Origin: a virus
Taxonomy: Duplodnaviria > Caudoviricetes
IMG/VR virus record: IMGVR_UViG_3300025013_000127
Coordinates: 1 to 62,546 of that record
Length of the DNA: 62,546 nt
Reading direction: 5' to 3' (one strand)
Under the pieces are notes generated by a model, which made no database searches, was not told the DNA's origin, and saw only the letters and a program-made list of their open reading frames with translations. The position numbers were made by a program, and so were the translations under genes. Of this stretch, positions 1 to 62,546 are shown one piece after another; positions within the stretch are counted from its first letter, which is position 1; each line of letters begins with the position of its first letter.

Positions 1-965
1 TTATATACATGTGAGCTTGCCGTGGACCGTGAGCAGGTTGACGTCAAAATTAAAATCCCTCACCCGCAGTTGCTGGCACTCGAATAGTCGCAGGCCGCAC
101 CCGAACAGCAGGCTCACGAAGAGCCTGTACGGGTGGAGCAACTGATTTAGGATCGCATCAATTTCCTCGCGGGAAAGCACCATTGGTATATACAGCGACT
201 TCTTTGCCCGCGGCACGTCGGTCAGAATGCCGAAATCCTTTTTGAGGGCATGGCGGTACAAAAAGAGGAGCGAGTTGAAGGCCTGATTTTGAGTCGAAGC
301 AGCGACGTGACATTTGACTGCAAGAAAGGTAAGGTAGTCCTTCACATCGGCGGAGGACAAGGTATCGGGTGCTTTGTTCCGAAGAAACCTTTGGAATTGA
401 CGAGACCAGTTGGCATACGTTTCAACGTCTTTCTGGAGTAGTGCCGAACCTTTATCTCTGTGGCCAAGCGCTCCAGTACGGCATCCCACTCAGGGGAGTC
501 TGATTTTTCAGCGTATCCGGCTTCTATGTAGTTGGAGGTGCGAAGAAGTGAAAGTGTGGGCGCGAGTTCTGTTTTGGGAACAGAATGTGTCGCCGTGGAT
601 GCAGATATGGTAGATTCAGCGGGAGATTCTGCCCGGACAAAATCCGAAGTGTTGGCTTGAGCGGGTATAAGTGTTTCGGTGCAACAAGAGGATGCACACG
701 GGCCTTCATGTTTCAGCATCGCAAGATATAGCGATACTGCGTGGGCCGCACGATTTTGCTTTTCCGGTGTCTGATTTTTGTCTCTCAAATTTTCACAGAA
801 TAATCGAACCCGCTCAGACTTCGAATCGGGCAGTGAATACTTTTCACAAAAGTCGAGATAATACCTGAGCCATTGAAGATACTCGGAATGAGACGTTGCC
901 GGAATCCTCGACAACTTTAGATGGCTCACGAATTTTGACAGAAGTGAGTTTGGGATGCCGTCCAT
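1..965 (-). pseudogene. intI: Integron integrase (long N-terminal type), frameshifted near 420 and truncated after VHGK
   Basis: ORF 342-995 ends ...IKVRHYSRKTLK and ORF 1-489 continues in another frame with TYANW...VAASTQNQAFNSLLFLYRHAL...IPMVLSREE...LLFGCGLRLFEC, all hallmark IntI motifs. It stops at VHGKLTCI*, before the catalytic H-x-x-R and Y. It is divergent from the cassette array. Confidence 0.9.
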
Positions 966-1228
966 TGTTTCGCCTTTGACAAGAATAGAAGACATCTATA
1001 TAGTGCGGTCTAATTTACGGCAGCGCAATGCCTTTTCATGAGAGCATCCATCTATTCTAATTGATCAGGAAACGTTTATGGGGGGATGGACAGTTTTCTG
1101 GCCATCCCCCCGATTGGAACCGTTTTCGGATATTGAGATTCTGACATATCAGCAACTTGCGTCAATGGGGTGTATAAGAATTTTTATTTCGGCGGCGCGC
1201 CGAGGGCGGATGGTGACAATTTCCGGTG

Positions 1229-1243
1229 AATAACGAGTTGGAG
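1229..1243 (+). promoter_or_regulatory. Putative attI core (AATAACGA-G|TTGGAG)
   Basis: TAAC..GTT simple-site pattern between intI and the first cassette ORF; crossover G at 1237. Confidence 0.55.
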
Positions 1244-1356
1244 GACAAAACCATTCAAAAGGTGGTGGTTGATAAAAGCTATGTGGCTGAATCAACAACT
1301 GGTGACTGGACGTAGCTTAATCACACCCTTCTAAAAGATTTGGATCGGAGGACATC

Positions 1357-2169
1357 GTGGGAAACGAAATTGGGGATGTTGTTGGCGCTGTGGCAGGTAT
1401 CGCAAAGGCAGTTCCTGTTTATCAAGACGCACTGCAACCTGCAGCCAAAGAGCTTGGCAAAGCCTTGGAAACGGTTGTTAAAACTGTCCATATTGCTCTT
1501 GCACCAATCAGTGCACTAGTCTGGGGCTACGACCAGATAAAAGATTTCATCTCAACAAAAGTAGCCGAAAGACTGAAAAATGTTCCCCCGGAGAATATAA
1601 TTTCACCAAAACCAAATATTGCTGGACCTCTGCTCGAATCTCTCCGTTATACTGGGCATGAAACGTCGTTGAGTGATCTTTATGCAAACCTACTTGCTTC
1701 CGCAATGGATAAGGCTACTGCAGCCGGAGCACATCCCGCCTTTGTCGAAATCATTAAACAACTCACTGCAGATGAAGCAAAACTAGTAGGTTTATTTGTA
1801 CATGACATGCCTTTTCCGACAATTAACGTTCGTTGGGATTACAAAAACGAAACTGCTGAAAAACGAGGTGGCCAGGCATTGCTTGTTAATTTTTCGCTGC
1901 TGGGAAAGCAGGCCGGTGTGGAGTACCCTCAATTAACACCAACGTATATAGATAATCTCTGCCGCCTTGGGTTGGCAGACGTACCTGCCATGGTCGAATA
2001 CACTGGAGTGGGCGTTTATGAGCCTCTCGAGATTGCACCTGAAGTTCAGAGTACTAGAGCTCATATTGAAAACAACCCTGAATGGAAATTCACCATCGAG
2101 CGTAGGAGTTTGATCGTTACGCAACTCGGCAAGCAATTTGCGGACTTGTGCGTTAAACTCAAACGCTAG
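1357..2169 (+). CDS. Cassette 1: DUF4393/Abi-alpha-like protein
   Basis: VYQDALQPAAKELG, PKPNIAGPLLE, LYANLLASAMD, HPAFVEIIKQL, IDNLCRLGL motifs; GGAGG RBS. Confidence 0.8.
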   Translation: MGNEIGDVVGAVAGIAKAVPVYQDALQPAAKELGKALETVVKTVHIALAPISALVWGYDQIKDFISTKVAERLKNVPPENIISPKPNIAGPLLESLRYTGHETSLSDLYANLLASAMDKATAAGAHPAFVEIIKQLTADEAKLVGLFVHDMPFPTINVRWDYKNETAEKRGGQALLVNFSLLGKQAGVEYPQLTPTYIDNLCRLGLADVPAMVEYTGVGVYEPLEIAPEVQSTRAHIENNPEWKFTIERRSLIVTQLGKQFADLCVKLKR

Positions 2170-2239
2170 GGAGTGGATGGGGCCGGGTATTAATATATTG
2201 AGAACTTTGCCAGCCCTTATACTGGACGGACTTTAGAGA

Positions 2240-2291
2240 TCCCAACCAGGAAGTTAGACCGGCCTCGCCGGTCAACTTCCGGCCGTTATGC
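2240..2291 (+). repeat. attC 1 (52 bp)
   Basis: TCCCAAC...GGAAGTT(A)GACCGG-cctcg-CCGGTCAACTTCC...GTTATGC; hairpin with one extrahelical base. Confidence 0.85.
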
Positions 2292-2308
2292 AGAATGGAA
2301 GGATGATT

Positions 2309-3094
2309 ATGAGTCTTGGATACGTGATTGCTTTACTCGGTGGATGGTCGGTTATTGCTATCGCTATAGTAACTTTTATCGGGAAACTCGCAAATGAAAA
2401 GGTGCTTTCGAATTGGCGAAGGGCTGAACAAAAAGAACTGGAACAGGTCAGACACGGGCTGCAAGAGAACCGGACATTGCTTGATAAAAGCCTGGCTAGT
2501 CTGACTAGCGGGCAAGATAAACTATATGAACGTCGGGCTGATGCTGCTGACAGGCTATGGGCAGCCGTACTCGAGTTGCGTGAGGACCTTTCAGGGCCTC
2601 CATTCTTCTACAGCATTTTACTTCCTGATGAGTACATGGATGTCCTGGAGAAAGGGAATGCAATTGCTGCATCGGTGTCATCGCTTACCGACCGCCACAT
2701 CATGGAGGCAATCGAGAAAACAAAGAAGATTGAAGCAGATAGACCATATTTAGGCGAAATGTTGTGGCTCCGATTTTTCATTTATCGCGCTTTCCTAAGC
2801 CGTGTGGCTCACTTAATAGTCGATGGAAAAGAGAAAGGTAAAATCATAAGCTGGCGAGAAGATTCAGGGATTCAGCAAATTCTTAGGAATGTCATTGAGA
2901 TAGAGCCGCTAACGAAAGTTCTTGGTGACAAGCCAAACCCATTCTCAATAAATATGATCATCCAAGAAATCGAAAATCAGATATTAAAAGAGATTTCACT
3001 CTCATTGACAGGGAAGCGATCAACACTTGAGAGCCTGGAAATTGCGAAGGACCTTCAAACGGCGGTAGCGGGGCTCAACCCTTTCGGAGCATAA
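2309..3094 (+). CDS. Cassette 2: hypothetical protein with N-terminal TM helix and coiled coil
   Basis: Open ORF. Its stop overlaps R'' GCATAAC, the exact complement of the cassette start GTTATGC. Confidence 0.8.
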   Translation: MSLGYVIALLGGWSVIAIAIVTFIGKLANEKVLSNWRRAEQKELEQVRHGLQENRTLLDKSLASLTSGQDKLYERRADAADRLWAAVLELREDLSGPPFFYSILLPDEYMDVLEKGNAIAASVSSLTDRHIMEAIEKTKKIEADRPYLGEMLWLRFFIYRAFLSRVAHLIVDGKEKGKIISWREDSGIQQILRNVIEIEPLTKVLGDKPNPFSINMIIQEIENQILKEISLSLTGKRSTLESLEIAKDLQTAVAGLNPFGA

Positions 3095-3156
3095 CTACCG
3101 CCACGACCTGGCCGCCCAAACTGCGGGGCGGCAGGTCAGGCGGGCGCCCGTTGGAA
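3089..3156 (+). repeat. attC 2 (68 bp)
   Basis: GCATAAC...GACCTG(G)CCGCCC-loop-GGGCGGCAGGTCA...GTTGGAA. Confidence 0.85.
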
Positions 3157-3197
3157 AAAACGGACGACAAAGTCGTGAACTGGTTTGGGAGTTCGAA

Positions 3198-3515
3198 TTG
3201 AGACAAAAGTTTCTGACGAGTATCTTCTTCATCTTATTGATCGTTTCGGTTGTCACTGTCACTAAAGCTGTACTAACCGCTTTTGACATTTACTCATCGA
3301 CAACGTACTCCATTACGTATTTTGCTTTCTTTGGGTGTGCCTTCATTTTCACTAAATATGTGTACCCTAATATGTTCAGGAGAAATCAGTATTTCGCGCT
3401 AATTATTTCAGCTGTTGCAAGTGGTTTATCAATCTGGTGGCTACTGAAAGGGCGCGGGGGGCAGGTCTTGGGAAATCACTTTTTCCGGTTGATCACTTTG
3501 CTGATGGTTGTGTAA
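3198..3515 (+). CDS. Cassette 3: small membrane protein, C-terminus probably derived from an inserted element
   Basis: Three hydrophobic segments, then runs into GGGGGGCAGGTCTTG at 3456. Confidence 0.55.
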   Translation: MRQKFLTSIFFILLIVSVVTVTKAVLTAFDIYSSTTYSITYFAFFGCAFIFTKYVYPNMFRRNQYFALIISAVASGLSIWWLLKGRGGQVLGNHFFRLITLLMVV

Positions 3516-3669
3516 TGCAGGTCAAGAGTTACTGCAATGTCCTTCAGCGAGTAGCCATATTTTATATGTGTTGTTTGAATAATTTGATCCCTCTGCAGCT
3601 TTTCCCTTCCACTCTGCGGTAAAAGCTCGACCAGTGAGGGGCGACGTTCGAGGGGGACAGGCACCATTT
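3456..3669 (-). mobile_element. Remnant of a REP-associated tyrosine (Y1/RAYT-like) transposase element: C-terminal HTH with G-run end motifs
   Basis: The minus-strand peptide ...RPSLVELL...HIKYGYSLKDIAVTLDLHYTTISKVI resembles the C-terminal HTH of long RAYT proteins. It is bracketed by GGGGGGCAGGTCTTG and GGGGGACAGGCACC. Confidence 0.6.
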
Positions 3670-3746
3670 AATATACGGTAGGTCCACCTAAATGGTAAGG
3701 ACCGCGGATGGGACCGGGTATTTATATATTGATAACTCGACGGAGG

Positions 3747-3798
3747 TCCCAACCAGCGGCAGGACCGGCCATCGCCGGTCAGCCTTGAGACGTTGGTC
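3747..3798 (+). repeat. attC 3 (52 bp)
   Basis: TCCCAAC...GGCAGGACCGG-ccatcg-CCGGTCAGCC...GTTGGTC. Confidence 0.8.
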
Positions 3799-3892
3799 GC
3801 GACACGATGTCGCGTGATTATATGTTCTTGATATCAATAATGTTTCACGGATAACAAGAACCTGAAGTATCCCCTTCAGCGCCCTAAGCGGC

Positions 3893-6077
3893 GTGCTGGG
3901 TACGCGCTGTGTACTTGGTACGAAGCCCGCTGACAATGTACCGAATTGGGTTCGAATGGCGACAGGAGAACCCCTCCGGATAACTCCATCCGGTTAAGGG
4001 CTAGGGCTGGGCAATATGGTGAAATTAGATGAATGGTCGTTGACGCGCCGTCAGAAGGGAACCACCCTACCGGAGTCAACAGGGTGTAGGCATGTTTCCA
4101 AGTGCTTACATGCGTGGACAGGCTGCAAGTCGCCAACATGCTTGCACGGGATCGTTGAGCCACCGGCGTTCAGACCGCACCTAAGTTGTCCGTCAAGTTA
4201 ATCACGCGGAACGTGGAAATGTCGCCACTCCGCCCTGTCTCGCGATGCAGGGCAAGCCGACCGTAAGGCAGGCAGATGGAGGGGCGAAATTGAGAGGTCG
4301 GAAAAAGCGAATGCCATTTCTGTAACGGGATGGATAGAGCATGAAACATGGCTTAGCGCGAAAACCGGGGAACGTCCTTCCACAACCCCGGCGAAACGGC
4401 GCGCCCACGTCCGACTGGTGTTCCGTTGCGAGATCATTTGGAGAACCTCTGAAGATGGGAAAGCAAATGGCGGCTTCGGCCGGTGCGCCCAGAGACAAGA
4501 CCGGATCATGGGGCAAGATCGATTGGATCAAGGCCCGCCGGGAAGTCAGGAGGCTGCAAATCCGTATCGCGAAGGCTGTGAAGGAAGAAAGGTGGAACAA
4601 GGTGAAGTCCTTGCAACACCTGCTGACCCACTCGTTCCACGCCAAGCTCTTGGCTGTCAAACGAGTGACCTCGAACAAAGGCAAGAAAACCCCTGGCGTC
4701 GACGGTGTTCTCTGGAAGACCGCCAAGGCCAGATGGCTGGCTGTTCGCAGCCTGCGCCGACGTGGCTACCGGCCGCAACCGCTGAAAAGGATTTACATTC
4801 CGAAGAAGAATGGACGGAAAAGACCGCTTTCGATTCCCGCGATGTCTGATCGGGCAATGCAGGCGCTGTACAAGCTGGCACTGACACCGGTGGCGGAGAC
4901 CATGGCCGACGGCAACTCCTACGGGTTCCGGGAAGGCCGCAGATGCGCCGACGCTACCGCGGCAGCTTTCAACGCACTGGGCAAACCGAACTCCGCACCG
5001 TGGGTTCTGGAAGCGGATATTGCGGGTTGTTACGACAACATCTGTCAGAACTGGTTGTTGACAAACATCCCAATGGACCGCGAAATTCTTCGCAAGTGGC
5101 TTGAGGCGGGGTATATCGAAGATGGCATCCTATACCCCTCGCACAAAGGAACTCCGCAAGGTGGGATTATCAGCCCCACGCTCGCGAACATGACACTCGA
5201 CGGATTGGAGCGGGTCATCCGCAATGCAGTCCCCCGGCGGTGTCGTATCAACTTCATTCGCTACGCTGACGACTTCATAGTGACGGGCAAATCACGCCGT
5301 CTCCTGGAAAAGTCCATCAGACCGGCGGTTGAAAGGTTCCTGGCCGATCGCGGGCTCCAGCTAGCACCGGAGAAGACCGCAATCACGCACATAAAGCACG
5401 GCTTCACGTTCCTCGGGCAAACCTATCGCAAGACCGGCAATGTACTGCACATCACCCCGGCCAAGGAGGGAGTCCTCGCCCTCAAACGAAAGGTGGGAAC
5501 GTTAATCCGCAAATACGTCAGCGCGCCATTGCCGATCCTTGTCAGGAAGCTGAACCAAACGCTTCGCGGCTGGGGGAACTACCACCGCCATGTGGTGGCA
5601 GGGGAGACTTTTGTAATTGTCGACAAGTATGTCAAGGAACAACTCAGGCGCATGGTGTACCGCAGACACCAAGGAAAGTCCCGGAGATGGCTGGATCGCC
5701 AATATTGGCGGGTTCCCGGACACGAACGGGCGTTTACGGTCGCCTCTAAAACCGCCAAGGGGGAACTACGCAATTATGAGGTATTCCGCCTCAAGTCCCT
5801 GAGCATACGACGACACGTCAAGATCAAGGCCGACGCCAACCCCTACGTGAAGGAAGAGGGGAGGTACTTTGCACGGCGCAAGCTCAACAAAGAATCTATG
5901 GGCGTAGTGGGCAATTCAGCCCGCGAGCGCAAGGCCATGGTCGCCGACAAAAGAGGTAACAGAGCCGGGGCGTCCAACAAGGGCGTCCTTTGAGAATGCC
6001 TGAGCCGGATGAAGCGAAAGTTTCAAGTCCGGTTCTTAGGGGGGGGCGGGAGCCGCAAGGCTCCCCTCCTACCCGGT
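3893..6077 (+). mobile_element. Group II intron (chloroplast-like class, no endonuclease domain)
   Basis: 5' GTGCTG; domain V GAGCCGGATGAAGCGAAAGTTTCAAGTCCGGTTC at 6002; domain VI with bulged A at 6071; ends ACCCGGT. The 5' boundary is less certain than the 3' boundary. Confidence 0.85.
4467..5993 (+). CDS. ltrA: Group II intron reverse transcriptase/maturase
   Basis: RVT_N-type N-terminus (VRRLQIRIAKA), TPGVDG, SYGFR, GTPQGGIISPTLAN, YADD, and X domain (LNQTLRGWGNY); no HNH domain. Confidence 0.95.
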   Translation: MAASAGAPRDKTGSWGKIDWIKARREVRRLQIRIAKAVKEERWNKVKSLQHLLTHSFHAKLLAVKRVTSNKGKKTPGVDGVLWKTAKARWLAVRSLRRRGYRPQPLKRIYIPKKNGRKRPLSIPAMSDRAMQALYKLALTPVAETMADGNSYGFREGRRCADATAAAFNALGKPNSAPWVLEADIAGCYDNICQNWLLTNIPMDREILRKWLEAGYIEDGILYPSHKGTPQGGIISPTLANMTLDGLERVIRNAVPRRCRINFIRYADDFIVTGKSRRLLEKSIRPAVERFLADRGLQLAPEKTAITHIKHGFTFLGQTYRKTGNVLHITPAKEGVLALKRKVGTLIRKYVSAPLPILVRKLNQTLRGWGNYHRHVVAGETFVIVDKYVKEQLRRMVYRRHQGKSRRWLDRQYWRVPGHERAFTVASKTAKGELRNYEVFRLKSLSIRRHVKIKADANPYVKEEGRYFARRKLNKESMGVVGNSARERKAMVADKRGNRAGASNKGVL

Positions 6078-6101
6078 GCGCATTAAAAAGGAGGAAGATG
6101 C

Positions 6102-6905
6102 ATGAAGGCCATAAAAGTCAGTTCAATTCTTCTCCTTGTTTCACTGATGGTCTCATGTGCTTCGCTTCCTTCATCTTCCGGCCCCCCAGAGCAAGGCGCG
6201 ATCTTGTTCCCCCGCGCCATCGTTGGAATCAAAGATATTGATGTAGCGATCGAATTCGAACAAAACCTCAAGAAACGTTACAACGAAGATCCTCCCGCTG
6301 GTGCGTCATGGTTTGAGGTAATTGATGGTAGCACGCCAGTCCTAATCAGTGCCCCTCACGCTACCACGCCTACGAGAGAAGGAGGCGCCCACCAATTTGC
6401 GGATGCTGGAACGGGGGCGCTAGCAGAGGCGCTAAATCGACTGACGGGTGCGACTGTGATTTACACGACGTACAAGAGCCCATCGGATCCCAATTACTAT
6501 GATAACAATGCCTACAAGGCGAAGTTAGAAGATCTTCTTGCCTCCAAGAAACCGCTGCTAGTTCTTGATCTTCATACCTCCCATTGGCACCGCCCATATG
6601 ACGTTGACTTTGGAACCATGGGCGGACAGTCGCTGATAGGCCAACTCTCTCTATTTCGCCTTCTTGCGGAGGATCTACGGGCCGCCGGGCTCGCCAACTT
6701 CTCCCAGGACTACTTCTCCGCCTCGAAAAACGCGACCGTTACAAAGTGGGTGTCAGCCCGTGGGGTACCCTGCATTCAACTGGAGATCAGTTCCACGTGG
6801 ACGAATACCTCCGGCGAGTTGAATGTCCATCGTTTCGCTCAGTTACTGGAAGCGCTTACAAGATTCGTTCGATATGTCGGCGCCGCCCCAGGCGCCCAAC
6901 AATAG
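6102..6905 (+). CDS. Cassette 4: lipoprotein, N-formylglutamate amidohydrolase-like Zn hydrolase
   Basis: Lipobox LMVSC; ISAPH, DxGT, VLDLH, DFGT, IQLE motifs. Confidence 0.7.
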   Translation: MKAIKVSSILLLVSLMVSCASLPSSSGPPEQGAILFPRAIVGIKDIDVAIEFEQNLKKRYNEDPPAGASWFEVIDGSTPVLISAPHATTPTREGGAHQFADAGTGALAEALNRLTGATVIYTTYKSPSDPNYYDNNAYKAKLEDLLASKKPLLVLDLHTSHWHRPYDVDFGTMGGQSLIGQLSLFRLLAEDLRAAGLANFSQDYFSASKNATVTKWVSARGVPCIQLEISSTWTNTSGELNVHRFAQLLEALTRFVRYVGAAPGAQQ

Positions 6906-6991
6906 GGCATAAAGGGGACGTTCCGTTTTCTCTTAAGTGGTTACAAAGAGGACAACGGAGACGTTGAGTCAGAAAATTTGAGGGAGCGTGA

Positions 6992-7043
6992 TCCTAACAA
7001 GGAAGTTTGACCGGCCACGAGTCGGTCAACTCCCGGGTTGGGC
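6992..7043 (+). repeat. attC 4 (52 bp)
   Basis: TCCTAAC...GGAAGTTTGACCGG-ccacgag-TCGGTCAACTCCC...GTTGGGC. Confidence 0.85.
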
Positions 7044-7070
7044 ACAAAGAAAAAAGGAACCATTAGTTGC

Positions 7071-8565
7071 ATGGATCACATTGCTATTAGAGTTCGACCT
7101 GCACCCGCAATTCAGGTGGCTTCGGACGAAGCTATTCTCGGCGACGCTACGTTCCCAGCAGCACACGTTGAACGTGTCCGTTCCTACACCTGTCATGAGC
7201 GGCGGCAGCGCGCCGAGTACCATTCGCGCCGTTACCTACGGCATCTTTCGGAGGAGGCACTGCGCCGTCGAGCGGGCGACCTCATCTGCAATGTCGTCTA
7301 CGTCTCACGGCACAACCGATATTCCGCCAACACACGCTATATCCACTACTGGCGGGATCGACTTGCGCACACCGTTGAAGAATTAACCATCCGCGGCGCG
7401 AGCACCGTGATTGAGGAGGGTGTGCTGGACCACCTGCCCCCTCTTGGCTTTTCAACCCCACGAGAGTTAGCCGGGGTTACGCGCGGGCGGGAATTTTACC
7501 GGTACGACAAGCTGAGCTACATCGAATCTTTACGTTCTAAAGGAGAAATCTTCTTGCGGTGCGCGTCAACTACGGACCTTGTACTCGACGCCGCCCGCAG
7601 CGACTCAAACGAGCTGTGTATCCGCCTGTCGCTGCTTGCCGAGGATTTGATCATTGAAAACGATGCATCGGTGCGCCCATGGTCTGGGAACCCAGATGTT
7701 GTAGACGTTAATATCCATCAGAAAACGGACTACTTGATGTTCTGCTTGTCATGCGTCTATGACTGGCGACTGTTTGGTAACTTCGGAGGTGAGGCTGCGG
7801 ACGGTGGCACAGGGGAACCTATGGCCTGCCTCGTCATTACGGACCAGGACGAGTTCTCGCGGCGTTTTGCCCGGGGGGTTGCCAATCTCGTGCCACAGTG
7901 GCGTGACCAAGCCGATGAGATCGAGATTAGCGAGGGAAGAGCCCACTACTACGACCCCTACGACGCACGTGAGTGTAACGCTCTATTCACAAACTCCGGG
8001 ATCTTGCCCTTCGCCAAGCGCCGGAGCTACACGTATCAGCATGAGTATCGGTTTGTCATTCGCCCCTGCCTACCAGAGAACTTTGTTCCCAGTTACTCCC
8101 CAGAGGCAATGCCTCAATTTAGTCGTGATTTTATTTACTTAGATAGCTTGAAAGACATTTCAACAATCATCTACTCAGATCCAGCGCGATTGCATCGGAG
8201 TCGATTTTACCTCTCTAGGAGGGAAAGCAGCATACTGGCGTCTGCAATCGGAGTGACTCTTGATGATAGCTCCGACCGAGTCCGCTTCACCTACTCCGTC
8301 GAGATTAAAGAGCGTGGACGAACCAATCCGGTTGATCTAATGACTCCCATGCGATATGAGCGCGGGGCAATAGGGATTCATCAGCAAGAAATCGACATCC
8401 CAGCGGACCCGTTGTCGCGGGACATCATTTCCTTGGTCGCTAGCTTCTACAAGGTCTTCGATGTGCGCGAACATGGTAATTACTTGATCCAGTTTAATGC
8501 CGAAGCAGCTAGGTTATCGGCGAGGTGTCGGTATCGCGTGTTCTTGCCTTGTGCTGAGCCTGGTG
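7071..8565 (+). pseudogene. Cassette 5 hypothetical protein, 5' part (interrupted by the prophage)
   Basis: Joins in frame to 49127-49413 when 8566-49126 is removed, reading ...CAEPG-GDELQVQ... (593 aa). Confidence 0.8.
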
Positions 8566-8606
8566 ACAAGGGGGGTGGGATAACTAACTCCTCAGAATCT
8601 TGATAA
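8566..8606 (+). repeat. Left terminal inverted repeat of the prophage
   Basis: ACAAGGGGGGTGGGATAAC...TGATAA; the first 19 nt match the reverse complement of the right end at 16 positions. Confidence 0.8.
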
Positions 8607-8725
8607 ACGTGTTTGGGGGTTCTTGGCAGATGCTTTACACTGGGGGCAAATCGACCACGCATCAAGAAAATGTTGATGGCGTTCGACCGTTGAAAATTTA
8701 TTGATTTCCGGGTACCGGGGAGGCG

Positions 8726-9052
8726 CTAGCCTCCTTTTCTTTTATCGGCGAGGTCGGGGGGTTGGGTGAGCGCTTCTGATGAACCGAAAACGAGCTTTGC
8801 GGTGGACGGGGGAGCCGCGGACTCAGCCCCCCAGTACTTAAGTATGATATCCATGGCACAGGCGGCGGCCGTGGGGGAGAAGTAGAGGTTTACTGTTTGG
8901 TCGTTGACGGGCGAAGAGTAGACAGCCCGTGACGGATCGGCGTCGAGAAGTCGGAAAAGGTCTTGGATCTCGCCAACCAGACGATCGGCCTTGCCTCTCA
9001 ATTGATCATCTCGCGTAATCCTTATGCTGTACCAGTTCATCGTTTCCATCAC
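8726..9052 (-). CDS. Hypothetical protein (prophage left-end accessory gene)
   Basis: 108-aa ORF abutting the upstream gene. Confidence 0.65.
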   Translation of the reverse strand: MMETMNWYSIRITRDDQLRGKADRLVGEIQDLFRLLDADPSRAVYSSPVNDQTVNLYFSPTAAACAMDIILKYWGAESAAPPSTAKLVFGSSEALTQPPDLADKRKGG

Positions 9053-9637
9053 CTACTCTCCCCAGGCAATTACACGGCCTTTTTTTACATAGAGCCAGAG
9101 GCCGCCTCTTCCGTACTGGTCGACTATGCCGTTTTTTGTTTTAACCTGGCCACGGAGAAAGACCTCGCCATAGCATTGTTGTACCCGCGACAGCTTCATC
9201 CCCACTTTTATATTTTGATAATCATCCCCGCAGACATCGTTCATATATCGTTCACTTTTTACTATCGAGCCCTCTATAAACCCATCCATGTATTCAGAAA
9301 AAAGGAGGGGGTCTGGTAGATGGTTGTAACAATTTACCAGTGGCGCATAAGCCGCTATGGCTTCAGATGTTTTGCCGGGCGCTGACACAAGTGAGCGGAA
9401 CGACTCTAGCGCTTCGAAATAGGATATAACGTCATTAATATCCGCATCCCGTTGCCAGTTACTGCCAGGTAGCGAGTTGACTAGCTTTTTGGCATTATCA
9501 AAGTCCTTGGCTAAAATTTTAGCTTCGATTTCAGCCATCAATGCCCCGCTGGGCGTGTCCATTGTCGCTGCGTCTGAATGAGCGATGGCAGGCAGGAATA
9601 GCATCAGAAAACATGTTACCAATATAAAACCTTTCAT
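9053..9637 (-). CDS. Exported protein, candidate moron
   Basis: Signal peptide MKGFILVTCFLMLFLPAIAHS; C-terminal IKVGM...LYVKKGRV segment resembling SmpA/BLIP folds; GGGAGGGA RBS. Confidence 0.7.
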   Translation of the reverse strand: MKGFILVTCFLMLFLPAIAHSDAATMDTPSGALMAEIEAKILAKDFDNAKKLVNSLPGSNWQRDADINDVISYFEALESFRSLVSAPGKTSEAIAAYAPLVNCYNHLPDPLLFSEYMDGFIEGSIVKSERYMNDVCGDDYQNIKVGMKLSRVQQCYGEVFLRGQVKTKNGIVDQYGRGGLWLYVKKGRVIAWGE

Positions 9638-9667
9638 GTCTGTCCCTCCCCTGTAGATCTTTGATGG

Positions 9668-10240
9668 CTATTGCTGGAACACCTTCCATGACATAGTGCG
9701 CTTCCTTGTGAGCTCGATGAATGCGATCGGATTTTGGGCTACGCAGGCTAGGAAGGAAAAGAACCATTTCGGCTGCTGGCGAAGCAGTTCTAGGGCTGTT
9801 GGGCCGCTAAGCTGGCTGTAAGCTACCAGCGCCAGGATTATCAGGGTCGGGAATATCATTAAGGTTACCAGGTTGATCGCGACCCAGCCAGCCTCTTTAT
9901 CTAAAACCAGCCTTTTTAGCCGTCCTAGCAGTTTCTTTTCCTCAGTGTATTTTAGAACCTCTCTCTGTGTCTCCTCATCCATGTCTTCAAGCACCTGGTC
10001 GATCAGTTTCACGACAGGGCTCGCCTTCCTCTTTTCTGTTAGCTCCTCGCCTGTTAGTAGCCAATCTAAGTTCACTCTTTCGTTTATTGCCCATTCAACG
10101 ACCACGGGCAAAAGGGTGCCTCTCTTCTTTCGGTTGCTGAAGTCTTGAGGCGAGATTCCAAGGGTTTTAGCAACATCCTTTTCGCTTCTCAGGCCCTTGA
10201 GTTTCATGATTTTATCTACCACTAAAACAAAGTTCACCAT
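9668..10240 (-). CDS. Phage CI-like HTH repressor with C-terminal hydrophobic extension
   Basis: KDVAKTLGISPQDFSNRKKRG...VNLDWLLTGE; divergent from ner. Confidence 0.85.
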   Translation of the reverse strand: MVNFVLVVDKIMKLKGLRSEKDVAKTLGISPQDFSNRKKRGTLLPVVVEWAINERVNLDWLLTGEELTEKRKASPVVKLIDQVLEDMDEETQREVLKYTEEKKLLGRLKRLVLDKEAGWVAINLVTLMIFPTLIILALVAYSQLSGPTALELLRQQPKWFFSFLACVAQNPIAFIELTRKRTMSWKVFQQ

Positions 10241-10255
10241 TCGTGTATTTTTCTC

Positions 10256-10283
10256 TTGATTAAATAAACGATTCGTTTATTAT
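10256..10283 (+). promoter_or_regulatory. Putative early promoter with palindromic operator
   Basis: TTGATT-16 nt-TATTAT, overlapping the perfect palindrome AATAAACGA-T-TCGTTTATT (10263-10281). Confidence 0.65.
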
Positions 10284-10516
10284 CGCGTTTATAAGTTTTA
10301 CTTCTAAGTTTCGGAAAGTCAAAAAAAGAAGATCAATCCTGGTCGGCGTCCTTGCAAGAGGAGTCGGCGAACTCGGGAAGACAATCGGTGACAGGCGGCT
10401 TCTTTGGCTTTCGATATTTTTTGATTAAAAATTTGGCAAGCAAGAACGTCCCAGTGACAGTGCCGGCACCAAGCGTTTCCCAAGCGGCTTCAGTAAAGCT
10501 TTTAGGAGGAAAGTTC

Positions 10517-10732
10517 ATGTCAAACCTCGTGAGAAATGTATTGCGATTAGTATTGGCGGCTATCGTGGGTAGTTTTTTGTGGGCCGCCATACTAATTGTC
10601 TGTGGCATTAACCGCTCATACGAACATTGGTGGCAGGATTTGATTGCCTTTATGGGTCCCTACTTCTACATGAAATCTCTGGAAAAGATTGCCGAACCAA
10701 TAGTTAAAGAAGCAGAAAAGGAGCTGTTATGA
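10517..10732 (+). CDS. Small membrane protein
   Basis: AGGAGG RBS; TM helix; stop overlaps the ner start. Confidence 0.65.
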   Translation: MSNLVRNVLRLVLAAIVGSFLWAAILIVCGINRSYEHWWQDLIAFMGPYFYMKSLEKIAEPIVKEAEKELL

Positions 10733-11037
10733 GTGCAAATCACAAGGCCCGTGCTGACTGGCATCCGGCTGACATCAAGGCTGCGCTGGCTAAGAAGGGG
10801 TACACCTTTGCCAGGGTTGCCCGAGAAAACGGGTATGTCCGGAACGCCCCTAACTCCGTACTGCATAAGCCCTGGTCACAGATTGAGCGGATAGTGGCCG
10901 AGATCATTGGGGTGCGTGCTGCCGAGATCTGGCCCAGCCGCTACGATCGGCGCGGCCGGCCGCTTAGGGAGCGGACTGCTAGGGTGACATGTAAGGACGG
11001 CAGGTTAGCAGAGATGAAGGTTGTTCGCAACGGCTAA
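10729..11037 (+). CDS. ner: Ner-family transcriptional regulator
   Basis: DWHPADIKAAL...EIWPSRY. Confidence 0.92.
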   Translation: MSANHKARADWHPADIKAALAKKGYTFARVARENGYVRNAPNSVLHKPWSQIERIVAEIIGVRAAEIWPSRYDRRGRPLRERTARVTCKDGRLAEMKVVRNG

Positions 11038-11057
11038 ATAGCTAATGGAGGCAGGTT

Positions 11058-11249
11058 ATGAGTGCGAAAGAGCTGGCGGAACGGGAGCAGGCGGTGCGGT
11101 ACGGTATTGAGTCGTTGTCGAAGAACTTCTGTATGCAGAAATGGTATGCCTTGCTGGCGCTGCGCACTGTTTGTTTCCACTTGGGCCTGGTCGAACTCCA
11201 CGCGGAGATCAACGTATTACTGAAAGACTCGTTGGAGGTGCCTAAATGA
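11058..11249 (+). CDS. Hypothetical protein
   Basis: GGAGG RBS; overlaps the next start. Confidence 0.55.
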   Translation: MSAKELAEREQAVRYGIESLSKNFCMQKWYALLALRTVCFHLGLVELHAEINVLLKDSLEVPK

Positions 11250-11542
11250 CTAGAAAGACTTACAACGCCGTTCAGTCGAATTACAAGTTCATCGACATTA
11301 TGGAGTTCCTGCATCAGCAGATGGGGCCGGTTTCCGGGACCGCGATCGCGAAGGCGCTGGATCTGCCTCACGGGACGGTGATGAGCCATCTGCAGCCGGC
11401 GATCGAGCGCAAGTGGGTGCGGGTGACCGGGGAGCTGTTCGAGGCGGGCGGCCGTATCAGTGGGCTGTACGCGGCTTATCTACAGGGGCTGAAGGATCGG
11501 AAGGTTTGCATCGAACGTGAAATTACAACACTGGAGGTTTGA
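11246..11542 (+). CDS. IclR-like winged HTH protein
   Basis: VSGTAIAKALDLPHGTVMSHL. Confidence 0.7.
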   Translation: MTRKTYNAVQSNYKFIDIMEFLHQQMGPVSGTAIAKALDLPHGTVMSHLQPAIERKWVRVTGELFEAGGRISGLYAAYLQGLKDRKVCIEREITTLEV

Positions 11543-11543
11543 G

Positions 11544-12467
11544 ATGGGCGGCAAGAGAGTTCGGGATTTGGAGGTGGTGAGCGATCAGGCTGTTTTGGAT
11601 ACAGCCAACCGCCAGGAGCGCGTTACGGGATTGGAGATCGCCACTCTCCAGCATGAGCGCGAGGTGGAGGACAACCGGGCGGTGGAGCAGGTTGAGAGGG
11701 AAAAGCGGATCGCGGAGTGTCACGAGGTTATCGGCCGTATCCAGGGCGTCAAGATGGTGGCCGATTTCGCCAACGTTGGCGGTTTGCTCTGGATCAAGCA
11801 GGTAAGGGAAACCAAGATCTATAAGGATCTTCCCAACGTCGGGACTTGGGATAAGTTCTGTAAATATATAGGTTCATCGAGACAGAAGGTGGAGCTTGAC
11901 CTTGATAATCTGGCGATTTTTGGCGAAGCATTTACGACAACGGTTGGCGCTTTTGGCGTCGGCTACCGGGATTTGCGCAAGTTGCGCCAACTCGCTATTG
12001 ACGGCTCGGTGATCATCGACGCGGAGTGCATCACCATCGGGGAGGAGACTATCCCGATCAACGAGGAGCATGCCGAGGATCTGCAGATGGCGATCGAGCG
12101 GGTCCTGGAGAGCCGGACCAAGCTGACCGAGCGGGTGGAGAGGCTGGAGAAGGACGTGAAGGGCGTGGTTGATGAGGAGACCAAGGGGCTTAAGGCTGAG
12201 GTCAAGGCGCTGGTGAAGGAGGTGCGCAGGCTTAAGCCGTTTGACCCGGAGGAGAGGGATATCTCTTTCGCTACCGAGCAACTGGAGGGGATCAAGGATG
12301 CGGTGCTCTCCTCGGTGGCTCTGATATCGAGCTTTATTGTGGATGAAAGGGTCCAACAGGAACCGATCATCATGGGTCAGGTTGAGGGGCATTTGCAGAC
12401 TATCGAGCTTGCTCTCTCCGATCTCCGCACCCGCTGGGAAAGGGCCGTTAATCTCTTCGAGGCGTGA
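11544..12467 (+). CDS. Mu-like early protein (DUF3102-like, coiled coil)
   Basis: Located directly before the transposase; TWDKFC motif; coiled-coil C-terminal half. Confidence 0.6.
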   Translation: MGGKRVRDLEVVSDQAVLDTANRQERVTGLEIATLQHEREVEDNRAVEQVEREKRIAECHEVIGRIQGVKMVADFANVGGLLWIKQVRETKIYKDLPNVGTWDKFCKYIGSSRQKVELDLDNLAIFGEAFTTTVGAFGVGYRDLRKLRQLAIDGSVIIDAECITIGEETIPINEEHAEDLQMAIERVLESRTKLTERVERLEKDVKGVVDEETKGLKAEVKALVKEVRRLKPFDPEERDISFATEQLEGIKDAVLSSVALISSFIVDERVQQEPIIMGQVEGHLQTIELALSDLRTRWERAVNLFEA

Positions 12468-12468
12468 C

Positions 12469-14067
12469 ATGGCAAAAGCGATCGATCCGGCCGTGCTGGC
12501 CATGATGAATGCTGATCTCGCTGCTTCCCCAAAGGGCGGCCGCACTAGGGTGGTGGCTGATTGGGCTGAGCGCCTCGGTATGAGCTACCAGACGCTGTAC
12601 CGCTCGATTCCGGCCAGCGGTAAGCGGACCGGCAAAAAGCGGGAGGGTAAACGCCAGATCGAGGATATCGAGAAGGCTGCGCTCCTGGTTGCCCAGGTGA
12701 AGAATCGGCCGCCTGAACACCGCGGACAGATCACGACGAAGGATGCGGTGCAGATCGCCGTGGCTAATGGGCTGATCCCCCTAGGGATGGCGCATGTGGC
12801 GACTTTCGACCGGGTGATCAGGGAGATCGGCGCGAACAAACAGCGCCGCCGGATCGAGCGTTTTCAGGCAGACCGCCCCAACGAGATGCACCATGTGGAT
12901 GCGTCGTCTTCCAACTGTTTCTATGTGCACCGGGAACTCCCCGGTGGTGATTTCATGCTCCGGATCTACGGGGGCACTAAGGATTACAAGAACAAGCCGG
13001 TGCCGATCCGGCTGCGCCCGTGGATCTACGGGGTTGTGGATGATTATTCGGGGTTCCATGTGGCGCGTTATATCGCGGCCCTGGGCGAGAGCGCGGGAGA
13101 TAACTTGGACTTCCTTTGTTGGGCCTGGTCACAGAACGCTGACAAGGAGCTTTTCGGTCTACCGGAAAAGATCAAGGGCGACCACGGGCCGATGATGAGC
13201 TCGGACGGGATCCCGGAGTGGTTCGAGCGGTTGGGGATCGAGATTGCCCCTTCGGAGGTGCTGAACAAGGATGCTCACGGCAAGATCGAGCGCCCCTGGC
13301 GGACCATGTGGCAGCGTTTCGAACTGCCCTTCTTTGCCGAGAGCGACTGGAAGAAATTCGAGATTCCGCTGTCGGAGCTGAATGAGCGTTTCCGGCGCTA
13401 CCAGCGGGATTACAACGAGATGAAGCACCGCTACGAGCGCACAATCAGCCGGCGCCAGGCGTGGCTCAAGATCAACCAGTATGGCGGCGCGATCGGTTTG
13501 CCTGAGGACGCGATCAAGACAGTGGTCAAGCGTTGGTCGCGCAAGGTTGGCCAGGACGGCTGCTTCTCCCTGGACAACGTGATTTACGAGGTCAAAGGGC
13601 TGCACGACGCATGGGTCTGGGTCTATCAGGGGATGTTCGAGAACAAGACGGTGGTGGTGTCCCAGGCGACGGGCGAGAAGTACGAGGTTGAGGACTTCAC
13701 GCCGAACAGGTTGGGCGAGTATTCGGAGGCTCCGGAGAGCGGTTATCAGCAGGTACGCAAGGCGGCTGTGGAGCTGCAAGGGCTGAAGAATACGCTTTAT
13801 ACGGAGGACAGGGCGGCGCCGGTGAATGTGCTGCAGATTCCTACCAGGGTTAAGGAGGTGAAACCGCTGCAAAACCCGCTCGATTTGGATTCTTACTGCT
13901 CGCTGAAGGAGGCGCTTGCCGACTTCCAGTGTTTGTCAGGGGTCATCCTGGAAGAGGGAAACAGTGAGGAGGTGGCTGCGCTCATTCGGGAAAACGGATT
14001 GTCGCGGCGGTATGTGATCGGCTTGGCGGCAGAAGTACAGGCAGAACAGGCAAGTGTAGCGATTTGA
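12469..14067 (+). CDS. DDE transposase (MuA-like)
   Basis: N-terminal HTH; HHVDAS, VDDYSG, GDHGP, GKIERPW catalytic motifs. Confidence 0.9.
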   Translation: MAKAIDPAVLAMMNADLAASPKGGRTRVVADWAERLGMSYQTLYRSIPASGKRTGKKREGKRQIEDIEKAALLVAQVKNRPPEHRGQITTKDAVQIAVANGLIPLGMAHVATFDRVIREIGANKQRRRIERFQADRPNEMHHVDASSSNCFYVHRELPGGDFMLRIYGGTKDYKNKPVPIRLRPWIYGVVDDYSGFHVARYIAALGESAGDNLDFLCWAWSQNADKELFGLPEKIKGDHGPMMSSDGIPEWFERLGIEIAPSEVLNKDAHGKIERPWRTMWQRFELPFFAESDWKKFEIPLSELNERFRRYQRDYNEMKHRYERTISRRQAWLKINQYGGAIGLPEDAIKTVVKRWSRKVGQDGCFSLDNVIYEVKGLHDAWVWVYQGMFENKTVVVSQATGEKYEVEDFTPNRLGEYSEAPESGYQQVRKAAVELQGLKNTLYTEDRAAPVNVLQIPTRVKEVKPLQNPLDLDSYCSLKEALADFQCLSGVILEEGNSEEVAALIRENGLSRRYVIGLAAEVQAEQASVAI

Positions 14068-14126
14068 TGGCGCGGCCCCCATGGCGGCAACCATGAGGGC
14101 CCTAAACGGGAGGAAAGGAGAACAGT

Positions 14127-15020
14127 ATGGATATGTCACGATTGGAACTTTTTTGCAACCTCGGATACAAGGTCGACCCGCTCAAGGGGCATAACTTCGA
14201 GACCGGGGACAGCCTCAGGGTGCGGCGGATCCTGACTATGGCGGTGGAATCGAACGCCATGGTGAGCATCGTTGGCGAGCGAGGGTTCGGCAAGACTGAG
14301 GCAGTCAAGGCGGCGCTGCGCAAGATCGGCGCCAAGGTGGTCATGGTTGCCAAATTGGACAAGAGCGCGGTGAAGATCGGCGACATAGAACGCGCCCTGG
14401 TCCTCGACTTGAGCCAGGAGCTTCCTAAGTCTAACGGGGAGATCCGCGCCAGGCAGCTCCGCCCCATTATCGGGGAGTCCGGGAAGAAGCGGAAGGTCGT
14501 TTTGCTGATCGAAGAGGCCCAGCGGATGCACTCCGCCACCCTGAAGAGTCTGAAAACGCTCCGAGAGATCGACTGGTGGGGAGAGCGCGAGCTTTTCACC
14601 ATCGTCCTGGTGGCGCAGAGCGACCCGATGGCCCGGGCGGGGGTCTCGGAGGTGGCGCTTCGCTCCGACACCGTCCGCATGCAGGGGCTTTCCAGCCAGG
14701 AGGCGGCGTCGTACATAAAGGCCACCGTCGGCCGGCACTTCGAAGAGGAGGCCCTCCAGGCCATGGGGGAATTCCCAGAGGCGGCAAACTGGCTGGAACT
14801 GCAGGCGCTGATCGTCCGGGTCCTGAACCGTGCCGTGGCCGATGGACGGAAAGAGGTAACCCTCCAGGACGTGCTCCAGGTGGCTGAGCAGAGCGTTTCG
14901 GCACTGCCGAAGAGCCTGGCTAAGGCCGCGGCGGCTCCGATCTCCGGCAAGCAGGCGCTGGCGAGCGTGCTGAACCGCAAGAGCGGCAAGGATGATGAGA
15001 AGGAGGCCGCCGCATGCTGA
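14127..15020 (+). CDS. AAA+ ATPase (MuB/ExeA-like)
   Basis: Walker A GERGFGKT; Walker B LLIEEAQ. Confidence 0.9.
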   Translation: MDMSRLELFCNLGYKVDPLKGHNFETGDSLRVRRILTMAVESNAMVSIVGERGFGKTEAVKAALRKIGAKVVMVAKLDKSAVKIGDIERALVLDLSQELPKSNGEIRARQLRPIIGESGKKRKVVLLIEEAQRMHSATLKSLKTLREIDWWGERELFTIVLVAQSDPMARAGVSEVALRSDTVRMQGLSSQEAASYIKATVGRHFEEEALQAMGEFPEAANWLELQALIVRVLNRAVADGRKEVTLQDVLQVAEQSVSALPKSLAKAAAAPISGKQALASVLNRKSGKDDEKEAAAC

Positions 15021-15496
15021 GACTCAAGGCTGCAATGAAGGATTGCGGGCTCGCCCAGGCGGAGCTGGTGCGCTTCACCGGTTACAGCAAGGCTTTGGTG
15101 TCCAGGGCGCTCAGTAACGGCGAGTTGCCGGTTGATTTCGACCGGTTTTATGCGGGGGTGACCGGGTATGTGGAGTCCCGGGAGTCGCTTGGCGACTGGC
15201 TCCGGCAGCGGGGTTTGATGGTGTCGGCGCTTTTCGAGGTGATCGGCGAAGACGGCCGGGAGATCTCGGTCCGGCGCACGGTGCCGCGCAACCTGCCGGT
15301 TGAGATCGATGTCGCGATCTTCGGCATCGCGGGTCGGGCGGTGACTCGCGGTGTCCCCCAGGAGGAGACGGTTTCCATTGCGAAGGTGGCGCTTTTCCTG
15401 CTGGAGCAGTTGCGCAATCAGCCTATGAGCATGGATGAGCTGGGGGAGATCGAGGTGGCTGCTGGGCGGCTTTTGCAGGCCGGTGCGGGCTCATGA
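15014..15496 (+). CDS. HTH protein
   Basis: GLAQAELVRFTGYSKALVSRAL. Confidence 0.65.
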   Translation: MLRLKAAMKDCGLAQAELVRFTGYSKALVSRALSNGELPVDFDRFYAGVTGYVESRESLGDWLRQRGLMVSALFEVIGEDGREISVRRTVPRNLPVEIDVAIFGIAGRAVTRGVPQEETVSIAKVALFLLEQLRNQPMSMDELGEIEVAAGRLLQAGAGS

Positions 15497-15741
15497 AGCT
15501 GCTCGCGATCGGGACACATGTGAAGCCTGGCGCGGCGACGTTAATCATGGGAGGGGCTGCTATGTTGAAGGGTGGGCACGAGAGGCTGAAGATCTGGTTT
15601 CGCAAGCATGTCAACTACAGGGGCCCCCGGAAACAGTCGGATTATCGGGCGGTGAAAAAGGCGCAACGGCTGATCTATTTCGGGGGGATGGTGGACGGCA
15701 GGATGACTGGGTGTCCGCTCCTGGAGAGGGGTGGCAAGTGA
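15493..15741 (+). CDS. Hypothetical protein
   Basis: Overlaps the upstream stop; start uncertain. Confidence 0.4.
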   Translation: MKLLAIGTHVKPGAATLIMGGAAMLKGGHERLKIWFRKHVNYRGPRKQSDYRAVKKAQRLIYFGGMVDGRMTGCPLLERGGK

Positions 15742-15776
15742 ACGCGGTGGACAAACAAAATGGAAAGGAGAAGGGG

Positions 15777-16634
15777 ATGAATTTTTACAGTTATTCGGAT
15801 GTAGGCGGCATGCAGTATCACACGACCGGCAAGGAGGCCAAGGAAGCGGCGGACCAGGGAATCCGTACTTTCGTGCACAATGGTGTCACCGATGCTGAGG
15901 TGCTGGGGCGTATCACCTGGGGCGAGGTTACTGAGCGGGCTGCTTCTCCGGCCGGGGTGGGTTGGGTGCTGAAAAACAGCCTGCGTCTTGCTTACGAGGC
16001 GGAGTTCCCGCAGGTGGTGGACGGTAGGATGAAGAACGGCAATGACGACCTTGTGCTAGTCAGAAACATCCACGAGACGGAGCTGCTCTATCACGACCTG
16101 GTGCTGGGGGTCGCGGTGATCTGGAAAAGCCTGGCCGGCAAGATCGAGCGCTTCAAGGGGTACAACTTCCGGGACGTCCAGACGGTGCTGGCGCTCTTGA
16201 ATGAGAAACACGGGATCAAGCGCGGCGGGAAGGAAGGCAACATGTCCTTCTTCACCATCGACAAAAAGTTCAAGCTGATCATCGCGATCCAGAAGAAGCT
16301 CGACTTCGGGCCGGAGCTGCAGATGGCGGAAAAGAAGCTGGGCGAGGCGCTGGACGATATGGCGGCCTCCAACGGCAACGAGGAGCTGGACAGTAATGCG
16401 GCGGATCTCCGCACGCTCCTCTCGGCCGCATTCAAGCTGGTCGACGGAAAGATCCGGGTCAGCGAGGTGCTGAGGCTCAGGGGCTTCAAGATCACCAATC
16501 CGCTCTGGAATGAGGGGATGGATATCGTTGACGCGGCGCTGATCGTGACGAGCAAGAAGCGGCAGATCCGGCTCTACGAGAGGAATGAGACCGGCGCTTA
16601 CGTGGCTATACCGCTGGATATCGCGGCGCTGTAA
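15777..16634 (+). CDS. DUF3164-like Mu-type phage protein with N-terminal extension
   Basis: GGKEGN, FGPELQMA, YVAIPLDIAAL C-terminus. Confidence 0.8.
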   Translation: MNFYSYSDVGGMQYHTTGKEAKEAADQGIRTFVHNGVTDAEVLGRITWGEVTERAASPAGVGWVLKNSLRLAYEAEFPQVVDGRMKNGNDDLVLVRNIHETELLYHDLVLGVAVIWKSLAGKIERFKGYNFRDVQTVLALLNEKHGIKRGGKEGNMSFFTIDKKFKLIIAIQKKLDFGPELQMAEKKLGEALDDMAASNGNEELDSNAADLRTLLSAAFKLVDGKIRVSEVLRLRGFKITNPLWNEGMDIVDAALIVTSKKRQIRLYERNETGAYVAIPLDIAAL

Positions 16635-16644
16635 AGGGGGCATC

Positions 16645-16938
16645 GTGTTTACTGAAAACGTTAGTTTTAAGGTGTCGGAACGGGACCGGATGTTGATTAC
16701 GGTTATCGTAGAGAGAGCCATACTGGAAGGCCTTTACCGCCGGACAAATGCGAGGGAGCTTAGCATGGATATCACGGCCGTGCATGCCAACGGGTGCCCC
16801 CTTGATTTGCCCAAGCTTGCTGTTGCTAGAATAAGTGATTTCTCCCACGATCTGGTGGGAATCAACGCGTACATAGACTGTAGAACTGGGGGGTTGAAAA
16901 ACGGCTTCTCACCTCGCGCGGCGCGGCACGATGTTTGA
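16645..16938 (+). CDS. Conserved phage protein (DUF6874-like)
   Basis: MDITAVHANGCPLDL...FSHDLVGI...FSPR. Confidence 0.65.
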   Translation: MFTENVSFKVSERDRMLITVIVERAILEGLYRRTNARELSMDITAVHANGCPLDLPKLAVARISDFSHDLVGINAYIDCRTGGLKNGFSPRAARHDV

Positions 16939-16951
16939 CCAGTGAACGCAT

Positions 16952-16979
16952 AGGGCGGAGCCTGGCTCCGCCCCTTATT
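16952..16979 (+). terminator. GC hairpin, possible terminator
   Basis: GGGCGGAGC-ctg-GCTCCGCCC followed by a weak T tract. Confidence 0.45.
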
Positions 16980-17008
16980 CCAATCGTTAAATTACTCAGG
17001 GGGATATC

Positions 17009-17329
17009 TTGCGAAATTCTTTCGATTTGAGCAAAGAGGAACTGGATGCAACGGTGAATGCTTTGTTTGAGAGGCTTAAGGGCTTTGATTCTCAGGCGCT
17101 GGCAATGGGGCTGGCAAATGTGGTTGTCGGGGTCGGATTTACCGATGTCATTATCGAGAAAGTGTTTGAGGAGGTAAAGGCGAACTCCTCGATCGCACGT
17201 AAGAACCGGCAGATCAAGACCCGAAACAACAAGCTTGCCCGGCTGAAGGTCTTGCATGCCAAGAAGAAGCTTACCGCGGTTGAGCGTGCTGAGGCTAACA
17301 AGTTGATAAAGGATCTGGGGCTGTTTTAG
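17009..17329 (+). CDS. Hypothetical protein
   Basis: 106-aa ORF with AGGGGG RBS. Confidence 0.6.
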   Translation: MRNSFDLSKEELDATVNALFERLKGFDSQALAMGLANVVVGVGFTDVIIEKVFEEVKANSSIARKNRQIKTRNNKLARLKVLHAKKKLTAVERAEANKLIKDLGLF

Positions 17330-17368
17330 GGCTGATTGCTGATTTGCCGGACTGATCAGGAGGGGATT

Positions 17369-17656
17369 ATGGATCACACGAAAGGAACTATCCATTACGC
17401 GCTTTACCGGAACAGTGAGCGGCTGCAGCGGTTTCTGGCGCTGATGCTGGACGGCAAGGAGCGCTCTACGATGGAGATCATTAGGGGTGCCAATATCTGT
17501 GCGGTCTCCTCAGCGGCTTGCGAGCTGCGGGAGAACGGGTTCCGCTGCGAGTGCGTCAAGAAGACTTCTCCGGCTTTCTACCGGCTGTTCGACATCGAGG
17601 AGGCTAAGGCGCTCTCGGCCCGCTTGCTTGCTCCCCGGGAGGTGGCCAATGGGTAG
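17369..17656 (+). CDS. Winged HTH protein
   Basis: STMEIIRGANICAVSSAACELRENG. Confidence 0.6.
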   Translation: MDHTKGTIHYALYRNSERLQRFLALMLDGKERSTMEIIRGANICAVSSAACELRENGFRCECVKKTSPAFYRLFDIEEAKALSARLLAPREVANG

Positions 17657-17822
17657 AATGGTGAAGAATCCCAGGTACCAGGTGTTCACTTTCCGCACGG
17701 ATGATGGGATGGCGGAGACGATCCGGACGGCGGCTAAGGGGCATTTGTCGGTTAGCGAGTTCCTCCGGGAGGCGGCTATTTGGTGGGCTGAGCGCCTGAA
17801 GGAGGGGACGGATGAAAGGTAA
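17649..17822 (+). CDS. Small ribbon-helix-helix-like protein
   Basis: VFTFRTDD...SVSEFLREA. Confidence 0.55.
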   Translation: MGRMVKNPRYQVFTFRTDDGMAETIRTAAKGHLSVSEFLREAAIWWAERLKEGTDER

Positions 17823-18069
17823 ACCTGCCAGCTATGTTGAAGTCGTGGGGGAGTGTTCCGTTCATGGGCGCTTCCAGGTGCGGCGAAAGCCGAATAAGTA
17901 TCGGTCTGATGCCGGCGGGGCTCAGGACGGCCTCTATTGCGCGGTGAAGTGTCCCGTGTGTCCTTTCTATGCAACCATTGTGAGCCAGGTGCTGGTATCG
18001 CCTGATAGGGCGAAGGGAGCTGATTCTCAAGAGAGCATGCTGTTGCCGCTGGAGGTAACGAATGCTTGA
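17812..18069 (+). CDS. Small Cys-rich hypothetical protein
   Basis: CSVH and CPVCP motifs; RBS present. Confidence 0.55.
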   Translation: MKGKPASYVEVVGECSVHGRFQVRRKPNKYRSDAGGAQDGLYCAVKCPVCPFYATIVSQVLVSPDRAKGADSQESMLLPLEVTNA

Positions 18070-18252
18070 GCCGCTTACGACTTTGGAGGCTTGCCAAAGG
18101 AGGGAAATCCGAATGCTCTCCGAGGAAAATATGGATTTAAAGATCTTGAACGCACAGCAGTTGGGCGAGATGCACAGGCTTCGGGCGACGATCGAGGAGC
18201 TCCAGGCTCTGACTGCCAGGGTGGCGGCTTAATATTGAACGGGGGTGGGCTT

Positions 18253-18831
18253 ATGTTGAAACAGTGCAGCTATCGCAAGTTTAAGGATCTTCCGATCAAC
18301 GGCAAGCAGAAGACGGTCATCAAGATGGCTTGCGCGAAGATCGGGATCGATCGCGAGACCGAGCACGACATGCTCGAGGAGCGCTTCGGTGTACGGTCTT
18401 GCACCAAGCTCTCTTTCAACCAGGCCAGCGAGTTCATCAAGGAGCTGGAGGGTAAGGGCTTTACGCTGCTCCCCGGGAAAAAGCCTGCCAAGGTTGCCCC
18501 GGCTAAGCCGTCCCGCAAGCCGATCAGCCGGACGGATGACAAGATCGTGGGCTTGGCCACCAGGGGCGAGCTGGAAAAGGTGGACCAGGTGGCGCAGCTG
18601 ATCAAGTGGCGCGAGGAGAACGGCTTGATGCTCTTCCTTGAGATCCGGATGGGGATCAAGGGCGGCAGGATCCGGACGTCCAGGGAGGCTTACCTCGCCA
18701 TCGAGGGGCTGAAAAAGATGTTCGAGAACGGGATGAAAAAGGCGTACGGCGAGGGTTGGTGGATCATGCCCTACACCGATCAGGGAATCACTGAGTACAT
18801 CCGGATGCATAAACCGGCTGAGTGGAGGTAG
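18253..18831 (+). CDS. GemA/gp16 (DUF1018)-like protein
   Basis: IKMACAKIGID...SCTKLS...IKELEGKGF...AIEGLKKM. Confidence 0.75.
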   Translation: MLKQCSYRKFKDLPINGKQKTVIKMACAKIGIDRETEHDMLEERFGVRSCTKLSFNQASEFIKELEGKGFTLLPGKKPAKVAPAKPSRKPISRTDDKIVGLATRGELEKVDQVAQLIKWREENGLMLFLEIRMGIKGGRIRTSREAYLAIEGLKKMFENGMKKAYGEGWWIMPYTDQGITEYIRMHKPAEWR

Positions 18832-18988
18832 GGGTGGATTCGGGTCATGTTGTTATCGTCTGCCTTTTCTTGATCGCCGCCCTCTCCTACTCGTTCCGTG
18901 ATGGCTCTGATCCCTTCACGGCTGCATGTTTCATCAGTGCCTTGATCCTGGTCGGCAAGGCTTGGGCCTGGCTATTTGGAGGTAGCTC

Positions 18989-19297
18989 TTGAGTGCTGAG
19001 GATAAGCTGAGGGGGATGATCGCAGCGGCGGGCTTGCCGATGCGGGGGAGCTACCGGTCGAGCGAGGTGCGCACTCTCCTCGGCATCAGCGAGGCTTCGT
19101 TTTGGCGTTTGGTCAACCGCTGCGAAAAGGGGGAGGACGGCAGTCTGGTTCATCCGGATTGCCTTGATTCGTTTTCGCTGAAACGGGAACGCCGGGTTTG
19201 CTACACGGAGCTGGTGGCTTTCTTGACCAGGAATAACAGCTACACCAGGCAGCATGCGGTTGATCCTAAGCAGATGGGGCTTTTCGAGGAGGGGTGA
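18989..19297 (+). CDS. HTH DNA-binding protein (candidate late regulator)
   Basis: YRSSEVRTLLGISEASFWRL; located where Mor/C sits in Mu-like phages. Confidence 0.6.
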   Translation: MSAEDKLRGMIAAAGLPMRGSYRSSEVRTLLGISEASFWRLVNRCEKGEDGSLVHPDCLDSFSLKRERRVCYTELVAFLTRNNSYTRQHAVDPKQMGLFEEG

Positions 19298-21967
19298 TGG
19301 GTAACGAGCGAGATACCTGTGAACTGGAGCGGCTGGCGCATGAGATAGCGTACGGCGCGGCGCGCTCCGATATCGAGTGCTACTGCGAGGGCCAGGCGGA
19401 AGCCGGGGCGCGGCTGTCGTGGTGGTACGATACGACAAGCGCCGAGTCCAGCGAGGAACAGGAATGGGTGGTGATGGCGGTCCGGTATCTGGAGTTGCGC
19501 GGGCTGCTGAAGCGTAATCCTGAGAATGCCGCCCTGGTGCGGCCGATGGATGAAGACGGCGGGCAACTGACATGAGCGCCGCGTTCTGGTTAGCGACGTA
19601 CATTGTGGCGGGAGTCTTCACCTCAAGCGTGCTTTATCAGCCTGCGGAGAGCGGCCACTTAGATCAGACATCTCCGCTGGAGTCTTTGGCCATCATGGCG
19701 TTTTGGCCGATTGTTTGGCTGTGCTTCCTATTTCTGATGCTGGCGTTTCTGGCTGACATGATCTGGCAGGGCATTAAGGGATAGGTGCAACGGAACCAAG
19801 TTCTGCGGAGCAGAAGCGCCGGGTTAAACCCCTGGCAAGGGGGGGAGAGGTGGAAAAGAAAGAGATCGTCATCAATCCGAAAGCGCCGGATGAGCATTGG
19901 GTCAGTCCTTCCGGTAGTGATTGCTGGTGCACCGTAGGCCAGTTGAAGGGCCTCATCGCTGAAGTGTGCCGCTCCAGTAATGAGGTTGTGCGGCTGAAAG
20001 CGATGGTGGAACTGGACTGCACGCAACCCGGCGTCTGCCCCGATGTCTGTACCATGTGCATCGCTACCAAGCGCGGGCCGTCGCGGATTCGGCATGACGA
20101 GGCAGTCGGGGCCGAATACCTGGAGTTGGAGGATGGCAGCGGGATCGGGACACACGAGGCCAATCTGTATGCGCATGGGATGAAGCATGGCCGAGACGAG
20201 TTCACCAGCCTGGAGCGCTCCTACACCCAGCGTCTGGGCGAAATGGCCCGGCTCTCCTACATCGTCTGTACCTGGACGCTGGAGCACGGCAACCTGGATG
20301 AAGAATCGCCCGAGGTCAAAGCCGCTGCCGAGGAAATCATGGAGTACGTCGAGGCGGTGCGGCCATGAGCAGAGGCAACCCCTACGACTACTGCCCTGAG
20401 TGCAATTCCCAAAACGTGGAGCGCGCAGCGCGAATGATCGACGGTGCGGCAGTTTCAACCATCCACTGCTACCATTGCGGCGGGGATTTCCGCAAGCAGC
20501 ATCAGTTGCGACCTGTAAAGCATCAGCCCGGATTCGAGACGACTGGCGTCAAGTGGACCCGGGTTTAACGGAATCGATGGGTGCCGCCGCCGGTCGGCAC
20601 CAGGGAGGGGTTATGGCATATCCAAATGATCCATCACCATACAATGGCCCGATTGAGCGGATAGACGGCGTCCGCCCGTACAATCACTATCTGTGGGACA
20701 CGGAAAGTTGGTGGGCTAATAGAGACCTCGACTTCCGTATTGACTCCCGCTGGCATTTCGGGATTGTGGCCCTTGCTGACGGCCGGTTTTCTGTAAATGG
20801 CTGTGTGTTCTCTATCGAGAGAAACGAGTACGCCAAGAAGCCGATAGTTTTTGTTTCTCGTACGGTGGCGATCCGCACGGCGGCCGCGAGGATGATCAGA
20901 ACTGCTCGGCACTCGAAAGAATGGCAGGGGCTGCTTTACGGTGGTTTAAAAGGTAGCCGTCTCGCAACTGTGATCAACTGGGCTCGCGGTGTGGTGGCTA
21001 AAGAGACCGGAAAATCTGAACCGAGGCCGGTGCAGATAAAAGAGCCGCCACCGCCGTACCGCCCGACAGGGTTACCACTTTTTGACTTTGGACAGAAATA
21101 ACAACTGGAGGAAATTATGGACTCAAAAAAACTTGCAGATGCAGTTCGGAATCTGAAGGCGAAGGTTGACGAAATCACCGATGAGGATGTCTTCGAGTCT
21201 AGCTCAGAAAATTACGATGCTCTCAACGACGCCAAAGACCTGTTGGGCGTGCTGGCACATATCATTGACGGGAAATCAGTTGCGCAGGCGTTCGGCTCCC
21301 CTGGTGATTGGGGTTACGGCACACCGATCGGTGACGCGCTCAGGTCCGCAAGCATCTTCAGTAACGTGAAGAACCCGCCAAGACCTGAAGGTGACAACCC
21401 GGTAGCATAACGAATTTAGCTCAGCCGTAAGGCTGGAGCGGGTGTTAAACCCGCGTAAGGAGGGGGGCAGTGAGGGATTTGAAGAGACAACTGGGGATGA
21501 TAGGGGAGTGCCTGCCGTCCTCGCCGTATAAGGACACGGTGGTCAAGGTGGCCTCAGCCGCCATTGATGAAATTGAGCGGTTGACGCGACTGAACGCCAA
21601 CCTGATGGACGGAGAGATGCCCGTCTGCGGTGACTGCGACGGCACTGGCTGGCTCTACAACAGGATTGATGGCCGCTACGCCTGTACGTGCATGACGGAG
21701 GCTGAGCCGTACCAGCTTCTGGAGTCCGATCGTGACAAGCTTCAGGTCGAGGTAGACGCAGCAAGAAAGCAGGGTGCCAGGTACTACATGACCGAGAAGT
21801 TCATACCGATTGAACGCCACAGGGTCGAGATCCTGGACGGCAGGAAGAACGCTTTCAGGGAGGCGGCACAAATAGCCTACAGCATTGGCAAGAAGCACGA
21901 CGCTGCAGGCCAAGAGTTTGATGCTGCTGGCGCCTACGAGGTTATGACAGCTATCGAGTCGGTTTAA
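19294..21967 (+). other. Run of small phage accessory ORFs (19294-19575, 19572-19784, 19850-20368, 20365-20568, 20613-21101, 21117-21410, 21470-21967)
   Basis: Co-oriented ORFs with RBSs, several overlapping start/stop; some have CxxC motifs; no family recognised. Confidence 0.6.
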
Positions 21968-22001
21968 CTCCTTACTATCCAGGCCGCCAATATTAGATGG
22001 T

Positions 22002-22031
22002 TTGACAAAAAACACGGCTTTGGGTTATAGA
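22002..22031 (+). promoter_or_regulatory. Putative sigma70 promoter ahead of the late operon
   Basis: TTGACA-18 nt-TATAGA. Confidence 0.5.
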
Positions 22032-22097
22032 ATCAGCTTCACTCCCCGCAGTAAATCGTTGTAAGCCCCCACAATCACTCTCATGACCAATCACCTG

Positions 22098-22121
22098 AAC
22101 GCGCCAAACGGCGCGTTTTTT
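22098..22121 (+). terminator. Intrinsic terminator-like hairpin
   Basis: AACGCGCC-aaac-GGCGCGTT-TTTT. Confidence 0.65.
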
Positions 22122-22317
22122 CGTATTGTCCAACCTACTTGATTCACCCCCCTAAAGGATCGTCCCGGTGCTGGTCGCGCCGGGGCGATCCACCTCAACT
22201 CTCAACTTACATGCTTTCGCTTTCGTTGATCGATTGTCGAGTTGTCCGAAATCATCGGACAACTGCCATTACGGGGTCTCGGCGTATCGGCGCGCATATT
22301 TGCTTACTGGAGGTTTC

Positions 22318-23001
22318 ATGTCTGCGGACTTTTTGACGGCTCATCGGTTGACCATGGGCGAGGAAGGGGGCTTTGCAAATAACCCCGATGATAAGGGCGG
22401 CCCTACTTACAAGGGATGCGCCAAGAAGTTCTGGGGTCATCTGCCGCTCTGGAAAATCATCGACTGGCACTTGTCCCAGGTACCGCCCCAGCCGCGCTAC
22501 AGCTTCAAACCGGGCGCTGCTTACCGTGGGTGGGTCGCCAACTTGAACGCACGGCTGGCGGCTGATCGGGAGCTGCAGGCGAAGATTCTTTCCTTCTATC
22601 GCGAGGTGTTCTGGAAGGCTAACCGCTTGGACCAGGTGAACGATCAGCGGGTGGCGAACTGGATTTACGACCATGCGGTGAACGGCGGCGGTCGCGGCAT
22701 CGGCTGGATGCAGACGGCGGCGGGCGCCAAGCCGGATGGGGTTATCGGCCCGAAGACTGTCGCGGCGATCAACGCGGCTGATGCGATCGCGATTCTGGGG
22801 CGTGCCGAGGATGAGGCTGCTGTCTACCGGCTGGTCCGGGCGCACAGGGACCCCAGCCAGATTGCCTTTCTCCCCTCCTGGCTGAAGCGGGACGGGCTGT
22901 CCGAGAGTGAGATCCGCGCGGTCATGTTCGCCGCGTCCGATGGGGAGCTTTCCATGGCTGAGTTGAAGGAGCTGACCGCGCTGATCATCGCGACGGCTTA
23001 G
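22318..23001 (+). CDS. Endolysin, glycoside hydrolase family 108
   Basis: EGGFANNPDDKGGPT; DGVIGPKT. Confidence 0.9.
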   Translation: MSADFLTAHRLTMGEEGGFANNPDDKGGPTYKGCAKKFWGHLPLWKIIDWHLSQVPPQPRYSFKPGAAYRGWVANLNARLAADRELQAKILSFYREVFWKANRLDQVNDQRVANWIYDHAVNGGGRGIGWMQTAAGAKPDGVIGPKTVAAINAADAIAILGRAEDEAAVYRLVRAHRDPSQIAFLPSWLKRDGLSESEIRAVMFAASDGELSMAELKELTALIIATA

Positions 23002-23027
23002 CTGAACATATTCCTAGGGGGTGCGGC

Positions 23028-23666
23028 GTGTTTCACAAAAACAGGATAGCGGCGGTGCTGGCGATGATGGCGATGGCGGGGTTTCTCCTGATGTTCGGGG
23101 TGCTTGCCTTTTTGCGGGTGCCGCCCGAGAACAAGGATTTTTTCAACATGGGGTTCATCGCCCTGATCGGGTTCGTGAGCACCGCTTTCGGCTACTACCT
23201 GGGGAGCTCGCTGGGCTCGGCTCATAAAAACGAGCTGTTCGGCCAGACCGGCACGCTGCTTATTCCGGGGCATGACGCGGAGGATACCAGGCAGGCGGGT
23301 TTCGCCCGGCTGCCGGCGATGGCGCTTTTGGTTCTGGCGGCCGGGCTAATGCTTTTTGCGGGCTGCGCGACGGTCCAGAAGGACGGGCCCCAGGTGACAG
23401 CGGGAAAGTCTCTTCTGGCCGTCAAACAGACGATTGTCGCGGCTGCGAATACTGCAGATGTGCTTTGCAGGTCCGGCCAGATGTCGGCTGATAAATGCAC
23501 TCAGGCCAAGGCCGCTTACGAGATCTCCAAACCGGCTTACGACTCTGCCGTGGACGCGTATTTGCTGATGTCCGAAGGGGGTGATCCTGCCGCCTTCGGG
23601 GCGGCGATGACGCGGCTGCAGGGGATCGCCGGCAACATGGCGCTCTTGGCGGGAGGTGCCAATTGA
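23028..23666 (+). CDS. Holin-like 2-TM domain fused to a lipoprotein
   Basis: Two TM helices and YYLGSSLGS; internal lipobox LFAGC. Confidence 0.65.
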   Translation: MFHKNRIAAVLAMMAMAGFLLMFGVLAFLRVPPENKDFFNMGFIALIGFVSTAFGYYLGSSLGSAHKNELFGQTGTLLIPGHDAEDTRQAGFARLPAMALLVLAAGLMLFAGCATVQKDGPQVTAGKSLLAVKQTIVAAANTADVLCRSGQMSADKCTQAKAAYEISKPAYDSAVDAYLLMSEGGDPAAFGAAMTRLQGIAGNMALLAGGAN

Positions 23667-23848
23667 ACGCCGCTCAGATTGCTCAGCTAGTTATCATACT
23701 GGCTCCGATTGCCAAGGATATCGCGGTGGAGGGTAGCAAGATCGTGGCCACCATGCGGGACGACATCAGCCAGGATGAGTTGAATCTGGCGCTGGAGCTT
23801 TCCAAGTCCGTTTCGTGGCCGGCGCTTGATTTCAAGGTGGGTGCCTGA
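23663..23848 (+). CDS. Small hypothetical protein (lysis region)
   Basis: Overlapping starts and stops. Confidence 0.55.
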   Translation: MNAAQIAQLVIILAPIAKDIAVEGSKIVATMRDDISQDELNLALELSKSVSWPALDFKVGA

Positions 23849-24567
23849 TGAGGTGGCACAGGAGGCCGGATAAGGGCGCGCCCCTGGTGAACCTGCAGAG
23901 GATGGCGCTTTTGGTGCTGTTGATACTGGCGGTGTACGCGGCGGGTTGGATGTGCTTGATGCCGCCGGTGGCGGAGCCGGTTGAGGTGGAAAGGCTGGTG
24001 GTGGTCCAGGTGCTGATGCCTGCGCAGTTACCGGTGGACGAGCCTGAGGTTGTGCGGGCTCCGGCGGTAATTGCCGAGAGGTCCGGGGTCGCTCGGACTG
24101 GTGCGATTGGCCCGCTCAGCTCGACGCTGGAGGCTGGCGTCGGTGATGTCCTGGTGGGGTTGGAGGAGAAGGTGGTGCCGGCGCGAGAGGCTGAGGAGTT
24201 GGAGCCTTTGATGGAGGAACTGGAGCGGGCTTCCATCGAGGCTCCGGTCGAGCGGTCGGTTGCTGCTAAGGAGCCGGTTGTGTTCTACCGCCCGGCTGCC
24301 GTGTTCGACGGCGGCACCGGGATCTCTATACTGCCTGCTGAGGTGCCGGCTGCCAACGGGGCGCGCTGGTGGGAGCTACGGGACAACCTGGGCGCGGGAA
24401 TCCGCTACGGTGTTGCGCTCGGAAACGGCGAGCCGAAGGGCACCGGGACGGCTTACGGGTTCTGGGAGTTCCTCCGGGTGAAGGATGCATTCTTCACCGG
24501 CTACGTGGAAGGCAATACGGACCGCCTGGGGAAGGCGCAGGTGGATATGCAGTGGCGCAAGCGGTGA
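23848..24567 (+). CDS. Membrane-anchored protein, candidate spanin-type component
   Basis: N-terminal TM, acidic linker, C-terminal amphipathic beta-like segments. Confidence 0.5.
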   Translation: MRWHRRPDKGAPLVNLQRMALLVLLILAVYAAGWMCLMPPVAEPVEVERLVVVQVLMPAQLPVDEPEVVRAPAVIAERSGVARTGAIGPLSSTLEAGVGDVLVGLEEKVVPAREAEELEPLMEELERASIEAPVERSVAAKEPVVFYRPAAVFDGGTGISILPAEVPAANGARWWELRDNLGAGIRYGVALGNGEPKGTGTAYGFWEFLRVKDAFFTGYVEGNTDRLGKAQVDMQWRKR

Positions 24568-24605
24568 CGATTTAGATAGTAACTCATCCACTTCAGGAGG
24601 TTGTT

Positions 24606-25022
24606 TTGGAAACCATTTCTCTCCCATTCGCCAGCTTCGTGTTTCAGACCCTAGGGCTACCCGGACTGATTTTTATCATCTGGTGGTGGGACCACAAGGT
24701 CCAGATCACCCAGCGTGAACAGGCCGAGTTACAGCATCAGAAGGATCGTGATGCCAACACGAATCAGCGTGAGTCGCATGAAAAGGAGATCACGGCAATC
24801 CTGGCTCAGTATCGGGAGGATGTTTCCAGCATCAAGCAGTTGTACCAAAACAACGCGGAGCTGGTGCGCAATTACGACCGGTCACTGGAGCGGATCGAGA
24901 AGCTTTATCAGGAGACCTTGAACGTGATCGGATTGAATACCCAGACAGCTACCAAGCTGGTTGTGGCCATCAACAACAACGATTATTGCCCGGCGGTACG
25001 GGCTGCGGGGCCGGGACGATGA
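24606..25022 (+). CDS. TM plus coiled-coil phage protein
   Basis: LGLPGLIFIIWWW followed by coiled coil; AGGAGG RBS. Confidence 0.65.
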   Translation: METISLPFASFVFQTLGLPGLIFIIWWWDHKVQITQREQAELQHQKDRDANTNQRESHEKEITAILAQYREDVSSIKQLYQNNAELVRNYDRSLERIEKLYQETLNVIGLNTQTATKLVVAINNNDYCPAVRAAGPGR

Positions 25023-25264
25023 GCACGGAACGCGCCGCGATGCGCGGCAGGCTGGCGGAACTGAACGCCGAACGTGTACGGCTGCGCAACCGAATCCAGG
25101 GTGAGGCGACGGCGATCCGCGCCGCGCTCAACACGACGCTCACCCCTATTGATGAGCTGGACGTGCCGGTGATCGATGAGCAGTGGGACGGGCTGAAAAG
25201 CGCCTGGGCCGAGCTGTTCGGGGTGAACCAGGACATCAGGCGGCTGGAAAGGGAGTTGGCCTGA
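25019..25264 (+). CDS. Hypothetical coiled-coil protein
   Basis: Overlapping start/stop with neighbours. Confidence 0.6.
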   Translation: MSTERAAMRGRLAELNAERVRLRNRIQGEATAIRAALNTTLTPIDELDVPVIDEQWDGLKSAWAELFGVNQDIRRLERELA

Positions 25265-25737
25265 TGGCTGAGAAAGGGGTGCGGGCGGAGCTGGAATCTT
25301 TGGTGCGTCAGAGCTACCTGGACACCGGTAACCTGTCCAGGGCGGCGGAGCTGCACGGGGTGTCGCGCCAGACGGCGGGCGAGTGGAAGCGTCGGGCCGG
25401 TGATGAGTGGGACAAGGCCAGGGAGAGAAAGGCAACTTTCGGCCTGCGCATGGAGAAGCTCCTGGATCGCGAGCTGACCTTTGCGGAGGAGTGTGCGGCG
25501 GGCGAGGTCGGCGGCGGCACGCTGGACAACCTCTCCAAGCTCGGTTCGTTGGTGGTGAAGTTCAAGGCGGTGGAGGCTACCGGTGGACCGAGTTACGACA
25601 AGGCGGCCGTCTTCCTGGAAAACTTGAAGTGGATGGTGGGCTTTCTGAAGGAGCATGACCAGACGGCGCTTGAGCTGCTGTCGGAGAGTTTCGAGGAGAT
25701 GGCCACGGCCTACAAGGAGCAGTGTCTAAGTGCGTAA
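25264..25737 (+). CDS. Putative terminase small subunit (DUF1804-like)
   Basis: HTH AAELHGVSRQTAGEWK...EWDKAR directly before the large subunit. Confidence 0.75.
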   Translation: MAEKGVRAELESLVRQSYLDTGNLSRAAELHGVSRQTAGEWKRRAGDEWDKARERKATFGLRMEKLLDRELTFAEECAAGEVGGGTLDNLSKLGSLVVKFKAVEATGGPSYDKAAVFLENLKWMVGFLKEHDQTALELLSESFEEMATAYKEQCLSA

Positions 25738-27244
25738 GAAGATCAACCTCACTGAAGGCCAGTATGACAAGCAGGTGGACGAACTCAAGAAGTGGATCCG
25801 CGAAAGCGTCTCCCCCTTCGAGAACGATACGCCTGCCAAGAAGAAGGCGCGCAAGGAGCGCGGCCAGGTTGATCTGTTGTTTTTCTTCCAGACCTACCTG
25901 CCGCATTACTTCAGTTGCGAATTCGGCGAGTGTCATCCGGAATGGCAAGAGGTGACCGAGCTTCAGGATAGCTTTGCCGTGGTCGGGGCCCCGCGCGAGA
26001 TGGCGAAGTCGACCTTCTTCACCCTGGGTAATCCGGTGCATAAGATCTGCTATGCCCTGAAACGCTTTATCTGGCCCTGCTCCGATACGCATGAGCAGGC
26101 GGCCGGTTTCAGTCTGCAGATAAAACTCGAACTGGAGGAGAACCCGCGCATCAGGCACGACTTCGGAAACCTGAAGACGAAGAACTGGAGCGATGACGAT
26201 TTCGAGACGTCGAACGGTGTGAAGGTCTTGGCCCGGGGGCGGGGCGACAAAGTCAGGGGCATCAGGTACCGCCAGCATCGTCCGGACATGGCGATCTTTG
26301 ACGACATGGAAAACGATGAGACGGTGGAGAACCCCCGCACCACCAAGAAAATCTTGAACTGGATGCGCGGCGCGGTGCTGGGCTCCCTGGGCAAGGGCTA
26401 CTCTGCGATCATGGTCGGCAACCTGTTTCATCCGCTCTCCGCGATCTGCCAACTGATCGCGGACGTGGATGATGAGGGGAACAAGCGCTACTTCTCCCGG
26501 GTCTACCATTTGATCATTGATGAGGGTGGACCTGAGGAGCGATCCCTTTGGCCGGCGAACTGGCCCATGGAGCGCATCCTTCAGAAGAGGCACGATGTCG
26601 GCTCGTACACCTTCAACAAGGAGTATATGAATAAGGTGGGGACCGAGGACACGCCTTTCCCAGAGGACCTGGTGAAGTACCACGGCCGGATCGAGATGGT
26701 GAACCGCAAGCTGCTCTTCGTGACGGCGATCGATCCCTCCGCTACCGCCACCAGCGGCTCGGACTTCAAGGCCGTGGTTACTTATGGCTTCGACCCGAAG
26801 GACATGCTTTTCCCCTGCATGCACGCCTGGATTAAGCGCCGTTCCATCAACGAGATGCTTGCCGCGGCTTATCAGCAAAACGACCAGTACCCGGGCGTGG
26901 TGGCCATAGAGGACAACATGCTGAAGGATTTCCTGCACCAGGCTATTCACAACTATGCCAAGGAGGTCGGGCGCTATCTCCCCTGGGCGCCGATGCAGCA
27001 CAGCACCAACAAGATCGGCAGGATCGTGGGTACCTGCTCTTATCTCTGGGAGCACGGCAAGATGCTGTTCGAGAAGGGACAGAGCGACCAGGCCAAGCTG
27101 ATCGAGCAGTTCGTCTACATCTACAACGCCACGGTGAACGATGACGGGCCCGATGCCGCCGAAATGGCGATCAGCAAGCTGATGGGCGGGATGGGGATTA
27201 AAACGACCGATGCTTTACCGGCATTTACGGAGGCGGCTGCATGA
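25730..27244 (+). CDS. terL: Terminase large subunit
   Basis: APREMAKST, IFDDMEND, AIDPS, DDGPDA. Confidence 0.92.
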   Translation: MRKKINLTEGQYDKQVDELKKWIRESVSPFENDTPAKKKARKERGQVDLLFFFQTYLPHYFSCEFGECHPEWQEVTELQDSFAVVGAPREMAKSTFFTLGNPVHKICYALKRFIWPCSDTHEQAAGFSLQIKLELEENPRIRHDFGNLKTKNWSDDDFETSNGVKVLARGRGDKVRGIRYRQHRPDMAIFDDMENDETVENPRTTKKILNWMRGAVLGSLGKGYSAIMVGNLFHPLSAICQLIADVDDEGNKRYFSRVYHLIIDEGGPEERSLWPANWPMERILQKRHDVGSYTFNKEYMNKVGTEDTPFPEDLVKYHGRIEMVNRKLLFVTAIDPSATATSGSDFKAVVTYGFDPKDMLFPCMHAWIKRRSINEMLAAAYQQNDQYPGVVAIEDNMLKDFLHQAIHNYAKEVGRYLPWAPMQHSTNKIGRIVGTCSYLWEHGKMLFEKGQSDQAKLIEQFVYIYNATVNDDGPDAAEMAISKLMGGMGIKTTDALPAFTEAAA

Positions 27245-29526
27245 AGTGGAGAAACCCGTTCGCCAAAGTACGCCCGGAGGTCCGACCGGGTCAGGAGTCG
27301 GTCTCTGAAGACGGTATTAACGGCATTATCGGCAAGCTGTCGGGGTTCTACAACTTCAGCGCAGCGCCTTTCGATTTGCGCTCGTTGGAGGTGCTTGAGC
27401 TTCTAGGGATGCTCAATCCGGATGTGTCCCAGGCGCTCTCGATCTGGGTCAACCTGGGCAATACGGGACACGAGGTTGAGGTTGAGGCGCGGAACCCTCA
27501 GGTCGTGCTCGACCGGCTCAATGAGCTGGCGGCCACCGTGTACCAGACGGGTGGCGGAGTGGACGGCATGGTTAATCATTTTCTGCGCCAGATCCCGCTA
27601 ATGGGGGCGCTCTCCGCGGAGTGGGTGGTTGCCGATCGGATTCAGGACGGGCTGGTGGATTGCGCGGTGGTGCCGGTAAAGCGAATCCGCTGGCAGCGGG
27701 TTGACGGCAGGTGGGCTCCCTTCCAGGTTACCAATATGATCACCGGCGGCAACATGGGCCATATCGCGCTCAATCCGGTGACATACAGTTGCATGCCGCT
27801 GATCACCAATGACGGCTCACCCTACCCTATTCCTCCGTTTCTGGCCTGCCTGAAGAATATAGAGGTCCAGCTGGATGCGACGGACAATATCGGCAGCATC
27901 ATCCGCAAGATGGGGATTTTGGGTTTCATTGACGTCTCGATGAAGATCCCGGATCAGAAGCCCGGCGAAACCGATGAGGCGTACCAGGTTCGAATGACTG
28001 CGCGGCTGCAGGCGTACGCCAAGGCTTATAAGACGAACCTCGCTAAGGGGGTCAGCGTTCATTACGATGACCAGGAGATCAAACACAACGCGACCAACGC
28101 CGGCGCGGCGGGCGGGGCTAAGAGCATCTGGGAGATGAACGAAGAGCAGATTTTCAGCGCCTTGGATATCCCTCCCAGCATGTGCGGCCGTTCGTATTCA
28201 TCGACTGAGACCTATGCCGCCGTGGATTTCGAGCGTCTGGGCACCAAGCTGATCAATGCTCGGCGCATCATCAAGCGGTTCCTGGAGAAAGGCTACATGC
28301 TGGATCTGCTGCTGCGCGGGATCGATGCCAAGGTGTGTGTATCGTTTAACGCTCAATCCTCCTTCAAGGAAAAGGAGAAGGCGGACGCGGAGAAGATCCG
28401 GATCGAGAACGTGCTGGCCAAGCGTGACGGCGGGATCATCAACGATGATGAGGCGGCTCAGGAGTTGGGGTACGAGAAGGCTACCGGGCGGCTCCCGGGG
28501 GACTCGGCGCCGGATGGGTTCTTCGGGGAGGCCAAGCGGTTCAGTTTCAACCGGGTGAAGGGCAAGTACGAGTTCGTTCAGGAGCGGATCGTGGTGCTGG
28601 AGACTCCGGAGGACGATCGCAGGGATCAGAGCTATCAGGCTGCGCTGGAGAGTGTGCTGGTTGGGGCGGAGGAGGCGGCGATCGCGGCGGCGTTGACCGC
28701 GGCCGAGAAGGAGTACTCCTCCGCACAGGCGTTCGCGAAGGCAGTCTATGCGGCCTTTGCCGGGACGCTACGTGCGGAGATCGCCAAGGCTCCGGTGATG
28801 AGGGTGTGTAAGAGGTTTGTCGGCGATGAGTGGCGCCGCTGGAGGTACGAGGACAAGAATCATTTGACGGTCGGACCTCGGACCAGTCTGGCTGGTGGGA
28901 CCGGTCTGGCTGGTCGGACAAGGCGGGCCGCACTTGAGGGAATCGACATCGGCTTGGTCGACAAGAACGCGCTGCGCTACATCACAAATGTGGAGGAGTT
29001 CTACTTCGGACGGGGCAACTATCTCGCCCAGGACGATGTGACGGGCCGGCAGTTCGTCTCCTGGCTCCAGGAGGAGTACATCGCGAAGGGGCTCAATATC
29101 CGGGACGAGGCTACCTGGGATGAGTTCAAGGGGCTCTTCACGAAGCTGGTGGAGGAAACCAGCTACCAGAAGATCGAACAGATCGTCTCGACTACGATGG
29201 GACGCATCCAGAACATGGGCCAGACTCTGTCGCTCTACGAGGCGGGGATCAAGACTTATCAGATCGTGGGGCCCCGCACGGCTCCGATCTGCAAATACTG
29301 CCTGGCGATGCTGGGACGGAAGTTCAGCGTGAAAGTGGCGGCGCAACGCTTGGCGCAGGTGCTGGATAAGGGTTTCGAGAAGCCGGAGGATCTCCCCCCT
29401 TTCCTGAGCTCGAAATATCATGTCGAGACGGTGGAGGAGATGAGCGACAAGGAGCTCCAGGATGCCGGTTTCGAGACTCCCCCCTTTCACCCCAAATGCA
29501 GGCATCGGAAGGCGGCAGTGGAGTAG
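27241..29526 (+). CDS. Portal protein fused to a Mu gpF-like minor head domain
   Basis: Follows terL; portal-like N-terminal ~420 aa; C-terminal CKYC...PPFHPKCR. Confidence 0.8.
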   Translation: MKWRNPFAKVRPEVRPGQESVSEDGINGIIGKLSGFYNFSAAPFDLRSLEVLELLGMLNPDVSQALSIWVNLGNTGHEVEVEARNPQVVLDRLNELAATVYQTGGGVDGMVNHFLRQIPLMGALSAEWVVADRIQDGLVDCAVVPVKRIRWQRVDGRWAPFQVTNMITGGNMGHIALNPVTYSCMPLITNDGSPYPIPPFLACLKNIEVQLDATDNIGSIIRKMGILGFIDVSMKIPDQKPGETDEAYQVRMTARLQAYAKAYKTNLAKGVSVHYDDQEIKHNATNAGAAGGAKSIWEMNEEQIFSALDIPPSMCGRSYSSTETYAAVDFERLGTKLINARRIIKRFLEKGYMLDLLLRGIDAKVCVSFNAQSSFKEKEKADAEKIRIENVLAKRDGGIINDDEAAQELGYEKATGRLPGDSAPDGFFGEAKRFSFNRVKGKYEFVQERIVVLETPEDDRRDQSYQAALESVLVGAEEAAIAAALTAAEKEYSSAQAFAKAVYAAFAGTLRAEIAKAPVMRVCKRFVGDEWRRWRYEDKNHLTVGPRTSLAGGTGLAGRTRRAALEGIDIGLVDKNALRYITNVEEFYFGRGNYLAQDDVTGRQFVSWLQEEYIAKGLNIRDEATWDEFKGLFTKLVEETSYQKIEQIVSTTMGRIQNMGQTLSLYEAGIKTYQIVGPRTAPICKYCLAMLGRKFSVKVAAQRLAQVLDKGFEKPEDLPPFLSSKYHVETVEEMSDKELQDAGFETPPFHPKCRHRKAAVE

Positions 29527-29612
29527 TTGCATTAGCAAGGGGGCGATACCCCGTTCATGAACTAGATTTCGGCGTCTCAGGGCGCTATTGAGTGGTCATC
29601 AGGGAGGCGGTT

Positions 29613-30719
29613 ATGGCTGGAGAGGATAGAAAACAGTTTCAGGTGATCAAGGAGGGGTTTGCCCGGGCTACTTTCGGCGGGGCGCTTTCGGGGTGCAGTA
29701 CCGCTTCGGTGGGTGGCGCTATCAAGCTGGCGGCGCTGGAGGATAACGGAGGGTTGGACCCGGCGGAATTTTTCACCACCAACTCTAGGTTGCTCTCGAT
29801 GGCGGTGACGCCTTACCGGAAATTCGACTTTACCCAGGACGGGGTGCTGAAGTCGGCGGTCGGGATGTTCGAGGGGTTGACGCTGTACGCGAACCATCGG
29901 GCGGACGTGAACGACTGGAAGGGGTTGGTCCAGGACTGCGTATGGGACGACAAGAACGACCCCCCCGGGATCAACGCGATGCTGGTGATCGACAAGACGG
30001 TGGACCCGAAGCTGGCGCGCGGGGTTGAGATAAAGGCGCTGCGCAGCGTTTCGGTGACCATCTGGTTCGAGTACCAGCGCTCGCATCCGGATCTCGCCAA
30101 CTTTTACGACCGGCTCGGTGAGGTCGTGGACGGCGCCATGGTGCGTTTTATCGTTACCAAGATCACCCAGGCCGGGGAGGTTTCGATTGTTTGGGAGGGG
30201 GAGGATCCTTTCGCGAAGACGTTTTCTGCGGGGGCTCCGGACGGATCTGACGGATTGGACCGATTTGGAAAATCACAAATTACGGGGGACGAAGAAATGA
30301 AGTTAAGCGCGGGGGTATTGGCGGTGCTCGGCATCGCGGCGGGTGTGGAGCTGACGGGGACGATGATCGAGGAGAAGGTGCTGGCTCTCGGCGCCAGGGC
30401 TGACGCTCTGAAGGCGGACGCGGCGGTCGGGGTGCTTACCTTGAAGGAGGCGCGCGAGCGGGCGGTGACGCTTTACAAGGCCGGCAAGGGGGAGAAGGCG
30501 GTGGAGTCCTTCGTGACTTCCGTGCTGGAGAAGGCGGACCTGGTCACGGCGCGGGCATACTGCCTGGAGTACGAGGGCGAGGTGGAGAAGAGCGTGCCGC
30601 TGGCTTGCCCGAAGTGCGGGGAGAAGCTGAGCCGGCGGAGTTCGGTACCGGAGCCCGCGGGCGGGGAACTCGGCGCCGGCGCCGGAGGCAAGAGGATTGA
30701 GGATTTCAAGGTCGCTTAG
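29613..30719 (+). CDS. Prohead protease/scaffold
   Basis: LYANH, SVSV, EVSIV motifs; helical C-terminal half with CPKC. Confidence 0.75.
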   Translation: MAGEDRKQFQVIKEGFARATFGGALSGCSTASVGGAIKLAALEDNGGLDPAEFFTTNSRLLSMAVTPYRKFDFTQDGVLKSAVGMFEGLTLYANHRADVNDWKGLVQDCVWDDKNDPPGINAMLVIDKTVDPKLARGVEIKALRSVSVTIWFEYQRSHPDLANFYDRLGEVVDGAMVRFIVTKITQAGEVSIVWEGEDPFAKTFSAGAPDGSDGLDRFGKSQITGDEEMKLSAGVLAVLGIAAGVELTGTMIEEKVLALGARADALKADAAVGVLTLKEARERAVTLYKAGKGEKAVESFVTSVLEKADLVTARAYCLEYEGEVEKSVPLACPKCGEKLSRRSSVPEPAGGELGAGAGGKRIEDFKVA

Positions 30720-30781
30720 CTGATGGGCTGAATGGACTTCGTGGACTGCATGGGCCTGAGGGCCAATAAAAGGAGCTTCGT

Positions 30782-31495
30782 ATGTGGGATGTCGGTTTTG
30801 ACGGGATAGGGGTGGAGGTCGCTACGCTGCTTATCGCCGCAGGGATCGTGGCGGCGGATCTGGGCAAGCTGGTGAAGCCGAGCGCCAACGGGACCGTGGA
30901 TCTTTGCGCCGCGGAGGATAACTTCTACGGCGTGATGGTGGGGGTGGACCTGGACGGCAGGATGAACTCGGCTTCGGTGCAGCGAAAGGGTTTCAGAGAG
31001 CTGGCCTACACAGGCGCTCCGGGGCTCGGGTACCAAGAGTTGGTGGCGAACGGGCTGGGCGGCGTGAAGCCGCCGGCGGCGGCGGTCAAGGCGACCTTGC
31101 TCACCGGCGTGGTGGCGAACAATAACGCCCTTACCTGGCTGGCGAAGTGGGCCGGGCTGCCGGGTAACGAGATCAGCTTGACGCTGCTCGACCCGGCGGG
31201 GAATGACCAGGCGCTTTCGGTGGACGTGGTCGGTAGGGACATCATCGTGAGCCTGGCCACGAGCGGCGCCGGTGCGATCGTCTCCACGGGTGCCGAGGTG
31301 ATCGCGGCCATCGAGGCGAGCCCGGCGGCGGATCTGGTGACGGTGGACAATACCGGGGTCTCGACGGGCGCCGCGGCGGTTGTGGCGGTTGCCGAAACGG
31401 ATCTGGCGGGGGGCGCGGACGGCGGCGAGGGGCGCATGCTCTGGGTCGTGAGCAAGGATGCGGGCGCGGGCACGCTGGTGGTGGATCTGGGGTAA
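30782..31495 (+). CDS. Head decoration/cement protein with inserted domain
   Basis: Located between protease and capsid genes; Gly/Ala-rich. Confidence 0.65.
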   Translation: MWDVGFDGIGVEVATLLIAAGIVAADLGKLVKPSANGTVDLCAAEDNFYGVMVGVDLDGRMNSASVQRKGFRELAYTGAPGLGYQELVANGLGGVKPPAAAVKATLLTGVVANNNALTWLAKWAGLPGNEISLTLLDPAGNDQALSVDVVGRDIIVSLATSGAGAIVSTGAEVIAAIEASPAADLVTVDNTGVSTGAAAVVAVAETDLAGGADGGEGRMLWVVSKDAGAGTLVVDLG

Positions 31496-31558
31496 CCCTT
31501 CCCGGACGGATCGGACGGATTTTTTCAACTTGCTTCTTTTCGAGTTTAGGAGACTGAC

Positions 31559-32557
31559 ATGGCCTTTAAATTGGCAAAAGAGATGTACCAGCAGGCGAGG
31601 CTGAAGGGGATGACCTTCTCCGAGCTGCTGGCAGTGGAAAGCCCTTCACCCCAGGCCGGCCTGGATGCATTCGAGTTCGCGCTGTTCGACAGGGACATCA
31701 ACTTGAAGCGGGACACGGTGGAGAAGTTCTACCGGACAACCGAGGATTCCATCCTCTTTCCGGAGTTCATCAACCGCAACGTGCGCATCGGGATCGCCGG
31801 GCTTGGCCGCATGGACCTGACCCTGGATGAGATCATCGCGACCACCACGACCATCGACTCCGGCGTCTATGAGTCGGTCAACGCCGAGTTCGATGCCAAG
31901 AAGATCGACTTCAGGCGGGTCACCGAAGGGGCGCCCTTCCCTACGGTCACGATCTCCACCGGCAAACAGTCCATCAAACTGGCGAAGATCGGCATCGGGA
32001 TGGATGTGACCTACGAGGTGCTGCGCCGGATGAAGCTTCCGCTGCTGGCCATTCACATGCAGTTGATCGGCCAGCGCCTGGCCAAGCGCAACGTGGCCTA
32101 CGGCATGTACAACATCATCAACGGCGACGGCAACGACAACGCGGCTCCCCAGACCGATCCGACGGCGCTCTCCTACGACGCCTTGCTTGATTTCTACCTG
32201 GACATGGAGAACTGGGAGGCGACGGTCTGGGCCGGAAAGAAGGCGCTGCTCAAAGAGGTCTACAAGCTGGACGAGTTCAAGGATCCGCTGCTGTTCGACA
32301 CGGCGAAGACGGGCGATCTGGCCAAGGCGTTCGGCTACAACATCAAGCGTTTCAACTGGACCGAGACCGCCCTGGGCGACGGCATGCTGGTCGCGGTGGC
32401 CAAGAATGCGGCGCTTGAGCTGGTGAAGGAGTCCGGCGCGGAGCTGGTGGAAACGGAAAAGATCATCGACCGGCAGTTCGAAAAGACGGTGATCAGCCAG
32501 GTGATGGGCTTCAGCCGTATCTTCAAGGACGCGGCCACCATCTTCAAGAAGCAGTAG
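31559..32557 (+). CDS. Major capsid protein
   Basis: LFPEFI, VTEGAPFP, K-G-G..TYE; HK97-like layout. Confidence 0.85.
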   Translation: MAFKLAKEMYQQARLKGMTFSELLAVESPSPQAGLDAFEFALFDRDINLKRDTVEKFYRTTEDSILFPEFINRNVRIGIAGLGRMDLTLDEIIATTTTIDSGVYESVNAEFDAKKIDFRRVTEGAPFPTVTISTGKQSIKLAKIGIGMDVTYEVLRRMKLPLLAIHMQLIGQRLAKRNVAYGMYNIINGDGNDNAAPQTDPTALSYDALLDFYLDMENWEATVWAGKKALLKEVYKLDEFKDPLLFDTAKTGDLAKAFGYNIKRFNWTETALGDGMLVAVAKNAALELVKESGAELVETEKIIDRQFEKTVISQVMGFSRIFKDAATIFKKQ

Positions 32558-32560
32558 GCC

Positions 32561-32935
32561 GTGGCTTCGCTCCTGGACATGGTTACGGACAGGCTTCCGG
32601 ATGAGGCGGCGGTTTTCGCCGCCTCACTCGCGAGGAAGATCGAGGAGGCCCAGGCGGACGCGGACCTGGAAGGGACTCCAGAGGATCAGCTCTCTATCCG
32701 GCAGAAATCGCTGGTCGCGGATCTGGCGGCTAAGGCGCTGATCATGCCGGCGATGTCGAAGTACAAGAAGTCGCTGGAGGAGGCCGAGGGTGATGACGCG
32801 GGCAAGGTCAAGTTCACTGACAAGCTGAAATTCCTTCAGGTTATGAAAAAGGATCTGGAGGCATCGATCGCTGAGCGCCGGGCTGCGCTTTCTCAGGCGG
32901 CTGATACGGGCGTGGCGATGATCGTGGTGGAGTGA
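32561..32935 (+). CDS. Head-tail adaptor (putative)
   Basis: Gene position and size. Confidence 0.55.
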   Translation: MASLLDMVTDRLPDEAAVFAASLARKIEEAQADADLEGTPEDQLSIRQKSLVADLAAKALIMPAMSKYKKSLEEAEGDDAGKVKFTDKLKFLQVMKKDLEASIAERRAALSQAADTGVAMIVVE

Positions 32936-32936
32936 C

Positions 32937-33350
32937 ATGGCGGACTTGCTTGATCAAGAGAGTGTTGATGAGTTCCGGGCGGCGATGAGGGACGTGACGG
33001 ACACGTTTCATCAAAGCCCGGTTAAGTTGCTCCGGGCGAATGGCGCTGAGGTGGATCTCCTCGCCGGTGTGAAGGGTGACGATGGCAGCTCGGACGGCGA
33101 GGTCAACGGAGAGCTCCAGGTGCGACAGGAGCGATCGGATCTGGTTGAACGCTGGTCGCTCTCCTTTAACCGAGATTATCTGCTGGAGCGCGGGCTTATC
33201 GATCTGGAGGCGGAACCGGCCCGGCAACTGTTGATCACGATGGAGGATGTGGTGGTTATGAAGGGTCGCCGGTTCGCCATCCTGGCTCTGGTCGACAAGG
33301 GGCTTTTCCGCGGCGTACCGATCCTGGTGCGGTTGCTGGTGGCCAGGTAA
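32937..33350 (+). CDS. Head closure protein (putative)
   Basis: Gene position; beta-rich C-terminus. Confidence 0.55.
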   Translation: MADLLDQESVDEFRAAMRDVTDTFHQSPVKLLRANGAEVDLLAGVKGDDGSSDGEVNGELQVRQERSDLVERWSLSFNRDYLLERGLIDLEAEPARQLLITMEDVVVMKGRRFAILALVDKGLFRGVPILVRLLVAR

Positions 33351-33359
33351 GGGGGCGCC

Positions 33360-33842
33360 ATGGCCAAGTCGGTGCAGTTTTCGGGTGACTGGAAAAGGCT
33401 TCAGGGGGTTTTGGAGCAGGCTGCGCCCAAGCTCAAGAAGGCGAGCCGCCGCACTATCGGACGGCAATTGAAACTGGTCGAGGCTGCGGTGCTGAACCAT
33501 CTGGACAATGATGATCTTGGTTGGGAGGAACTGAGCCCGGCTTATGCTGCAAAGAAGGAGCGGGCCGGGCTCTCCCCGGACACGCTGCGCGCTACCAACC
33601 AGATGTACTCCAACATTACTACGGCACAGGAGTCGGATTACAGCGGCGCCGTGGGGGTGATGAGGGGGGTTAAGACCGCCGACGGCGATGATCTGACCAA
33701 TATCGCCCTGATTCATGAGCAGCCTGAGGACGACGGCAAGGTGATGCCTGCCAGGAAGCTCTGGAAGCCTACTTTCGATGAGATGAAGCCGGGGATCGAG
33801 GCGGCGCTTAAGGGTATTGCCATTGAGGTGTTTACGAAATGA
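33360..33842 (+). CDS. Virion morphogenesis / neck protein (gpG-like)
   Basis: WEELSPAY..K; ALIHE; MPARKLWKP. Confidence 0.75.
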   Translation: MAKSVQFSGDWKRLQGVLEQAAPKLKKASRRTIGRQLKLVEAAVLNHLDNDDLGWEELSPAYAAKKERAGLSPDTLRATNQMYSNITTAQESDYSGAVGVMRGVKTADGDDLTNIALIHEQPEDDGKVMPARKLWKPTFDEMKPGIEAALKGIAIEVFTK

Positions 33843-34495
33843 AGCCTGCGTGCATGACATTTTTGGCGGCGCGCCTTGAGGAGCTGACCTTGAGCGGCGG
33901 TTTGATCCACCCCTTCTCCGCTGATGACGAGGACAGGACGATCTTCTTTAGGGAGTTGCCTACGGATTTCCTGCACGACAGCGACTATGCGGTTTGCTGC
34001 CTGCCGCTGATCGATCGCACGACGAAGCATGGCGCCCTGGTGAAAGCTTCCCGGGACCAGGAGACGAAGTTGTTGTCGACGGTGCGCAGGCGCTACAAGC
34101 GCGAGATAGTTTTTCGCTGCCTGATCTACGGCGCGGCTGACGAGCTTTACGGCACGGAAAACTCCGTCGGGCTGGTTGACCGCTTTGTCGCGGGGGTCGC
34201 GCAATACCACCACATCGCGTCCAGCGACAATTATGCGATCTTGGTCAACCCCCAGGATGCGGCCCCTCCCTGGGACGCGAGGACCGAGATGGACCGCAAG
34301 CTGAAAAAGCCGGCGCTGGCTATCGTGCGTATCCAATTCCAGGGCGGAGTGCAGGTCACCAAAACGATCCCGCTGATCCCCAGTTTCACTATCGTAGAGA
34401 GCGTGTCGAACTCGGTCAGAGATCCACGCCAGGCCATAACCTTTGAGGGCGTTGAGGTTACTTTTGGGGAGGAGGAAGTCACATGGGGAAAATGA
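33839..34495 (+). CDS. Tail completion/terminator protein (putative)
   Basis: Gene position; short C-terminal extension TFEGVEVTFGEEEVTW. Confidence 0.55.
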   Translation: MKPACMTFLAARLEELTLSGGLIHPFSADDEDRTIFFRELPTDFLHDSDYAVCCLPLIDRTTKHGALVKASRDQETKLLSTVRRRYKREIVFRCLIYGAADELYGTENSVGLVDRFVAGVAQYHHIASSDNYAILVNPQDAAPPWDARTEMDRKLKKPALAIVRIQFQGGVQVTKTIPLIPSFTIVESVSNSVRDPRQAITFEGVEVTFGEEEVTWGK

Positions 34496-36465
34496 CATTT
34501 CGTGCAAGTTGCTTGATCGTGTTTTTGATCTGTTCGGCATTTCCGGCTTTTGCTGTGGAGCCGACACCAAAGGTTGACCTGGTGGATATTTTCATCGGCA
34601 GACCTACTGCCTCTACGCCTCTTAATTCAACCGACACAATCCCAATTATACAGGGCGGTGCGCTGAAAAAGATCCGGCCGGCAAACCTAGGTATTGGAAG
34701 TACCGTCACGGGGGAGACGGTTACGACGTTCACCGGTGCCCTGGCAGGCTACGGCGGAAAAATCCAACAGGCCACATCCGCCGACCTCCCGTCTCACAAG
34801 TCCAGGCATGCGACGGGCGGCACGGATGAGCTGACAGCGGCAGACGTCGGGGCTGCTACGGCGGCCCAGGGTGGGAAGGCCGATACGGCTTTGCAGCCCG
34901 CGGCAGCGGCGGCAGCCTATCTGCCTAAAAGTAATCCGGTGGTAACCGATGCCATTACCTCGCCTGATTTTATCAGTAGCGCCCCGGACGGAGCACATTA
35001 CGTGCTGCCGTATAACTCTGTGGCATTTTCCGGCACTCCCGCAGAGGGGATGATTCAGACCACGCCGACCGGCCTCGAGGTCTACCTCGACGGAGCATGG
35101 GGGGCTGTGAGCGGGACGCCTTATGACGATACGGCGCTTTGGGATGAGTTCCAACTCTACCTGCTGACTACCGACTTCCAGGCGCTGGAGCTTGAACAAG
35201 CTGCGCGGTTCACCAACTTAAGTACGTCCTATTATGACTATAAAGCCGCAACGACTGTGAGCTTCAGCAACATGTCGTCAATGCTGAATAACTTGAAGGT
35301 TGCCATGAATAACTATGGCGTCGACACAACGCCTCCGGTGCTTACGCGGGTCTCGCCCGTGGATCTGGCGGCGACATCATTCGAGAACGCGCTTATTTTT
35401 GAGTATGTGGTGGCGGATCCCCAGGGACTCCATGAGCTGACGCCTCTCACCTATGCTTTCAACGGTGGTCCTGCTACCGCCCTGGTCTCCGGTTTGCCCA
35501 GCGCCCCGGAATCGGCACCTGAAGCGAATACCGCTTATCCTTGGACCGTCACGGCGCTTAACGCGGCTGGTATGACGACAACGGAGAGCGGAACATTTGC
35601 TTACATTACACCTGTCGCTTCGGTCGACCCCGCAACGCTTGCATTCGGCAATGTCTCAACCGGCAGCACTCGCATACTGACCGCGTCGCTTTCCAATGCG
35701 GGGATGGCTGATCTTGTCGTTGGAACTGCCGAAATCACTGGAACAGATGCCAGCTATTTCAGTCTCTCGGCCGATGCTTGCAGCGCGGCTACTGTCGCGC
35801 CGGCTGGAGAGTGTTTGACAAGTGTCATGTTCACGCCTGGCGTTGTTGTTGGGGGGCCGTACTCCGCGCAACTTGAGTTCCCTCATAACGCTGGGGCGCC
35901 GACTATGGTTGCGTTGAGTGGCACGGCAATACTTGGTGCTGTTCTGTACTCAGATGATTTCACCAGAGCCGACGCAAACCCGATTGGCGGTAACTGGGCG
36001 ACGCTCGGCACGTACGCCGGACTTCAACTGCTTAACAACTCCGTTGTTTCTGCTACGGTCGCAGCAGACGGCGTGGCGTATTACAACCAGCCAGTATCCG
36101 ATGATCAATTCTCTGAGTTCACGTTCGGGACGGCTACCGGAGGTTATACATACACCGGTCCTATGATCAGGTCAGGATCAAACGCAAAAGCGCACTATAA
36201 AATGTATTACAACGCCTCCACGGTATTCGTCCAATACATAACTTCCACAGGTTCGATAGGCGCGACGTTGTATTCTGCGGCCCATGCAGCACCGTCAACT
36301 GGTACAAAATACAGGCTTGAGGCTACGGGCAGTACTATTTCTGCTTACATAAATGATGTGCTGTTTTCCAGTTCGACAAGCACAGCGCTTACCACCGGGT
36401 ATCCGGGCATTCATCTGTACTCCACCACCAACCCCGGCACGTATTGGCGCGGAGGTAACCTGTGA
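34492..36465 (+). CDS. Signal-peptide protein with fibre-like motifs, Ig-like and lectin-like domains
   Basis: Signal ...CSAFPAFA; HKSRHATGGTDELTAADVGA; LAFGNV..G Ig-like block; DDFTRAD C-terminal beta domain. Confidence 0.75.
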   Translation: MTFRASCLIVFLICSAFPAFAVEPTPKVDLVDIFIGRPTASTPLNSTDTIPIIQGGALKKIRPANLGIGSTVTGETVTTFTGALAGYGGKIQQATSADLPSHKSRHATGGTDELTAADVGAATAAQGGKADTALQPAAAAAAYLPKSNPVVTDAITSPDFISSAPDGAHYVLPYNSVAFSGTPAEGMIQTTPTGLEVYLDGAWGAVSGTPYDDTALWDEFQLYLLTTDFQALELEQAARFTNLSTSYYDYKAATTVSFSNMSSMLNNLKVAMNNYGVDTTPPVLTRVSPVDLAATSFENALIFEYVVADPQGLHELTPLTYAFNGGPATALVSGLPSAPESAPEANTAYPWTVTALNAAGMTTTESGTFAYITPVASVDPATLAFGNVSTGSTRILTASLSNAGMADLVVGTAEITGTDASYFSLSADACSAATVAPAGECLTSVMFTPGVVVGGPYSAQLEFPHNAGAPTMVALSGTAILGAVLYSDDFTRADANPIGGNWATLGTYAGLQLLNNSVVSATVAADGVAYYNQPVSDDQFSEFTFGTATGGYTYTGPMIRSGSNAKAHYKMYYNASTVFVQYITSTGSIGATLYSAAHAAPSTGTKYRLEATGSTISAYINDVLFSSSTSTALTTGYPGIHLYSTTNPGTYWRGGNL

Positions 36466-38417
36466 TTCGGCTGGTTTGCGCGGTACTTCTCACGCTGATC
36501 CCCCTGGTCTCTTGGGCAGACCCTTTGGTCAAGGGCAACAACATGGTTTATCAGGGGGCGTTCAGGATACCCGTTGGAGATTTCGGGAGCCCGCTCTATA
36601 CAGGTTTTTCGTATGGTGGCGGAGCTATAGCGTTCAACGATTCGTCACTGTTCATGACCGGCAATATCCAGAAGCAGCTTGTTGCTGAAATCAGCACACC
36701 CACGCCGAAAATACCAAACAGCCCTACGGATCTCAGCAACTTGAACTATGCGACCGTAATGCAGAATTTTTCCGACATAACCGAGGGAAACAGGACAAAA
36801 ATAGGCATTGATGGCACGGCGGTCACCGGTGGGGAGGCTTACATCGGAGGTCTGTTGAAATACGGCAGTAAGTTGATAGGGACAGTTTATACCTACTACC
36901 CTGGAACCCATGCCTACCTGTCGCACTTTACATCGGGGACGGCTCTCGCCACGACAGGCGATTATGCCGGGATGTACGCGGTCGGAGAGTCGCCGTCAAC
37001 CCCTACTGCCAGTTTCGTCTCTGGATGGATGACGAAGGTCCCGGGCGATCTGCAGTCGGCTCTAGGAGGCCCAGCCTTAACGGGGAACGGTTCCTTATCT
37101 ATTTTGAGTCGGACCTCCTATGGCCCTGCCGCGTTTGCGTTTGACCCAGACAGGCTCGGCATTGATACACCTGTCGCAGCGACACCCTTGATTTATTATG
37201 ACCAGTCTCATCAAACATTTGGCACAACCTCTACGAGTGGAGTTTGGAACGACACGACCAAAATGGCTGGCATCGCCATGGTGGAAGGCAGCCGAAGCGT
37301 TCTCTTCTTCGGCTACCACGGAACGGGCCCGCGAGAATATGGCCAGTGGGCTACAGACCCGATTTTTGCCGACACATGCCGTGCTCCAGATGAGTGCATT
37401 ACAGGCCCGAAGGGATGGCCTATATGTGCCGACATGAACAATTGCACGACAGGGCGCAAAGGCATCCCCTATGATAATGACCCTAGATGTGCTGCATCTG
37501 GGAGTGATGGCTGCTATTACGATCCAACAGGTATGGGAGCGAAGGGCCCCCACGCGTATCCTTATGTTTATCAGGTGTGGGCCTATGATGCTGATGAGTT
37601 GGCTCTGGTCAAAAACGGCACCAAGCAACCATGGGAGGTTCAACCCTACGCGCAATGGAATCTGCCGTTTGAAGTTGTCCCTACCAACCTGTTCGGAGGG
37701 GCCGCCGCGTATGATGCTGCAACCGGGAGGTTGTTTATTGTGCAACCTCAAGGTGACACTATAGGTACGAACAAGATGCCCTTGGTCCATGTGTTCCAAA
37801 TGGACATGGCAGCATCGATTGCTGCTTCATACCAGATAAAAGCTAGAGTCATGCTGCTCAAGGGCTCGCTGACGCTGCAAAATAATGCCGGTGGCAGTCT
37901 TGTTGTAAGCGCCGCGAATCGATCAACAACACAAATAGTAACACTGCCATCCACTGTCGCTCCTTCAGGCACTTATAGTGTTACCGTCGCGGACCAGCCT
38001 GCCAACCAAACCTGCACCGTCCTCAATGGTTCCGGAACCGTGGACGCAAATACGGATATAACGAACATCGTGGTTACCTGTGAAGGTTCGGGCGAGACGA
38101 CGGCAGCCGATACCACCGCCCCTGCGACAACAGCATCCCCGGTAGGCGGCACGTACATCCTCGCCCAATCCGTAACTCTCTCGGCAAATGAGCCTGCGAC
38201 CATCTACTACACCATGGACGGCAGCACTCCGACAACATCCAGTTCTGTCTATTCCGCTCCGCTCGTTATAGCGGCGTCGACCACGATTAAATATTTTGCC
38301 AGGGACACGGCGGGGAATAGTGAGGCGGTCAAGACGACAACATATTTTATTGGTCTGGGCCCGACAGTGGGCGCGACAGTGGGCGCGGCTGCTAGGTTCA
38401 GTGCCGGGATGAGGTAG
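36462..38417 (+). CDS. Signal-peptide protein: Cys-rich propeller-like domain, Ig-like domain, CHB_HEX_C/FN3-associated domain
   Basis: Signal ...IPLVSWA; YQGAFRIP; QPANQTCTVLNGSG; TIYYTMDGSTPT. Confidence 0.8.
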   Translation: MIRLVCAVLLTLIPLVSWADPLVKGNNMVYQGAFRIPVGDFGSPLYTGFSYGGGAIAFNDSSLFMTGNIQKQLVAEISTPTPKIPNSPTDLSNLNYATVMQNFSDITEGNRTKIGIDGTAVTGGEAYIGGLLKYGSKLIGTVYTYYPGTHAYLSHFTSGTALATTGDYAGMYAVGESPSTPTASFVSGWMTKVPGDLQSALGGPALTGNGSLSILSRTSYGPAAFAFDPDRLGIDTPVAATPLIYYDQSHQTFGTTSTSGVWNDTTKMAGIAMVEGSRSVLFFGYHGTGPREYGQWATDPIFADTCRAPDECITGPKGWPICADMNNCTTGRKGIPYDNDPRCAASGSDGCYYDPTGMGAKGPHAYPYVYQVWAYDADELALVKNGTKQPWEVQPYAQWNLPFEVVPTNLFGGAAAYDAATGRLFIVQPQGDTIGTNKMPLVHVFQMDMAASIAASYQIKARVMLLKGSLTLQNNAGGSLVVSAANRSTTQIVTLPSTVAPSGTYSVTVADQPANQTCTVLNGSGTVDANTDITNIVVTCEGSGETTAADTTAPATTASPVGGTYILAQSVTLSANEPATIYYTMDGSTPTTSSSVYSAPLVIAASTTIKYFARDTAGNSEAVKTTTYFIGLGPTVGATVGAAARFSAGMR

Positions 38418-38466
38418 TACACGGGGCATATTAACAAATTAACAATCATGATTAAGGGAGGACGCT

Positions 38467-38715
38467 ATGAGCGCCAATGGGAAAAAAGGGTTAGATGAAA
38501 AACCGATCAACATGATGGCTCCTAGGGCCGCGGCAAGGGAGGTCCAGCTGCAGCCGTTGGAGGAACTGGCGCGTGAGCGCGGGGTGCCGGCGCATGCGCT
38601 GGCGGGCATGTGCCGGGCTTATGGCTGGGCCGAGGGGAAGCAAGTGAGCGCGGAGGAGTTCGACGCGAAGGTGATCGCCTACCGCGTGCGTCCCATGGGG
38701 AGCGGCAGAAGCTAA
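38467..38715 (+). CDS. Small phage protein preceding the sheath gene
   Basis: GGAGG RBS; position. Confidence 0.65.
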   Translation: MSANGKKGLDEKPINMMAPRAAAREVQLQPLEELARERGVPAHALAGMCRAYGWAEGKQVSAEEFDAKVIAYRVRPMGSGRS

Positions 38716-38755
38716 GGACGTGCAGGGTCAAGGGTGAATTCTAGGAGGTTCGGCG

Positions 38756-40438
38756 ATGAGGGATGTTTTCGAGTATCTGGTTGATGGCACGTCCGGGTTG
38801 GCCCCGGGCGGCGTGGAGGGGACTTGCATTGTGGTCGGGGTCTGCTCGGTTGGGGAGGTCGGCAAGGGGTACCTGCTGGGCAAGTCCTCCAACCTGGAGG
38901 CGTTGCTCGGGGTTGGGCCGCTGGTGGACCGACTGCGCGACCTCTTTGCTACGGCTGGCCAGGGGCCGGTGGTGATTGCCGTGCCGGTCGAGGGGCTTGC
39001 CGGAGGGTACATTACGCCGGTGGAGCAGATCGGCGAAGGGCCGGCAGGGTCGGCAAGTGGTGTGGCGGGCGCGAATGCCACGGTCAAGGTGACGGTCGTG
39101 GCGTCCGGGGCCCCGGGCGTGGCGACGGCCAAGGTCTCCCTGGACGGCGGGGACACTTACGGGGCTACGGAGGCCGTGCCGGTGAGCGGGCAGATTGTCA
39201 TTGGAGCCACGGGGGCGATCTTATCATTAGCCGCTGGGGACCTTGTCGCTAATGATACCTACAGCTTTCTGGTACATGCGCCGATCGGGCCGATAGCAAA
39301 GATCGGGGTTGGGCCGGATGTGACTGCGGCCGGGACGGTGAAGGGGGCGGCTCAGGTTATCCTCCTTGTAACCGGGAGCGGCGGGCGCAATGTCGGGACG
39401 TACCAGCTGACCCTGGACGGAGGGGATTCTTGGGGACCCATTAGGACCATCCCGGTGGACGGGCTGATCAGCGTCGGGAGCACGGGAGTCGTTATCACGT
39501 TCCCGGTGGGCGAGGCGGTGGCGGGCAACAGTTACGCGTTTGACGTGATGGCGCCCGTCCCCTCGATATCGGCTGTCGTGGAGGCGCTGGAGACGCCGCT
39601 GTCGCTTTACGATATCGAGTTCGTTTATGTGGCTGGGCCTTCGGACAGCTCGGACTGGGCGGCGATGGGGGTGCAGGCGGATCTCCTTTGGAACCTGCAC
39701 CGGCCTACCTTCTTCCTGGCCGAAACCCGGCTCCCTTACGGTAATGAGACAATCGATGACTGGGTCGCCGTGCTGATGGCTGAGCGGCAGGGATTCGCGC
39801 ACCGGTTTGTCTCGGTCTGTTCGGCTTATGGGGAGATCTCTGAGTCGACCGGCCGCCGCTACACCCGCAATGCGGCGGGGCTTGCGGCGGGGCGCTTGAT
39901 GGCCATACCGGTGATGAGGGCACTGGGGCGGGTCCGGGACGGCAACATCGGCCAGCTATCGCTGCCGACGCTTTATACGGAGTCGCACCAGTCGGTGCTG
40001 GAGGGCGCCGGGTACCTGACTGCGCGGCATTATGCGGGGCTTTCGGGGATTTATTGGGGGGATGAGAAGACGATGGCGGACATCGTGTCCGATTACCAAT
40101 ACCTGACGGTGCTCCGGGTGGTGTTTAAGGCGGTCCGCAAGGCGCGCATCGCAGCGCTCAAGTCGATGTACGATGAGGCGGGGGATCTGGCGATGGGAAG
40201 CAATGCGGCGGGGCTGGCTTATCTGCAGGTCAACATCGAAAACGCGATCGACACCATGGTTTCGGCAGTGCCTAAGGAGTTGGCAGGTCGGCAGATAAGC
40301 ATTCCAGACGGTCAGGATATCGTCAACAACGGAGTGGCGGTGGAGATGATGCTGATCGGGATTCCGATCATTCGCACCATCAAGTTGTTCGCCAGCTACG
40401 TGTACGCCGGCGGCGCATTTGACCCACGCCTGAAATAA
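38756..40438 (+). CDS. Tail sheath protein (DUF2586-like)
   Basis: Precedes the tube gene; RVVFKAVRKAR; two LDGGD internal repeats. Confidence 0.85.
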   Translation: MRDVFEYLVDGTSGLAPGGVEGTCIVVGVCSVGEVGKGYLLGKSSNLEALLGVGPLVDRLRDLFATAGQGPVVIAVPVEGLAGGYITPVEQIGEGPAGSASGVAGANATVKVTVVASGAPGVATAKVSLDGGDTYGATEAVPVSGQIVIGATGAILSLAAGDLVANDTYSFLVHAPIGPIAKIGVGPDVTAAGTVKGAAQVILLVTGSGGRNVGTYQLTLDGGDSWGPIRTIPVDGLISVGSTGVVITFPVGEAVAGNSYAFDVMAPVPSISAVVEALETPLSLYDIEFVYVAGPSDSSDWAAMGVQADLLWNLHRPTFFLAETRLPYGNETIDDWVAVLMAERQGFAHRFVSVCSAYGEISESTGRRYTRNAAGLAAGRLMAIPVMRALGRVRDGNIGQLSLPTLYTESHQSVLEGAGYLTARHYAGLSGIYWGDEKTMADIVSDYQYLTVLRVVFKAVRKARIAALKSMYDEAGDLAMGSNAAGLAYLQVNIENAIDTMVSAVPKELAGRQISIPDGQDIVNNGVAVEMMLIGIPIIRTIKLFASYVYAGGAFDPRLK

Positions 40439-40470
40439 CCCTTAAATTTAGGTCACAGAAGGAGTTTGTC

Positions 40471-40917
40471 ATGATTAACGGGTCTCTGTATGACTGGGAA
40501 TCGGTGGAGATACTGCTGCCAAGCGGCATCGTGGTCGGTATCACCAACATCGATTACGAAGATGAGCGACAGATCGAAGAGCGTTACGGCAAGGGGAGCC
40601 AACCCCGCGGCTATGGCCGTAAGAACTATAAAGCCACCGCGAAAATAGAGGTGGACATTGACGCGGCCGAGTTGCTGGCGACCGCACTCGCGGCATCGGG
40701 CGGCGGCGGCATTTACGACAGCCTTCCGTTCCCGATTACCATCTGCTACGCGCCGCCGGGGCAACCCGTCATCACGGATGTGCTCCCTCTGTGTAAGATC
40801 GTCAAGGCAAGCACAGGCGCGAAGCAGGGTGACGATAACGTCGGGATCAGAAAATACGACCTCAAGGTTTTGGCTCCGATCGTCTGGGGAGCGATCCCGG
40901 CGCTGATTCCGAGATAA
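40471..40917 (+). CDS. Tail tube protein
   Basis: MING..YDW; YGKGSQPRGYGRKNY. Confidence 0.85.
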   Translation: MINGSLYDWESVEILLPSGIVVGITNIDYEDERQIEERYGKGSQPRGYGRKNYKATAKIEVDIDAAELLATALAASGGGGIYDSLPFPITICYAPPGQPVITDVLPLCKIVKASTGAKQGDDNVGIRKYDLKVLAPIVWGAIPALIPR

Positions 40918-41008
40918 TCACCCGCGGCGGCATCTTCCTTTTTATTTAATTATCGGCGGCGGCAAGAGCTTGCCCTCGCCTCACCACAGGGGTCAAAGGA
41001 GTTTTGAT

Positions 41009-41517
41009 ATGTCTGAAAAGTTGCCACAGTCCGTCATCGATGCGCAGACAGCACAGAAAACAGTCCTGGTGCTGACCGGAGACAACGAGGAGAAGTATTA
41101 CTTCCAGAAGCCGGGGTCGAAGGATATCGAGCGCTACATCGCCACGGCGACCAAGGGTAAGCCGGTCCAGGCGGTGCGCAACCTGGTTGTGGAGTTGGCG
41201 ATCCACCCGATAGGTGTTGAGCTGGCCAAGGAGTTCGTCGAGAATCCCGGCCGTATGGTGGCGCTCAATTCCGCGCTGCAGGCCTCGGTTGGCATGAATG
41301 AGGATTTCACCGCAAAAAAGTTGTAGAGCTTCGCGAGGAGCTGAGGGGTAACGGCCTCCGGCAGATGGCGATCCTGATCCGGCATTTCCTTAGGGTGGAG
41401 CCGGATCAGGATCTGGACGTCATGCTGGAGCAGTACGCGGAAGCGCTTTGGATTGAGGATCGTATAGCATCAGCCATGACGAATTCTATGGCCAAAGCAT
41501 TCAATGCCAACAAGTAA
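41009..41517 (+). CDS. Tail assembly chaperone (41009-41326) and its -1 frameshift extension to 41517
   Basis: Slippery A AAA AAG at 41314-41320, two codons before the TAG stop; the -1 frame is open for 65 codons up to the tape measure gene. Confidence 0.85.
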
Positions 41518-41538
41518 CGGCTATCGGGGAAGGTTGCA

Positions 41539-43656
41539 ATGGAATCGCTTTTCAAGCTGGGCATATTGATGCGGCTGTCCGATATGGTTTCCGGCCCGGC
41601 CACCAGAATTGGGAGCTCGCTCGCAGATCTGAGGACCAGGGCGGAGGCGATGGAGCCGATCTTCGAGAAATTCAAAAGTGTCGGCGTGCCCCTTGTTGCT
41701 GCCGGTGCGCTTATGCTCGGCGTGCTGACAGGAACGGTTATGGCTACCGCCGAAACACAGAAGGCTCTTGGCGAGTTGGCCTCGGTTGGCATAAGGGATA
41801 TGGCTGCGCTCGAGCGCGCCGGTACGGACTTCAGTAATCGCTGGTCCGGCACCACCAAGGCGCAATTCATCGCCGCGGCTTACGACATCAAGAGCGGGAT
41901 ATCTTCTCTTACCGATACCGGCGTGGCCGAGTTCACCAAGCTAGCGGCCTTGACCGGCAAGGCTACCAAGAGCACCACGGCGGAGATGACCAGTCTCTTC
42001 GCCACTGCCTACGGTATCTACAAAAGCCAGTACGATGGGCTTAGCGACATCCAGTTCGGGAATGTTTTTTCCGGCGGCATTGCCGCTTCGGTAAGGGCTT
42101 TCAAAACCACGGGCGGCGGCATGGCCCAGGCGATCTCCACCCTGGGCGCCACTGCCGCCACCGCCAAAGTGCCCATGCAGGAGCAGCTCGCCATAGTCGG
42201 GATGCTGCAGTCGACAATGGCCGGCGGTGAGGCGGGCACCAAATACAAGGCTTTCATGCAGGCGGCGGCCGGCGCCGGTCAAAATCTGAAGATTTCGCTG
42301 CTTGACACGAACAACCAGTTGCTGTCGATGCCGGAAATACTGACCAAATTGAGAGGCCGCTTCGGTGACACTCTTGACGCTGTGGAGAAAATGCAGATCC
42401 AGAAAGCTTTCGGCACTCAGGAGGCGGTCGCGGTCATCGACCTTTTGTACAACAAGGTTGGAGATCTGACCGGCAATATCAAGATTGTTTCGGATGCGAT
42501 GAGCCAGGGCACTATCTATACGGAGCAGATGGCCAATGCGATGAACCAGGACATCGGAGCAGGGATAGGGTTGCTGCGCCAGCGCATGCACAATCTGGCT
42601 GAGACACTCGGCAATCGACTGATCCCCATTCTGGCGCCGATGTTTGCTTTTGTGCTCAATATCGTGCTGGCTTTACAGCGGTTCGCCGAGAAGCACGATA
42701 CGTTGACCCGGGTGGTCATGGTGAGTTTGGCTGTCATCGCCGGGCTGGCATTCGCTCTGGGTGGAGTGGCGACGGTCATCGGTGTGATCGGTCTGGGCTA
42801 TCCCGCGGTGGTGACGGGCATCGGCCTGATCACCGGGGCTTTCAATATAGCCACAGCGGCCACATGGAGATTCACCGCGGCGCTGTTGACGAATCCTGTC
42901 ACAGGGATCGTGGTCGCGATTGTCGCCGCTGCCATGCTGGCCGGCAAGGCGTTTTTGTGGATGTACGGCAATGTCACCTGGTATAAGGCGGCGGTTGACG
43001 GGCTGCTTTACGGGTTGGGCTTTGGATTGGGCCGGATGGTCAAATGGCTGGGACAGATGGCGGGAGTGGTTGCCGCTCCTTTCCGGGCTGTATGGTCCAT
43101 TTTTTCCCAACTGATCGCGGCTCTTCCGCAGATTGAGGTGGCTGTTTCCACAGCCATGGTGGGCATGCTTAGCGCGTTTCCAACCATATTGAAGGGCATG
43201 TGGAACTCTGGCCGCTCGATAATCTCCACGCTGGTCTCCGGGATCAAGTCCAGGGCGTCCGGGCCGGTGGATGCCGTTAAGGAAATCTTTAGCAAGGTGC
43301 GCAACCTGCTTCCTTTTTCGGATGCCAAGGAGGGGCCGCTGTCTCAGTTGACGCTCTCCGGTTCGCGCATCATGTCCACCCTGGGGGAAGGCATCGCAGG
43401 CGGAGCCGCGGGGTTGCATAGGACTATGGCTGCGGCGCTGGCCGGGGCTGCACTGACTACCTCGATCGCCGTGGCGGCTCCTTCGGGGAGCGCTAAGGCT
43501 GCTCTTGGTGGCGCGGCAAGGGCGGAGAAGTCAGCGACCGTGCAGGGGAAATCTTTTGCTATCCACATCGAACGGCTGGAACTCCCGGGGGTGAGTAACG
43601 GGGCGGACTTCGTTAAGCAGTTGCAGGCTATGGTGGAGGCTTTTGATGCAGAATAA
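41539..43656 (+). CDS. Tape measure protein
   Basis: AAAYDIKSG, GGEAGT, FGTQEA; PFSDAKEGPLS. Confidence 0.92.
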   Translation: MESLFKLGILMRLSDMVSGPATRIGSSLADLRTRAEAMEPIFEKFKSVGVPLVAAGALMLGVLTGTVMATAETQKALGELASVGIRDMAALERAGTDFSNRWSGTTKAQFIAAAYDIKSGISSLTDTGVAEFTKLAALTGKATKSTTAEMTSLFATAYGIYKSQYDGLSDIQFGNVFSGGIAASVRAFKTTGGGMAQAISTLGATAATAKVPMQEQLAIVGMLQSTMAGGEAGTKYKAFMQAAAGAGQNLKISLLDTNNQLLSMPEILTKLRGRFGDTLDAVEKMQIQKAFGTQEAVAVIDLLYNKVGDLTGNIKIVSDAMSQGTIYTEQMANAMNQDIGAGIGLLRQRMHNLAETLGNRLIPILAPMFAFVLNIVLALQRFAEKHDTLTRVVMVSLAVIAGLAFALGGVATVIGVIGLGYPAVVTGIGLITGAFNIATAATWRFTAALLTNPVTGIVVAIVAAAMLAGKAFLWMYGNVTWYKAAVDGLLYGLGFGLGRMVKWLGQMAGVVAAPFRAVWSIFSQLIAALPQIEVAVSTAMVGMLSAFPTILKGMWNSGRSIISTLVSGIKSRASGPVDAVKEIFSKVRNLLPFSDAKEGPLSQLTLSGSRIMSTLGEGIAGGAAGLHRTMAAALAGAALTTSIAVAAPSGSAKAALGGAARAEKSATVQGKSFAIHIERLELPGVSNGADFVKQLQAMVEAFDAE

Positions 43657-44212
43657 CCTGCTTACTTGGGCGGATGGCGAGGTGAAGCTGGGGGGCGAGT
43701 TGCTCCCCGGTATATTCCTGGACCAGAGCGTCCGCGGTTCGGTGCGGTTCGACCAGTCGGAAAAAGATGCGCAATCGGGTAAGCACAAGGTGCCGCTGGG
43801 GTATCAGGATGCGGACATCTCGATTACGCTGGAGCTCGTTTGCGATGAGAGCGGCGACTGCTACAGCAAGCTGACCCAGATCAACAAGGTTTTCCGGGCG
43901 GACCAAAAAGCTAACCCTCAGGTTTATTCGGTGGGAAACCGGCACTGTCAAGCGCGGGGAATCCGCAATGTTGTTTTCTCAGGGCTGGATTCGTTCGAGT
44001 CTAGTGAGGAGGATGTGATAACGGCAATACTGTCGTTTGTCGAACATCTGCCGCCGGTGATCAGGCGGGAAAAACAGGTGACCGCCGCCAAGTCGGCGGC
44101 TGCCAAGGCGGGGACGGCGCCGGCTGTGAAGGCTACACCGGCGCCGGCGCCGGCGGTGGTTTCTGATCCGGACAGCCCTTTCATGGCTGGATTTCAGGCG
44201 GGCTCTCAGTAA
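43646..44212 (+). CDS. Tail tube initiator/baseplate protein
   Basis: Position after the tape measure gene. Confidence 0.6.
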   Translation: MQNNLLTWADGEVKLGGELLPGIFLDQSVRGSVRFDQSEKDAQSGKHKVPLGYQDADISITLELVCDESGDCYSKLTQINKVFRADQKANPQVYSVGNRHCQARGIRNVVFSGLDSFESSEEDVITAILSFVEHLPPVIRREKQVTAAKSAAAKAGTAPAVKATPAPAPAVVSDPDSPFMAGFQAGSQ

Positions 44213-45015
44213 TGGATATAAATGGAATTAACCTTGAAATTACGGTGGGCGACCTGGAGGTATATCGCGCGCCTCGCTGGTGGATCGAGTCACTGCGGCA
44301 CCATCCTCTAGGGCGGGCCGGAATCACGCTACCGGACCCGAAGGGGGAACTTTACCAGGCCGTCTCAGCGGGTAATGCTGTGTCGATTAGCGTCGGGTAC
44401 CGGGACCAGGCGCTGTCGACCTGGAGAGGCACGGTGACGGCCCGCTACCCCGGGGAGACTCCCGATCAGCTGGAGATCCGGGCGACAGATGCATCTTTGG
44501 CTCTGTCCCAGCTCGACAGGCGCGTCAAACAGGCATGGGAAAACGAGACTCCGGAGGCGCTGGTGACGTGGGCCATTGGGCAGTGCGGGCTCCCGGTCGG
44601 CCGGGTCGGCTCTACCGGGGTGGTGCTCCCCAGAGTGTCTGCTGCAACCATCCCAGTCTGGCAGCTTGTCCGGCAGGTCAGGCAGACCTGCCAGGACGGG
44701 TTTGGTATGGATATGAGCCGGTGGGCTCTCTGGCTGGGTGCTGCGGGGGTTAACTGGGGCGATTTCGACGAGCCGGGGGAGACGGTGACTATCGCCACGG
44801 GGGACAACCTGATCGACCATGAGCCGAACGACTGGAGGAGCGGCATGGGGCTCATCGAGACCTATCTGCTGGCGGGTCTGAGCCATTCCCGTTTGGTGCG
44901 TCTGCAGGATGATCTACGCGGCATCAATGCAGTACACCGGGCGCTGAGGGTGAGGCACGAAGGGACACCGGAGCGGGTGAGGAGTTATGTCTGGTATGGG
45001 GTGGAGCATGGCTGA
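44212..45015 (+). CDS. Baseplate hub protein
   Basis: ISVGY motif; position. Confidence 0.65.
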   Translation: MDINGINLEITVGDLEVYRAPRWWIESLRHHPLGRAGITLPDPKGELYQAVSAGNAVSISVGYRDQALSTWRGTVTARYPGETPDQLEIRATDASLALSQLDRRVKQAWENETPEALVTWAIGQCGLPVGRVGSTGVVLPRVSAATIPVWQLVRQVRQTCQDGFGMDMSRWALWLGAAGVNWGDFDEPGETVTIATGDNLIDHEPNDWRSGMGLIETYLLAGLSHSRLVRLQDDLRGINAVHRALRVRHEGTPERVRSYVWYGVEHG

Positions 45016-45577
45016 GGTGGACCTTAAAAAGCTGATGCAGCGGGTGGTGGAGTTGGTGATGCCGAACTTACGAGGCTATTACCGAGTGCCGCGCAAGGGC
45101 CGCGTGGTCAAAGCTTACGCCTCCGGAGGGGATTACTGGGCGGACGTGCAACCGCTGAGAAATGACGACAGCGATGACGACAAGGAGCCGGTGATTACCA
45201 GGATCGAGATACCTATCCTGTGGGGCGGGCCGGAGCGCGGCGTGGTCTGTCCGCCGACCGTCGGGACACTGTGCGACATCACCTACTACGATGGGGATCC
45301 GGACTATCCGCGGATCAGCAATTTTCGATGGGCCAAGAATAAGGCGCCGGCCTGCGCAATGGGGGCGTTTGTGATCCAGCAGAGTCCGGATGTCTATTTT
45401 TTGATTACGCCCGGTGGGAAGCTGGAGATCAAGGCCAATACCTCCGAAATGAATATGGTCCAGCTGGACATCATAGCAAACGTGAGTATCACCGGAAACC
45501 TTGATGTGACCGGCAATGTAACGGCCACCGGCACGATTATCGACGCCGCCGGTAACACGAACCATCACTCGCACTGA
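45008..45577 (+). CDS. Baseplate spike (gpV-like)
   Basis: OB-fold with P.VG; beta repeats; terminal HHSH. Confidence 0.85.
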   Translation: MAEVDLKKLMQRVVELVMPNLRGYYRVPRKGRVVKAYASGGDYWADVQPLRNDDSDDDKEPVITRIEIPILWGGPERGVVCPPTVGTLCDITYYDGDPDYPRISNFRWAKNKAPACAMGAFVIQQSPDVYFLITPGGKLEIKANTSEMNMVQLDIIANVSITGNLDVTGNVTATGTIIDAAGNTNHHSH

Positions 45578-45584
45578 GGCAATC

Positions 45585-46022
45585 ATGGATGATGTTTTTG
45601 GGCAGGATATAAAGCTGGGGGATGATGAGACGGCGCTGGTGGCTGCCAATGGCGAGTTGCTGTTGACTGTGGGGGCGGAGACTGGAACCCAGGATATCCG
45701 TTTGAGGCTTTTTACCCGTCTGCATGAGCTGTTCTACGACTTCGATTTCGGGGCCTTGGTGCATGATTGGATTAAGGAGGAGCAGACGATATCCAATTCC
45801 CATGGTTTCGAGGCGGAGGTGGAACAGCGCATCGAGGCGGACCCGCGGGTGGTTATCGGCACTGTCTCTTGTAAGGTTGTCGCCTGGGACAACGGGAAAC
45901 TCACCGCACAGGCGGCGTGGGAATTCATCGATGAGACGCACCCCTTTAACCTGATCATCGCGTTCAATAGCGCGAATAAGGAGCTGGTGATAAAAGATGT
46001 CAATCCAAGACCTGGTCTCTAA
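45585..46022 (+). CDS. Baseplate wedge (gpW/GP46-like)
   Basis: LF...DFG; DPRV. Confidence 0.75.
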   Translation: MDDVFGQDIKLGDDETALVAANGELLLTVGAETGTQDIRLRLFTRLHELFYDFDFGALVHDWIKEEQTISNSHGFEAEVEQRIEADPRVVIGTVSCKVVAWDNGKLTAQAAWEFIDETHPFNLIIAFNSANKELVIKDVNPRPGL

Positions 46023-47169
46023 GTCGCTCGATGCGATCCGCCAAGAGATGTTTGATAACCTGTCGGCAAAACAGGAGGAGTATGTTGCCGCCGGGTGGCT
46101 CCCTATCCGGCTGAACCTGAACAAGGGGGTGGTGCGCGGGCTGATCGAGCTCTGGTGCTGGGGCCTCTGGCAGTTGTACCAGTTTTTGGCGCTGATATTG
46201 AAACAAGCGACGCCGGCGGAGGCGACCGGGGCATGGCTGGATCTCTGGTGTCTTTCGGTCTCAGTGAGCCGCAAAATGGAATCTAAAGCCGCCGGGACTG
46301 TCTATTTTGTGCGTGAGGGGACGGTGGGCAACGTGCGCATTCCAGTGGGGCGCATCGTAAGGACACTGCCGGACGGTACCGGCACCGTTTACCGTTATAC
46401 GACCACTGAGGAGGTGATTCTCCTGGCGGGGACGTCGGAGATCGCTTGTCCTGTGGTCGCGGAGGAATATGGCAGCGCCAGCAACGCGACGGCTGGTCAG
46501 ATCTGCGAGATCGTCACGGTCATCCCCGGCATTGACGGGGTGGAAAATAGGGCCGGGTGGCTGTCATCGGAGGCGACGGATCGTGAGACCGATGAGCCGC
46601 TGCGCAGTCGGTATGTCCTGGCTTGGCAAGGGTTGAGCGGCTGCACCAAATACGCATACGAGTCGTGGGCTATGTCGGTGACCGGAGTGGTGTCGGTCAA
46701 GATCCTCGACCAGCACCCGCGGGGCCAGGGCACGGTGGACGTGGTGGTGGTAGGTGCTGCCGGTATCCCGACCCAGGCGCTGCTGACCGCGGTTGAGGGC
46801 AAGATCCTGGGGACCGGTGCCAATGATGACCTGGCGCCGCTTAATGATGACGTGGAGGTTAAGGCTCCGACTCCGGTTAATATCGCGATTGTGGCCGAGC
46901 TGGTCCTTTTGTATGGCGATCCGGAGACGCTTTTGGCTGAGGCGGAGAACGGCGTACGGGCTCTATTTAATACGTCATCGCTGTATAGCGTCGATCCGTT
47001 GGCTGTGGGGCATGATGGCACGCTGGATCGGATCAGGAAACCGATGATGCTACCAGGGGTCAAGAAGGTCAATATTGCCAGTCCGTTGGCCGATGTGCCG
47101 GTTGCTGCGGACGGCCTGGCTGTGCTGCAGAGCCTAACCCTGACCACATCGTGGGCCACCGAGGAGTAA
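45997..47169 (+). CDS. Baseplate J-like protein
   Basis: ATGAWLD; ETDEPLRSR; RGQGTVDV. Confidence 0.9.
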   Translation: MSIQDLVSKSLDAIRQEMFDNLSAKQEEYVAAGWLPIRLNLNKGVVRGLIELWCWGLWQLYQFLALILKQATPAEATGAWLDLWCLSVSVSRKMESKAAGTVYFVREGTVGNVRIPVGRIVRTLPDGTGTVYRYTTTEEVILLAGTSEIACPVVAEEYGSASNATAGQICEIVTVIPGIDGVENRAGWLSSEATDRETDEPLRSRYVLAWQGLSGCTKYAYESWAMSVTGVVSVKILDQHPRGQGTVDVVVVGAAGIPTQALLTAVEGKILGTGANDDLAPLNDDVEVKAPTPVNIAIVAELVLLYGDPETLLAEAENGVRALFNTSSLYSVDPLAVGHDGTLDRIRKPMMLPGVKKVNIASPLADVPVAADGLAVLQSLTLTTSWATEE

Positions 47170-47172
47170 GAG

Positions 47173-47745
47173 ATGAGCATTTTCACCGACTACTTCAGGG
47201 AGACTTTGCGCTTTCGGCCGGTCCTGGCCGGCGGCCCTCTGGCTATTTTGGCGTATGGCGCGGCGCTGTTGCTCGATGCGGTGCGGGAGGTGATGCTGGT
47301 CTTGCGGGACCAGTTCTTTGCTGAGCGCTGCGAGATCAATCGGCTTTCCAAATTTGCCAAAGCACGCGGCATTACCCGCCACCCGCTTGAGACCACGGAA
47401 GGGTTCCAATCGAGGGTACGGCTGGCGTATTTGTGGCACAAGCGAGGCGGCCGGCCGGAGGGGATGAGTCATATCCTTAACGACTATTTCGGGTTCGGCG
47501 GTGTGGTGGTCGAGAGCCTGAGGAGTGAGGACCCTACGCGGTGGGCCGAGTTCCGTGTCATGGTGCTTTCCCTGGGGACGGCGGAGAGTTTTGATGAAGA
47601 GGCAGTGCGATGGGTTATTAACGAGATCAAGCCGGCGCGGTCCAAGATCGGGGTGATCGCGCCCAATGGGGCGCCGAGGGTGTTCCGGGTCAATAGGGAG
47701 CGCGTGGGCGACAAGCTGCTTTACTGGCCGGTGCCTGTCGATTAG
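47173..47745 (+). CDS. Baseplate/tail protein I-like
   Basis: RWAEF; EIKPARS. Confidence 0.75.
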   Translation: MSIFTDYFRETLRFRPVLAGGPLAILAYGAALLLDAVREVMLVLRDQFFAERCEINRLSKFAKARGITRHPLETTEGFQSRVRLAYLWHKRGGRPEGMSHILNDYFGFGGVVVESLRSEDPTRWAEFRVMVLSLGTAESFDEEAVRWVINEIKPARSKIGVIAPNGAPRVFRVNRERVGDKLLYWPVPVD

Positions 47746-47813
47746 TAGCTGTTGGGGATGATAAGAAAGTCTGGAGACGGTTTGAGAGGGATTGACAGAT
47801 AAATATGGGAGGG

Positions 47814-48926
47814 ATGATGAAGACTGTATTTGATCCGGGTAACGTGGATTTGGGCATCGAAGGCACTCAAGTAACTGCGGATTTTATGAATGGTTTACAG
47901 AATCACCGCCACGACGGAGGTGATGAAGACGGCGGTTTCCCCAGTAACTATGCAGTGGACACTGGCATAGCTAACGCCTATGTCATCACTCTGGCCCCGG
48001 CGTTGACAGCACACGTTCCCGGCATGCCTATACTTTTCAAGGCTTCTGCCTCCAATACTGGTGCTTCCACTATAGAGATCGACGACCTGGCTGCGGTAGC
48101 TATTAAACAGCCCGATGGCGCTGCGCTTGCCAGCGCTCATATCTTGGCGGGGGCTATCTGTGAAATCGTCTATGACGGGGAGAGCTACCAGCTACTCACG
48201 GCGGCTTATAGGTCCACTGTTTATGCCGTGGACACGGGAATTGCTAATGCCCACGTCATCACTTTGCCGGCACCGTTCGCCGCTCATGTCGCCGGGTTGA
48301 AAATTTTGTTCAAGGCACTGTTTGCCAACACGGGACCCGCCACGCTGAACATCAACGGTTTGGGGGCTGTTGCTATCAAGCAGAATAACGGAAAGGTGCT
48401 CTGTGGCGGGCATATCGCGGCAGGGCAGATCTGCGAGATGGTCTACGATGGGGTCAATTACCAGTTCCAGAACCCCAACCTGGTATCACGGGGCTGCCTG
48501 GTGCACCATGTCGGCAATATGACCCTGCAACCCTACGCCTGGACCAAAGTGCAATTCCTGGATGCGAACAAGGCCTATGATACTGATGGCATCCATAGCG
48601 ATGCAAACAATACACGCCTTGTCGTGCCTGGGGGCATAACAAGGATACAGTTGATCGGCCAGTTTAGCTTTTCCATGACCGAGAACGAAACCTTCGCTGT
48701 CACCTTCCACAAGAATGGTTCGGCGGAGGCATATGCCGGGATGCCGATACAGTCGGGCGAACAGGAATCGTCCGGAATCATGGCCAAGTCGGTTAATGCT
48801 ACGTCGCCCGTGCTTGTTGTTGCGCCTGGGGATTACTTTGAAATGGTGATTGCACAGGGTTGTAACGCCGCGCACTCAACCACGGGCGATGTCAGGACTT
48901 GGGCCTGGATGAAGATTATTGATTAG
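47814..48926 (+). CDS. Tail fibre with two tandem ~90-aa domains
   Basis: YAVDTGIANA...NTG..T...YDG twice; C-terminal jelly-roll-like domain. Confidence 0.8.
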   Translation: MMKTVFDPGNVDLGIEGTQVTADFMNGLQNHRHDGGDEDGGFPSNYAVDTGIANAYVITLAPALTAHVPGMPILFKASASNTGASTIEIDDLAAVAIKQPDGAALASAHILAGAICEIVYDGESYQLLTAAYRSTVYAVDTGIANAHVITLPAPFAAHVAGLKILFKALFANTGPATLNINGLGAVAIKQNNGKVLCGGHIAAGQICEMVYDGVNYQFQNPNLVSRGCLVHHVGNMTLQPYAWTKVQFLDANKAYDTDGIHSDANNTRLVVPGGITRIQLIGQFSFSMTENETFAVTFHKNGSAEAYAGMPIQSGEQESSGIMAKSVNATSPVLVVAPGDYFEMVIAQGCNAAHSTTGDVRTWAWMKIID

Positions 48927-49010
48927 GTTGATAGCGAGCGCTGGTGGAATGCTGCTGTGAGATGCGGTGATTGAACGGCTGGATGGCGGATTAACTGATG
49001 GACAAAAGTG

Positions 49011-49044
49011 TTGAGCCATGGCATATGATCTTGCCATGGCTCAA
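49011..49044. repeat. Perfect 13-bp inverted repeat near the prophage right end
   Basis: TTGAGCCATGGCA-tatgatct-TGCCATGGCTCAA. Confidence 0.85.
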
Positions 49045-49082
49045 ACTATTTTTGACGTGCTCAATAGAATGGGCGCGGGGTA

Positions 49083-49123
49083 TTATCACGCTTTTGGGCG
49101 GCTGGTTATCGCACCGCGCTTGT
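49083..49123 (-). repeat. Right terminal inverted repeat of the prophage
   Basis: Reverse complement reads ACAAGCGCGGTGCGATAAC...TGATAA. Confidence 0.8.
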
Positions 49124-49126
49124 GTG

Positions 49127-49413
49127 GCGACGAGCTGCAAGTTCAGCCGCAATCGTTTGTAGTGAGATATACCACGCATTCACGAGACAGCGAAATCCAA
49201 CACCAAGAAGAAACGATCACAGTGGAAGCGGAGACATATTGGAAGCAGTACAACGGTGTCGGCCCTCTTCATCTTCATCCCACCTACCGGTCTCTGCTTC
49301 TTGCGGAAATGGAATTCCTCGATCGGCTGTCCGTCCGAGGACTCGGCGGTCTATACAGATACGAGGTGTTCCACGACGAAATGGGGCGTTGCTCGGAATT
49401 CGTCGTCGACTAA
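49127..49413 (+). pseudogene. Cassette 5 hypothetical protein, 3' part
   Basis: In frame with 7071-8565; followed by attC 5. Confidence 0.75.
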
Positions 49414-49520
49414 CATGATCGGCTACGGTACGTCGGATTGCTAATAAAATCGAAAGAATTCAGAGGAATTCAGAGGGGTCAGCCCCTGACACGAGACAAA
49501 AGCGAAACGGGAAGTGCGAT

Positions 49521-49573
49521 TTCCAACCAAGCAGGAGGACCGGTGAGCCCGGTCACCCGCTGACCCGTTGGTC
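49521..49573 (+). repeat. attC 5 (53 bp)
   Basis: TTCCAAC...GGACCGG-tgagc-CCGGTCA...GTTGGTC. Confidence 0.8.
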
Positions 49574-49627
49574 CAAAAAGGAATGGCAGACTATGACTTC
49601 ATTTCAGATTAGAAAAAAGGAGAGAAA

Positions 49628-50242
49628 ATGCAATTAAAAGACTGGGCTGATATTGCAACAATTGTTGGGTCCACTGCCATTATTGGAGTTCTCGCTCAAG
49701 CCTACTTCATATTCAAACAGATAAAAGCCGACCATGAAAGATCGCGACGGGAGAAGTCGGTAGAATTATTGATAGAGTGGACTAAGCGCTTAGGCGCAGA
49801 TAGCGCATTTGCTAGAAAAGTAGTGGAAAGCTTATCCGAAGAGCAATGTAGAAATCTATACAATAGCGAACCTGTAACTATACCTGCTAAATTCGTGTCA
49901 GACACTAAACATTTCCTAGGTTTAAATATTGATGATACACAGCACGTTAACGGCAGCATAATTATTAGCACCGAGCAAGCTTCAAAACTCAGATGGTGCG
50001 TAACGTCTTACCTGAACATGCTTGAATCTATCCTGGTTGCATGGCAATACAGTGTTGTGGATAGAGTAATAATTGAAAAGGAATTCTCCTATCTGTTCTC
50101 AGTTGAAAAAGGACATGCAGCATTAAAGCATTTCCGTGCTGCTGCTGGCGGTGAAAGTTCATTTCCTGCAATAGAAATATTCGCGAATCACATCAATGAA
50201 GTTCGAAGAAAGTCACTGATTGAAAAATCCAATGTTGCATGA
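49628..50242 (+). CDS. Cassette 6: DUF4760-like protein with N-terminal TM
   Basis: QIKADHERSRRE; YLNMLE; AT-rich; AGGAG RBS. Confidence 0.7.
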   Translation: MQLKDWADIATIVGSTAIIGVLAQAYFIFKQIKADHERSRREKSVELLIEWTKRLGADSAFARKVVESLSEEQCRNLYNSEPVTIPAKFVSDTKHFLGLNIDDTQHVNGSIIISTEQASKLRWCVTSYLNMLESILVAWQYSVVDRVIIEKEFSYLFSVEKGHAALKHFRAAAGGESSFPAIEIFANHINEVRRKSLIEKSNVA

Positions 50243-50494
50243 GTTCAAACTATACATGAGGAAAGTCTCGGGGTCAGGCATGCAATCGTGCAATTGGGAC
50301 AGCCACGGTCCTGAGCAAAGCCATGAGGCTCACAATACAGGCATCACACCGCTTACCAAGAAGTTAGCGAAGAGTACGGAAGCCGGTGTAAGTGGTCGTA
50401 AGGTGATCAAGTTTGCGTAAGTGATCGAAGCAGCGGTATCTAAGCCTGATTGTGCCAAGAAAGTCTGATTGGTGAAGGGTGAAAGCCCATGGAT

Positions 50495-50543
50495 TCCCAA
50501 CAAATCGCCTGGACCGGTCAAGCCGGTCAGGCGAGCGTTAGAG
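50495..50543 (+). repeat. attC 6 (49 bp)
   Basis: TCCCAAC...CGCCTG(G)ACCGG-tcaag-CCGGTCAGGCG...GTTAGAG. Confidence 0.85.
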
Positions 50544-50562
50544 ACACAAAAAGGACAGCATA

Positions 50563-51351
50563 GTGCACAAGAATTTGGCCGAAAAACTTGACTCGCTTCA
50601 AAGTAAGCAACTGTTGATAGTTCTTTCGCGGATACTCGTGATCGCCTCTGTGCTAACCGCCAGTACATTTTTCGCATATATCACGCAATTTCATTCAGGA
50701 TTCAGCCTAGATCAAGGCGTGTGGGGTCAGTTCGGAGACTTCCTAGGTGGAACGCTGAGCCCGATCCTAAGTTTTCTTTCCCTACTCGCGCTCGTGTTTA
50801 CTGTGGCCCTACAAGCCAGGCAACTGGAGTTAGCTCACGAAGAACTACAGAACTCTAAAGCCGGACTCGAAGCCATGCGTGAAGCTACACAGAAAGAGAT
50901 CAAGCAGGCGAGAGAGACAGCTGAACTGCAGGCAAGGCAATTTAAGGAAGAAATGATCAAGGCTGAGCTATTCGATATGATCAGATTTGTTCACTCGGAG
51001 TTAGAGGATCGTTTTAAAGAAAAGGCTGACTTTTCGCCTTCAAACAAAAATTTTGGCTACTATTTTTCATATTCTGCCCCATCAGCCGGACTGGCACAGA
51101 TACCTGTTAACGGAGATCCTGTGTCAGAAAATGACCGCCCCGTCCTAGCCGACCTATGCGAATTAATTGTGGAACTTAATGGTTATCTTGCGCAGTATGA
51201 AGCCAAATTTCAATCTTCAGCCCGAACTTATTTCTACAAGAAGCGCTATGCGACGGCAGTAAGTAGACTTATTGAGAAAAAATTTCTTTTGACGGAAATG
51301 CTTCCTACATTCAAATCAATTGGATATGGATGGACTGCAAAAAGCCTCTAA
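50563..51351 (+). CDS. Cassette 7: 2-TM protein with WGQFGDFLGG motif (putative abortive-infection-like)
   Basis: Motif followed by coiled coil; stop overlaps R'' CTCTAAC, the exact complement of GTTAGAG. Confidence 0.7.
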   Translation: MHKNLAEKLDSLQSKQLLIVLSRILVIASVLTASTFFAYITQFHSGFSLDQGVWGQFGDFLGGTLSPILSFLSLLALVFTVALQARQLELAHEELQNSKAGLEAMREATQKEIKQARETAELQARQFKEEMIKAELFDMIRFVHSELEDRFKEKADFSPSNKNFGYYFSYSAPSAGLAQIPVNGDPVSENDRPVLADLCELIVELNGYLAQYEAKFQSSARTYFYKKRYATAVSRLIEKKFLLTEMLPTFKSIGYGWTAKSL

Positions 51352-51397
51352 CAAGCCCGTGGAGCGGTAGACCCGCTTACCGGCCAACCCGTTGGCG
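51346..51397 (+). repeat. attC 7 (52 bp)
   Basis: CTCTAAC...GAGCGG-tagac-CCGCTTA...GTTGGCG. Confidence 0.75.
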
Positions 51398-51431
51398 GCT
51401 CGGCACCCAAAATCCAATAGGAGTCAGTTAG

Positions 51432-51980
51432 ATGCTTTCTCAATTGGTTGCACTATCGGCAAAGGATCTTCTCGGTCTCACTGTGCTGGGATCCTTGATC
51501 ACTGCGGTGGGCACTCTGGTTGGACTAGCGCTCAAAGAGCACTTTTTCGCCCGGTCATTCGAACTGTGGAAATCACGCCGTATACTTGAGGCCCTCTTTC
51601 AGAAGTATAGGGATCCACTGTTACTTGCTGCAGATGAGTTGAGCATTCGTCTAAAAGAAGTCTGTGACGGATATGGCGCTGAGTATTTATCTTCATCTTT
51701 ATTGGAGAAGATTCCCAATCGTATGGAGGTTACCTGGGCAAGCGACTCCTATTACCAGCGTTACAAACTCGAAAGCACTGTATATCGGCTCTGTGCTCTT
51801 TTTGGTTGGTTCGAGCTTTATCGACAGGAAGTAGTTTTCCTTCGAAGTAGCAGAGCCAGGCACAATCGTCGATTAGAATCTGCTATTTCAGCTATCCGAG
51901 AAGTGATTGCTGATGGACAAATGAATGCATCTGAAGATTGGCTCGACTGGGCAGATGTTACGTCCTTCCCTCAGCCATGA
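51432..51980 (+). pseudogene. Cassette 8 hypothetical protein, probably truncated by an insertion at ~51956
   Basis: N-terminal TM; KYRDPLL; composition changes at TGTTACG; no attC follows. Confidence 0.6.
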
Positions 51981-52129
51981 AGACCAAGGCGGTTTGTCCC
52001 GAGTTCCGTCAGGGTGACTGTCGGAACGGTCCCCGGAACAGCACGGAACGATTACCCCTGTAATGAGCCACGTTATCCTTTAGTATCGCGGAACGGTTTT
52101 GGCCGATCACGACGCTGAAGGAGACATGC

Positions 52130-52669
52130 ATGACCCTCATCCTGCCAGGTATTCTCTCTCTTGCCCAACACCTCAAGAGTCTGCGGATGGACCCCGAGTC
52201 GTACCGGCCCCAGAAGTGTCCCTGCGGCCATGGCAGAGTCTGGTGCCACGGTTGCTACACCAGGAAGGCGGATCGCCAGGACCTTGGCCAGACCTGCCTG
52301 GACATCCAGATTCCTCGCTTCTATTGCCCGGAGTGCCGTTGTACCTGCTCGGTATTGCCGGAGTGCATCCCGCCGCGCAGTTGGTACTTGTGGGAAGTGC
52401 GGCAGGTCATCTTTCTGCTCCTCCTGGCGGGCACCTCCATCAGCCGCACCCACGCCTCCAACGGCTGCAGGGCATCTCGCAAGACCATCAAGCGCTGGTG
52501 GCGGCGCTTCCGCGACTGCTTCCTCACCCACTCGTTCCACCTGCGCCTGCGCTTTCCCTGCCTGGGAAGGCGTCAAGAGTTCGCCGACTTCTGGAGGATT
52601 CTGCTGGGGCTGCGCCCCCTGTCGTCAGCAATGTGTCTGCTGCATCGCGAACGGGTAACCGTCCCATGA
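52130..52669 (+). CDS. DUF6431-like Zn-finger/HTH transposon accessory protein
   Basis: CPCG..HG.Y.R, R..CPEC..T.S.LP, then HTH (SRKTIKRW). Confidence 0.7.
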   Translation: MTLILPGILSLAQHLKSLRMDPESYRPQKCPCGHGRVWCHGCYTRKADRQDLGQTCLDIQIPRFYCPECRCTCSVLPECIPPRSWYLWEVRQVIFLLLLAGTSISRTHASNGCRASRKTIKRWWRRFRDCFLTHSFHLRLRFPCLGRRQEFADFWRILLGLRPLSSAMCLLHRERVTVP

Positions 52670-52914
52670 TGCACCGTTCCGCAAGTAGGGAGGGGGGGAG
52701 AATCAGTAAGAGAGTCCATCGAGGTGGGGCAGGGGGGTGCGAGGAGGGTGGATTGCAGGTGCGTTCACTTCGGTGGAAGCGCCTGCCTGAAAGCAACACT
52801 TACTTCAGCGTTTGGGTGACCCCCTTCTTTTGCAAAGCCAAGAGGCGAAGCCTCGCTGAGGGAGCCCCAAATATAGACATGAGATAAAATAATTCAAAAG
52901 ACGTGCTATATGCA

Positions 52915-53374
52915 TGTCACCGCCGATGAAGTTTGAACCCACCCACCACCGATAAATGAACCCACCTGATCGTTGGGCGAGACTCTTGTTGCCTGGTGGA
53001 AGTCGTATCAACGAATCGTTGTGGCGAATTGAAATGAAAGTTGCGACGTCGCAACTGCCTTGACATTATCTGTCGTACTTTCAGCTAGTTACATGCTTTA
53101 ATTGGTATTTACACATATTACCTTTTTCGCTCTTTCAAGTTTTTTCGACGGCCTCCTCAGTTTGTGAACAGCCGCGAAATAACCGCGGTTGCCCACAAAC
53201 CGAGGGTTTAGGAGAAAACCCGACTTCTTCATCTCACTCTGAAGAAGACTCCGCCTGGGTGACACTCCAGCACTGGCTAACTCCTCTGTCATGGACCCAT
53301 TTTTTAATATTCTGCAACTTCAGGGTGGGTCCCCGTGGAGTGGAAAATGGGTTCATTTTATATCGGCGGTGGCA
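52915..53374. mobile_element. IS21-family non-autonomous element (460 bp) with 8-bp TSD
   Basis: Ends TGTCACCGCCGAT...ATCGGCGGTGGCA; internal TGAACCCA repeats; TATATGCA at 52907-52914 and 53375-53382. Confidence 0.85.
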
Positions 53375-53377
53375 TAT

Positions 53378-53690
53378 ATGCAAAACGCGGCCTTAGCCTA
53401 ATCGCACCACCCCCAACATGAGACAAACCGATGGAAGAGCGCAAACACCTTGTTGCCATCGAGGTAGACAAGCTCATTACAGCGAGGCAGCCGGAACGCA
53501 GCCCGCGACCGTTGCCTTTTGCTCCTGATGTATCGTCATGGCCTACGCGTATCGGAAGCGTGCGGCCTTAAGCTGTCCTAGGTGGATACTGAAAGCCGGG
53601 TGCTACACGTTGCCCGACTGAAAAAGGGTTTATCGACAACTCACCCGCTACGCTCTGACGAACTTAAAGCAATCAAGGCATGGTTAAGCT
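53378..53690 (+). pseudogene. FimB/FimE-like tyrosine recombinase fragment
   Basis: RDRCLLLLMYRHGLRVSEACGL..*..LHVARLKKGLSTTHPL; frameshift and internal stop. Confidence 0.8.
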
Positions 53691-53702
53691 GCGCATGGCT
53701 TG

Positions 53703-54020
53703 TCATATTTGGAGAGCACGTAAAATTCTGATAGATACCCGTTTCGTATGATCATCCATAAGTCCAAAGATTCGGAGGGCTTCTTCTGCTAAATTTTCTT
53801 TGGGTGTCAGGTGATGAAAATCGAGAAGGTCTTTCATCTCTACATTAAGAGCTACAGCAATAGATTCCAGGGTGTCCATGGAGGGGTAACTCTTACCGCC
53901 TTCGATGCGGCTTATTTGTTTTGGTTCCACTCCGACCTTTTCTGCCATCTTTTCCTGTGATAGCTGCCTCAACTTCCGAATTTCCCGAATTCTCGCACCG
54001 AGCAGGTCCTTGGTTTGCAT
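53703..54020 (-). CDS. XRE-family HTH regulator
   Basis: LGARIREIRK..LSQEKMAE..ISRIEGG. Confidence 0.9.
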   Translation of the reverse strand: MQTKDLLGARIREIRKLRQLSQEKMAEKVGVEPKQISRIEGGKSYPSMDTLESIAVALNVEMKDLLDFHHLTPKENLAEEALRIFGLMDDHTKRVSIRILRALQI

Positions 54021-54184
54021 ATACTCCCTCCAGCAAATGTGGAGAGTATCATCAGATTTTTAACTTTAAGTAACCCCTTTGAACGGCCTCTTATAGCCAA
54101 ATGTTGGACATCTAATGTCTGCTATGGTATAGATGAGGGGCTATTAGGTGCCATAATAGTCTCATAGAATGTCTGGGGGGCCGT

Positions 54185-54601
54185 ATGCAAAGAAGATTGA
54201 CCAAGCCCGCACTAAATGCTGAAACTCTGAAAAGTAAAGCACCCGGAGTTCCTGTCTGCGGTACATGTCCAGCCATGTGTCCTGCCGGCGTCTCCTCTTG
54301 TTTAGCAGGAGAGTCGGTCATCACAGCGCAATCCACATTTCCGCCTGCTCCTCAGGAGGTTTACTCACTTGTTCACAGAGTTGTTTGGCCAATTACTGTC
54401 ACCGAGGAGCCGCTGCTATTTGACGGAAGAGCGGACGTTGACAAACCTTTCCACATGCGGTTAAAGGAGAATTTTTGGCTTTCGATCGAGAACCATTGTG
54501 CAGCCCTTGGGGTGTCAAAAAGTGAATGGGTGAGGGTAGCGATGTCAAAACTGTTAGCCGAGGAACAGAGGTGGTTTTTAGATAGGGATGGGCAATTGTA
54601 G
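54185..54601 (+). CDS. Hypothetical protein with C-terminal ribbon-helix-helix
   Basis: FHMRLKE...GVSKSEWVRVAM; start uncertain. Confidence 0.55.
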   Translation: MQRRLTKPALNAETLKSKAPGVPVCGTCPAMCPAGVSSCLAGESVITAQSTFPPAPQEVYSLVHRVVWPITVTEEPLLFDGRADVDKPFHMRLKENFWLSIENHCAALGVSKSEWVRVAMSKLLAEEQRWFLDRDGQL

Positions 54602-54639
54602 GGGCGAGAATGGGAAGACAGTTCACGGATTTAAAAACC

Positions 54640-55879
54640 ATCATGGCAGCATAAAATCCGGTGATGAGCAGGGCTGTTTCTGGTGAATCTTTCTCGCTCC
54701 CATCGGGTACAACTCCGAGAAGAGATGGCTGGCCAGGTGTGTCGGGAACGCCAGCCGGACAGGGCTTTTCGGCATGCTTGATACCAAGATCCCCTCGGCA
54801 GCCAGTTGGGCGAGTACCTCTCTCCCCATCCTGGGAGTCGTTGCCGCTGCAGCAACGTCACCACGCCCCATTTCCCCCCTCAGCAGACCTTCCTGAAGCA
54901 TTTTGACAGCGTCCAGTTTCATCCCCGGCTCATATCCGGACGGTGGTTGAGCCGTTTGCCGTGCCTCGCATGAACATATCCCTCGATCCGGTCGAGGAAA
55001 TCCTGCAGCCTCAGCATATCCGTCATGTAGTCGATCTGGTCGAGGCAGGTCTTCAGAAAGAAGTCGCAGAAGCGCACCAGCGCCCGGTTCGACAGATTCC
55101 CACTGCCATCCAGGTCACTCTGTCTGTGTGAGTCCGCCTCATCGAGGTACTGCATATATTGATCGCGGCTTCGCGCGAGTACGCCCTTCGACAGGCAAGG
55201 TGCGGAAGCAGGTATCGGTGTAGAGGCGCGCCACCCTGCCGTTGCCGTCGAGAAAGGGGTGGATCCACATCAGGCGGTGATGCGCGGCAGCGAAGGCAAT
55301 CAGCGGCTTCACACCATGGAATACCCCCCTCCGGTAGTGGTGGTGGAAGTTGCAGAGGAAGTCCGCGAGGAACCTGGTGCTCCGGCGGTTGATGACGACC
55401 TACAGCTACATCGCGCTCTCTGAACTGGCCACCCACCACCTCTGTATACGCTCACCGGTATCTGGGTTTTCGACCCCGAGCAGCTCCTCTGGAAGTTGCT
55501 CGTAGAACAGACCGTGGATCCACGCCAGGAACTCAGGCGTCGAAGGGGCAAGGTCGGGCGCCTTGCCAGGCGATAGTCTATCTCTTTCTGACAGTGGATA
55601 TGGCAAGGCATTCCTTCTGTAGGTTACGTTTTGCTGGATCGGCCGAGTAGTGGGAAGGCATCGCCCCACTCGATCTCCGCAGGGTTAGTGTTTCGGCCTC
55701 GATCCGATTGGAGTAGTAGCTGCTGATCAGGCGGATCAGCTTGATGACGCCGATCTGCGACTTCGGCGCGAGCATCCCACTCAATTTCGCAGAGCGAGCA
55801 AGGACATCCCGGGCAAGGTCTTCCTGGACGTCGTCGCCGGCAGGCATCATCGGGGTCCTGTGAAAGGTGTCATAGTCAT
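54640..55879 (-). pseudogene. Fic-domain protein, multiply frameshifted
   Basis: SYYSNRIE and HPFLDGNGRVARL (~55234-55262) spread over several frames. Confidence 0.85.
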
Positions 55880-56139
55880 GGCGGCAATGTTAACGTCAAT
55901 TTTATAAAAGTTAAGTACCTGTATATGAGATCTTTTTACGTCAAATGGAGGCATTGTGGTGGTGAAAATGTCAATATTAATGTCAATCTAATCCCGATGC
56001 CGAGACCTCCCCTCCAACCGGAAGTGTTTTTTATAGCAGTCTACGGTTTTTGCAACCACAATGATGCCAAATACGATACATTCGGATACAACCTGGCTGG
56101 AGGTTCAGAGGCGGCGAGGCTCAACAGAGAGGCAAGACC

Positions 56140-56379
56140 GTGTATTTTTCAGTTAAAGAAGTTACCCCACTCGATGACTATATCCTCGCCATTGTCTTTG
56201 AAAATGGCGAGAGGGGTTTCCTAGACATGAAACCGATCCTTAATTTTGGTGTTTTTCAAAGGATTAAGGAGTATGGGGCTTTTAGGGGAGTCCGAGTCGC
56301 ATTTGACACAATCGAATGGGAATGCGGAGTCGATCTGGACCCAGAATATATCTACAAACACGCCAGAATCGAGGTTTAA
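56140..56379 (+). CDS. DUF2442-like protein
   Basis: V.PLDDY.L...FENG...W..GVDLDPE. Confidence 0.8.
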   Translation: MYFSVKEVTPLDDYILAIVFENGERGFLDMKPILNFGVFQRIKEYGAFRGVRVAFDTIEWECGVDLDPEYIYKHARIEV

Positions 56380-56414
56380 CAAAAACTAACACGTTAACCC
56401 GGGCGGTGAGGATA

Positions 56415-57218
56415 ATGGCTATAGTAATTGGAGATATTCACGGAGACTTAACTAAGGCAAGAGCTTTCCTTGATCTTGAACCGGCAATAGAGCATGTCGT
56501 GTTGGGGGATCTTATCGACTCCAGGAAAAGGGCAACCTTTGAGGGTGAGCTGGCGTGCCTAGAGCTGCTACTCGAATCCGATGCAATTCTGATCTGGGGT
56601 AACCACGATCTAGCCTACCTACCGGAAGAGCCATGGAGAATCTCCAGCGAACATGCCGAACTCTCTCGTGATCAAGCATCATGGTATTCTGCCCAGAGCC
56701 AATTTCTCGATGACCTTTACAACGAAAATGGGGCGCTTTACGCTAAGGAAGTTTTCCGGGATCGGTACTTGGCGAACCTAAATCGCTTTGTGGCAGCTCA
56801 TGCGGCGAATGGCTGGCTTTGCACCCACGCAGGTGTTTCACCTCGCGTGGCGGAACTTATCCCACCTGAAGTAAAAACCTCCGGCACAGAGTCGATTGCA
56901 GATTGGCTAAACAAAGAATTCGGTCTGGAATTGAAAATACAACAGCACCAGACTTCTAGATATAGGCGTTTTGGAGTTGGCCCGTTGTTCCAAGTCCCCA
57001 TATGCCGAGGGGGGGGAGAACCTTTCGGGGGTATTTTTTGGTATGACTACCTCGGTGAGATGGTTGATCCGGACCCTTCTGTTGGGAACCAAATCTTTGG
57101 GCATACTCCTGTGCCTTACCCTGATCAAGGGACAACGTGGATTAACTTGAACGCTTCTGATGAAGGTATGTGGGTGTATGACACAGAGACAAATCTAATA
57201 TTCGATGCATACAGATAA
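56415..57218 (+). CDS. Calcineurin-like metallophosphoesterase A
   Basis: GDIHG, GDLID, GNHD, THAG, FGHT. Confidence 0.9.
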   Translation: MAIVIGDIHGDLTKARAFLDLEPAIEHVVLGDLIDSRKRATFEGELACLELLLESDAILIWGNHDLAYLPEEPWRISSEHAELSRDQASWYSAQSQFLDDLYNENGALYAKEVFRDRYLANLNRFVAAHAANGWLCTHAGVSPRVAELIPPEVKTSGTESIADWLNKEFGLELKIQQHQTSRYRRFGVGPLFQVPICRGGGEPFGGIFWYDYLGEMVDPDPSVGNQIFGHTPVPYPDQGTTWINLNASDEGMWVYDTETNLIFDAYR

Positions 57219-57487
57219 AGGGCGGCACACTGCCAGCTTGCTGCCTGGTTGCATTCCAGATCACCATGGTCACAGGCAATTTCAATAACTTGCGATTTTA
57301 AAGTTAACCCGTGCGGTGCTTTTCTGTGGTCGTGGCTTCAGGTGGCCCCCTAGTGATCTGGATACTTTAAAGGGTGTCTCCTAAAAGGGTGTTGCCCATT
57401 TATATGCATACTGTTTTGGAGGTAAACGATATGCTAGTACAAGCTGATACAAGACGAAGAATAACCCTGCCGCCCCAAGAACAAAAC

Positions 57488-57888
57488 TCAAAGGCCCCCA
57501 AGGTGGCAATCGAGATAATGTGCCACTCTGGCCATACCTGTAATCCCCTGTTCCTTCATGACCATCAACGGAGTAAGGTTGTGGAAGGCGTATTGCGTCG
57601 GTTGACCCAGGAATATCGGATTTCTGGGTTTTGAGGGTAGAGTAGCCGTAGCGCCTTGTGTATCGAAAGTAACCAGCAAATCCGGTCAAGAGATTCACGT
57701 GTTTGCGGCAATGCCTCCCCTTTGGCATACCTCGAAAGGAGATTGCGGCTCTTGGTGCTAAGGCCAAGGAGTTCTAGTTGGTCGGATTCCGACAGACCCC
57801 AATGTGCAAACAGCCGGATGACCATTTTGGTTAACGCTCCGCGCGCTTCTGGCCCGTCCATATCTTTTTCCGAACAGCCGGCTGACAT
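57488..57888 (-). pseudogene. Xre/MbcA/ParS-like antitoxin, frameshifted near 57590
   Basis: LF.HWGL...QL.LLG; IHKALRLLYP; C-terminus AFHNLTPL..M...YLD in another frame. Confidence 0.75.
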
Positions 57889-58707
57889 TCAATGACCTCT
57901 CTCGTTGGATTGGGACAGTTTCTTAAGGATCTGAACTTCAACGTGTGTCAGTTCTTCGTCCATTTGAGTGAATGGGGGCATGAACTCATGGATAGATATC
58001 CATTGGTTTCGCTGCCCAGGCAGTATGTAGGCCTCTTGGTCATCAACTAGCCATACATCACCAGGTGGCCCTATTCGCTCCAGATCTTTCTGCATATGGC
58101 GCTCGCAGACAAAGAGTTCCAGATCGGCAAACCATGCTGGCGCGCTTCCCTCTACCGCGAGGATACCCATTATCCTTCTCGCCGCGGTTTCAGGCACAGA
58201 TGTGAAAATTACCACACGGTCGAAGGTCTCCCTACAGAAAGACAAAAAATCCAAAAGGCCCGGGCGGGGGAAGGCGCTCACGGCGTTGCTGATTAACGTC
58301 CCCTCCAGATCCAGGGCGAGAGTATGGTGTTTCATGCTAGGACTGAGATCGAGTTCGACTTCGAGAAGCGGCGACTGGTTGAAGACAAAGGACAGTTTAC
58401 CAGTATCCCACCACCGATAGTTTTCCGCTGGAGTTGGCCCCCGATCGTGCAGCACCTCGAGCCACTTCCGCATTTCAGGTGGCTGCACCCGCCATTCTCT
58501 GTCTTCGTGTCCTACCAGGGCGCGCTTTTTCAAGGTGCGAAGTCCACTCGCAATCCCTCCTGAGGTGAGCTGGTAGCGGGCCATGTAATCCTTCGAATAC
58601 AAATGGGCCGTCGGTTCCCGGGCAATGGCGTTCAAAAGACGCCGCTGGGAAGGTGACAAATTGGTGATCCGTGCCTTCCAAATGTGTTTCAGATCGATCA
58701 ACGCCAT
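57889..58707 (-). CDS. Winged-helix domain fused to a HAD/NIF-type phosphatase
   Basis: LSPSQRRLL.AIA N-terminal domain; LDLEGTL, RPGL..FL, KDL, LVDD. Confidence 0.8.
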   Translation of the reverse strand: MALIDLKHIWKARITNLSPSQRRLLNAIAREPTAHLYSKDYMARYQLTSGGIASGLRTLKKRALVGHEDREWRVQPPEMRKWLEVLHDRGPTPAENYRWWDTGKLSFVFNQSPLLEVELDLSPSMKHHTLALDLEGTLISNAVSAFPRPGLLDFLSFCRETFDRVVIFTSVPETAARRIMGILAVEGSAPAWFADLELFVCERHMQKDLERIGPPGDVWLVDDQEAYILPGQRNQWISIHEFMPPFTQMDEELTHVEVQILKKLSQSNERGH

Positions 58708-58718
58708 ACGCCCTCTGT

Positions 58719-59516
58719 TCAGACCTTGATTTTCAAACGGTAATCGAAATCCGGATTTTCCTCATGGCTCAGGTACCCAAAGGGGTTGCAGACCACCCTA
58801 GTTGAGCCGATCCGGTAATCAAATGAGTTGTGGGTATGGCCATGCAGCCATAGATCGGGACCATTTAATGTAATTTCTTCCGTTAAGTCTGTGAAAAACG
58901 CGGCGTTCAGCGGATTCCCGGCATATTGATAGTGGACACTCCAGGGAGAAATACAATGATGGGAGATCACGACCGATTTTTCCGTCTTGGTCTTGGCTGC
59001 CTTGATCTGGCCGAAAATATATCGTTTGCATATCTCATGCATATCCACAGTTTGAGCTGGGGTGAGCGTTGATCCATCCTTATGCGAAATCCGGCGAAAA
59101 TCGTTAATTCGGGCGGCTGCATACTCCATCACGGCTGATCCTCGGCCATAGAACGATGTCCACAGAGTCCCCCCTATAAATCGGACACCATCGATCATTG
59201 CCGAGCTGTTAACCAAAAAATGGACGTTCGCCGGCAGGTCGTATACTTTGGCCAGCTTCTTCTCCTCACCTAACATGCAGTTGCCATAAAACTCATGGTT
59301 TCCGGCAACAAGGACCACGGCTCGGAACCGGCTTGCAAGTACTTTCAGCGGCTCGATCCAGGTCCTCGAGATGTGAAGCACTCCCAGGTCCCCAGCGATG
59401 CAGAGGATCGACGCAGACTTTTTCACGCCGGCGGTCAGTTGGTCATAGAACCAGTCAAAGTCTTCGCTTACCACGAACTTCTCAAAATGCATATCGGATG
59501 CTACCTGTATTTTCAC
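58719..59516 (-). CDS. Metallophosphoesterase B (different subfamily)
   Basis: SDMH, AGD, GNHE, GGTLWT, SHH, HGHTH, NPFGY. Confidence 0.9.
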   Translation of the reverse strand: MKIQVASDMHFEKFVVSEDFDWFYDQLTAGVKKSASILCIAGDLGVLHISRTWIEPLKVLASRFRAVVLVAGNHEFYGNCMLGEEKKLAKVYDLPANVHFLVNSSAMIDGVRFIGGTLWTSFYGRGSAVMEYAAARINDFRRISHKDGSTLTPAQTVDMHEICKRYIFGQIKAAKTKTEKSVVISHHCISPWSVHYQYAGNPLNAAFFTDLTEEITLNGPDLWLHGHTHNSFDYRIGSTRVVCNPFGYLSHEENPDFDYRLKIKV

Positions 59517-59668
59517 CTGAATGCCCTCCTGCCGTCACTTTACCCCAGCACAAACAGTCACACCACATTTTTGTGTGAGTTTCAATTCCTTTTATTTCCC
59601 CGAACGAGAATATGCTATAGTCCTGTCCAATTTATGCATCTGTAAGCAGTTATCTAATAGGAATACGT

Positions 59669-60439
59669 ATGGCGATAGTTATAGGGGATATTCATGGCGA
59701 TGCGGCCGTGGCACGGGCATTTTTAAACTATCACCCCCAAGAGGCGCATATTGCTTTGGGTGATTTGGTGGACAACCGGAAAAAAGTTGACCTGAAGGAG
59801 GAAATGACATGCCTGGATCTTCTGTTGGAGTCATCTGCGGTGCTGATCTGGGGCAACCATGACCTTGCATACCTTCCCGAACGACCTTGGCGATGTTTCG
59901 GTAACTTCAGCGAGTTCACATTTCGAGACAAGTACCAAGCGAATAGAGGTCGATTTGCTGCCGCCTATGCTGTCGATGGTTGGCTGTGCACCCATGCCGG
60001 TGTTAGCCCGCATGTTGCCAAACTGATGCCAGCAGAAACTATAGCCAGTGGCGTGGAGGCAATCGCAAACTGGATAAATGTCGAATTTGCAAAGCAGCTG
60101 CTAATTATGAATACTGACTTAGTTGCAGGAGATCCACGGTATGGATTCGGCTCATTATTCAAAGTCCCCTTGTGTCGTGGAGGCCATGATGGTTTCGGCG
60201 GGATCTTCTGGTGTGATTTTGAAGAAGAACAGACCCAGCCAGCTCCTGCTGTTGGGAGACAAATTTTCGGCCATTGCCCGGTTCCTTATCCCGAACGGGG
60301 TAACAGCTTCGTATTACATGGCAGCGAAATTTTGAAAGGGCCGTCATGGCTGAACATGAACACCATTGAAGGCGGGGCCTGGATCTACGATACAAAGACA
60401 GACGAGATCGTCGACGTTGCAACGGGGCGTCCCCGCTGA
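59669..60439 (+). CDS. Metallophosphoesterase C (paralogue of A)
   Basis: Same MAIVIGDIHGD start; WGNHDLAYLPE, WLCTHAGVSP, GGIFW. Confidence 0.9.
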   Translation: MAIVIGDIHGDAAVARAFLNYHPQEAHIALGDLVDNRKKVDLKEEMTCLDLLLESSAVLIWGNHDLAYLPERPWRCFGNFSEFTFRDKYQANRGRFAAAYAVDGWLCTHAGVSPHVAKLMPAETIASGVEAIANWINVEFAKQLLIMNTDLVAGDPRYGFGSLFKVPLCRGGHDGFGGIFWCDFEEEQTQPAPAVGRQIFGHCPVPYPERGNSFVLHGSEILKGPSWLNMNTIEGGAWIYDTKTDEIVDVATGRPR

Positions 60440-60446
60440 TCTAGAT

Positions 60447-60593
60447 TGTGAACCGGCGTGGAACTTTGACCCAGCATCGGCGCCCAAGGTTGACCCATCT
60501 CATGGTGTCAGGATCGTAAAATTAGTGAGTTAGAGATTGAGGTGGGTCAGGGTTCGACGCCGATAGCGGGTCAATCTTCGAAGCCGACTCACA
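60447..60593. mobile_element. IS21-family mini-element (147 bp), no TSD
   Basis: TGTGA...TCACA ends, with paired TGACCC/GGGTCA internal repeats. Confidence 0.75.
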
Positions 60594-61089
60594 TCTTGCG
60601 CCGACGCTCAAACGCAAGGAACGAGTTGGCCGTTATGAGGCCGGTCGGCCCCGTGAATTGTATCATCTGGATTTCTACCACTTCTTCATCCACAAGCAGA
60701 AACAGTGCGTGCTGTTCATCGAAGACGACCATTCCCGTTTCATAGCAGGGTGGGCAATGGTCCCGACCGAGCAAGCCGATCCGGTGATCGAGAGCTTCGA
60801 ACTGGCAGTACGGGGCCGCCCTGAAGGAGTGATGAGCGACAGAGGCTCTGCCTTTCACTCATGGAAAGGGTTGTCCCGCTTCGAGGCCTTGTTGGAGGAG
60901 TACGAAGTCAATTATTACCTGGCGAAGGGGTGGTCCCGGCATGGTGGATTTTAGTTTGGCGACTTAATATGCCTCACCAACCACCCTTTTCCCTACCACT
61001 ATCCCAATATTTTCTGCCCCATCAGCCAGATTTGCGGTTTCCCTCCGTAGGAGACCACCCGGAACAGTTCCAGCCCGCGGCTATCCGGG
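60594..61089. pseudogene. Fragments of an rve/IS481-like DDE transposase
   Basis: + strand HLDF...DDHSRFI...PEGVMSDRGSAF; a probable C-terminal piece lies on the - strand at 60999-61089. Confidence 0.65.
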
Positions 61090-61803
61090 TTAGTTATGTC
61101 TGCCCTGCGCAATCTGCTCGCGTTCATATGGGTTACGGTGGGGTAGGCTCTTTTCCAGCGTCTGAGCCATAACCACCTTCGAGGATTCTCTAAGCCAATG
61201 TTCACTAGGGATCATTGCGTCGGGTTCAGCCCCTTCGACGATCATAAGTCCGAAAACCTTTTTCCCGCAGCTTATTTCCCATGCTGCGTCCATGTGCCTA
61301 AGCATTTGACTGCGGGAAGGCATCCAGGTGGTAGTCGTGGTTGCTGTCCTCTCGGTACGTTTCCCCTCGACGGCCAGAATGAAGTCTTTGGCCTCTAGGA
61401 AAACATCTGGCTGCGATCTTCCCTCAAGAACGTACCAGGCGCTCTTATAAGGTCCCTCTAGAAGAATAAGCGCTTCTGCAATCGTGTCAGGATCTTTCGC
61501 CACGAGAAGCTCTCGCTTTTCGCGTGTGGCCGGAGATCCCCAAAGGGAATCATTTGCTGGGGCAGTGACATTTTGTACCAGCCACTTAAGAAGGGAAGAA
61601 GGAGGAAGAAGGCGACGCTCCTTGTCCCCCCACCAGCAGACATGGTTATCCGCCAAATGGTCCGAAAGGCCTTTTAGCTTCCCTTTTGAGCTGGAACCTA
61701 ACTTGAGCAGAGGTAACAGCCACTGCCTCCCCCCCGGATCCTTTTTTAAGAGGGCATCGAATACTGGGACGACTCGTGTTAGAGATGAATTATATTTTCC
61801 CAT
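61090..61803 (-). CDS. PD-(D/E)XK nuclease-like protein, possibly C-terminally truncated
   Basis: EGRSQPDV...VEGKRTE...RSQMLR. Confidence 0.65.
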   Translation of the reverse strand: MGKYNSSLTRVVPVFDALLKKDPGGRQWLLPLLKLGSSSKGKLKGLSDHLADNHVCWWGDKERRLLPPSSLLKWLVQNVTAPANDSLWGSPATREKRELLVAKDPDTIAEALILLEGPYKSAWYVLEGRSQPDVFLEAKDFILAVEGKRTERTATTTTTWMPSRSQMLRHMDAAWEISCGKKVFGLMIVEGAEPDAMIPSEHWLRESSKVVMAQTLEKSLPHRNPYEREQIAQGRHN

Positions 61804-61898
61804 TGAGTCATGACTCCATCAGCCTGCGGCGTCTTTGCCCTTTCGGGCTCCTATCCCTGACGAGAAAACCCTCGGGCGGGATTTTCAATTGTCGCTGA

Positions 61899-62546
61899 TT
61901 ACCTTTCTCTGGCGTTAATCTGTAGTAAATCAGGATCGGCCTGTTTAAGCGCTGTCTCTACCTTTTGCTTCGCCTTGTTCGTTTTGCCGGATAGCTCAAT
62001 CGCATCCTGCAGGCTATCGAAAAGCTCCTCAATTTCTGTTTTTTGCTCAATGGTGTAAGGCAGCGGGTGCGCCTCGTACCCCGTGAAAAACCGATCCAGA
62101 CGAGGGGTGTTGCTGCGGAGTTGTATTATCCTGTCACACCAACGGTCCAGGTGATCATCCTTCACCGGCTGGATCAGGCCCTGGTCAATCAGCCTTTGCT
62201 GTATATCCGCTGCGTCTTTCTTTATGCGTTGCAACTTATCATCGGTGGTGGACGACTGAAACTGCGAGATAAACTCCTTCGAACCTGAAAAGGTACTTCT
62301 GAGCGTCTCCCAAGAAGCCGTAGGACACCAGCGCCCCCAGTATGTCTCGATGGTGAAGCCGTTTATGAAGCTCTTTGGCACCTCTTTTGCCGGCAGGTCT
62401 TTCAGGTCCAGGACCTGCCGGGTAAAGGTCTCGCCGGCTTCAAATCCGACCGCAGCCAGCTCCTTAGCAATAGAACCTTTTTCCTTGGCCAGTGCAGTAA
62501 GTGCGTACTTGATGCCTGTGTGCTGTTGAGTGGACCCTATAGTCAA
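61899..62546 (-). CDS. Hypothetical protein, 5' end probably outside the window
   Basis: Open frame to the window edge. Confidence 0.55.
   Translation of the reverse strand: MTIGSTQQHTGIKYALTALAKEKGSIAKELAAVGFEAGETFTRQVLDLKDLPAKEVPKSFINGFTIETYWGRWCPTASWETLRSTFSGSKEFISQFQSSTTDDKLQRIKKDAADIQQRLIDQGLIQPVKDDHLDRWCDRIIQLRSNTPRLDRFFTGYEAHPLPYTIEQKTEIEELFDSLQDAIELSGKTNKAKQKVETALKQADPDLLQINARER

Follow-up and report, generated by a model that had tools for sequence, protein, structure and literature searches.

TIRYT-like TIR arms and a decayed Y1 transposase gene beside the attC sites of an integron cassette array

Most of the seven G-run motifs that lie between ORF and attC in five cassettes of a split integron are probably debris of TIRYT/TIRtron elements, that is, solo TIR arms accompanied by one decayed element. 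The elements concerned would be small and selfish, encoding a RAYT-like Y1 (HUH) transposase with a C-terminal HTH and ending in TIRs of the form GGGGWSAS. TIRYT/TIRtron elements themselves have already been published; what is new is the setting beside attC sites. The available parts of the two published accounts (PMC3733652 and PMC6006769) describe a RAYT-like Y1 transposase with the same C-terminal HTH, the same GGGGWSAS outer TIR ends, and TIR units that are single, dimeric or short non-coding derivatives and that occur mostly downstream of genes; those parts make no mention of an integron-cassette setting. In the present case, by contrast, the gene is reduced to a 56-codon remnant, all of the arms are solo and point in the same direction, and they lie within the cassettes of an integron, a short way upstream of attC.

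The integron and its insertions

The integron in the window (the whole 62,546-nt stretch of DNA analysed here) consists of a partial integrase gene and seven attC sites, the array being split by a group II intron and by a 40.6-kb Mu-like prophage. The N-terminal half of the integrase gene occupies 1..489 on the minus strand, with a stop codon at the record's first bases; it matches TIGR02249 at profile positions 16-153 of 315 (E 1.1e-39), and its 136.6 bits fall below the 265-bit cut-off of that model because only half of the gene lies within the record. Pfam gives a SAM-like domain and the beginning of the catalytic domain; the integron-specific insertion of the integrase belongs to the half outside the record. 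A candidate attI crossover heptamer, GTTGGAG (1237..1243, plus strand), would mark the start of cassette 1, whose ORF (1357..2169, plus strand) belongs to the Abi_alpha family (Pfam PF14337, E 1.6e-56); a AATAACGAGTTG stretch homologous to the candidate attI region precedes the first ORF in the metagenome contig L001.

All seven attC sites lie on the plus strand and show R''...AAC/GTT...R' boxes around an imperfect hairpin with an extrahelical base, and the cassettes, with one ORF per unit, all run in the same direction. The sites were scored with a covariance model trained on six of the window's attCs and one from a second metagenome contig, L002. Five of them have the subfamily core: attC1 (2240..2291; 67.6 bits), attC3 (3747..3798; 65 bits), attC4 (6992..7043; 60.3 bits), the attC of the prophage-split cassette (49521..49573; 64.7 bits) and the attC at 50495..50543 (64 bits). 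This core had been pointed out in an earlier, sequence-only reading of the same DNA, and it is real: GACCGG-N3-8-YCGGTCA occurs six times in the window against 0.06 expected, five of the occurrences being these attCs and the sixth, at 46680, lying inside the prophage. The remaining two sites are attC2 (3089..3156), which is of another type and which the model recovers (E 0.0011) even though it was left out of the training set, and an attC without the GACCGG/YCGGTCA core at 51346..51397 (53.9 bits). As that reading also stated, the R'' boxes of these two (GCATAAC and CTCTAAC, in cassettes 2 and 7) overlap the stop codons of their ORFs (2288-3094 and 50563-51351, respectively) and pair with R' at 7 of 7 positions. 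The model finds no eighth attC in the window. When the bottom strands were folded, six of eight sites were equalled by at most 3 of 200 shuffles (for attC1 the fold has -16.2 kcal/mol and a z of -5.4); the folds of attC4 and of the attC at 51346 are weaker, 8 and 14 of 200 shuffles, respectively, being as good. The cassette boundary at 7037 is borne out by an independent contig whose match to the window starts there.

The group II intron (3799..6077, plus strand, by Rfam; 5' end approximate) is marked by matches to RF02012 (3861-4001) and RF00029 (6000-6077) and contains a reverse transcriptase/maturase ORF (4341-5993). The Mu-like prophage (8568..49128, plus strand), which has CI-type repressor and rve-like transposase matches, was inserted inside a cassette ORF (7038-8567 / 49129-49413), the two halves of which join in frame to give 604 codons; a 9.8-kb contig of run X8 passes from 8567 straight to sequence matching 49129 onward. 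A contig of run X8 also contains ORF 7038-8567 in a version that is 95% alike. A further miniature inverted-repeat element is found at 52914-53375. The integron seems to be sedentary and is probably disabled.

The transposase remnant and the motifs

The clearest trace of a Y1 element is found in the third cassette. At 3479..3643, on the minus strand, lies what is left of a Y1 transposase gene of the TIRYT type, namely the C-terminal HTH part alone: it shares 89% identity with residues 229-284 of the 284-aa protein P0001 (tblastn, E 4e-26) and has a weak Pfam HTH_38 match, so that the RAYT-like HTH remnant noticed earlier is confirmed. A search of all six frames of the window with a family HMM returns this remnant as its sole match (E 3e-6) and finds the catalytic part of the transposase (HUH motif, tyrosine) to be absent, so that no working element survives here. 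P0001 carries PF01797 (Y1 transposase) and NF047646, the NCBIfam model for REP-associated tyrosine transposases, on which it scores 85.4 bits against a cut-off of 80. The C-terminal HTH extension, which the remnant possesses, is typical of TnpA_REP subclass 2.1, the subclass that corresponds to TIRYT in the part of Quentin et al. 2018 (PMC6006769) that bears on it. The family resembles REP/REPIN sequences and their RAYTs: both belong to the Y1/HUH superfamily, and both have short non-coding units scattered after genes. It differs from them in its extra HTH and in that the units in the window are 25-32-nt inverted-repeat arms rather than self-folding, GTAG-tagged palindromes.

Near full-length relatives of P0001 are flanked by inverted repeats at 49 of 55 loci (five of the others are without them and one has too short a flank). 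The outer ends of these TIRs mostly read GGGGTCAGG..., the type to which the motifs at 3456, 49475 and 50270 belong, and a GGGTCA-type core anchors 74 of 80 arms (40 loci). Likewise, in the relevant part of Di Nocera 2013 (PMC3733652), GGGGWSAS is common to the TIRs on either side of TIRYT genes, and repeats of the TIR are found singly, as dimers or in groups.

The motif strings quoted in the sequence-only reading are all in place: GGATGGGGCCGGGTA at 2175, GGGGGGCAGGTCTTG at 3456, GGGGGACAGGCACC at 3652, GGATGGGACCGGGTA at 3706, GGGGACGTTCC at 6914, GGGGTCAGCCCC at 49475 and GGGGTCAGGCATG at 50270, as is the tandem duplication GAATTCAGAG x2 (49455..49474, plus strand) that can be read directly before the 49475 motif. 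A bare G-run in the spacers is no commoner than would be expected at random: the plus strand of the window has 438 instances of GGGG (7 per kb), and the chance of at least one per spacer is 0.39-0.87. Nor does GGGGTCAG stand out greatly (4 in the window vs 2.55 expected). The longer GGGGWSAS, however, is found three times in the ORF-attC spacers, which total 806 nt, against 0.22 expected (P 0.0015).

As a reference for the motifs, 98 TIR arms were taken from 49 loci with full-length Y1 genes, significance being judged from 300 shuffles; three of the seven match the TIRs of full-length Y1 elements. The arm at 50270 (a solo TIR of type D, 50270..50298, plus strand) reaches a score of 18, which none of the 300 shuffles attains; it is the best match in the window to a position weight matrix (PWM) of the TIRs (15.8 bits) and is identical to the TIR of locus L058 at 21 of 24 positions, and the six-frame family HMM search finds no Y1 coding remnant beside it. 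The motif at 3456 (type A, representing the decayed element's cognate end; 3456..3480, plus strand) scores 13, as does 1 of 300 shuffles; it abuts the remnant's stop codon, is the third best PWM match in the window (13.5 bits), is 13/13 identical to an arm of L082, and reads GGGGGCAG, with one departure from GGGGWSAS. The motif at 49475 (a solo TIR-like arm, GGGGTCAG..., 49475..49505, plus strand) also scores 13 (2/300), with a PWM score of only 7.3 bits and, by hand count of the alignment, about 22/31 identity to a TIR arm of L032. Of 300 control 34-mers drawn from 9-48 kb, 2 score as high as 13, and the PWM at 13 bits gives three matches in the window vs 1.15 simulated, which is at chance level.

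The earlier proposal that the motifs match Y1/RAYT flanks thus holds for these three; for 3652, 2175, 3706 and 6914 the similarity falls short of significance (p ~0.07, 0.09, 0.23 and 0.53, respectively). The weak candidate at 3652 (type B, 3652..3678, plus strand) reads GGGGACAG, which fits GGGGWSAS; in a contig of run X3 a stretch of the 3652 type is followed by 35 letters that repeat it and then by an attC1-like site. The G-run GGGGACGTTCC... at 6914..6937 (plus strand) is unsupported as a TIR; it agrees with the TIR of the L001 miniature element described below at 15 of 24 positions by hand count.

A search of 450 nt around each of the seven motifs shows no inverted partner for any of them. 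The second TIR arm of the decayed element is missing, the arm at 3456 being single; those at 49475 and 50270 are solo, and a 32-nt arm occurs twice in the window and again in other contigs. Such a state is normal for the TIRYT family in ordinary intergenic DNA. In five element-bearing genomes a 14-nt TIR pattern has 24 matches, vs none for the reversed control: ten of these form five pairs about 1 kb apart, four form two close inverted dimers, and the remaining ten stand alone in ordinary intergenic DNA, in two cases next to tRNA genes.

The 32-nt repeat

Two of the motifs are copies of a single 32-nt repeat, the solo TIR of type C: 2175..2206, with its outer end toward the ORF, and 3706..3737, both on the plus strand. 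These are identical to each other at 29 of 32 positions (91%); the first is 90-91% and the second 94% identical to the left TIRs of a miniature element in L001 and L002, which the repeat bounds, there as an inverted pair, and which measures 232 bp in L001 and 244 bp in L002. The two miniature elements are 87% alike, and the flanks of these metagenome contigs are unrelated. Contigs of runs X1 and X3 part from the window exactly at 3708 and 3737/3739; hence the motif has other neighbours in them, with breaks exactly at its ends. In the window the two copies stand 33 and 9 nt before attCs of different sub-lineages (attC1 being akin to attC4, and attC3 to the L002 attC), with different spacers; therefore TIR and attC are not one travelling unit.

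The 32-nt repeat may well belong to the Y1 family. It could, alternatively, belong to another transposon family, because it shows no significant likeness to the TIRs of Y1 genes and because no autonomous element bearing it was found (0 in viral_contigs and 0/401 genomes of one phylum). According to this somewhat doubtful alternative, it would terminate a miniature transposon of unrelated origin, mobilised by a classical DDE transposase, and its nearness to Y1 debris is a coincidence within a region that collects mobile DNA--as the intron, the prophage and the further miniature element in the window would suggest. The form of the 232-244-bp element, with its perfect-length inverted pair, is classical for miniature inverted-repeat elements. 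Pointing the other way, GGATGGGG is common to the 32-nt TIR and the TIRs of L020, L014 and L053, as GGGACCNGGT is to it and those of L054 and L052; moreover, the two full copies show, by eye, no consistent target duplication, and solo arms with sharp ends are what TIRYT repeats look like.

Why the arms lie beside attC sites

Under the TIRYT debris explanation, one element would have entered behind the third cassette's ORF in reverse orientation and then have lost about 80% of its gene, leaving its right TIR (3456) and the last 56 codons. The motifs at 2175, 3706, 49475 and 50270, and perhaps 3652, would be single TIR arms, scattered through genomes much as REP sequences are and presumably copied in trans, with an intact element at another place in the host genome supplying the transposase. 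The arms would lie between ORF and attC because this is the only dispensable DNA of a cassette, where insertion is presumably neutral; since attCs that overlap a stop codon leave no room, the motif-bearing cassettes would be those with spacers. That all of the motifs have the same direction would be expected of strand-specific, single-strand transposition within a short region. Passive decay does not predict arms that are partnerless and point in the same direction.

Alternatively, Y1 elements or TIR units might prefer to insert where DNA is single-stranded, immediately 5' of a folded attC hairpin, in which case integron arrays would be a niche and the order ORF-TIR-attC would reflect target choice rather than tolerance of insertion. 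Elements that target attC sites are known: those of the IS1111-attC group insert at a fixed place within attC, and other elements that seek single strands or hairpins likewise target attC. Group IIC-attC introns (PMC3001079) similarly place mobile DNA at or next to the attCs of cassette arrays; they differ in inserting at a fixed place within attC, whereas the TIR arms here are variably upstream, and they lie opposite to the cassettes, whereas the window's intron runs in the same direction. Several observations favour such targeting. The supported arms all lie 9 to ~225 nt upstream of the R'' box and point toward it; three arms (3456, 3652 and 3706) are stacked before attC3; the X3 contig has two 3652-type copies directly before its attC1-like site; and a second X3 contig has an R''-like CCCCAAC about 11 letters past the 32-nt TIR, which hints at a real preference for the attC neighbourhood. 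Furthermore, the window, L001 and L002 each combine a cassette-like structure with TIR elements. Nevertheless, targeting is unlikely: the distance from the inner end of the TIR to R'' varies (roughly 9, 33, 16 and 197 nt) and therefore defines no fixed target, of 80 loci that have such a Y1 gene a single one has an attC-like site nearby, and the solo TIRs of the five other genomes occupy ordinary DNA. The L002 attC, which is 88% identical to attC3 over 43 nt, has no G-run or TIR upstream.

In a more far-reaching version, TIRYT elements would seek single-stranded DNA by attC hairpins, and TIR-bounded units enclosing an attC or what remains of one could move, carrying recombination sites to new genes and swapping the 3' ends of cassettes with no integrase; this is a long shot, as is the idea that the L001/L002 element is a worn example of such a unit, with an R''-like ATCCAAC that lies 28 nt in from its left TIR and a GTTATAG deeper inside.

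The sequence-only reading proposed that the motifs are places where single strands are cut and rejoined by a Y1/HUH transposase, fusing ORFs to foreign attCs and so making or deleting cassettes without the integron integrase. Where genes get their attC sites from is a long-standing question, so that a second enzyme at work on the ends of cassettes would be of importance; a role in joining genes to attCs has been suggested for group IIC-attC introns (PMC3001079). What could be cited for the transposase is that the motifs are Y1-element ends, that only half of the integrase gene is present in the record, that from ~3456 the ORF of the third cassette continues into element DNA, and that only the two motif-free cassettes have an R'' in full agreement (7/7) with their own start R', the count for the five with motifs being 5, 6, 4, 5 and 5 of 7. 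The mismatch noted earlier is thus genuine, but it is confined to 1-3 of the 4 outer, degenerate positions, the AAC/GTT core pairing throughout; and in a match matrix the subfamily R'' boxes fit their own starts (4-6 of 7) no worse than those of other cassettes (4-7 of 7). Also against it are that the motif-free cassettes have no ORF-attC spacer, that the 91%-identical 32-nt TIRs precede different attC sub-lineages, and that no ORF with two different attCs was found; the solo TIRs in ordinary intergenic DNA of other genomes, the single attC-like neighbour among 80 loci with such a gene and the motif-free L002 attC weigh against it as well. Among 15 of 29 matching papers, judged by title and abstract, none described a Y1 transposase acting on attC; the closest of these (PMC7923331) concerns Halorhodospira halochloris, where a Y1 element of the IS200/IS605 group, a group II intron and attC sites are clustered as they are here, the element being hairpin-ended, of IS605 type and outside the array instead of consisting of TIR-type repeats inside cassettes, and in the passage concerned its authors only speculate about the IS200/605 adjoining the cassette cluster and about an interplay of ssDNA-dependent elements. 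The joining of ORFs to foreign attCs is accordingly extremely improbable, and an integrase-free making or deletion of cassettes equally so; the reading is partly supported, in its link to Y1 elements, and its cassette remodelling is without support.

Taken as TIRYT debris, and together with the group II intron, the Mu-like prophage and the other miniature elements, the arms point to the integron as a dumping ground for mobile DNA. In such arrays the 3' spacers of cassettes may consist largely of transposon ends, which can mislead the prediction of attC sites and cassette boundaries. More generally, most descriptions of TIRYT TIR repeats have hitherto come from complete genomes, yet the repeats abound among uncultured bacteria of groundwater and sediment, and in the window they occur beside attC sites.

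The cassette array and its attC sites

The record is a single contig of 62,546 bases, at the left end of which (1-489, minus strand) lies one half, the N-terminal one, of an integron integrase (match to TIGR02249 positions 16-153 of 315, E 1.1e-39), whose frame ends at a stop codon in the record's first bases. To its right runs a plus-strand array of ORFs, each followed by a short hairpin site with ...AAC and GTT... boxes: attC1 (2240-2291), attC2 (3089-3156), attC3 (3747-3798), attC4 (6992-7043) and the sites at 49521-49573, 50495-50543 and 51346-51397. A covariance model trained on six of these sites and on one from a related contig (attC2 being left out) recovers every training site as well as the untrained attC2 (E 0.0011), and detects no further attC on the plus strand of the window at E ≤ 0.01; when folded, the attC bottom strands form bulged hairpins. 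A minus-strand ORF of 217 codons (342-995) separates the putative attI from the integrase fragment, with a 148-nt overlap at the integrase start; it has a weak integrase SAM-like domain of its own (E 3e-9) and no NCBIfam match, and possibly represents another integrase fragment, now decayed.

The attC subfamily recognized in the sequence-only reading, which is defined by a GACCGG...YCGGTCA core, is real: GACCGG-N3-8-YCGGTCA is found six times in the window versus 0.06 expected, and five of these are attCs, the sixth being a stray in the prophage. Subfamily R'' boxes are almost invariant (TCCCAAC or one change); attC1 resembles attC4 (87% over 30 nt), and attC3 resembles an attC on the metagenome contig L002. 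That reading also held that, within the five subfamily cassettes, R'' mismatches the cassette's own start R'. There are indeed matches at just 5, 6, 4, 5 and 5 of 7 positions, but the mismatches fall at the four outer positions, where the attC consensus is only RYYY/RRRY; the two cassettes without G-run motifs both show, as claimed, 7/7 R''/R' pairing and an R'' overlapping the stop codon. The idea built on the mismatch--that a Y1 (HUH) transposase joins ORFs to non-native attCs, creating chimeric cassettes--has no support, inasmuch as the subfamily R'' boxes fit their own starts (4-6/7) no worse than other cassettes' starts (4-7/7). In a limited look among the contigs compared here, no ORF turned up joined to more than one attC. 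A cassette-remodelling role of the Y1 transposase is unsupported.

Larger insertions in and beyond the array

The array is interrupted by three larger elements: a group II intron, a Mu-like prophage and, beyond 51,980, a region carrying a DUF6431 ORF. The prophage (8568-49128, about 40.6 kb), which encodes a CI-type repressor (9668-10240) and an rve-like transposase (12337-14067), lies inside one cassette ORF. Its limits are set by a 9.8-kb contig from sequencing run X8, which tracks the window from 7037 (a cassette boundary) to 8567 and then continues with letters matching 49129 onward; this contig is the uninterrupted form, and without the prophage 7038-8567 and 49129-49413 fuse in frame to give 604 codons. 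No clear target duplication was seen at the prophage junctions.

The group II intron (about 3799-6077, the 5' end being approximate) lies directly after the R' box of attC3 and is oriented in the direction of the cassettes, whereas the described group IIC-attC introns run against the cassettes, being on the bottom strand (PMC3001079). Contigs from runs X3 and X4, whose loose ends fall before 3787 and 3791, place the window's intron behind other attC-like sequences; it is therefore present in multiple copies and may target top-strand attC sites.

The last cassette ORF (51432-51980) has no attC and is followed by a DUF6431/HTH ORF (52130-52669), just after which is another miniature element (52914-53375), with 28-nt inverted repeats that are 79% complementary and that enclose 406 nt without a long ORF. 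Beyond the array, 56316-60439 contains four clustered ORFs, three for calcineurin-like phosphoesterases and one for a NIF-type phosphatase, and no attC was detected there.

A Y1 transposase remnant and the motifs as probable TIR arms

Seven G-run motifs (at 2175, 3456, 3652, 3706, 6914, 49475 and 50270) lie between cassette ORF and attC, and every string quoted for them is in its place. A bare G-run is no evidence, because at the density of GGGG on the plus strand (7 per kb) each spacer would contain at least one with a probability of 0.39 to 0.87; GGGGTCAG occurs 4 times versus 2.55 expected, and counts of either kind, both at chance, were dropped as evidence. The published pattern GGGGWSAS occurs three times within the ORF-attC spacers (806 nt) versus 0.22 expected (P 0.0015).

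One motif is attached to a gene remnant, which had been read, correctly, as a RAYT-like HTH. The minus-strand ORF at 3476-3667 led to one longer relative, P0001 (284 aa, PF01797), which passes the NCBIfam model for REP-associated tyrosine transposases and of which residues 229-284 alone are represented in the window (at 3643-3479, 89% identity by tblastn). The 3456 arm abuts the remnant's stop codon, as expected of a cognate terminal inverted repeat (TIR). A family HMM built from 36 proteins found no other Y1 pieces in the six frames of the window, and a search of viral contigs with P0001 returned one end-of-contig fragment only.

Among genome contigs, 80 loci contain relatives (at most 57% identical, apart from one short fragment at 63%), and 55 with a near full-length gene were examined. 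Inverted repeats occur on both sides of the gene in 49 of these, are absent in 5 and could not be assessed in 1 whose flank is too short; 74 of 80 arms (from 40 loci) anchor on a core with the outer end GGGGTCAGG(T/C)C or close variants. In the sections of Di Nocera et al. (2013, PMC3733652) that concern such elements, TIRYTs or TIRtrons are RAYT-like genes between long TIRs, many of which share GGGGWSAS, and the TIR repeats are also found singly, as dimers and in groups. The relevant part of Quentin et al. (2018, PMC6006769) places TIRYT in TnpA_REP subclass 2.1, with a C-terminal HTH--the very feature that survives in the window.

The seven motifs were compared with the 98 TIR arms of 49 loci, using 300 shuffles per motif. 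The expectation that they match the flanks of Y1 genes was borne out for 50270 (score 18, reached by 0/300 shuffles; 21/24 identical to the TIR of locus L058), 3456 (score 13, 1/300) and 49475 (score 13, 2/300), but not for 3652 (score 11, p about 0.07), 2175 (score 11, p about 0.09), 3706 (score 10, p about 0.23) or 6914 (score 9, p about 0.53), none of which is significant. Control 34-mers from 9-48 kb reach score 13 in 2/300 cases. Across the whole window, a 14-nt TIR-core PWM ranks 50270 first and 3457 third; as a genome-wide detector this PWM was rejected, its total matches being at chance, so that the ranking of these two alone is informative. A likeness of 6914 to the TIR of a mini-element on metagenome contig L001 (15/24 by manual count) is too weak to count as evidence.

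Solo arms, miniature elements and placement

Scored against shuffles, none of the seven motifs pairs significantly with an inverted copy in the surrounding 450 nt; all are therefore solo arms. Solo arms are normal for the TIRYT family: in five genomes with full elements the 14-nt TIR pattern gives 24 matches (versus 0 for the reversed control), which comprise 5 pairs spaced by about 1 kb, 2 inverted dimers with closely set members and 10 solo copies; the 9 solo copies inspected lie in ordinary intergenic DNA. A right TIR hidden in each attC was considered and rejected: 49476-49490 pairs with 49552-49566 (15 nt, 80%), which is not significant against shuffles, and the letters in common reduce to GGTCA. 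GCTGACCC, found in the 3' half of attC 49521-49573 (49552-49566), reads as the reverse complement of the 49475 arm's outer end, and the attC at 51346 reads GCCAACCC at the homologous place; the pairing of GCTGACCC with the arm is treated as chance, though without certainty.

The arms at 2175 and 3706 are two copies of one 32-nt sequence (29/32 identical), which also occurs in L001 and L002, where with an inverted copy it bounds a non-coding element (232 bp and 244 bp, respectively); the two elements are 87% alike and their flanks unrelated. Because contigs from runs X1 and X3 contain the 32 nt amid other neighbours and break exactly at 3708 and 3737/3739, this TIR is a dispersed repeat with sharp ends. 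It is absent from the flanks of the 80 Y1 loci at up to 8 mismatches, a result of little weight given that identity to these relatives does not exceed 57% (63% for one short fragment). An autonomous element with this TIR was found neither in viral contigs nor in 401 sampled genomes of the phylum of genome G004, and the two metagenome contigs each hold the miniature element only. That the 32-nt TIR belongs to the Y1 family is nevertheless the likelier assignment, on three weaker grounds: a GGATGGGG prefix and GGGACCNGGT core common to some Y1-gene TIRs; its company, since L001 also contains a mini-element of 205 bp whose own TIRs enclose 34 codons of a Y1 N-terminus; and its occurrence as a solo arm.

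The TIRs of the 205-bp mini-element are 24 nt long and start GGGGACG; next along L001 come a segment with homology to the putative attI of the window, an ORF of TPR-like type, the 232-bp element and a helper gene of IS21 type. The first 131 of the 3090 bases of L001 equal the last 131, which suggests a circular or repeat-collapsed assembly. An attC inside the miniature element was also considered and rejected: apart from the known L002 attC, neither L001 nor L002 gives a match to the covariance model, and a by-eye alignment of the element's interior to attCs was not reproduced by MAFFT.

The sequence-only reading confined the motif to one attC subfamily, which holds within the window (5/5 versus 0/2) but not outside it, since the L002 attC, 88% identical to attC3 over 43 nt, is preceded by a 60-nt spacer without GGGG. 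Nor did TIR and attC move as a unit: the 32-nt TIR copies, 91% alike, stand 33 nt (2175) and 9 nt (3706) before attCs of different sub-lineages, with unlike spacers, and a single mobile module was therefore rejected. A preference of TIR arms for the neighbourhood of attC sites is improbable, even though all supported arms point in one direction, three are stacked before attC3, in one X3 contig two copies of a 3652-type unit immediately precede an attC1-like site, and in another CCCCAAC follows the 32-nt TIR at a distance of about 11 letters. Just 1 of 80 loci with full elements has an attC-like site (L025, E 0.008, with default filters and a model of limited reach to foreign attC types). Strand-specific single-strand transposition, known for IS200/IS605, could leave neighbouring arms in a single orientation over a short region. 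In three independent places, 10-15 nt are duplicated in tandem at the very outer ends of arms (49455-49474, at the 49475 arm; about 1275-1305 in L002 and about 1610-1640 in L001, both reverse-complemented) and could be slippage or a trace of arm copying.

Insertion wherever it is tolerated is the preferred reading: the stretch from stop codon to R'' would be the sole cassette DNA that takes insertions harmlessly, and it is missing from the two cassettes without motifs, which accounts for the correlation within the window. The original observation is partly confirmed. Among the papers listed by one full-text literature search, none was found to describe TIRYT-type ends inside integron cassettes. 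Of the seven motifs, at least three and probably five represent ends of TIRYT-type Y1 elements, a kind of element already described, the setting of which inside integron cassettes is new.

Follow-up and report, generated by a model that had tools for sequence, protein, structure and literature searches.

A Mu-like prophage lineage with ACAAG...CTTGT ends and a 3-bp target-site duplication

The window, which is the whole stretch of 62,546 nucleotides analyzed here, contains an apparently intact Mu-like transposable prophage of 40,558 bp (positions 8566–49123) that interrupts a host open reading frame (ORF). The prophage carries genes for a CI-type repressor, a Ner-like helix-turn-helix (HTH) protein, a 532-amino-acid DDE transposase, an AAA+ MuB-like ATPase, and GemA; its late genes specify a Mu-type head and a contractile tail of the myovirus type. 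The features of the locus are as follows.

7038..8565, plus strand: 5' part of the host ORF (ORF list), a hypothetical protein without a match in Pfam and PHROG searches; its frame continues into the prophage and stops at 8601-8603
8563..8565: left GTG copy of the target-site duplication; a single GTG is present in the empty-site orthologue
8566..8606, plus strand: left end, ACAAGGGGGG followed by a pair of repeats that contain GATAA, are spaced 23 nt apart, and presumably bind the transposase
9668..10240, minus strand: CI-type repressor (Pfam Phage_CI_repr, 1.9e-7; PHROG transcriptional repressor)
10729..11037, plus strand: Ner-like winged-HTH early regulator (Pfam HTH_35, 1.5e-25; phrog_769, 2.7e-26)
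11517..12467, plus strand: conserved 316-aa protein directly upstream of the transposase (phrog_4623, 6.4e-27; Pfam matches weak and of coiled-coil type)
12469..14067, plus strand: DDE transposase, 532 aa from its assigned start codon, with D144/D238/E274 (phrog_310 transposase, 1.3e-36)
14127..15020, plus strand: MuB-like AAA+ ATPase, the predicted target-capture partner in transposition (Pfam AAA_22, 3.1e-12; phrog_296 "DNA transposition protein", 3.4e-11)
18091..18831, plus strand: GemA-like protein (Pfam GemA, 1.8e-8)
22168..23001, plus strand: endolysin (Pfam Glyco_hydro_108 and PG_binding_3; phrog_315)
25183..29526, plus strand: packaging and portal block comprising a DUF1804 DNA-binding protein (Pfam DUF1804), the large terminase (phrog_38, 8e-73), and a portal fused to a minor-head-protein-like part (phrog_3753, 2.9e-85)
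29592..32557, plus strand: head maturation protease, virion protein, and major head protein (phrog_8158, phrog_4588, and phrog_3922, 2.2e-69)
38756..48926, plus strand: contractile tail module with sheath (Pfam DUF2586, 3.9e-92; phrog_907 tail sheath), tube, tape measure, baseplate proteins, and tail fibre (phrog_4579; PhageMin_Tail; Baseplate_J, 1.8e-45; tail-fibre PHROGs)
49083..49123, minus strand: right end, which reads ACAAGCGCGG followed by two GATAA-containing repeats (sequence; conservation of ACAAGCGCG)
49124..49126: right GTG copy of the target-site duplication (sequence; empty-site orthologue)
49124..49413, plus strand: 3' part of the host ORF, with codons starting at 49126, 49129 and so on; its alignment with the G083 orthologue begins at the shared GTG

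A sequence-only reading of this DNA had called the element a Mu-like prophage, and the gene content assigned by Pfam and PHROG agrees. As in other transposable phages, a gene for a MuA/TnsB-type DDE transposase lies beside an AAA+ ATPase gene, downstream of the repressor and ner, while none of the 55 prophage ORFs scanned against Pfam and PHROG encodes a tyrosine or serine recombinase or integrase. Eight full-length relatives measure 36,930–41,382 bp, and the prophage fits the size of transposable phages (about 36–40 kb) with tailed-phage late genes. Lineage members are found mainly in Geobacter and Desulfuromonadaceae-type genomes. Two diverged, collinear 15-kb elements are bounded by the same ends as the full-length phages. 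They keep the transposition module and otherwise hold just part of a capsid gene and a tape-measure-like gene; a homologue of the 316-aa protein lies at the corresponding position in a 15-kb element. These elements might represent transposing satellites of the larger phages.

The termini of the prophage read 5'-ACAAGGGGGG...CCGCGCTTGT-3' with GTG outside each, which places ACAAG at 8566–8570 and CTTGT at 49119–49123. Re-reading of the sequence showed that the coordinates first given for the ends and for the GTG flanks (8563–8565 and 49124–49126) are all correct. It also reproduced the reported match of the left end to the reverse-complemented right end: the two are identical at 16 of the first 19 nt with mismatches at positions 6, 8, and 13, all of them G versus C. 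Both ends contain GATAAC at positions 14–19 and, at equal spacing, a second TGATAA 16 nt further in (8601–8606; 49083–49088, as TTATCA). The inverted repeat ends at ACAAG. The next three bases outward are GTG at the left end but CAC at the right end once it is reverse-complemented, so the GTG flanks constitute a direct rather than an inverted repeat. The pattern ACAAGNGNGGTGNGATAAC, with up to one mismatch allowed, occurs twice in the window, at both ends and in opposite orientation, and was absent from each of 100 dinucleotide-preserving shuffles.

The ACAAG...CTTGT ends proposed from this single element are conserved across its relatives. All 14 distinct left ends have ACAAGGGGGG unchanged, and ACAAGCGCG is kept in all 13 accepted distinct right ends. 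A search for the end pattern in 239 genomes of the order identified 21 places in 9 genomes (one of the 21 was judged spurious), and the reversed control identified none. A rival explanation is that the element is a canonical one, with TG...CA ends and a 5-bp duplication, disguised by chance or by an assembly artefact; TG happens to precede ACAAG in the window, and one 3-bp match would arise by chance in 1 of 64 cases. The bases preceding ACAAG differ among relatives, however (ctg, atg, cac, gag, ctt, and others), and TG is therefore not part of the element. A TG-start version of the end pattern yielded three matches in the 239 genomes, none in a genome that contains the transposase, and no relative within this lineage was found to end in TG...CA. 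Contigs from two samples (runs X1/X2; X3) span the left junction with no differences; each of these samples carries a flag as a potential origin of the window and therefore adds no independent support. A disguised canonical element is already contradicted by the varied flanks and by the 3-bp repeats found in every complete element, and we regard it as extremely improbable.

Both ends could be located for ten elements, including the one in the window (GTG). All ten have ACAAG...CTTGT termini flanked by a 3-bp direct repeat that is perfect in each case and differs in sequence between elements, bearing out the 3-bp duplication claimed for the window; the chance of such a match is 1/64 per element. 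The triplets are GAG (G003), AAG (G002:C15), GAT (G002:C28), TTG (IMGVR_UViG_3300045973_001484), ATG (G001:C350), GTG (IMGVR_UViG_3300025718_000136), CTG (G081), and, for two elements in G205, CAG and GAC. Two more end pairs that are split over contigs also fit, with CTG as the triplet in both. The middle base of the triplet is A or T in 29 of 29 end-flank combinations, equivalent to 17 of 17 sites, and flank positions -4 to -12 are 24–59% A/T. This pattern suggests a CWG-like target preference in which C-(A/T)-G triplets are favored. In G170, one left end, identical over the full 122 nt available, adjoins two different flanks.

The host ORF allows the insertion to be compared with an empty site. 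Removal of the element together with one GTG joins the left part (7038–8565) and the right part (ending at 49413) in frame, as had been claimed, and the orthologue of the interrupted gene in G083 is an uninterrupted ORF of 580 amino acids. There, alignment of the left flank ends with a GTG that also opens the alignment of the right flank, so the two flanks overlap by 3 nt. The sequence of the empty allele is GAGCCAGGTGACGACGAT, an 18-nt form with a single GTG that equals the first form predicted for it apart from three substitutions. This is the one base-precise empty site, taken from an 88%-identical orthologue in another strain; an attempt in G205 was not base-precise. The 3-bp duplication and the empty site together support the proposal that the stagger differs from that of Mu.

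The same sites argue against site-specific recombination at a short core, in which an 11-nt imperfect similarity between CTGGTGACAAG and GTGGCGACGAG would be what remains of an att core. The two junction regions agree at 8 of 11 positions in that register, and removal of the element in that register also preserves the host frame. However, this explanation predicts a 15-nt empty site, and the 18-nt allele of G083 already contradicts it. The ten elements occupy ten different sites with different triplets, G170 has one phage end at two flanks, and no recombinase was found among the scanned ORFs. An integrase gene and an att core common to every insertion, which are traits of site-specific temperate phages, are thus both absent, and we consider recombination at such a core very unlikely.

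The transposase consists of an N-terminal HTH, an RNase H-like core, a beta-barrel, and a C-terminal helical domain. Across 66 family members, with identities as low as 23%, residues D144, D238, and E274 do not vary. In Pfam the protein falls below threshold (rve, E 0.0067). Its best NCBIfam match is IS481 (1.1e-9; residues 73–363 of the 576-aa ORF), and neither the IS481 model (38.3 bits versus a cut-off of 224) nor the IS3 model (12.6 versus 160) reaches its cut-off. Single-sequence searches gave no match to MuA. The placement of the transposase therefore rests on profile and fold comparison. Its profile matches ShCAST TnsB (1.3e-14), and a Foldseek search with the AlphaFold model (pLDDT 83.1) matched TnsB (3e-14), IstA (3.3e-13), and the Mu transpososome 4fcy, which contains MuA (7.8e-8), with 13–16% identity to the TnsB and IstA structures. 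By profile and modeled fold, the transposase is closest to TnsB, IstA, and MuA. Because the D-D-E triad is invariant and the fold resembles that of these three enzymes, the chemistry is probably the same and just the recognized terminal bases differ; the "different end chemistry" of the sequence-only reading was overstated.

A 3-bp duplication could instead arise through a copy-out-paste-in pathway like that of IS3, IS481, or IS30 elements rather than through Mu-type nicking and joining. In such a pathway, a circular or head-to-tail junction with the ends about 3 bp apart would be the integrating intermediate. IS3-family elements usually make 3-bp duplications, and the catalytic region resembles the IS481 model, a match that is weak and far under the cut-off but points in the same direction. 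On the other hand, IS3 and IS481 elements are 1–1.5 kb long, have TG...CA ends and a circle junction, and are without a beta-barrel or ATPase partner, traits that were not found in the prophage. The profile and fold matches reach through the beta-barrel that follows the catalytic core, as in TnsB, IstA, and MuA, the gene for the MuB-like ATPase comes after that for the transposase, and the remaining genome is Mu-like (GemA, DUF1804, terminase, portal). The circle junction suggested earlier was speculation. A right-end/left-end junction with a spacer of 0–10 nt was absent from viral contigs, and none of 21 junction-pattern matches in metagenome contigs had end-like GATAA context on either side; both are weak negatives, since intermediates of this kind seldom survive in assemblies. 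We view an IS-like pathway as improbable.

We favor a model, to which we assign a probability of roughly 87%, in which a Mu-like prophage with ACAAG...CTTGT ends inserted by DDE transposition with a 3-bp stagger and duplication. Entry into the host ORF would have occurred by DDE transposition rather than site-specific recombination. The transposase, which is of the MuA/TnsB/IstA type, presumably binds the paired GATAA-containing repeats of each end. Acting with the adjacent ATPase, whose part in transposition is predicted from its MuB-like character, it would carry out strand transfer from both 3' termini (each strand ends ...CTTGT-3') to a pair of target phosphates offset by 3 bp, and gap repair or replication would then generate the duplication. 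During lytic growth the element would presumably transpose replicatively, and its packaged genomes would include host flanks. The ends, the duplication, the empty site, the varied insertion sites, the DDE triad, and the fold come directly from the sequence, and the footprints suggest the strand-transfer stagger, the strand polarity, and the replicative mode.

Both the duplication length and the TG...CA termini are regarded as constant features of transposable phages and serve to locate their borders (PMC8705779); searches of that sort would place the borders wrongly in this lineage. An enzyme so similar in structure to TnsB, MuA, and IstA, yet with a 3-bp footprint and AC...GT ends, offers a comparison set: the same fold with a different stagger and different end bases could reveal what fixes active-site spacing on the target and what underlies the need for a terminal CA, which is relevant to the engineering of Tn7/CAST-type insertion tools. 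If the transposase has indeed given up a terminal CA and narrowed its stagger, the lineage would be a natural experiment on what determines end recognition and stagger in the family of enzymes that is also behind Tn7 and CRISPR-associated transposition. The transposase family is not a tiny one: a search of 1.84 billion representatives at E<=1e-3 found 627 clusters. Its homologues occur in the cultured bacteria Geobacter sp. M21, Geobacter sp. SVR, Chrysiogenes arsenatis, and Desulfosarcina ovata, so that experiments are feasible.

Among known systems, TnsB (Tn7 and type V-K CAST) and IstA (IS21) provide the nearest solved structures by profile and fold. Each pairs with an AAA+ partner, TnsC or IstB, but they belong to transposons rather than phages. 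Tn7 and CAST elements have TG...CA ends and make 5-bp duplications. Mu shares with the prophage a genome of about 37–40 kb, insertion at many sites with a short duplication, and the order repressor, Ner, transposase, ATPase, GemA, lysis, DUF1804/terminase/portal, head, and contractile tail; the DDE core and beta-barrel of the transposase are likewise shared, as the 4fcy match indicates. Mu has TG...CA ends and a 5-bp duplication (PMC8705779), whereas the prophage has AC...GT ends, a 3-bp duplication, and a shorter transposase. The best tblastn matches among 50,697 phage records were to elements of the same kind, the B3/D3112-type Pseudomonas phages and the Stenotrophomonas phage phiSHP3. Fifty-eight of these records matched, all below 60% identity, and the nearest cultured-phage transposases among the matches listed are just 23–26% identical. 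Published accounts ascribe TG-CA ends to these phages and a 6-bp duplication to B3 (PMC8705779), and a five-base shift between orientations to the D3112-like phage Ab30 (PMC5977238).

The one precedent found for non-canonical terminal dinucleotides is that of the Leptospira transposable prophages, which have TA...TA ends, a B3-like 6-bp duplication, and an otherwise standard DDE transposase (PMC8705779); in the lineage described here, the length of the duplication differs too. In the searchable literature, every transposable phage described duplicates 5 or 6 bp and has TG-CA termini, with TA-TA in Leptospira as the exception. The present lineage has the many unrelated insertion sites, the short duplication at each, and the lack of a recombinase gene that characterize such phages. 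It does not have their 5'-TG...CA-3' ends (all 27 accepted distinct ends are ACAAG...CTTGT) or the 5-bp (Mu) or 6-bp (B3) duplication (3 bp in 10 of 10 elements and at the empty site). The non-canonical ends and the 3-bp duplication are confirmed as real and as a property of the whole lineage, and the prophage is a variant of Mu-type transposition with unusual ends and duplication length. The lineage departs from all transposable phages of the searchable literature in two linked respects, its 5'-AC...GT-3' termini and its 3-bp duplication. We lean toward the view, held with some reserve, that it is the first described transposable-phage clade whose MuA/TnsB-family transposase gave up the near-universal CA-3' (now ...TTGT-3') while its stagger narrowed to 3 bp with a C-(A/T)-G preference.

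The prophage at positions 8566–49123 of the window spans 40,558 bp between its repeats and, in an ORF scan by Pfam and PHROG, reads as a complete Mu-like phage.

Features of the window prophage
9668–10240, leftward: CI-type repressor
10729–11037: Ner-like HTH_35 protein
11517–12467: conserved protein, function not assigned (phrog_4623)
12469–14067: transposase (phrog_310, 1.3e-36)
14127–15020: AAA_22 ATPase, matching the PHROG entry "DNA transposition protein"
Downstream of the ATPase, in order: DUF3164, GemA, endolysin
Next block: DUF1804, large terminase, portal fused to a minor-head-protein-like part
Last block, in order: protease, major head protein, sheath, tube, tape measure, baseplate J, tail fibre

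The 316-aa phrog_4623 ORF, which has only weak, coiled-coil-type Pfam matches, stops two bases ahead of the transposase start codon at 12469 and occupies the same place in a related 15-kb element; its product may have an accessory role in transposition. Two large ORFs of 660 and 651 amino acids, located at 34483–38417 between the head and tail genes, have Ig-like and chitobiase/hexosaminidase C-terminal domains. These are unusual in a Mu-like genome and may encode decoration or adhesion proteins.

The termini proposed in the sequence-only reading proved correct. ACAAG begins at 8566, CTTGT ends at 49123, and GTG lies directly outside both ends (8563–8565 and 49124–49126). The left end agrees with the reverse complement of the right end at 16 of 19 positions; GATAAC occupies positions 14–19 of both, and TGATAA follows 16 nt further on in both. 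The common 19-nt end pattern occurs twice in the window, once per end and in opposite orientation, and in none of 100 shuffles. The inverted repeat ends at ACAAG, and the outer three bases form a direct repeat. Contigs of the sequencing runs flagged as possible sources of the window revealed neither joints nor alternative flanks at 8566.

The window record is an IMG/VR provirus with host DNA on either side, and the interrupted gene encodes a hypothetical protein. A protein search of 239 genomes, using the final 209 residues of the left host fragment as query, returned a single match, an 88% identical open frame without a stop in genome G083. When the flanks were aligned by blastn to a G083 stretch (L170), the left flank mapped to 1896–1500 and the right flank from 1502 downward, an overlap of exactly three bases that read GTG. 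The G083 empty site reads GCAGAGCCAGGTGACGACGATCTGCAAG and lies inside an intact 580-aa ORF (...AEPGDDDLQVQP...). The orthologue has the 18-nt form, which the sequence-only reading had foreseen if the duplication is 3 bp, rather than the 15-nt one. In contigs from one candidate source run (X3) there is a diverged homologue in which left-flank-like sequence is directly joined to right-flank-like sequence; this junction is not base-precise and is consistent with an empty site. Genome G205 was rejected as a second empty site, its orthologous regions being too diverged for base precision. The left host flank also contains an integrase N-terminal SAM-like fragment (342–995), an Abi_alpha gene (1357–2169), and a group II intron reverse transcriptase/maturase (4341–5993), and this region (342–5993) resembles a mobile or defence island. 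In the right flank (56316–60439), a NIF-type phosphatase gene is clustered with three calcineurin-like metallophosphoesterase genes.

Relatives of the transposase occur in Geobacter, Desulfuromonadaceae, Trichlorobacter, Smithella, and other MAGs, as well as in viral contigs. Left ends of these relatives, where present, start ACAAGGGGGG, and the sequence outside is unrelated. All 10 elements in which both ends were located, including that of the window, have ACAAG...CTTGT ends and perfect 3-bp direct repeats, as the sequence-only reading had claimed for the window.

Elements with both ends located (genome and contig, or IMG/VR record; coordinates; direct repeat)
Window: 8566–49123, GTG
G003:C1: 470204–507133, GAG
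G002:C15: 127–41464, AAG
G002:C28: 15842–57091, GAT
IMGVR_UViG_3300045973_001484: 2839–44220, TTG
G001:C350: 13288–28304 (L003 6707–21723), ATG
IMGVR_UViG_3300025718_000136 (G245): 101–15236, GTG
G081:C42: 15221–54962, CTG
G205:C1, first element: 2992406–3031363, CAG
G205:C1, second element: 3710254–3748146, GAC

Two more left/right pairs, each split over contigs, provisionally agree with the 3-bp pattern; both have CTG. The presence of the repeat in 10 of 10 elements excludes chance or artefact as the source of the ends and the footprint. Site-specific integration is contradicted by the ten different sites, the empty-site form, and the absence of any tyrosine or serine recombinase among the 55 ORFs scanned. 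AC...GT ends with a 3-bp footprint are thus a real feature of the whole lineage. At the level of sequence, these comparisons establish transposon-like insertion at many sites, with a 3-bp footprint and conserved AC...GT termini.

A strict end pattern (ACAAG plus two GATAA motifs) matched at 21 positions, spread over 9 of the 239 genomes of the order, whose search with the reversed pattern as control gave no matches. One of the 21, in G159 (L175), has nothing end-like beyond the pattern and was dismissed as spurious. A pair in G002:C3 (93009/134287) was also rejected, since its flanks disagree (caa vs cac) and the second GATAA is absent. When viral contigs were searched with two 14-base end patterns, most matches were due to chance, and only 3 loci out of 128 survived the requirement for two GATAA motifs; one further pair (L084/L169) was added through a common contig, outside this filter. 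The first ten bases, ACAAGGGGGG, are invariant over 14 distinct left ends and the 13 accepted right ends start ACAAGCGCG; therefore, positions 6 and 8 differ consistently between the two ends. Left ends read GGGGGG and right ends GCGCGG or GCGCGC in all 27 accepted ends (in the window, 8571–8573 vs 49116–49118). This conserved asymmetry may distinguish the two ends.

Target preference was computed over 29 end-flank combinations, which represent 17 insertion sites. All 29 have A or T in the middle of the triplet, and each outer base is G or C in 24 of 29, most commonly C at -3 (17/29) and G at -1 (16/29). These counts indicate that the target is roughly C-W-G; A/T content at positions -4 to -12 is 24–59%. 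In genome G170, one left end, identical over the 122 nt compared, adjoins two different flanks (G170:C15:82–122 and G170:C102:13749–13789). The G002:C15 contig consists of the prophage and flanks of only 126 and 127 nt, which may reflect an assembly branch point; the sample would then be polymorphic for this insertion. Both cases suggest polymorphic or multiple insertions in the populations sampled.

The 532-aa transposase is identical to a database protein. Pfam returned only rve, below threshold, and NCBIfam returned IS481, far below threshold. Among 1.84 billion representatives, its family comprises 627 clusters at E<=1e-3 (94 at E<=1e-30), and an alignment of 66 members, extending down to 23% identity, shows no variation at D144, D238, or E274. 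The profile of this alignment matched TnsB of type V-K CAST (1.3e-14) over the catalytic core and the beta-barrel that follows it, and the next matches were retroviral integrase cores. An AlphaFold model (mean pLDDT 83.1) predicts an N-terminal HTH and a second helical domain, followed by an RNase H-like core and a beta-barrel, with a disordered linker leading to a C-terminal three-helix domain. Foldseek ranked TnsB first (3e-14), followed by IstA of IS21 (3.3e-13), Tn7 TnsB, and the Mu transpososome (7.8e-8). Sequence and predicted fold together identify a TnsB/IstA/MuA-type enzyme with an intact DDE triad and an AAA+ neighbor; a single-sequence PDB search with the ATPase gave no matches.

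From what is known of DDE transposition, the 3'-OH ends (...CTTGT-3') would attack target phosphates 3 bp apart, after which the gaps would be filled. The central A/T of the triplet perhaps reflects a need for target deformation. Because the genes are Mu-like, replicative transposition and host-flanked packaging would be expected. An IS3/IS481-like pathway through a circle is favored only by the 3-bp length of the duplication and the weak IS481 match of the transposase, whereas the enzyme architecture, the ATPase, and the phage genes argue against it, as does, weakly, the failure to find an end-to-end junction in assembled contigs. The sequence-only reading had proposed different end chemistry as well as a different stagger. 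The 3-bp footprint supports the stagger; the chemistry is probably the usual one, with differences only in the terminal bases recognised and in active-site spacing.

Two short elements of 15,017 bp (G001:C350) and 15,136 bp (G245) have ACAAG...CTTGT ends and 3-bp repeats. Each encodes a repressor, the phrog_4623 protein, transposase, ATPase, and a Mor-like activator; their late genes are limited to a 441-aa capsid ORF and a tape-measure-like ORF of 1,115–1,172 amino acids. The capsid ORF corresponds, at 76% identity, to the C-terminal portion of a 788-aa open frame found in the full-length prophage that the same genome carries. Although collinear, the two elements have diverged (73% identity for the capsid, 52–72% for the tape measure), so that they resemble members of a propagating family more than a pair of random deletions. 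They are possibly transposing satellites.

Many IMG/VR records of relatives with 38–47% identical transposases stop at gene borders and so do not include the ends. Searching de novo for inverted repeats with duplications was too noisy, ranked the true pair of the window only second, and found nothing convincing in G241, G243, G244, or G595. At the position homologous to ACAAG, relatives with 41–53% identical transposases yielded candidate variants, each seen once and without a right end.

Candidate variant ends (locus, position)
ACTAG: L212, about 1577
ATTAG: L224, about 606
TGAAG: L217 (G642), about 128; 42% identity
TGTGCAGGGGGG, at the contig start: L226, 1

An end pattern altered to start with TG matched 3 times in 239 genomes, each time in a genome without the transposase, and 96 times in viral contigs, where 3 matches had the second GATAA; two of these 3 lie in short fragments without the transposase. 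If the candidate variants are real, terminal bases vary within the transposase family and TG-type relatives exist.

The literature covered, which included few subscription journals and no supplements, yielded no transposable or Mu-like phage with a 3-bp duplication and no Geobacter Mu-like prophage of this type; such a lineage may have been published elsewhere. No statement of duplication length was found in PMC7761591 or the hankyphage preprint. A D3112-like phage is described with a five-base shift in PMC5977238. PMC8705779 gives duplications of 5 bp for Mu and 6 bp for B3, treats the 5/6-bp scar as a key feature for finding transposable prophages, and describes TG-CA ends as conserved in all Mu/B3-like phages described to date except a TA-TA Leptospira group, which has 6-bp repeats. 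The lineage described here bears on both transposition biology and the calling of prophage borders: whereas Mu/B3-like phages have TG-CA ends and leave a 5/6-bp scar, its members have AC...GT ends and duplicate 3 bp.
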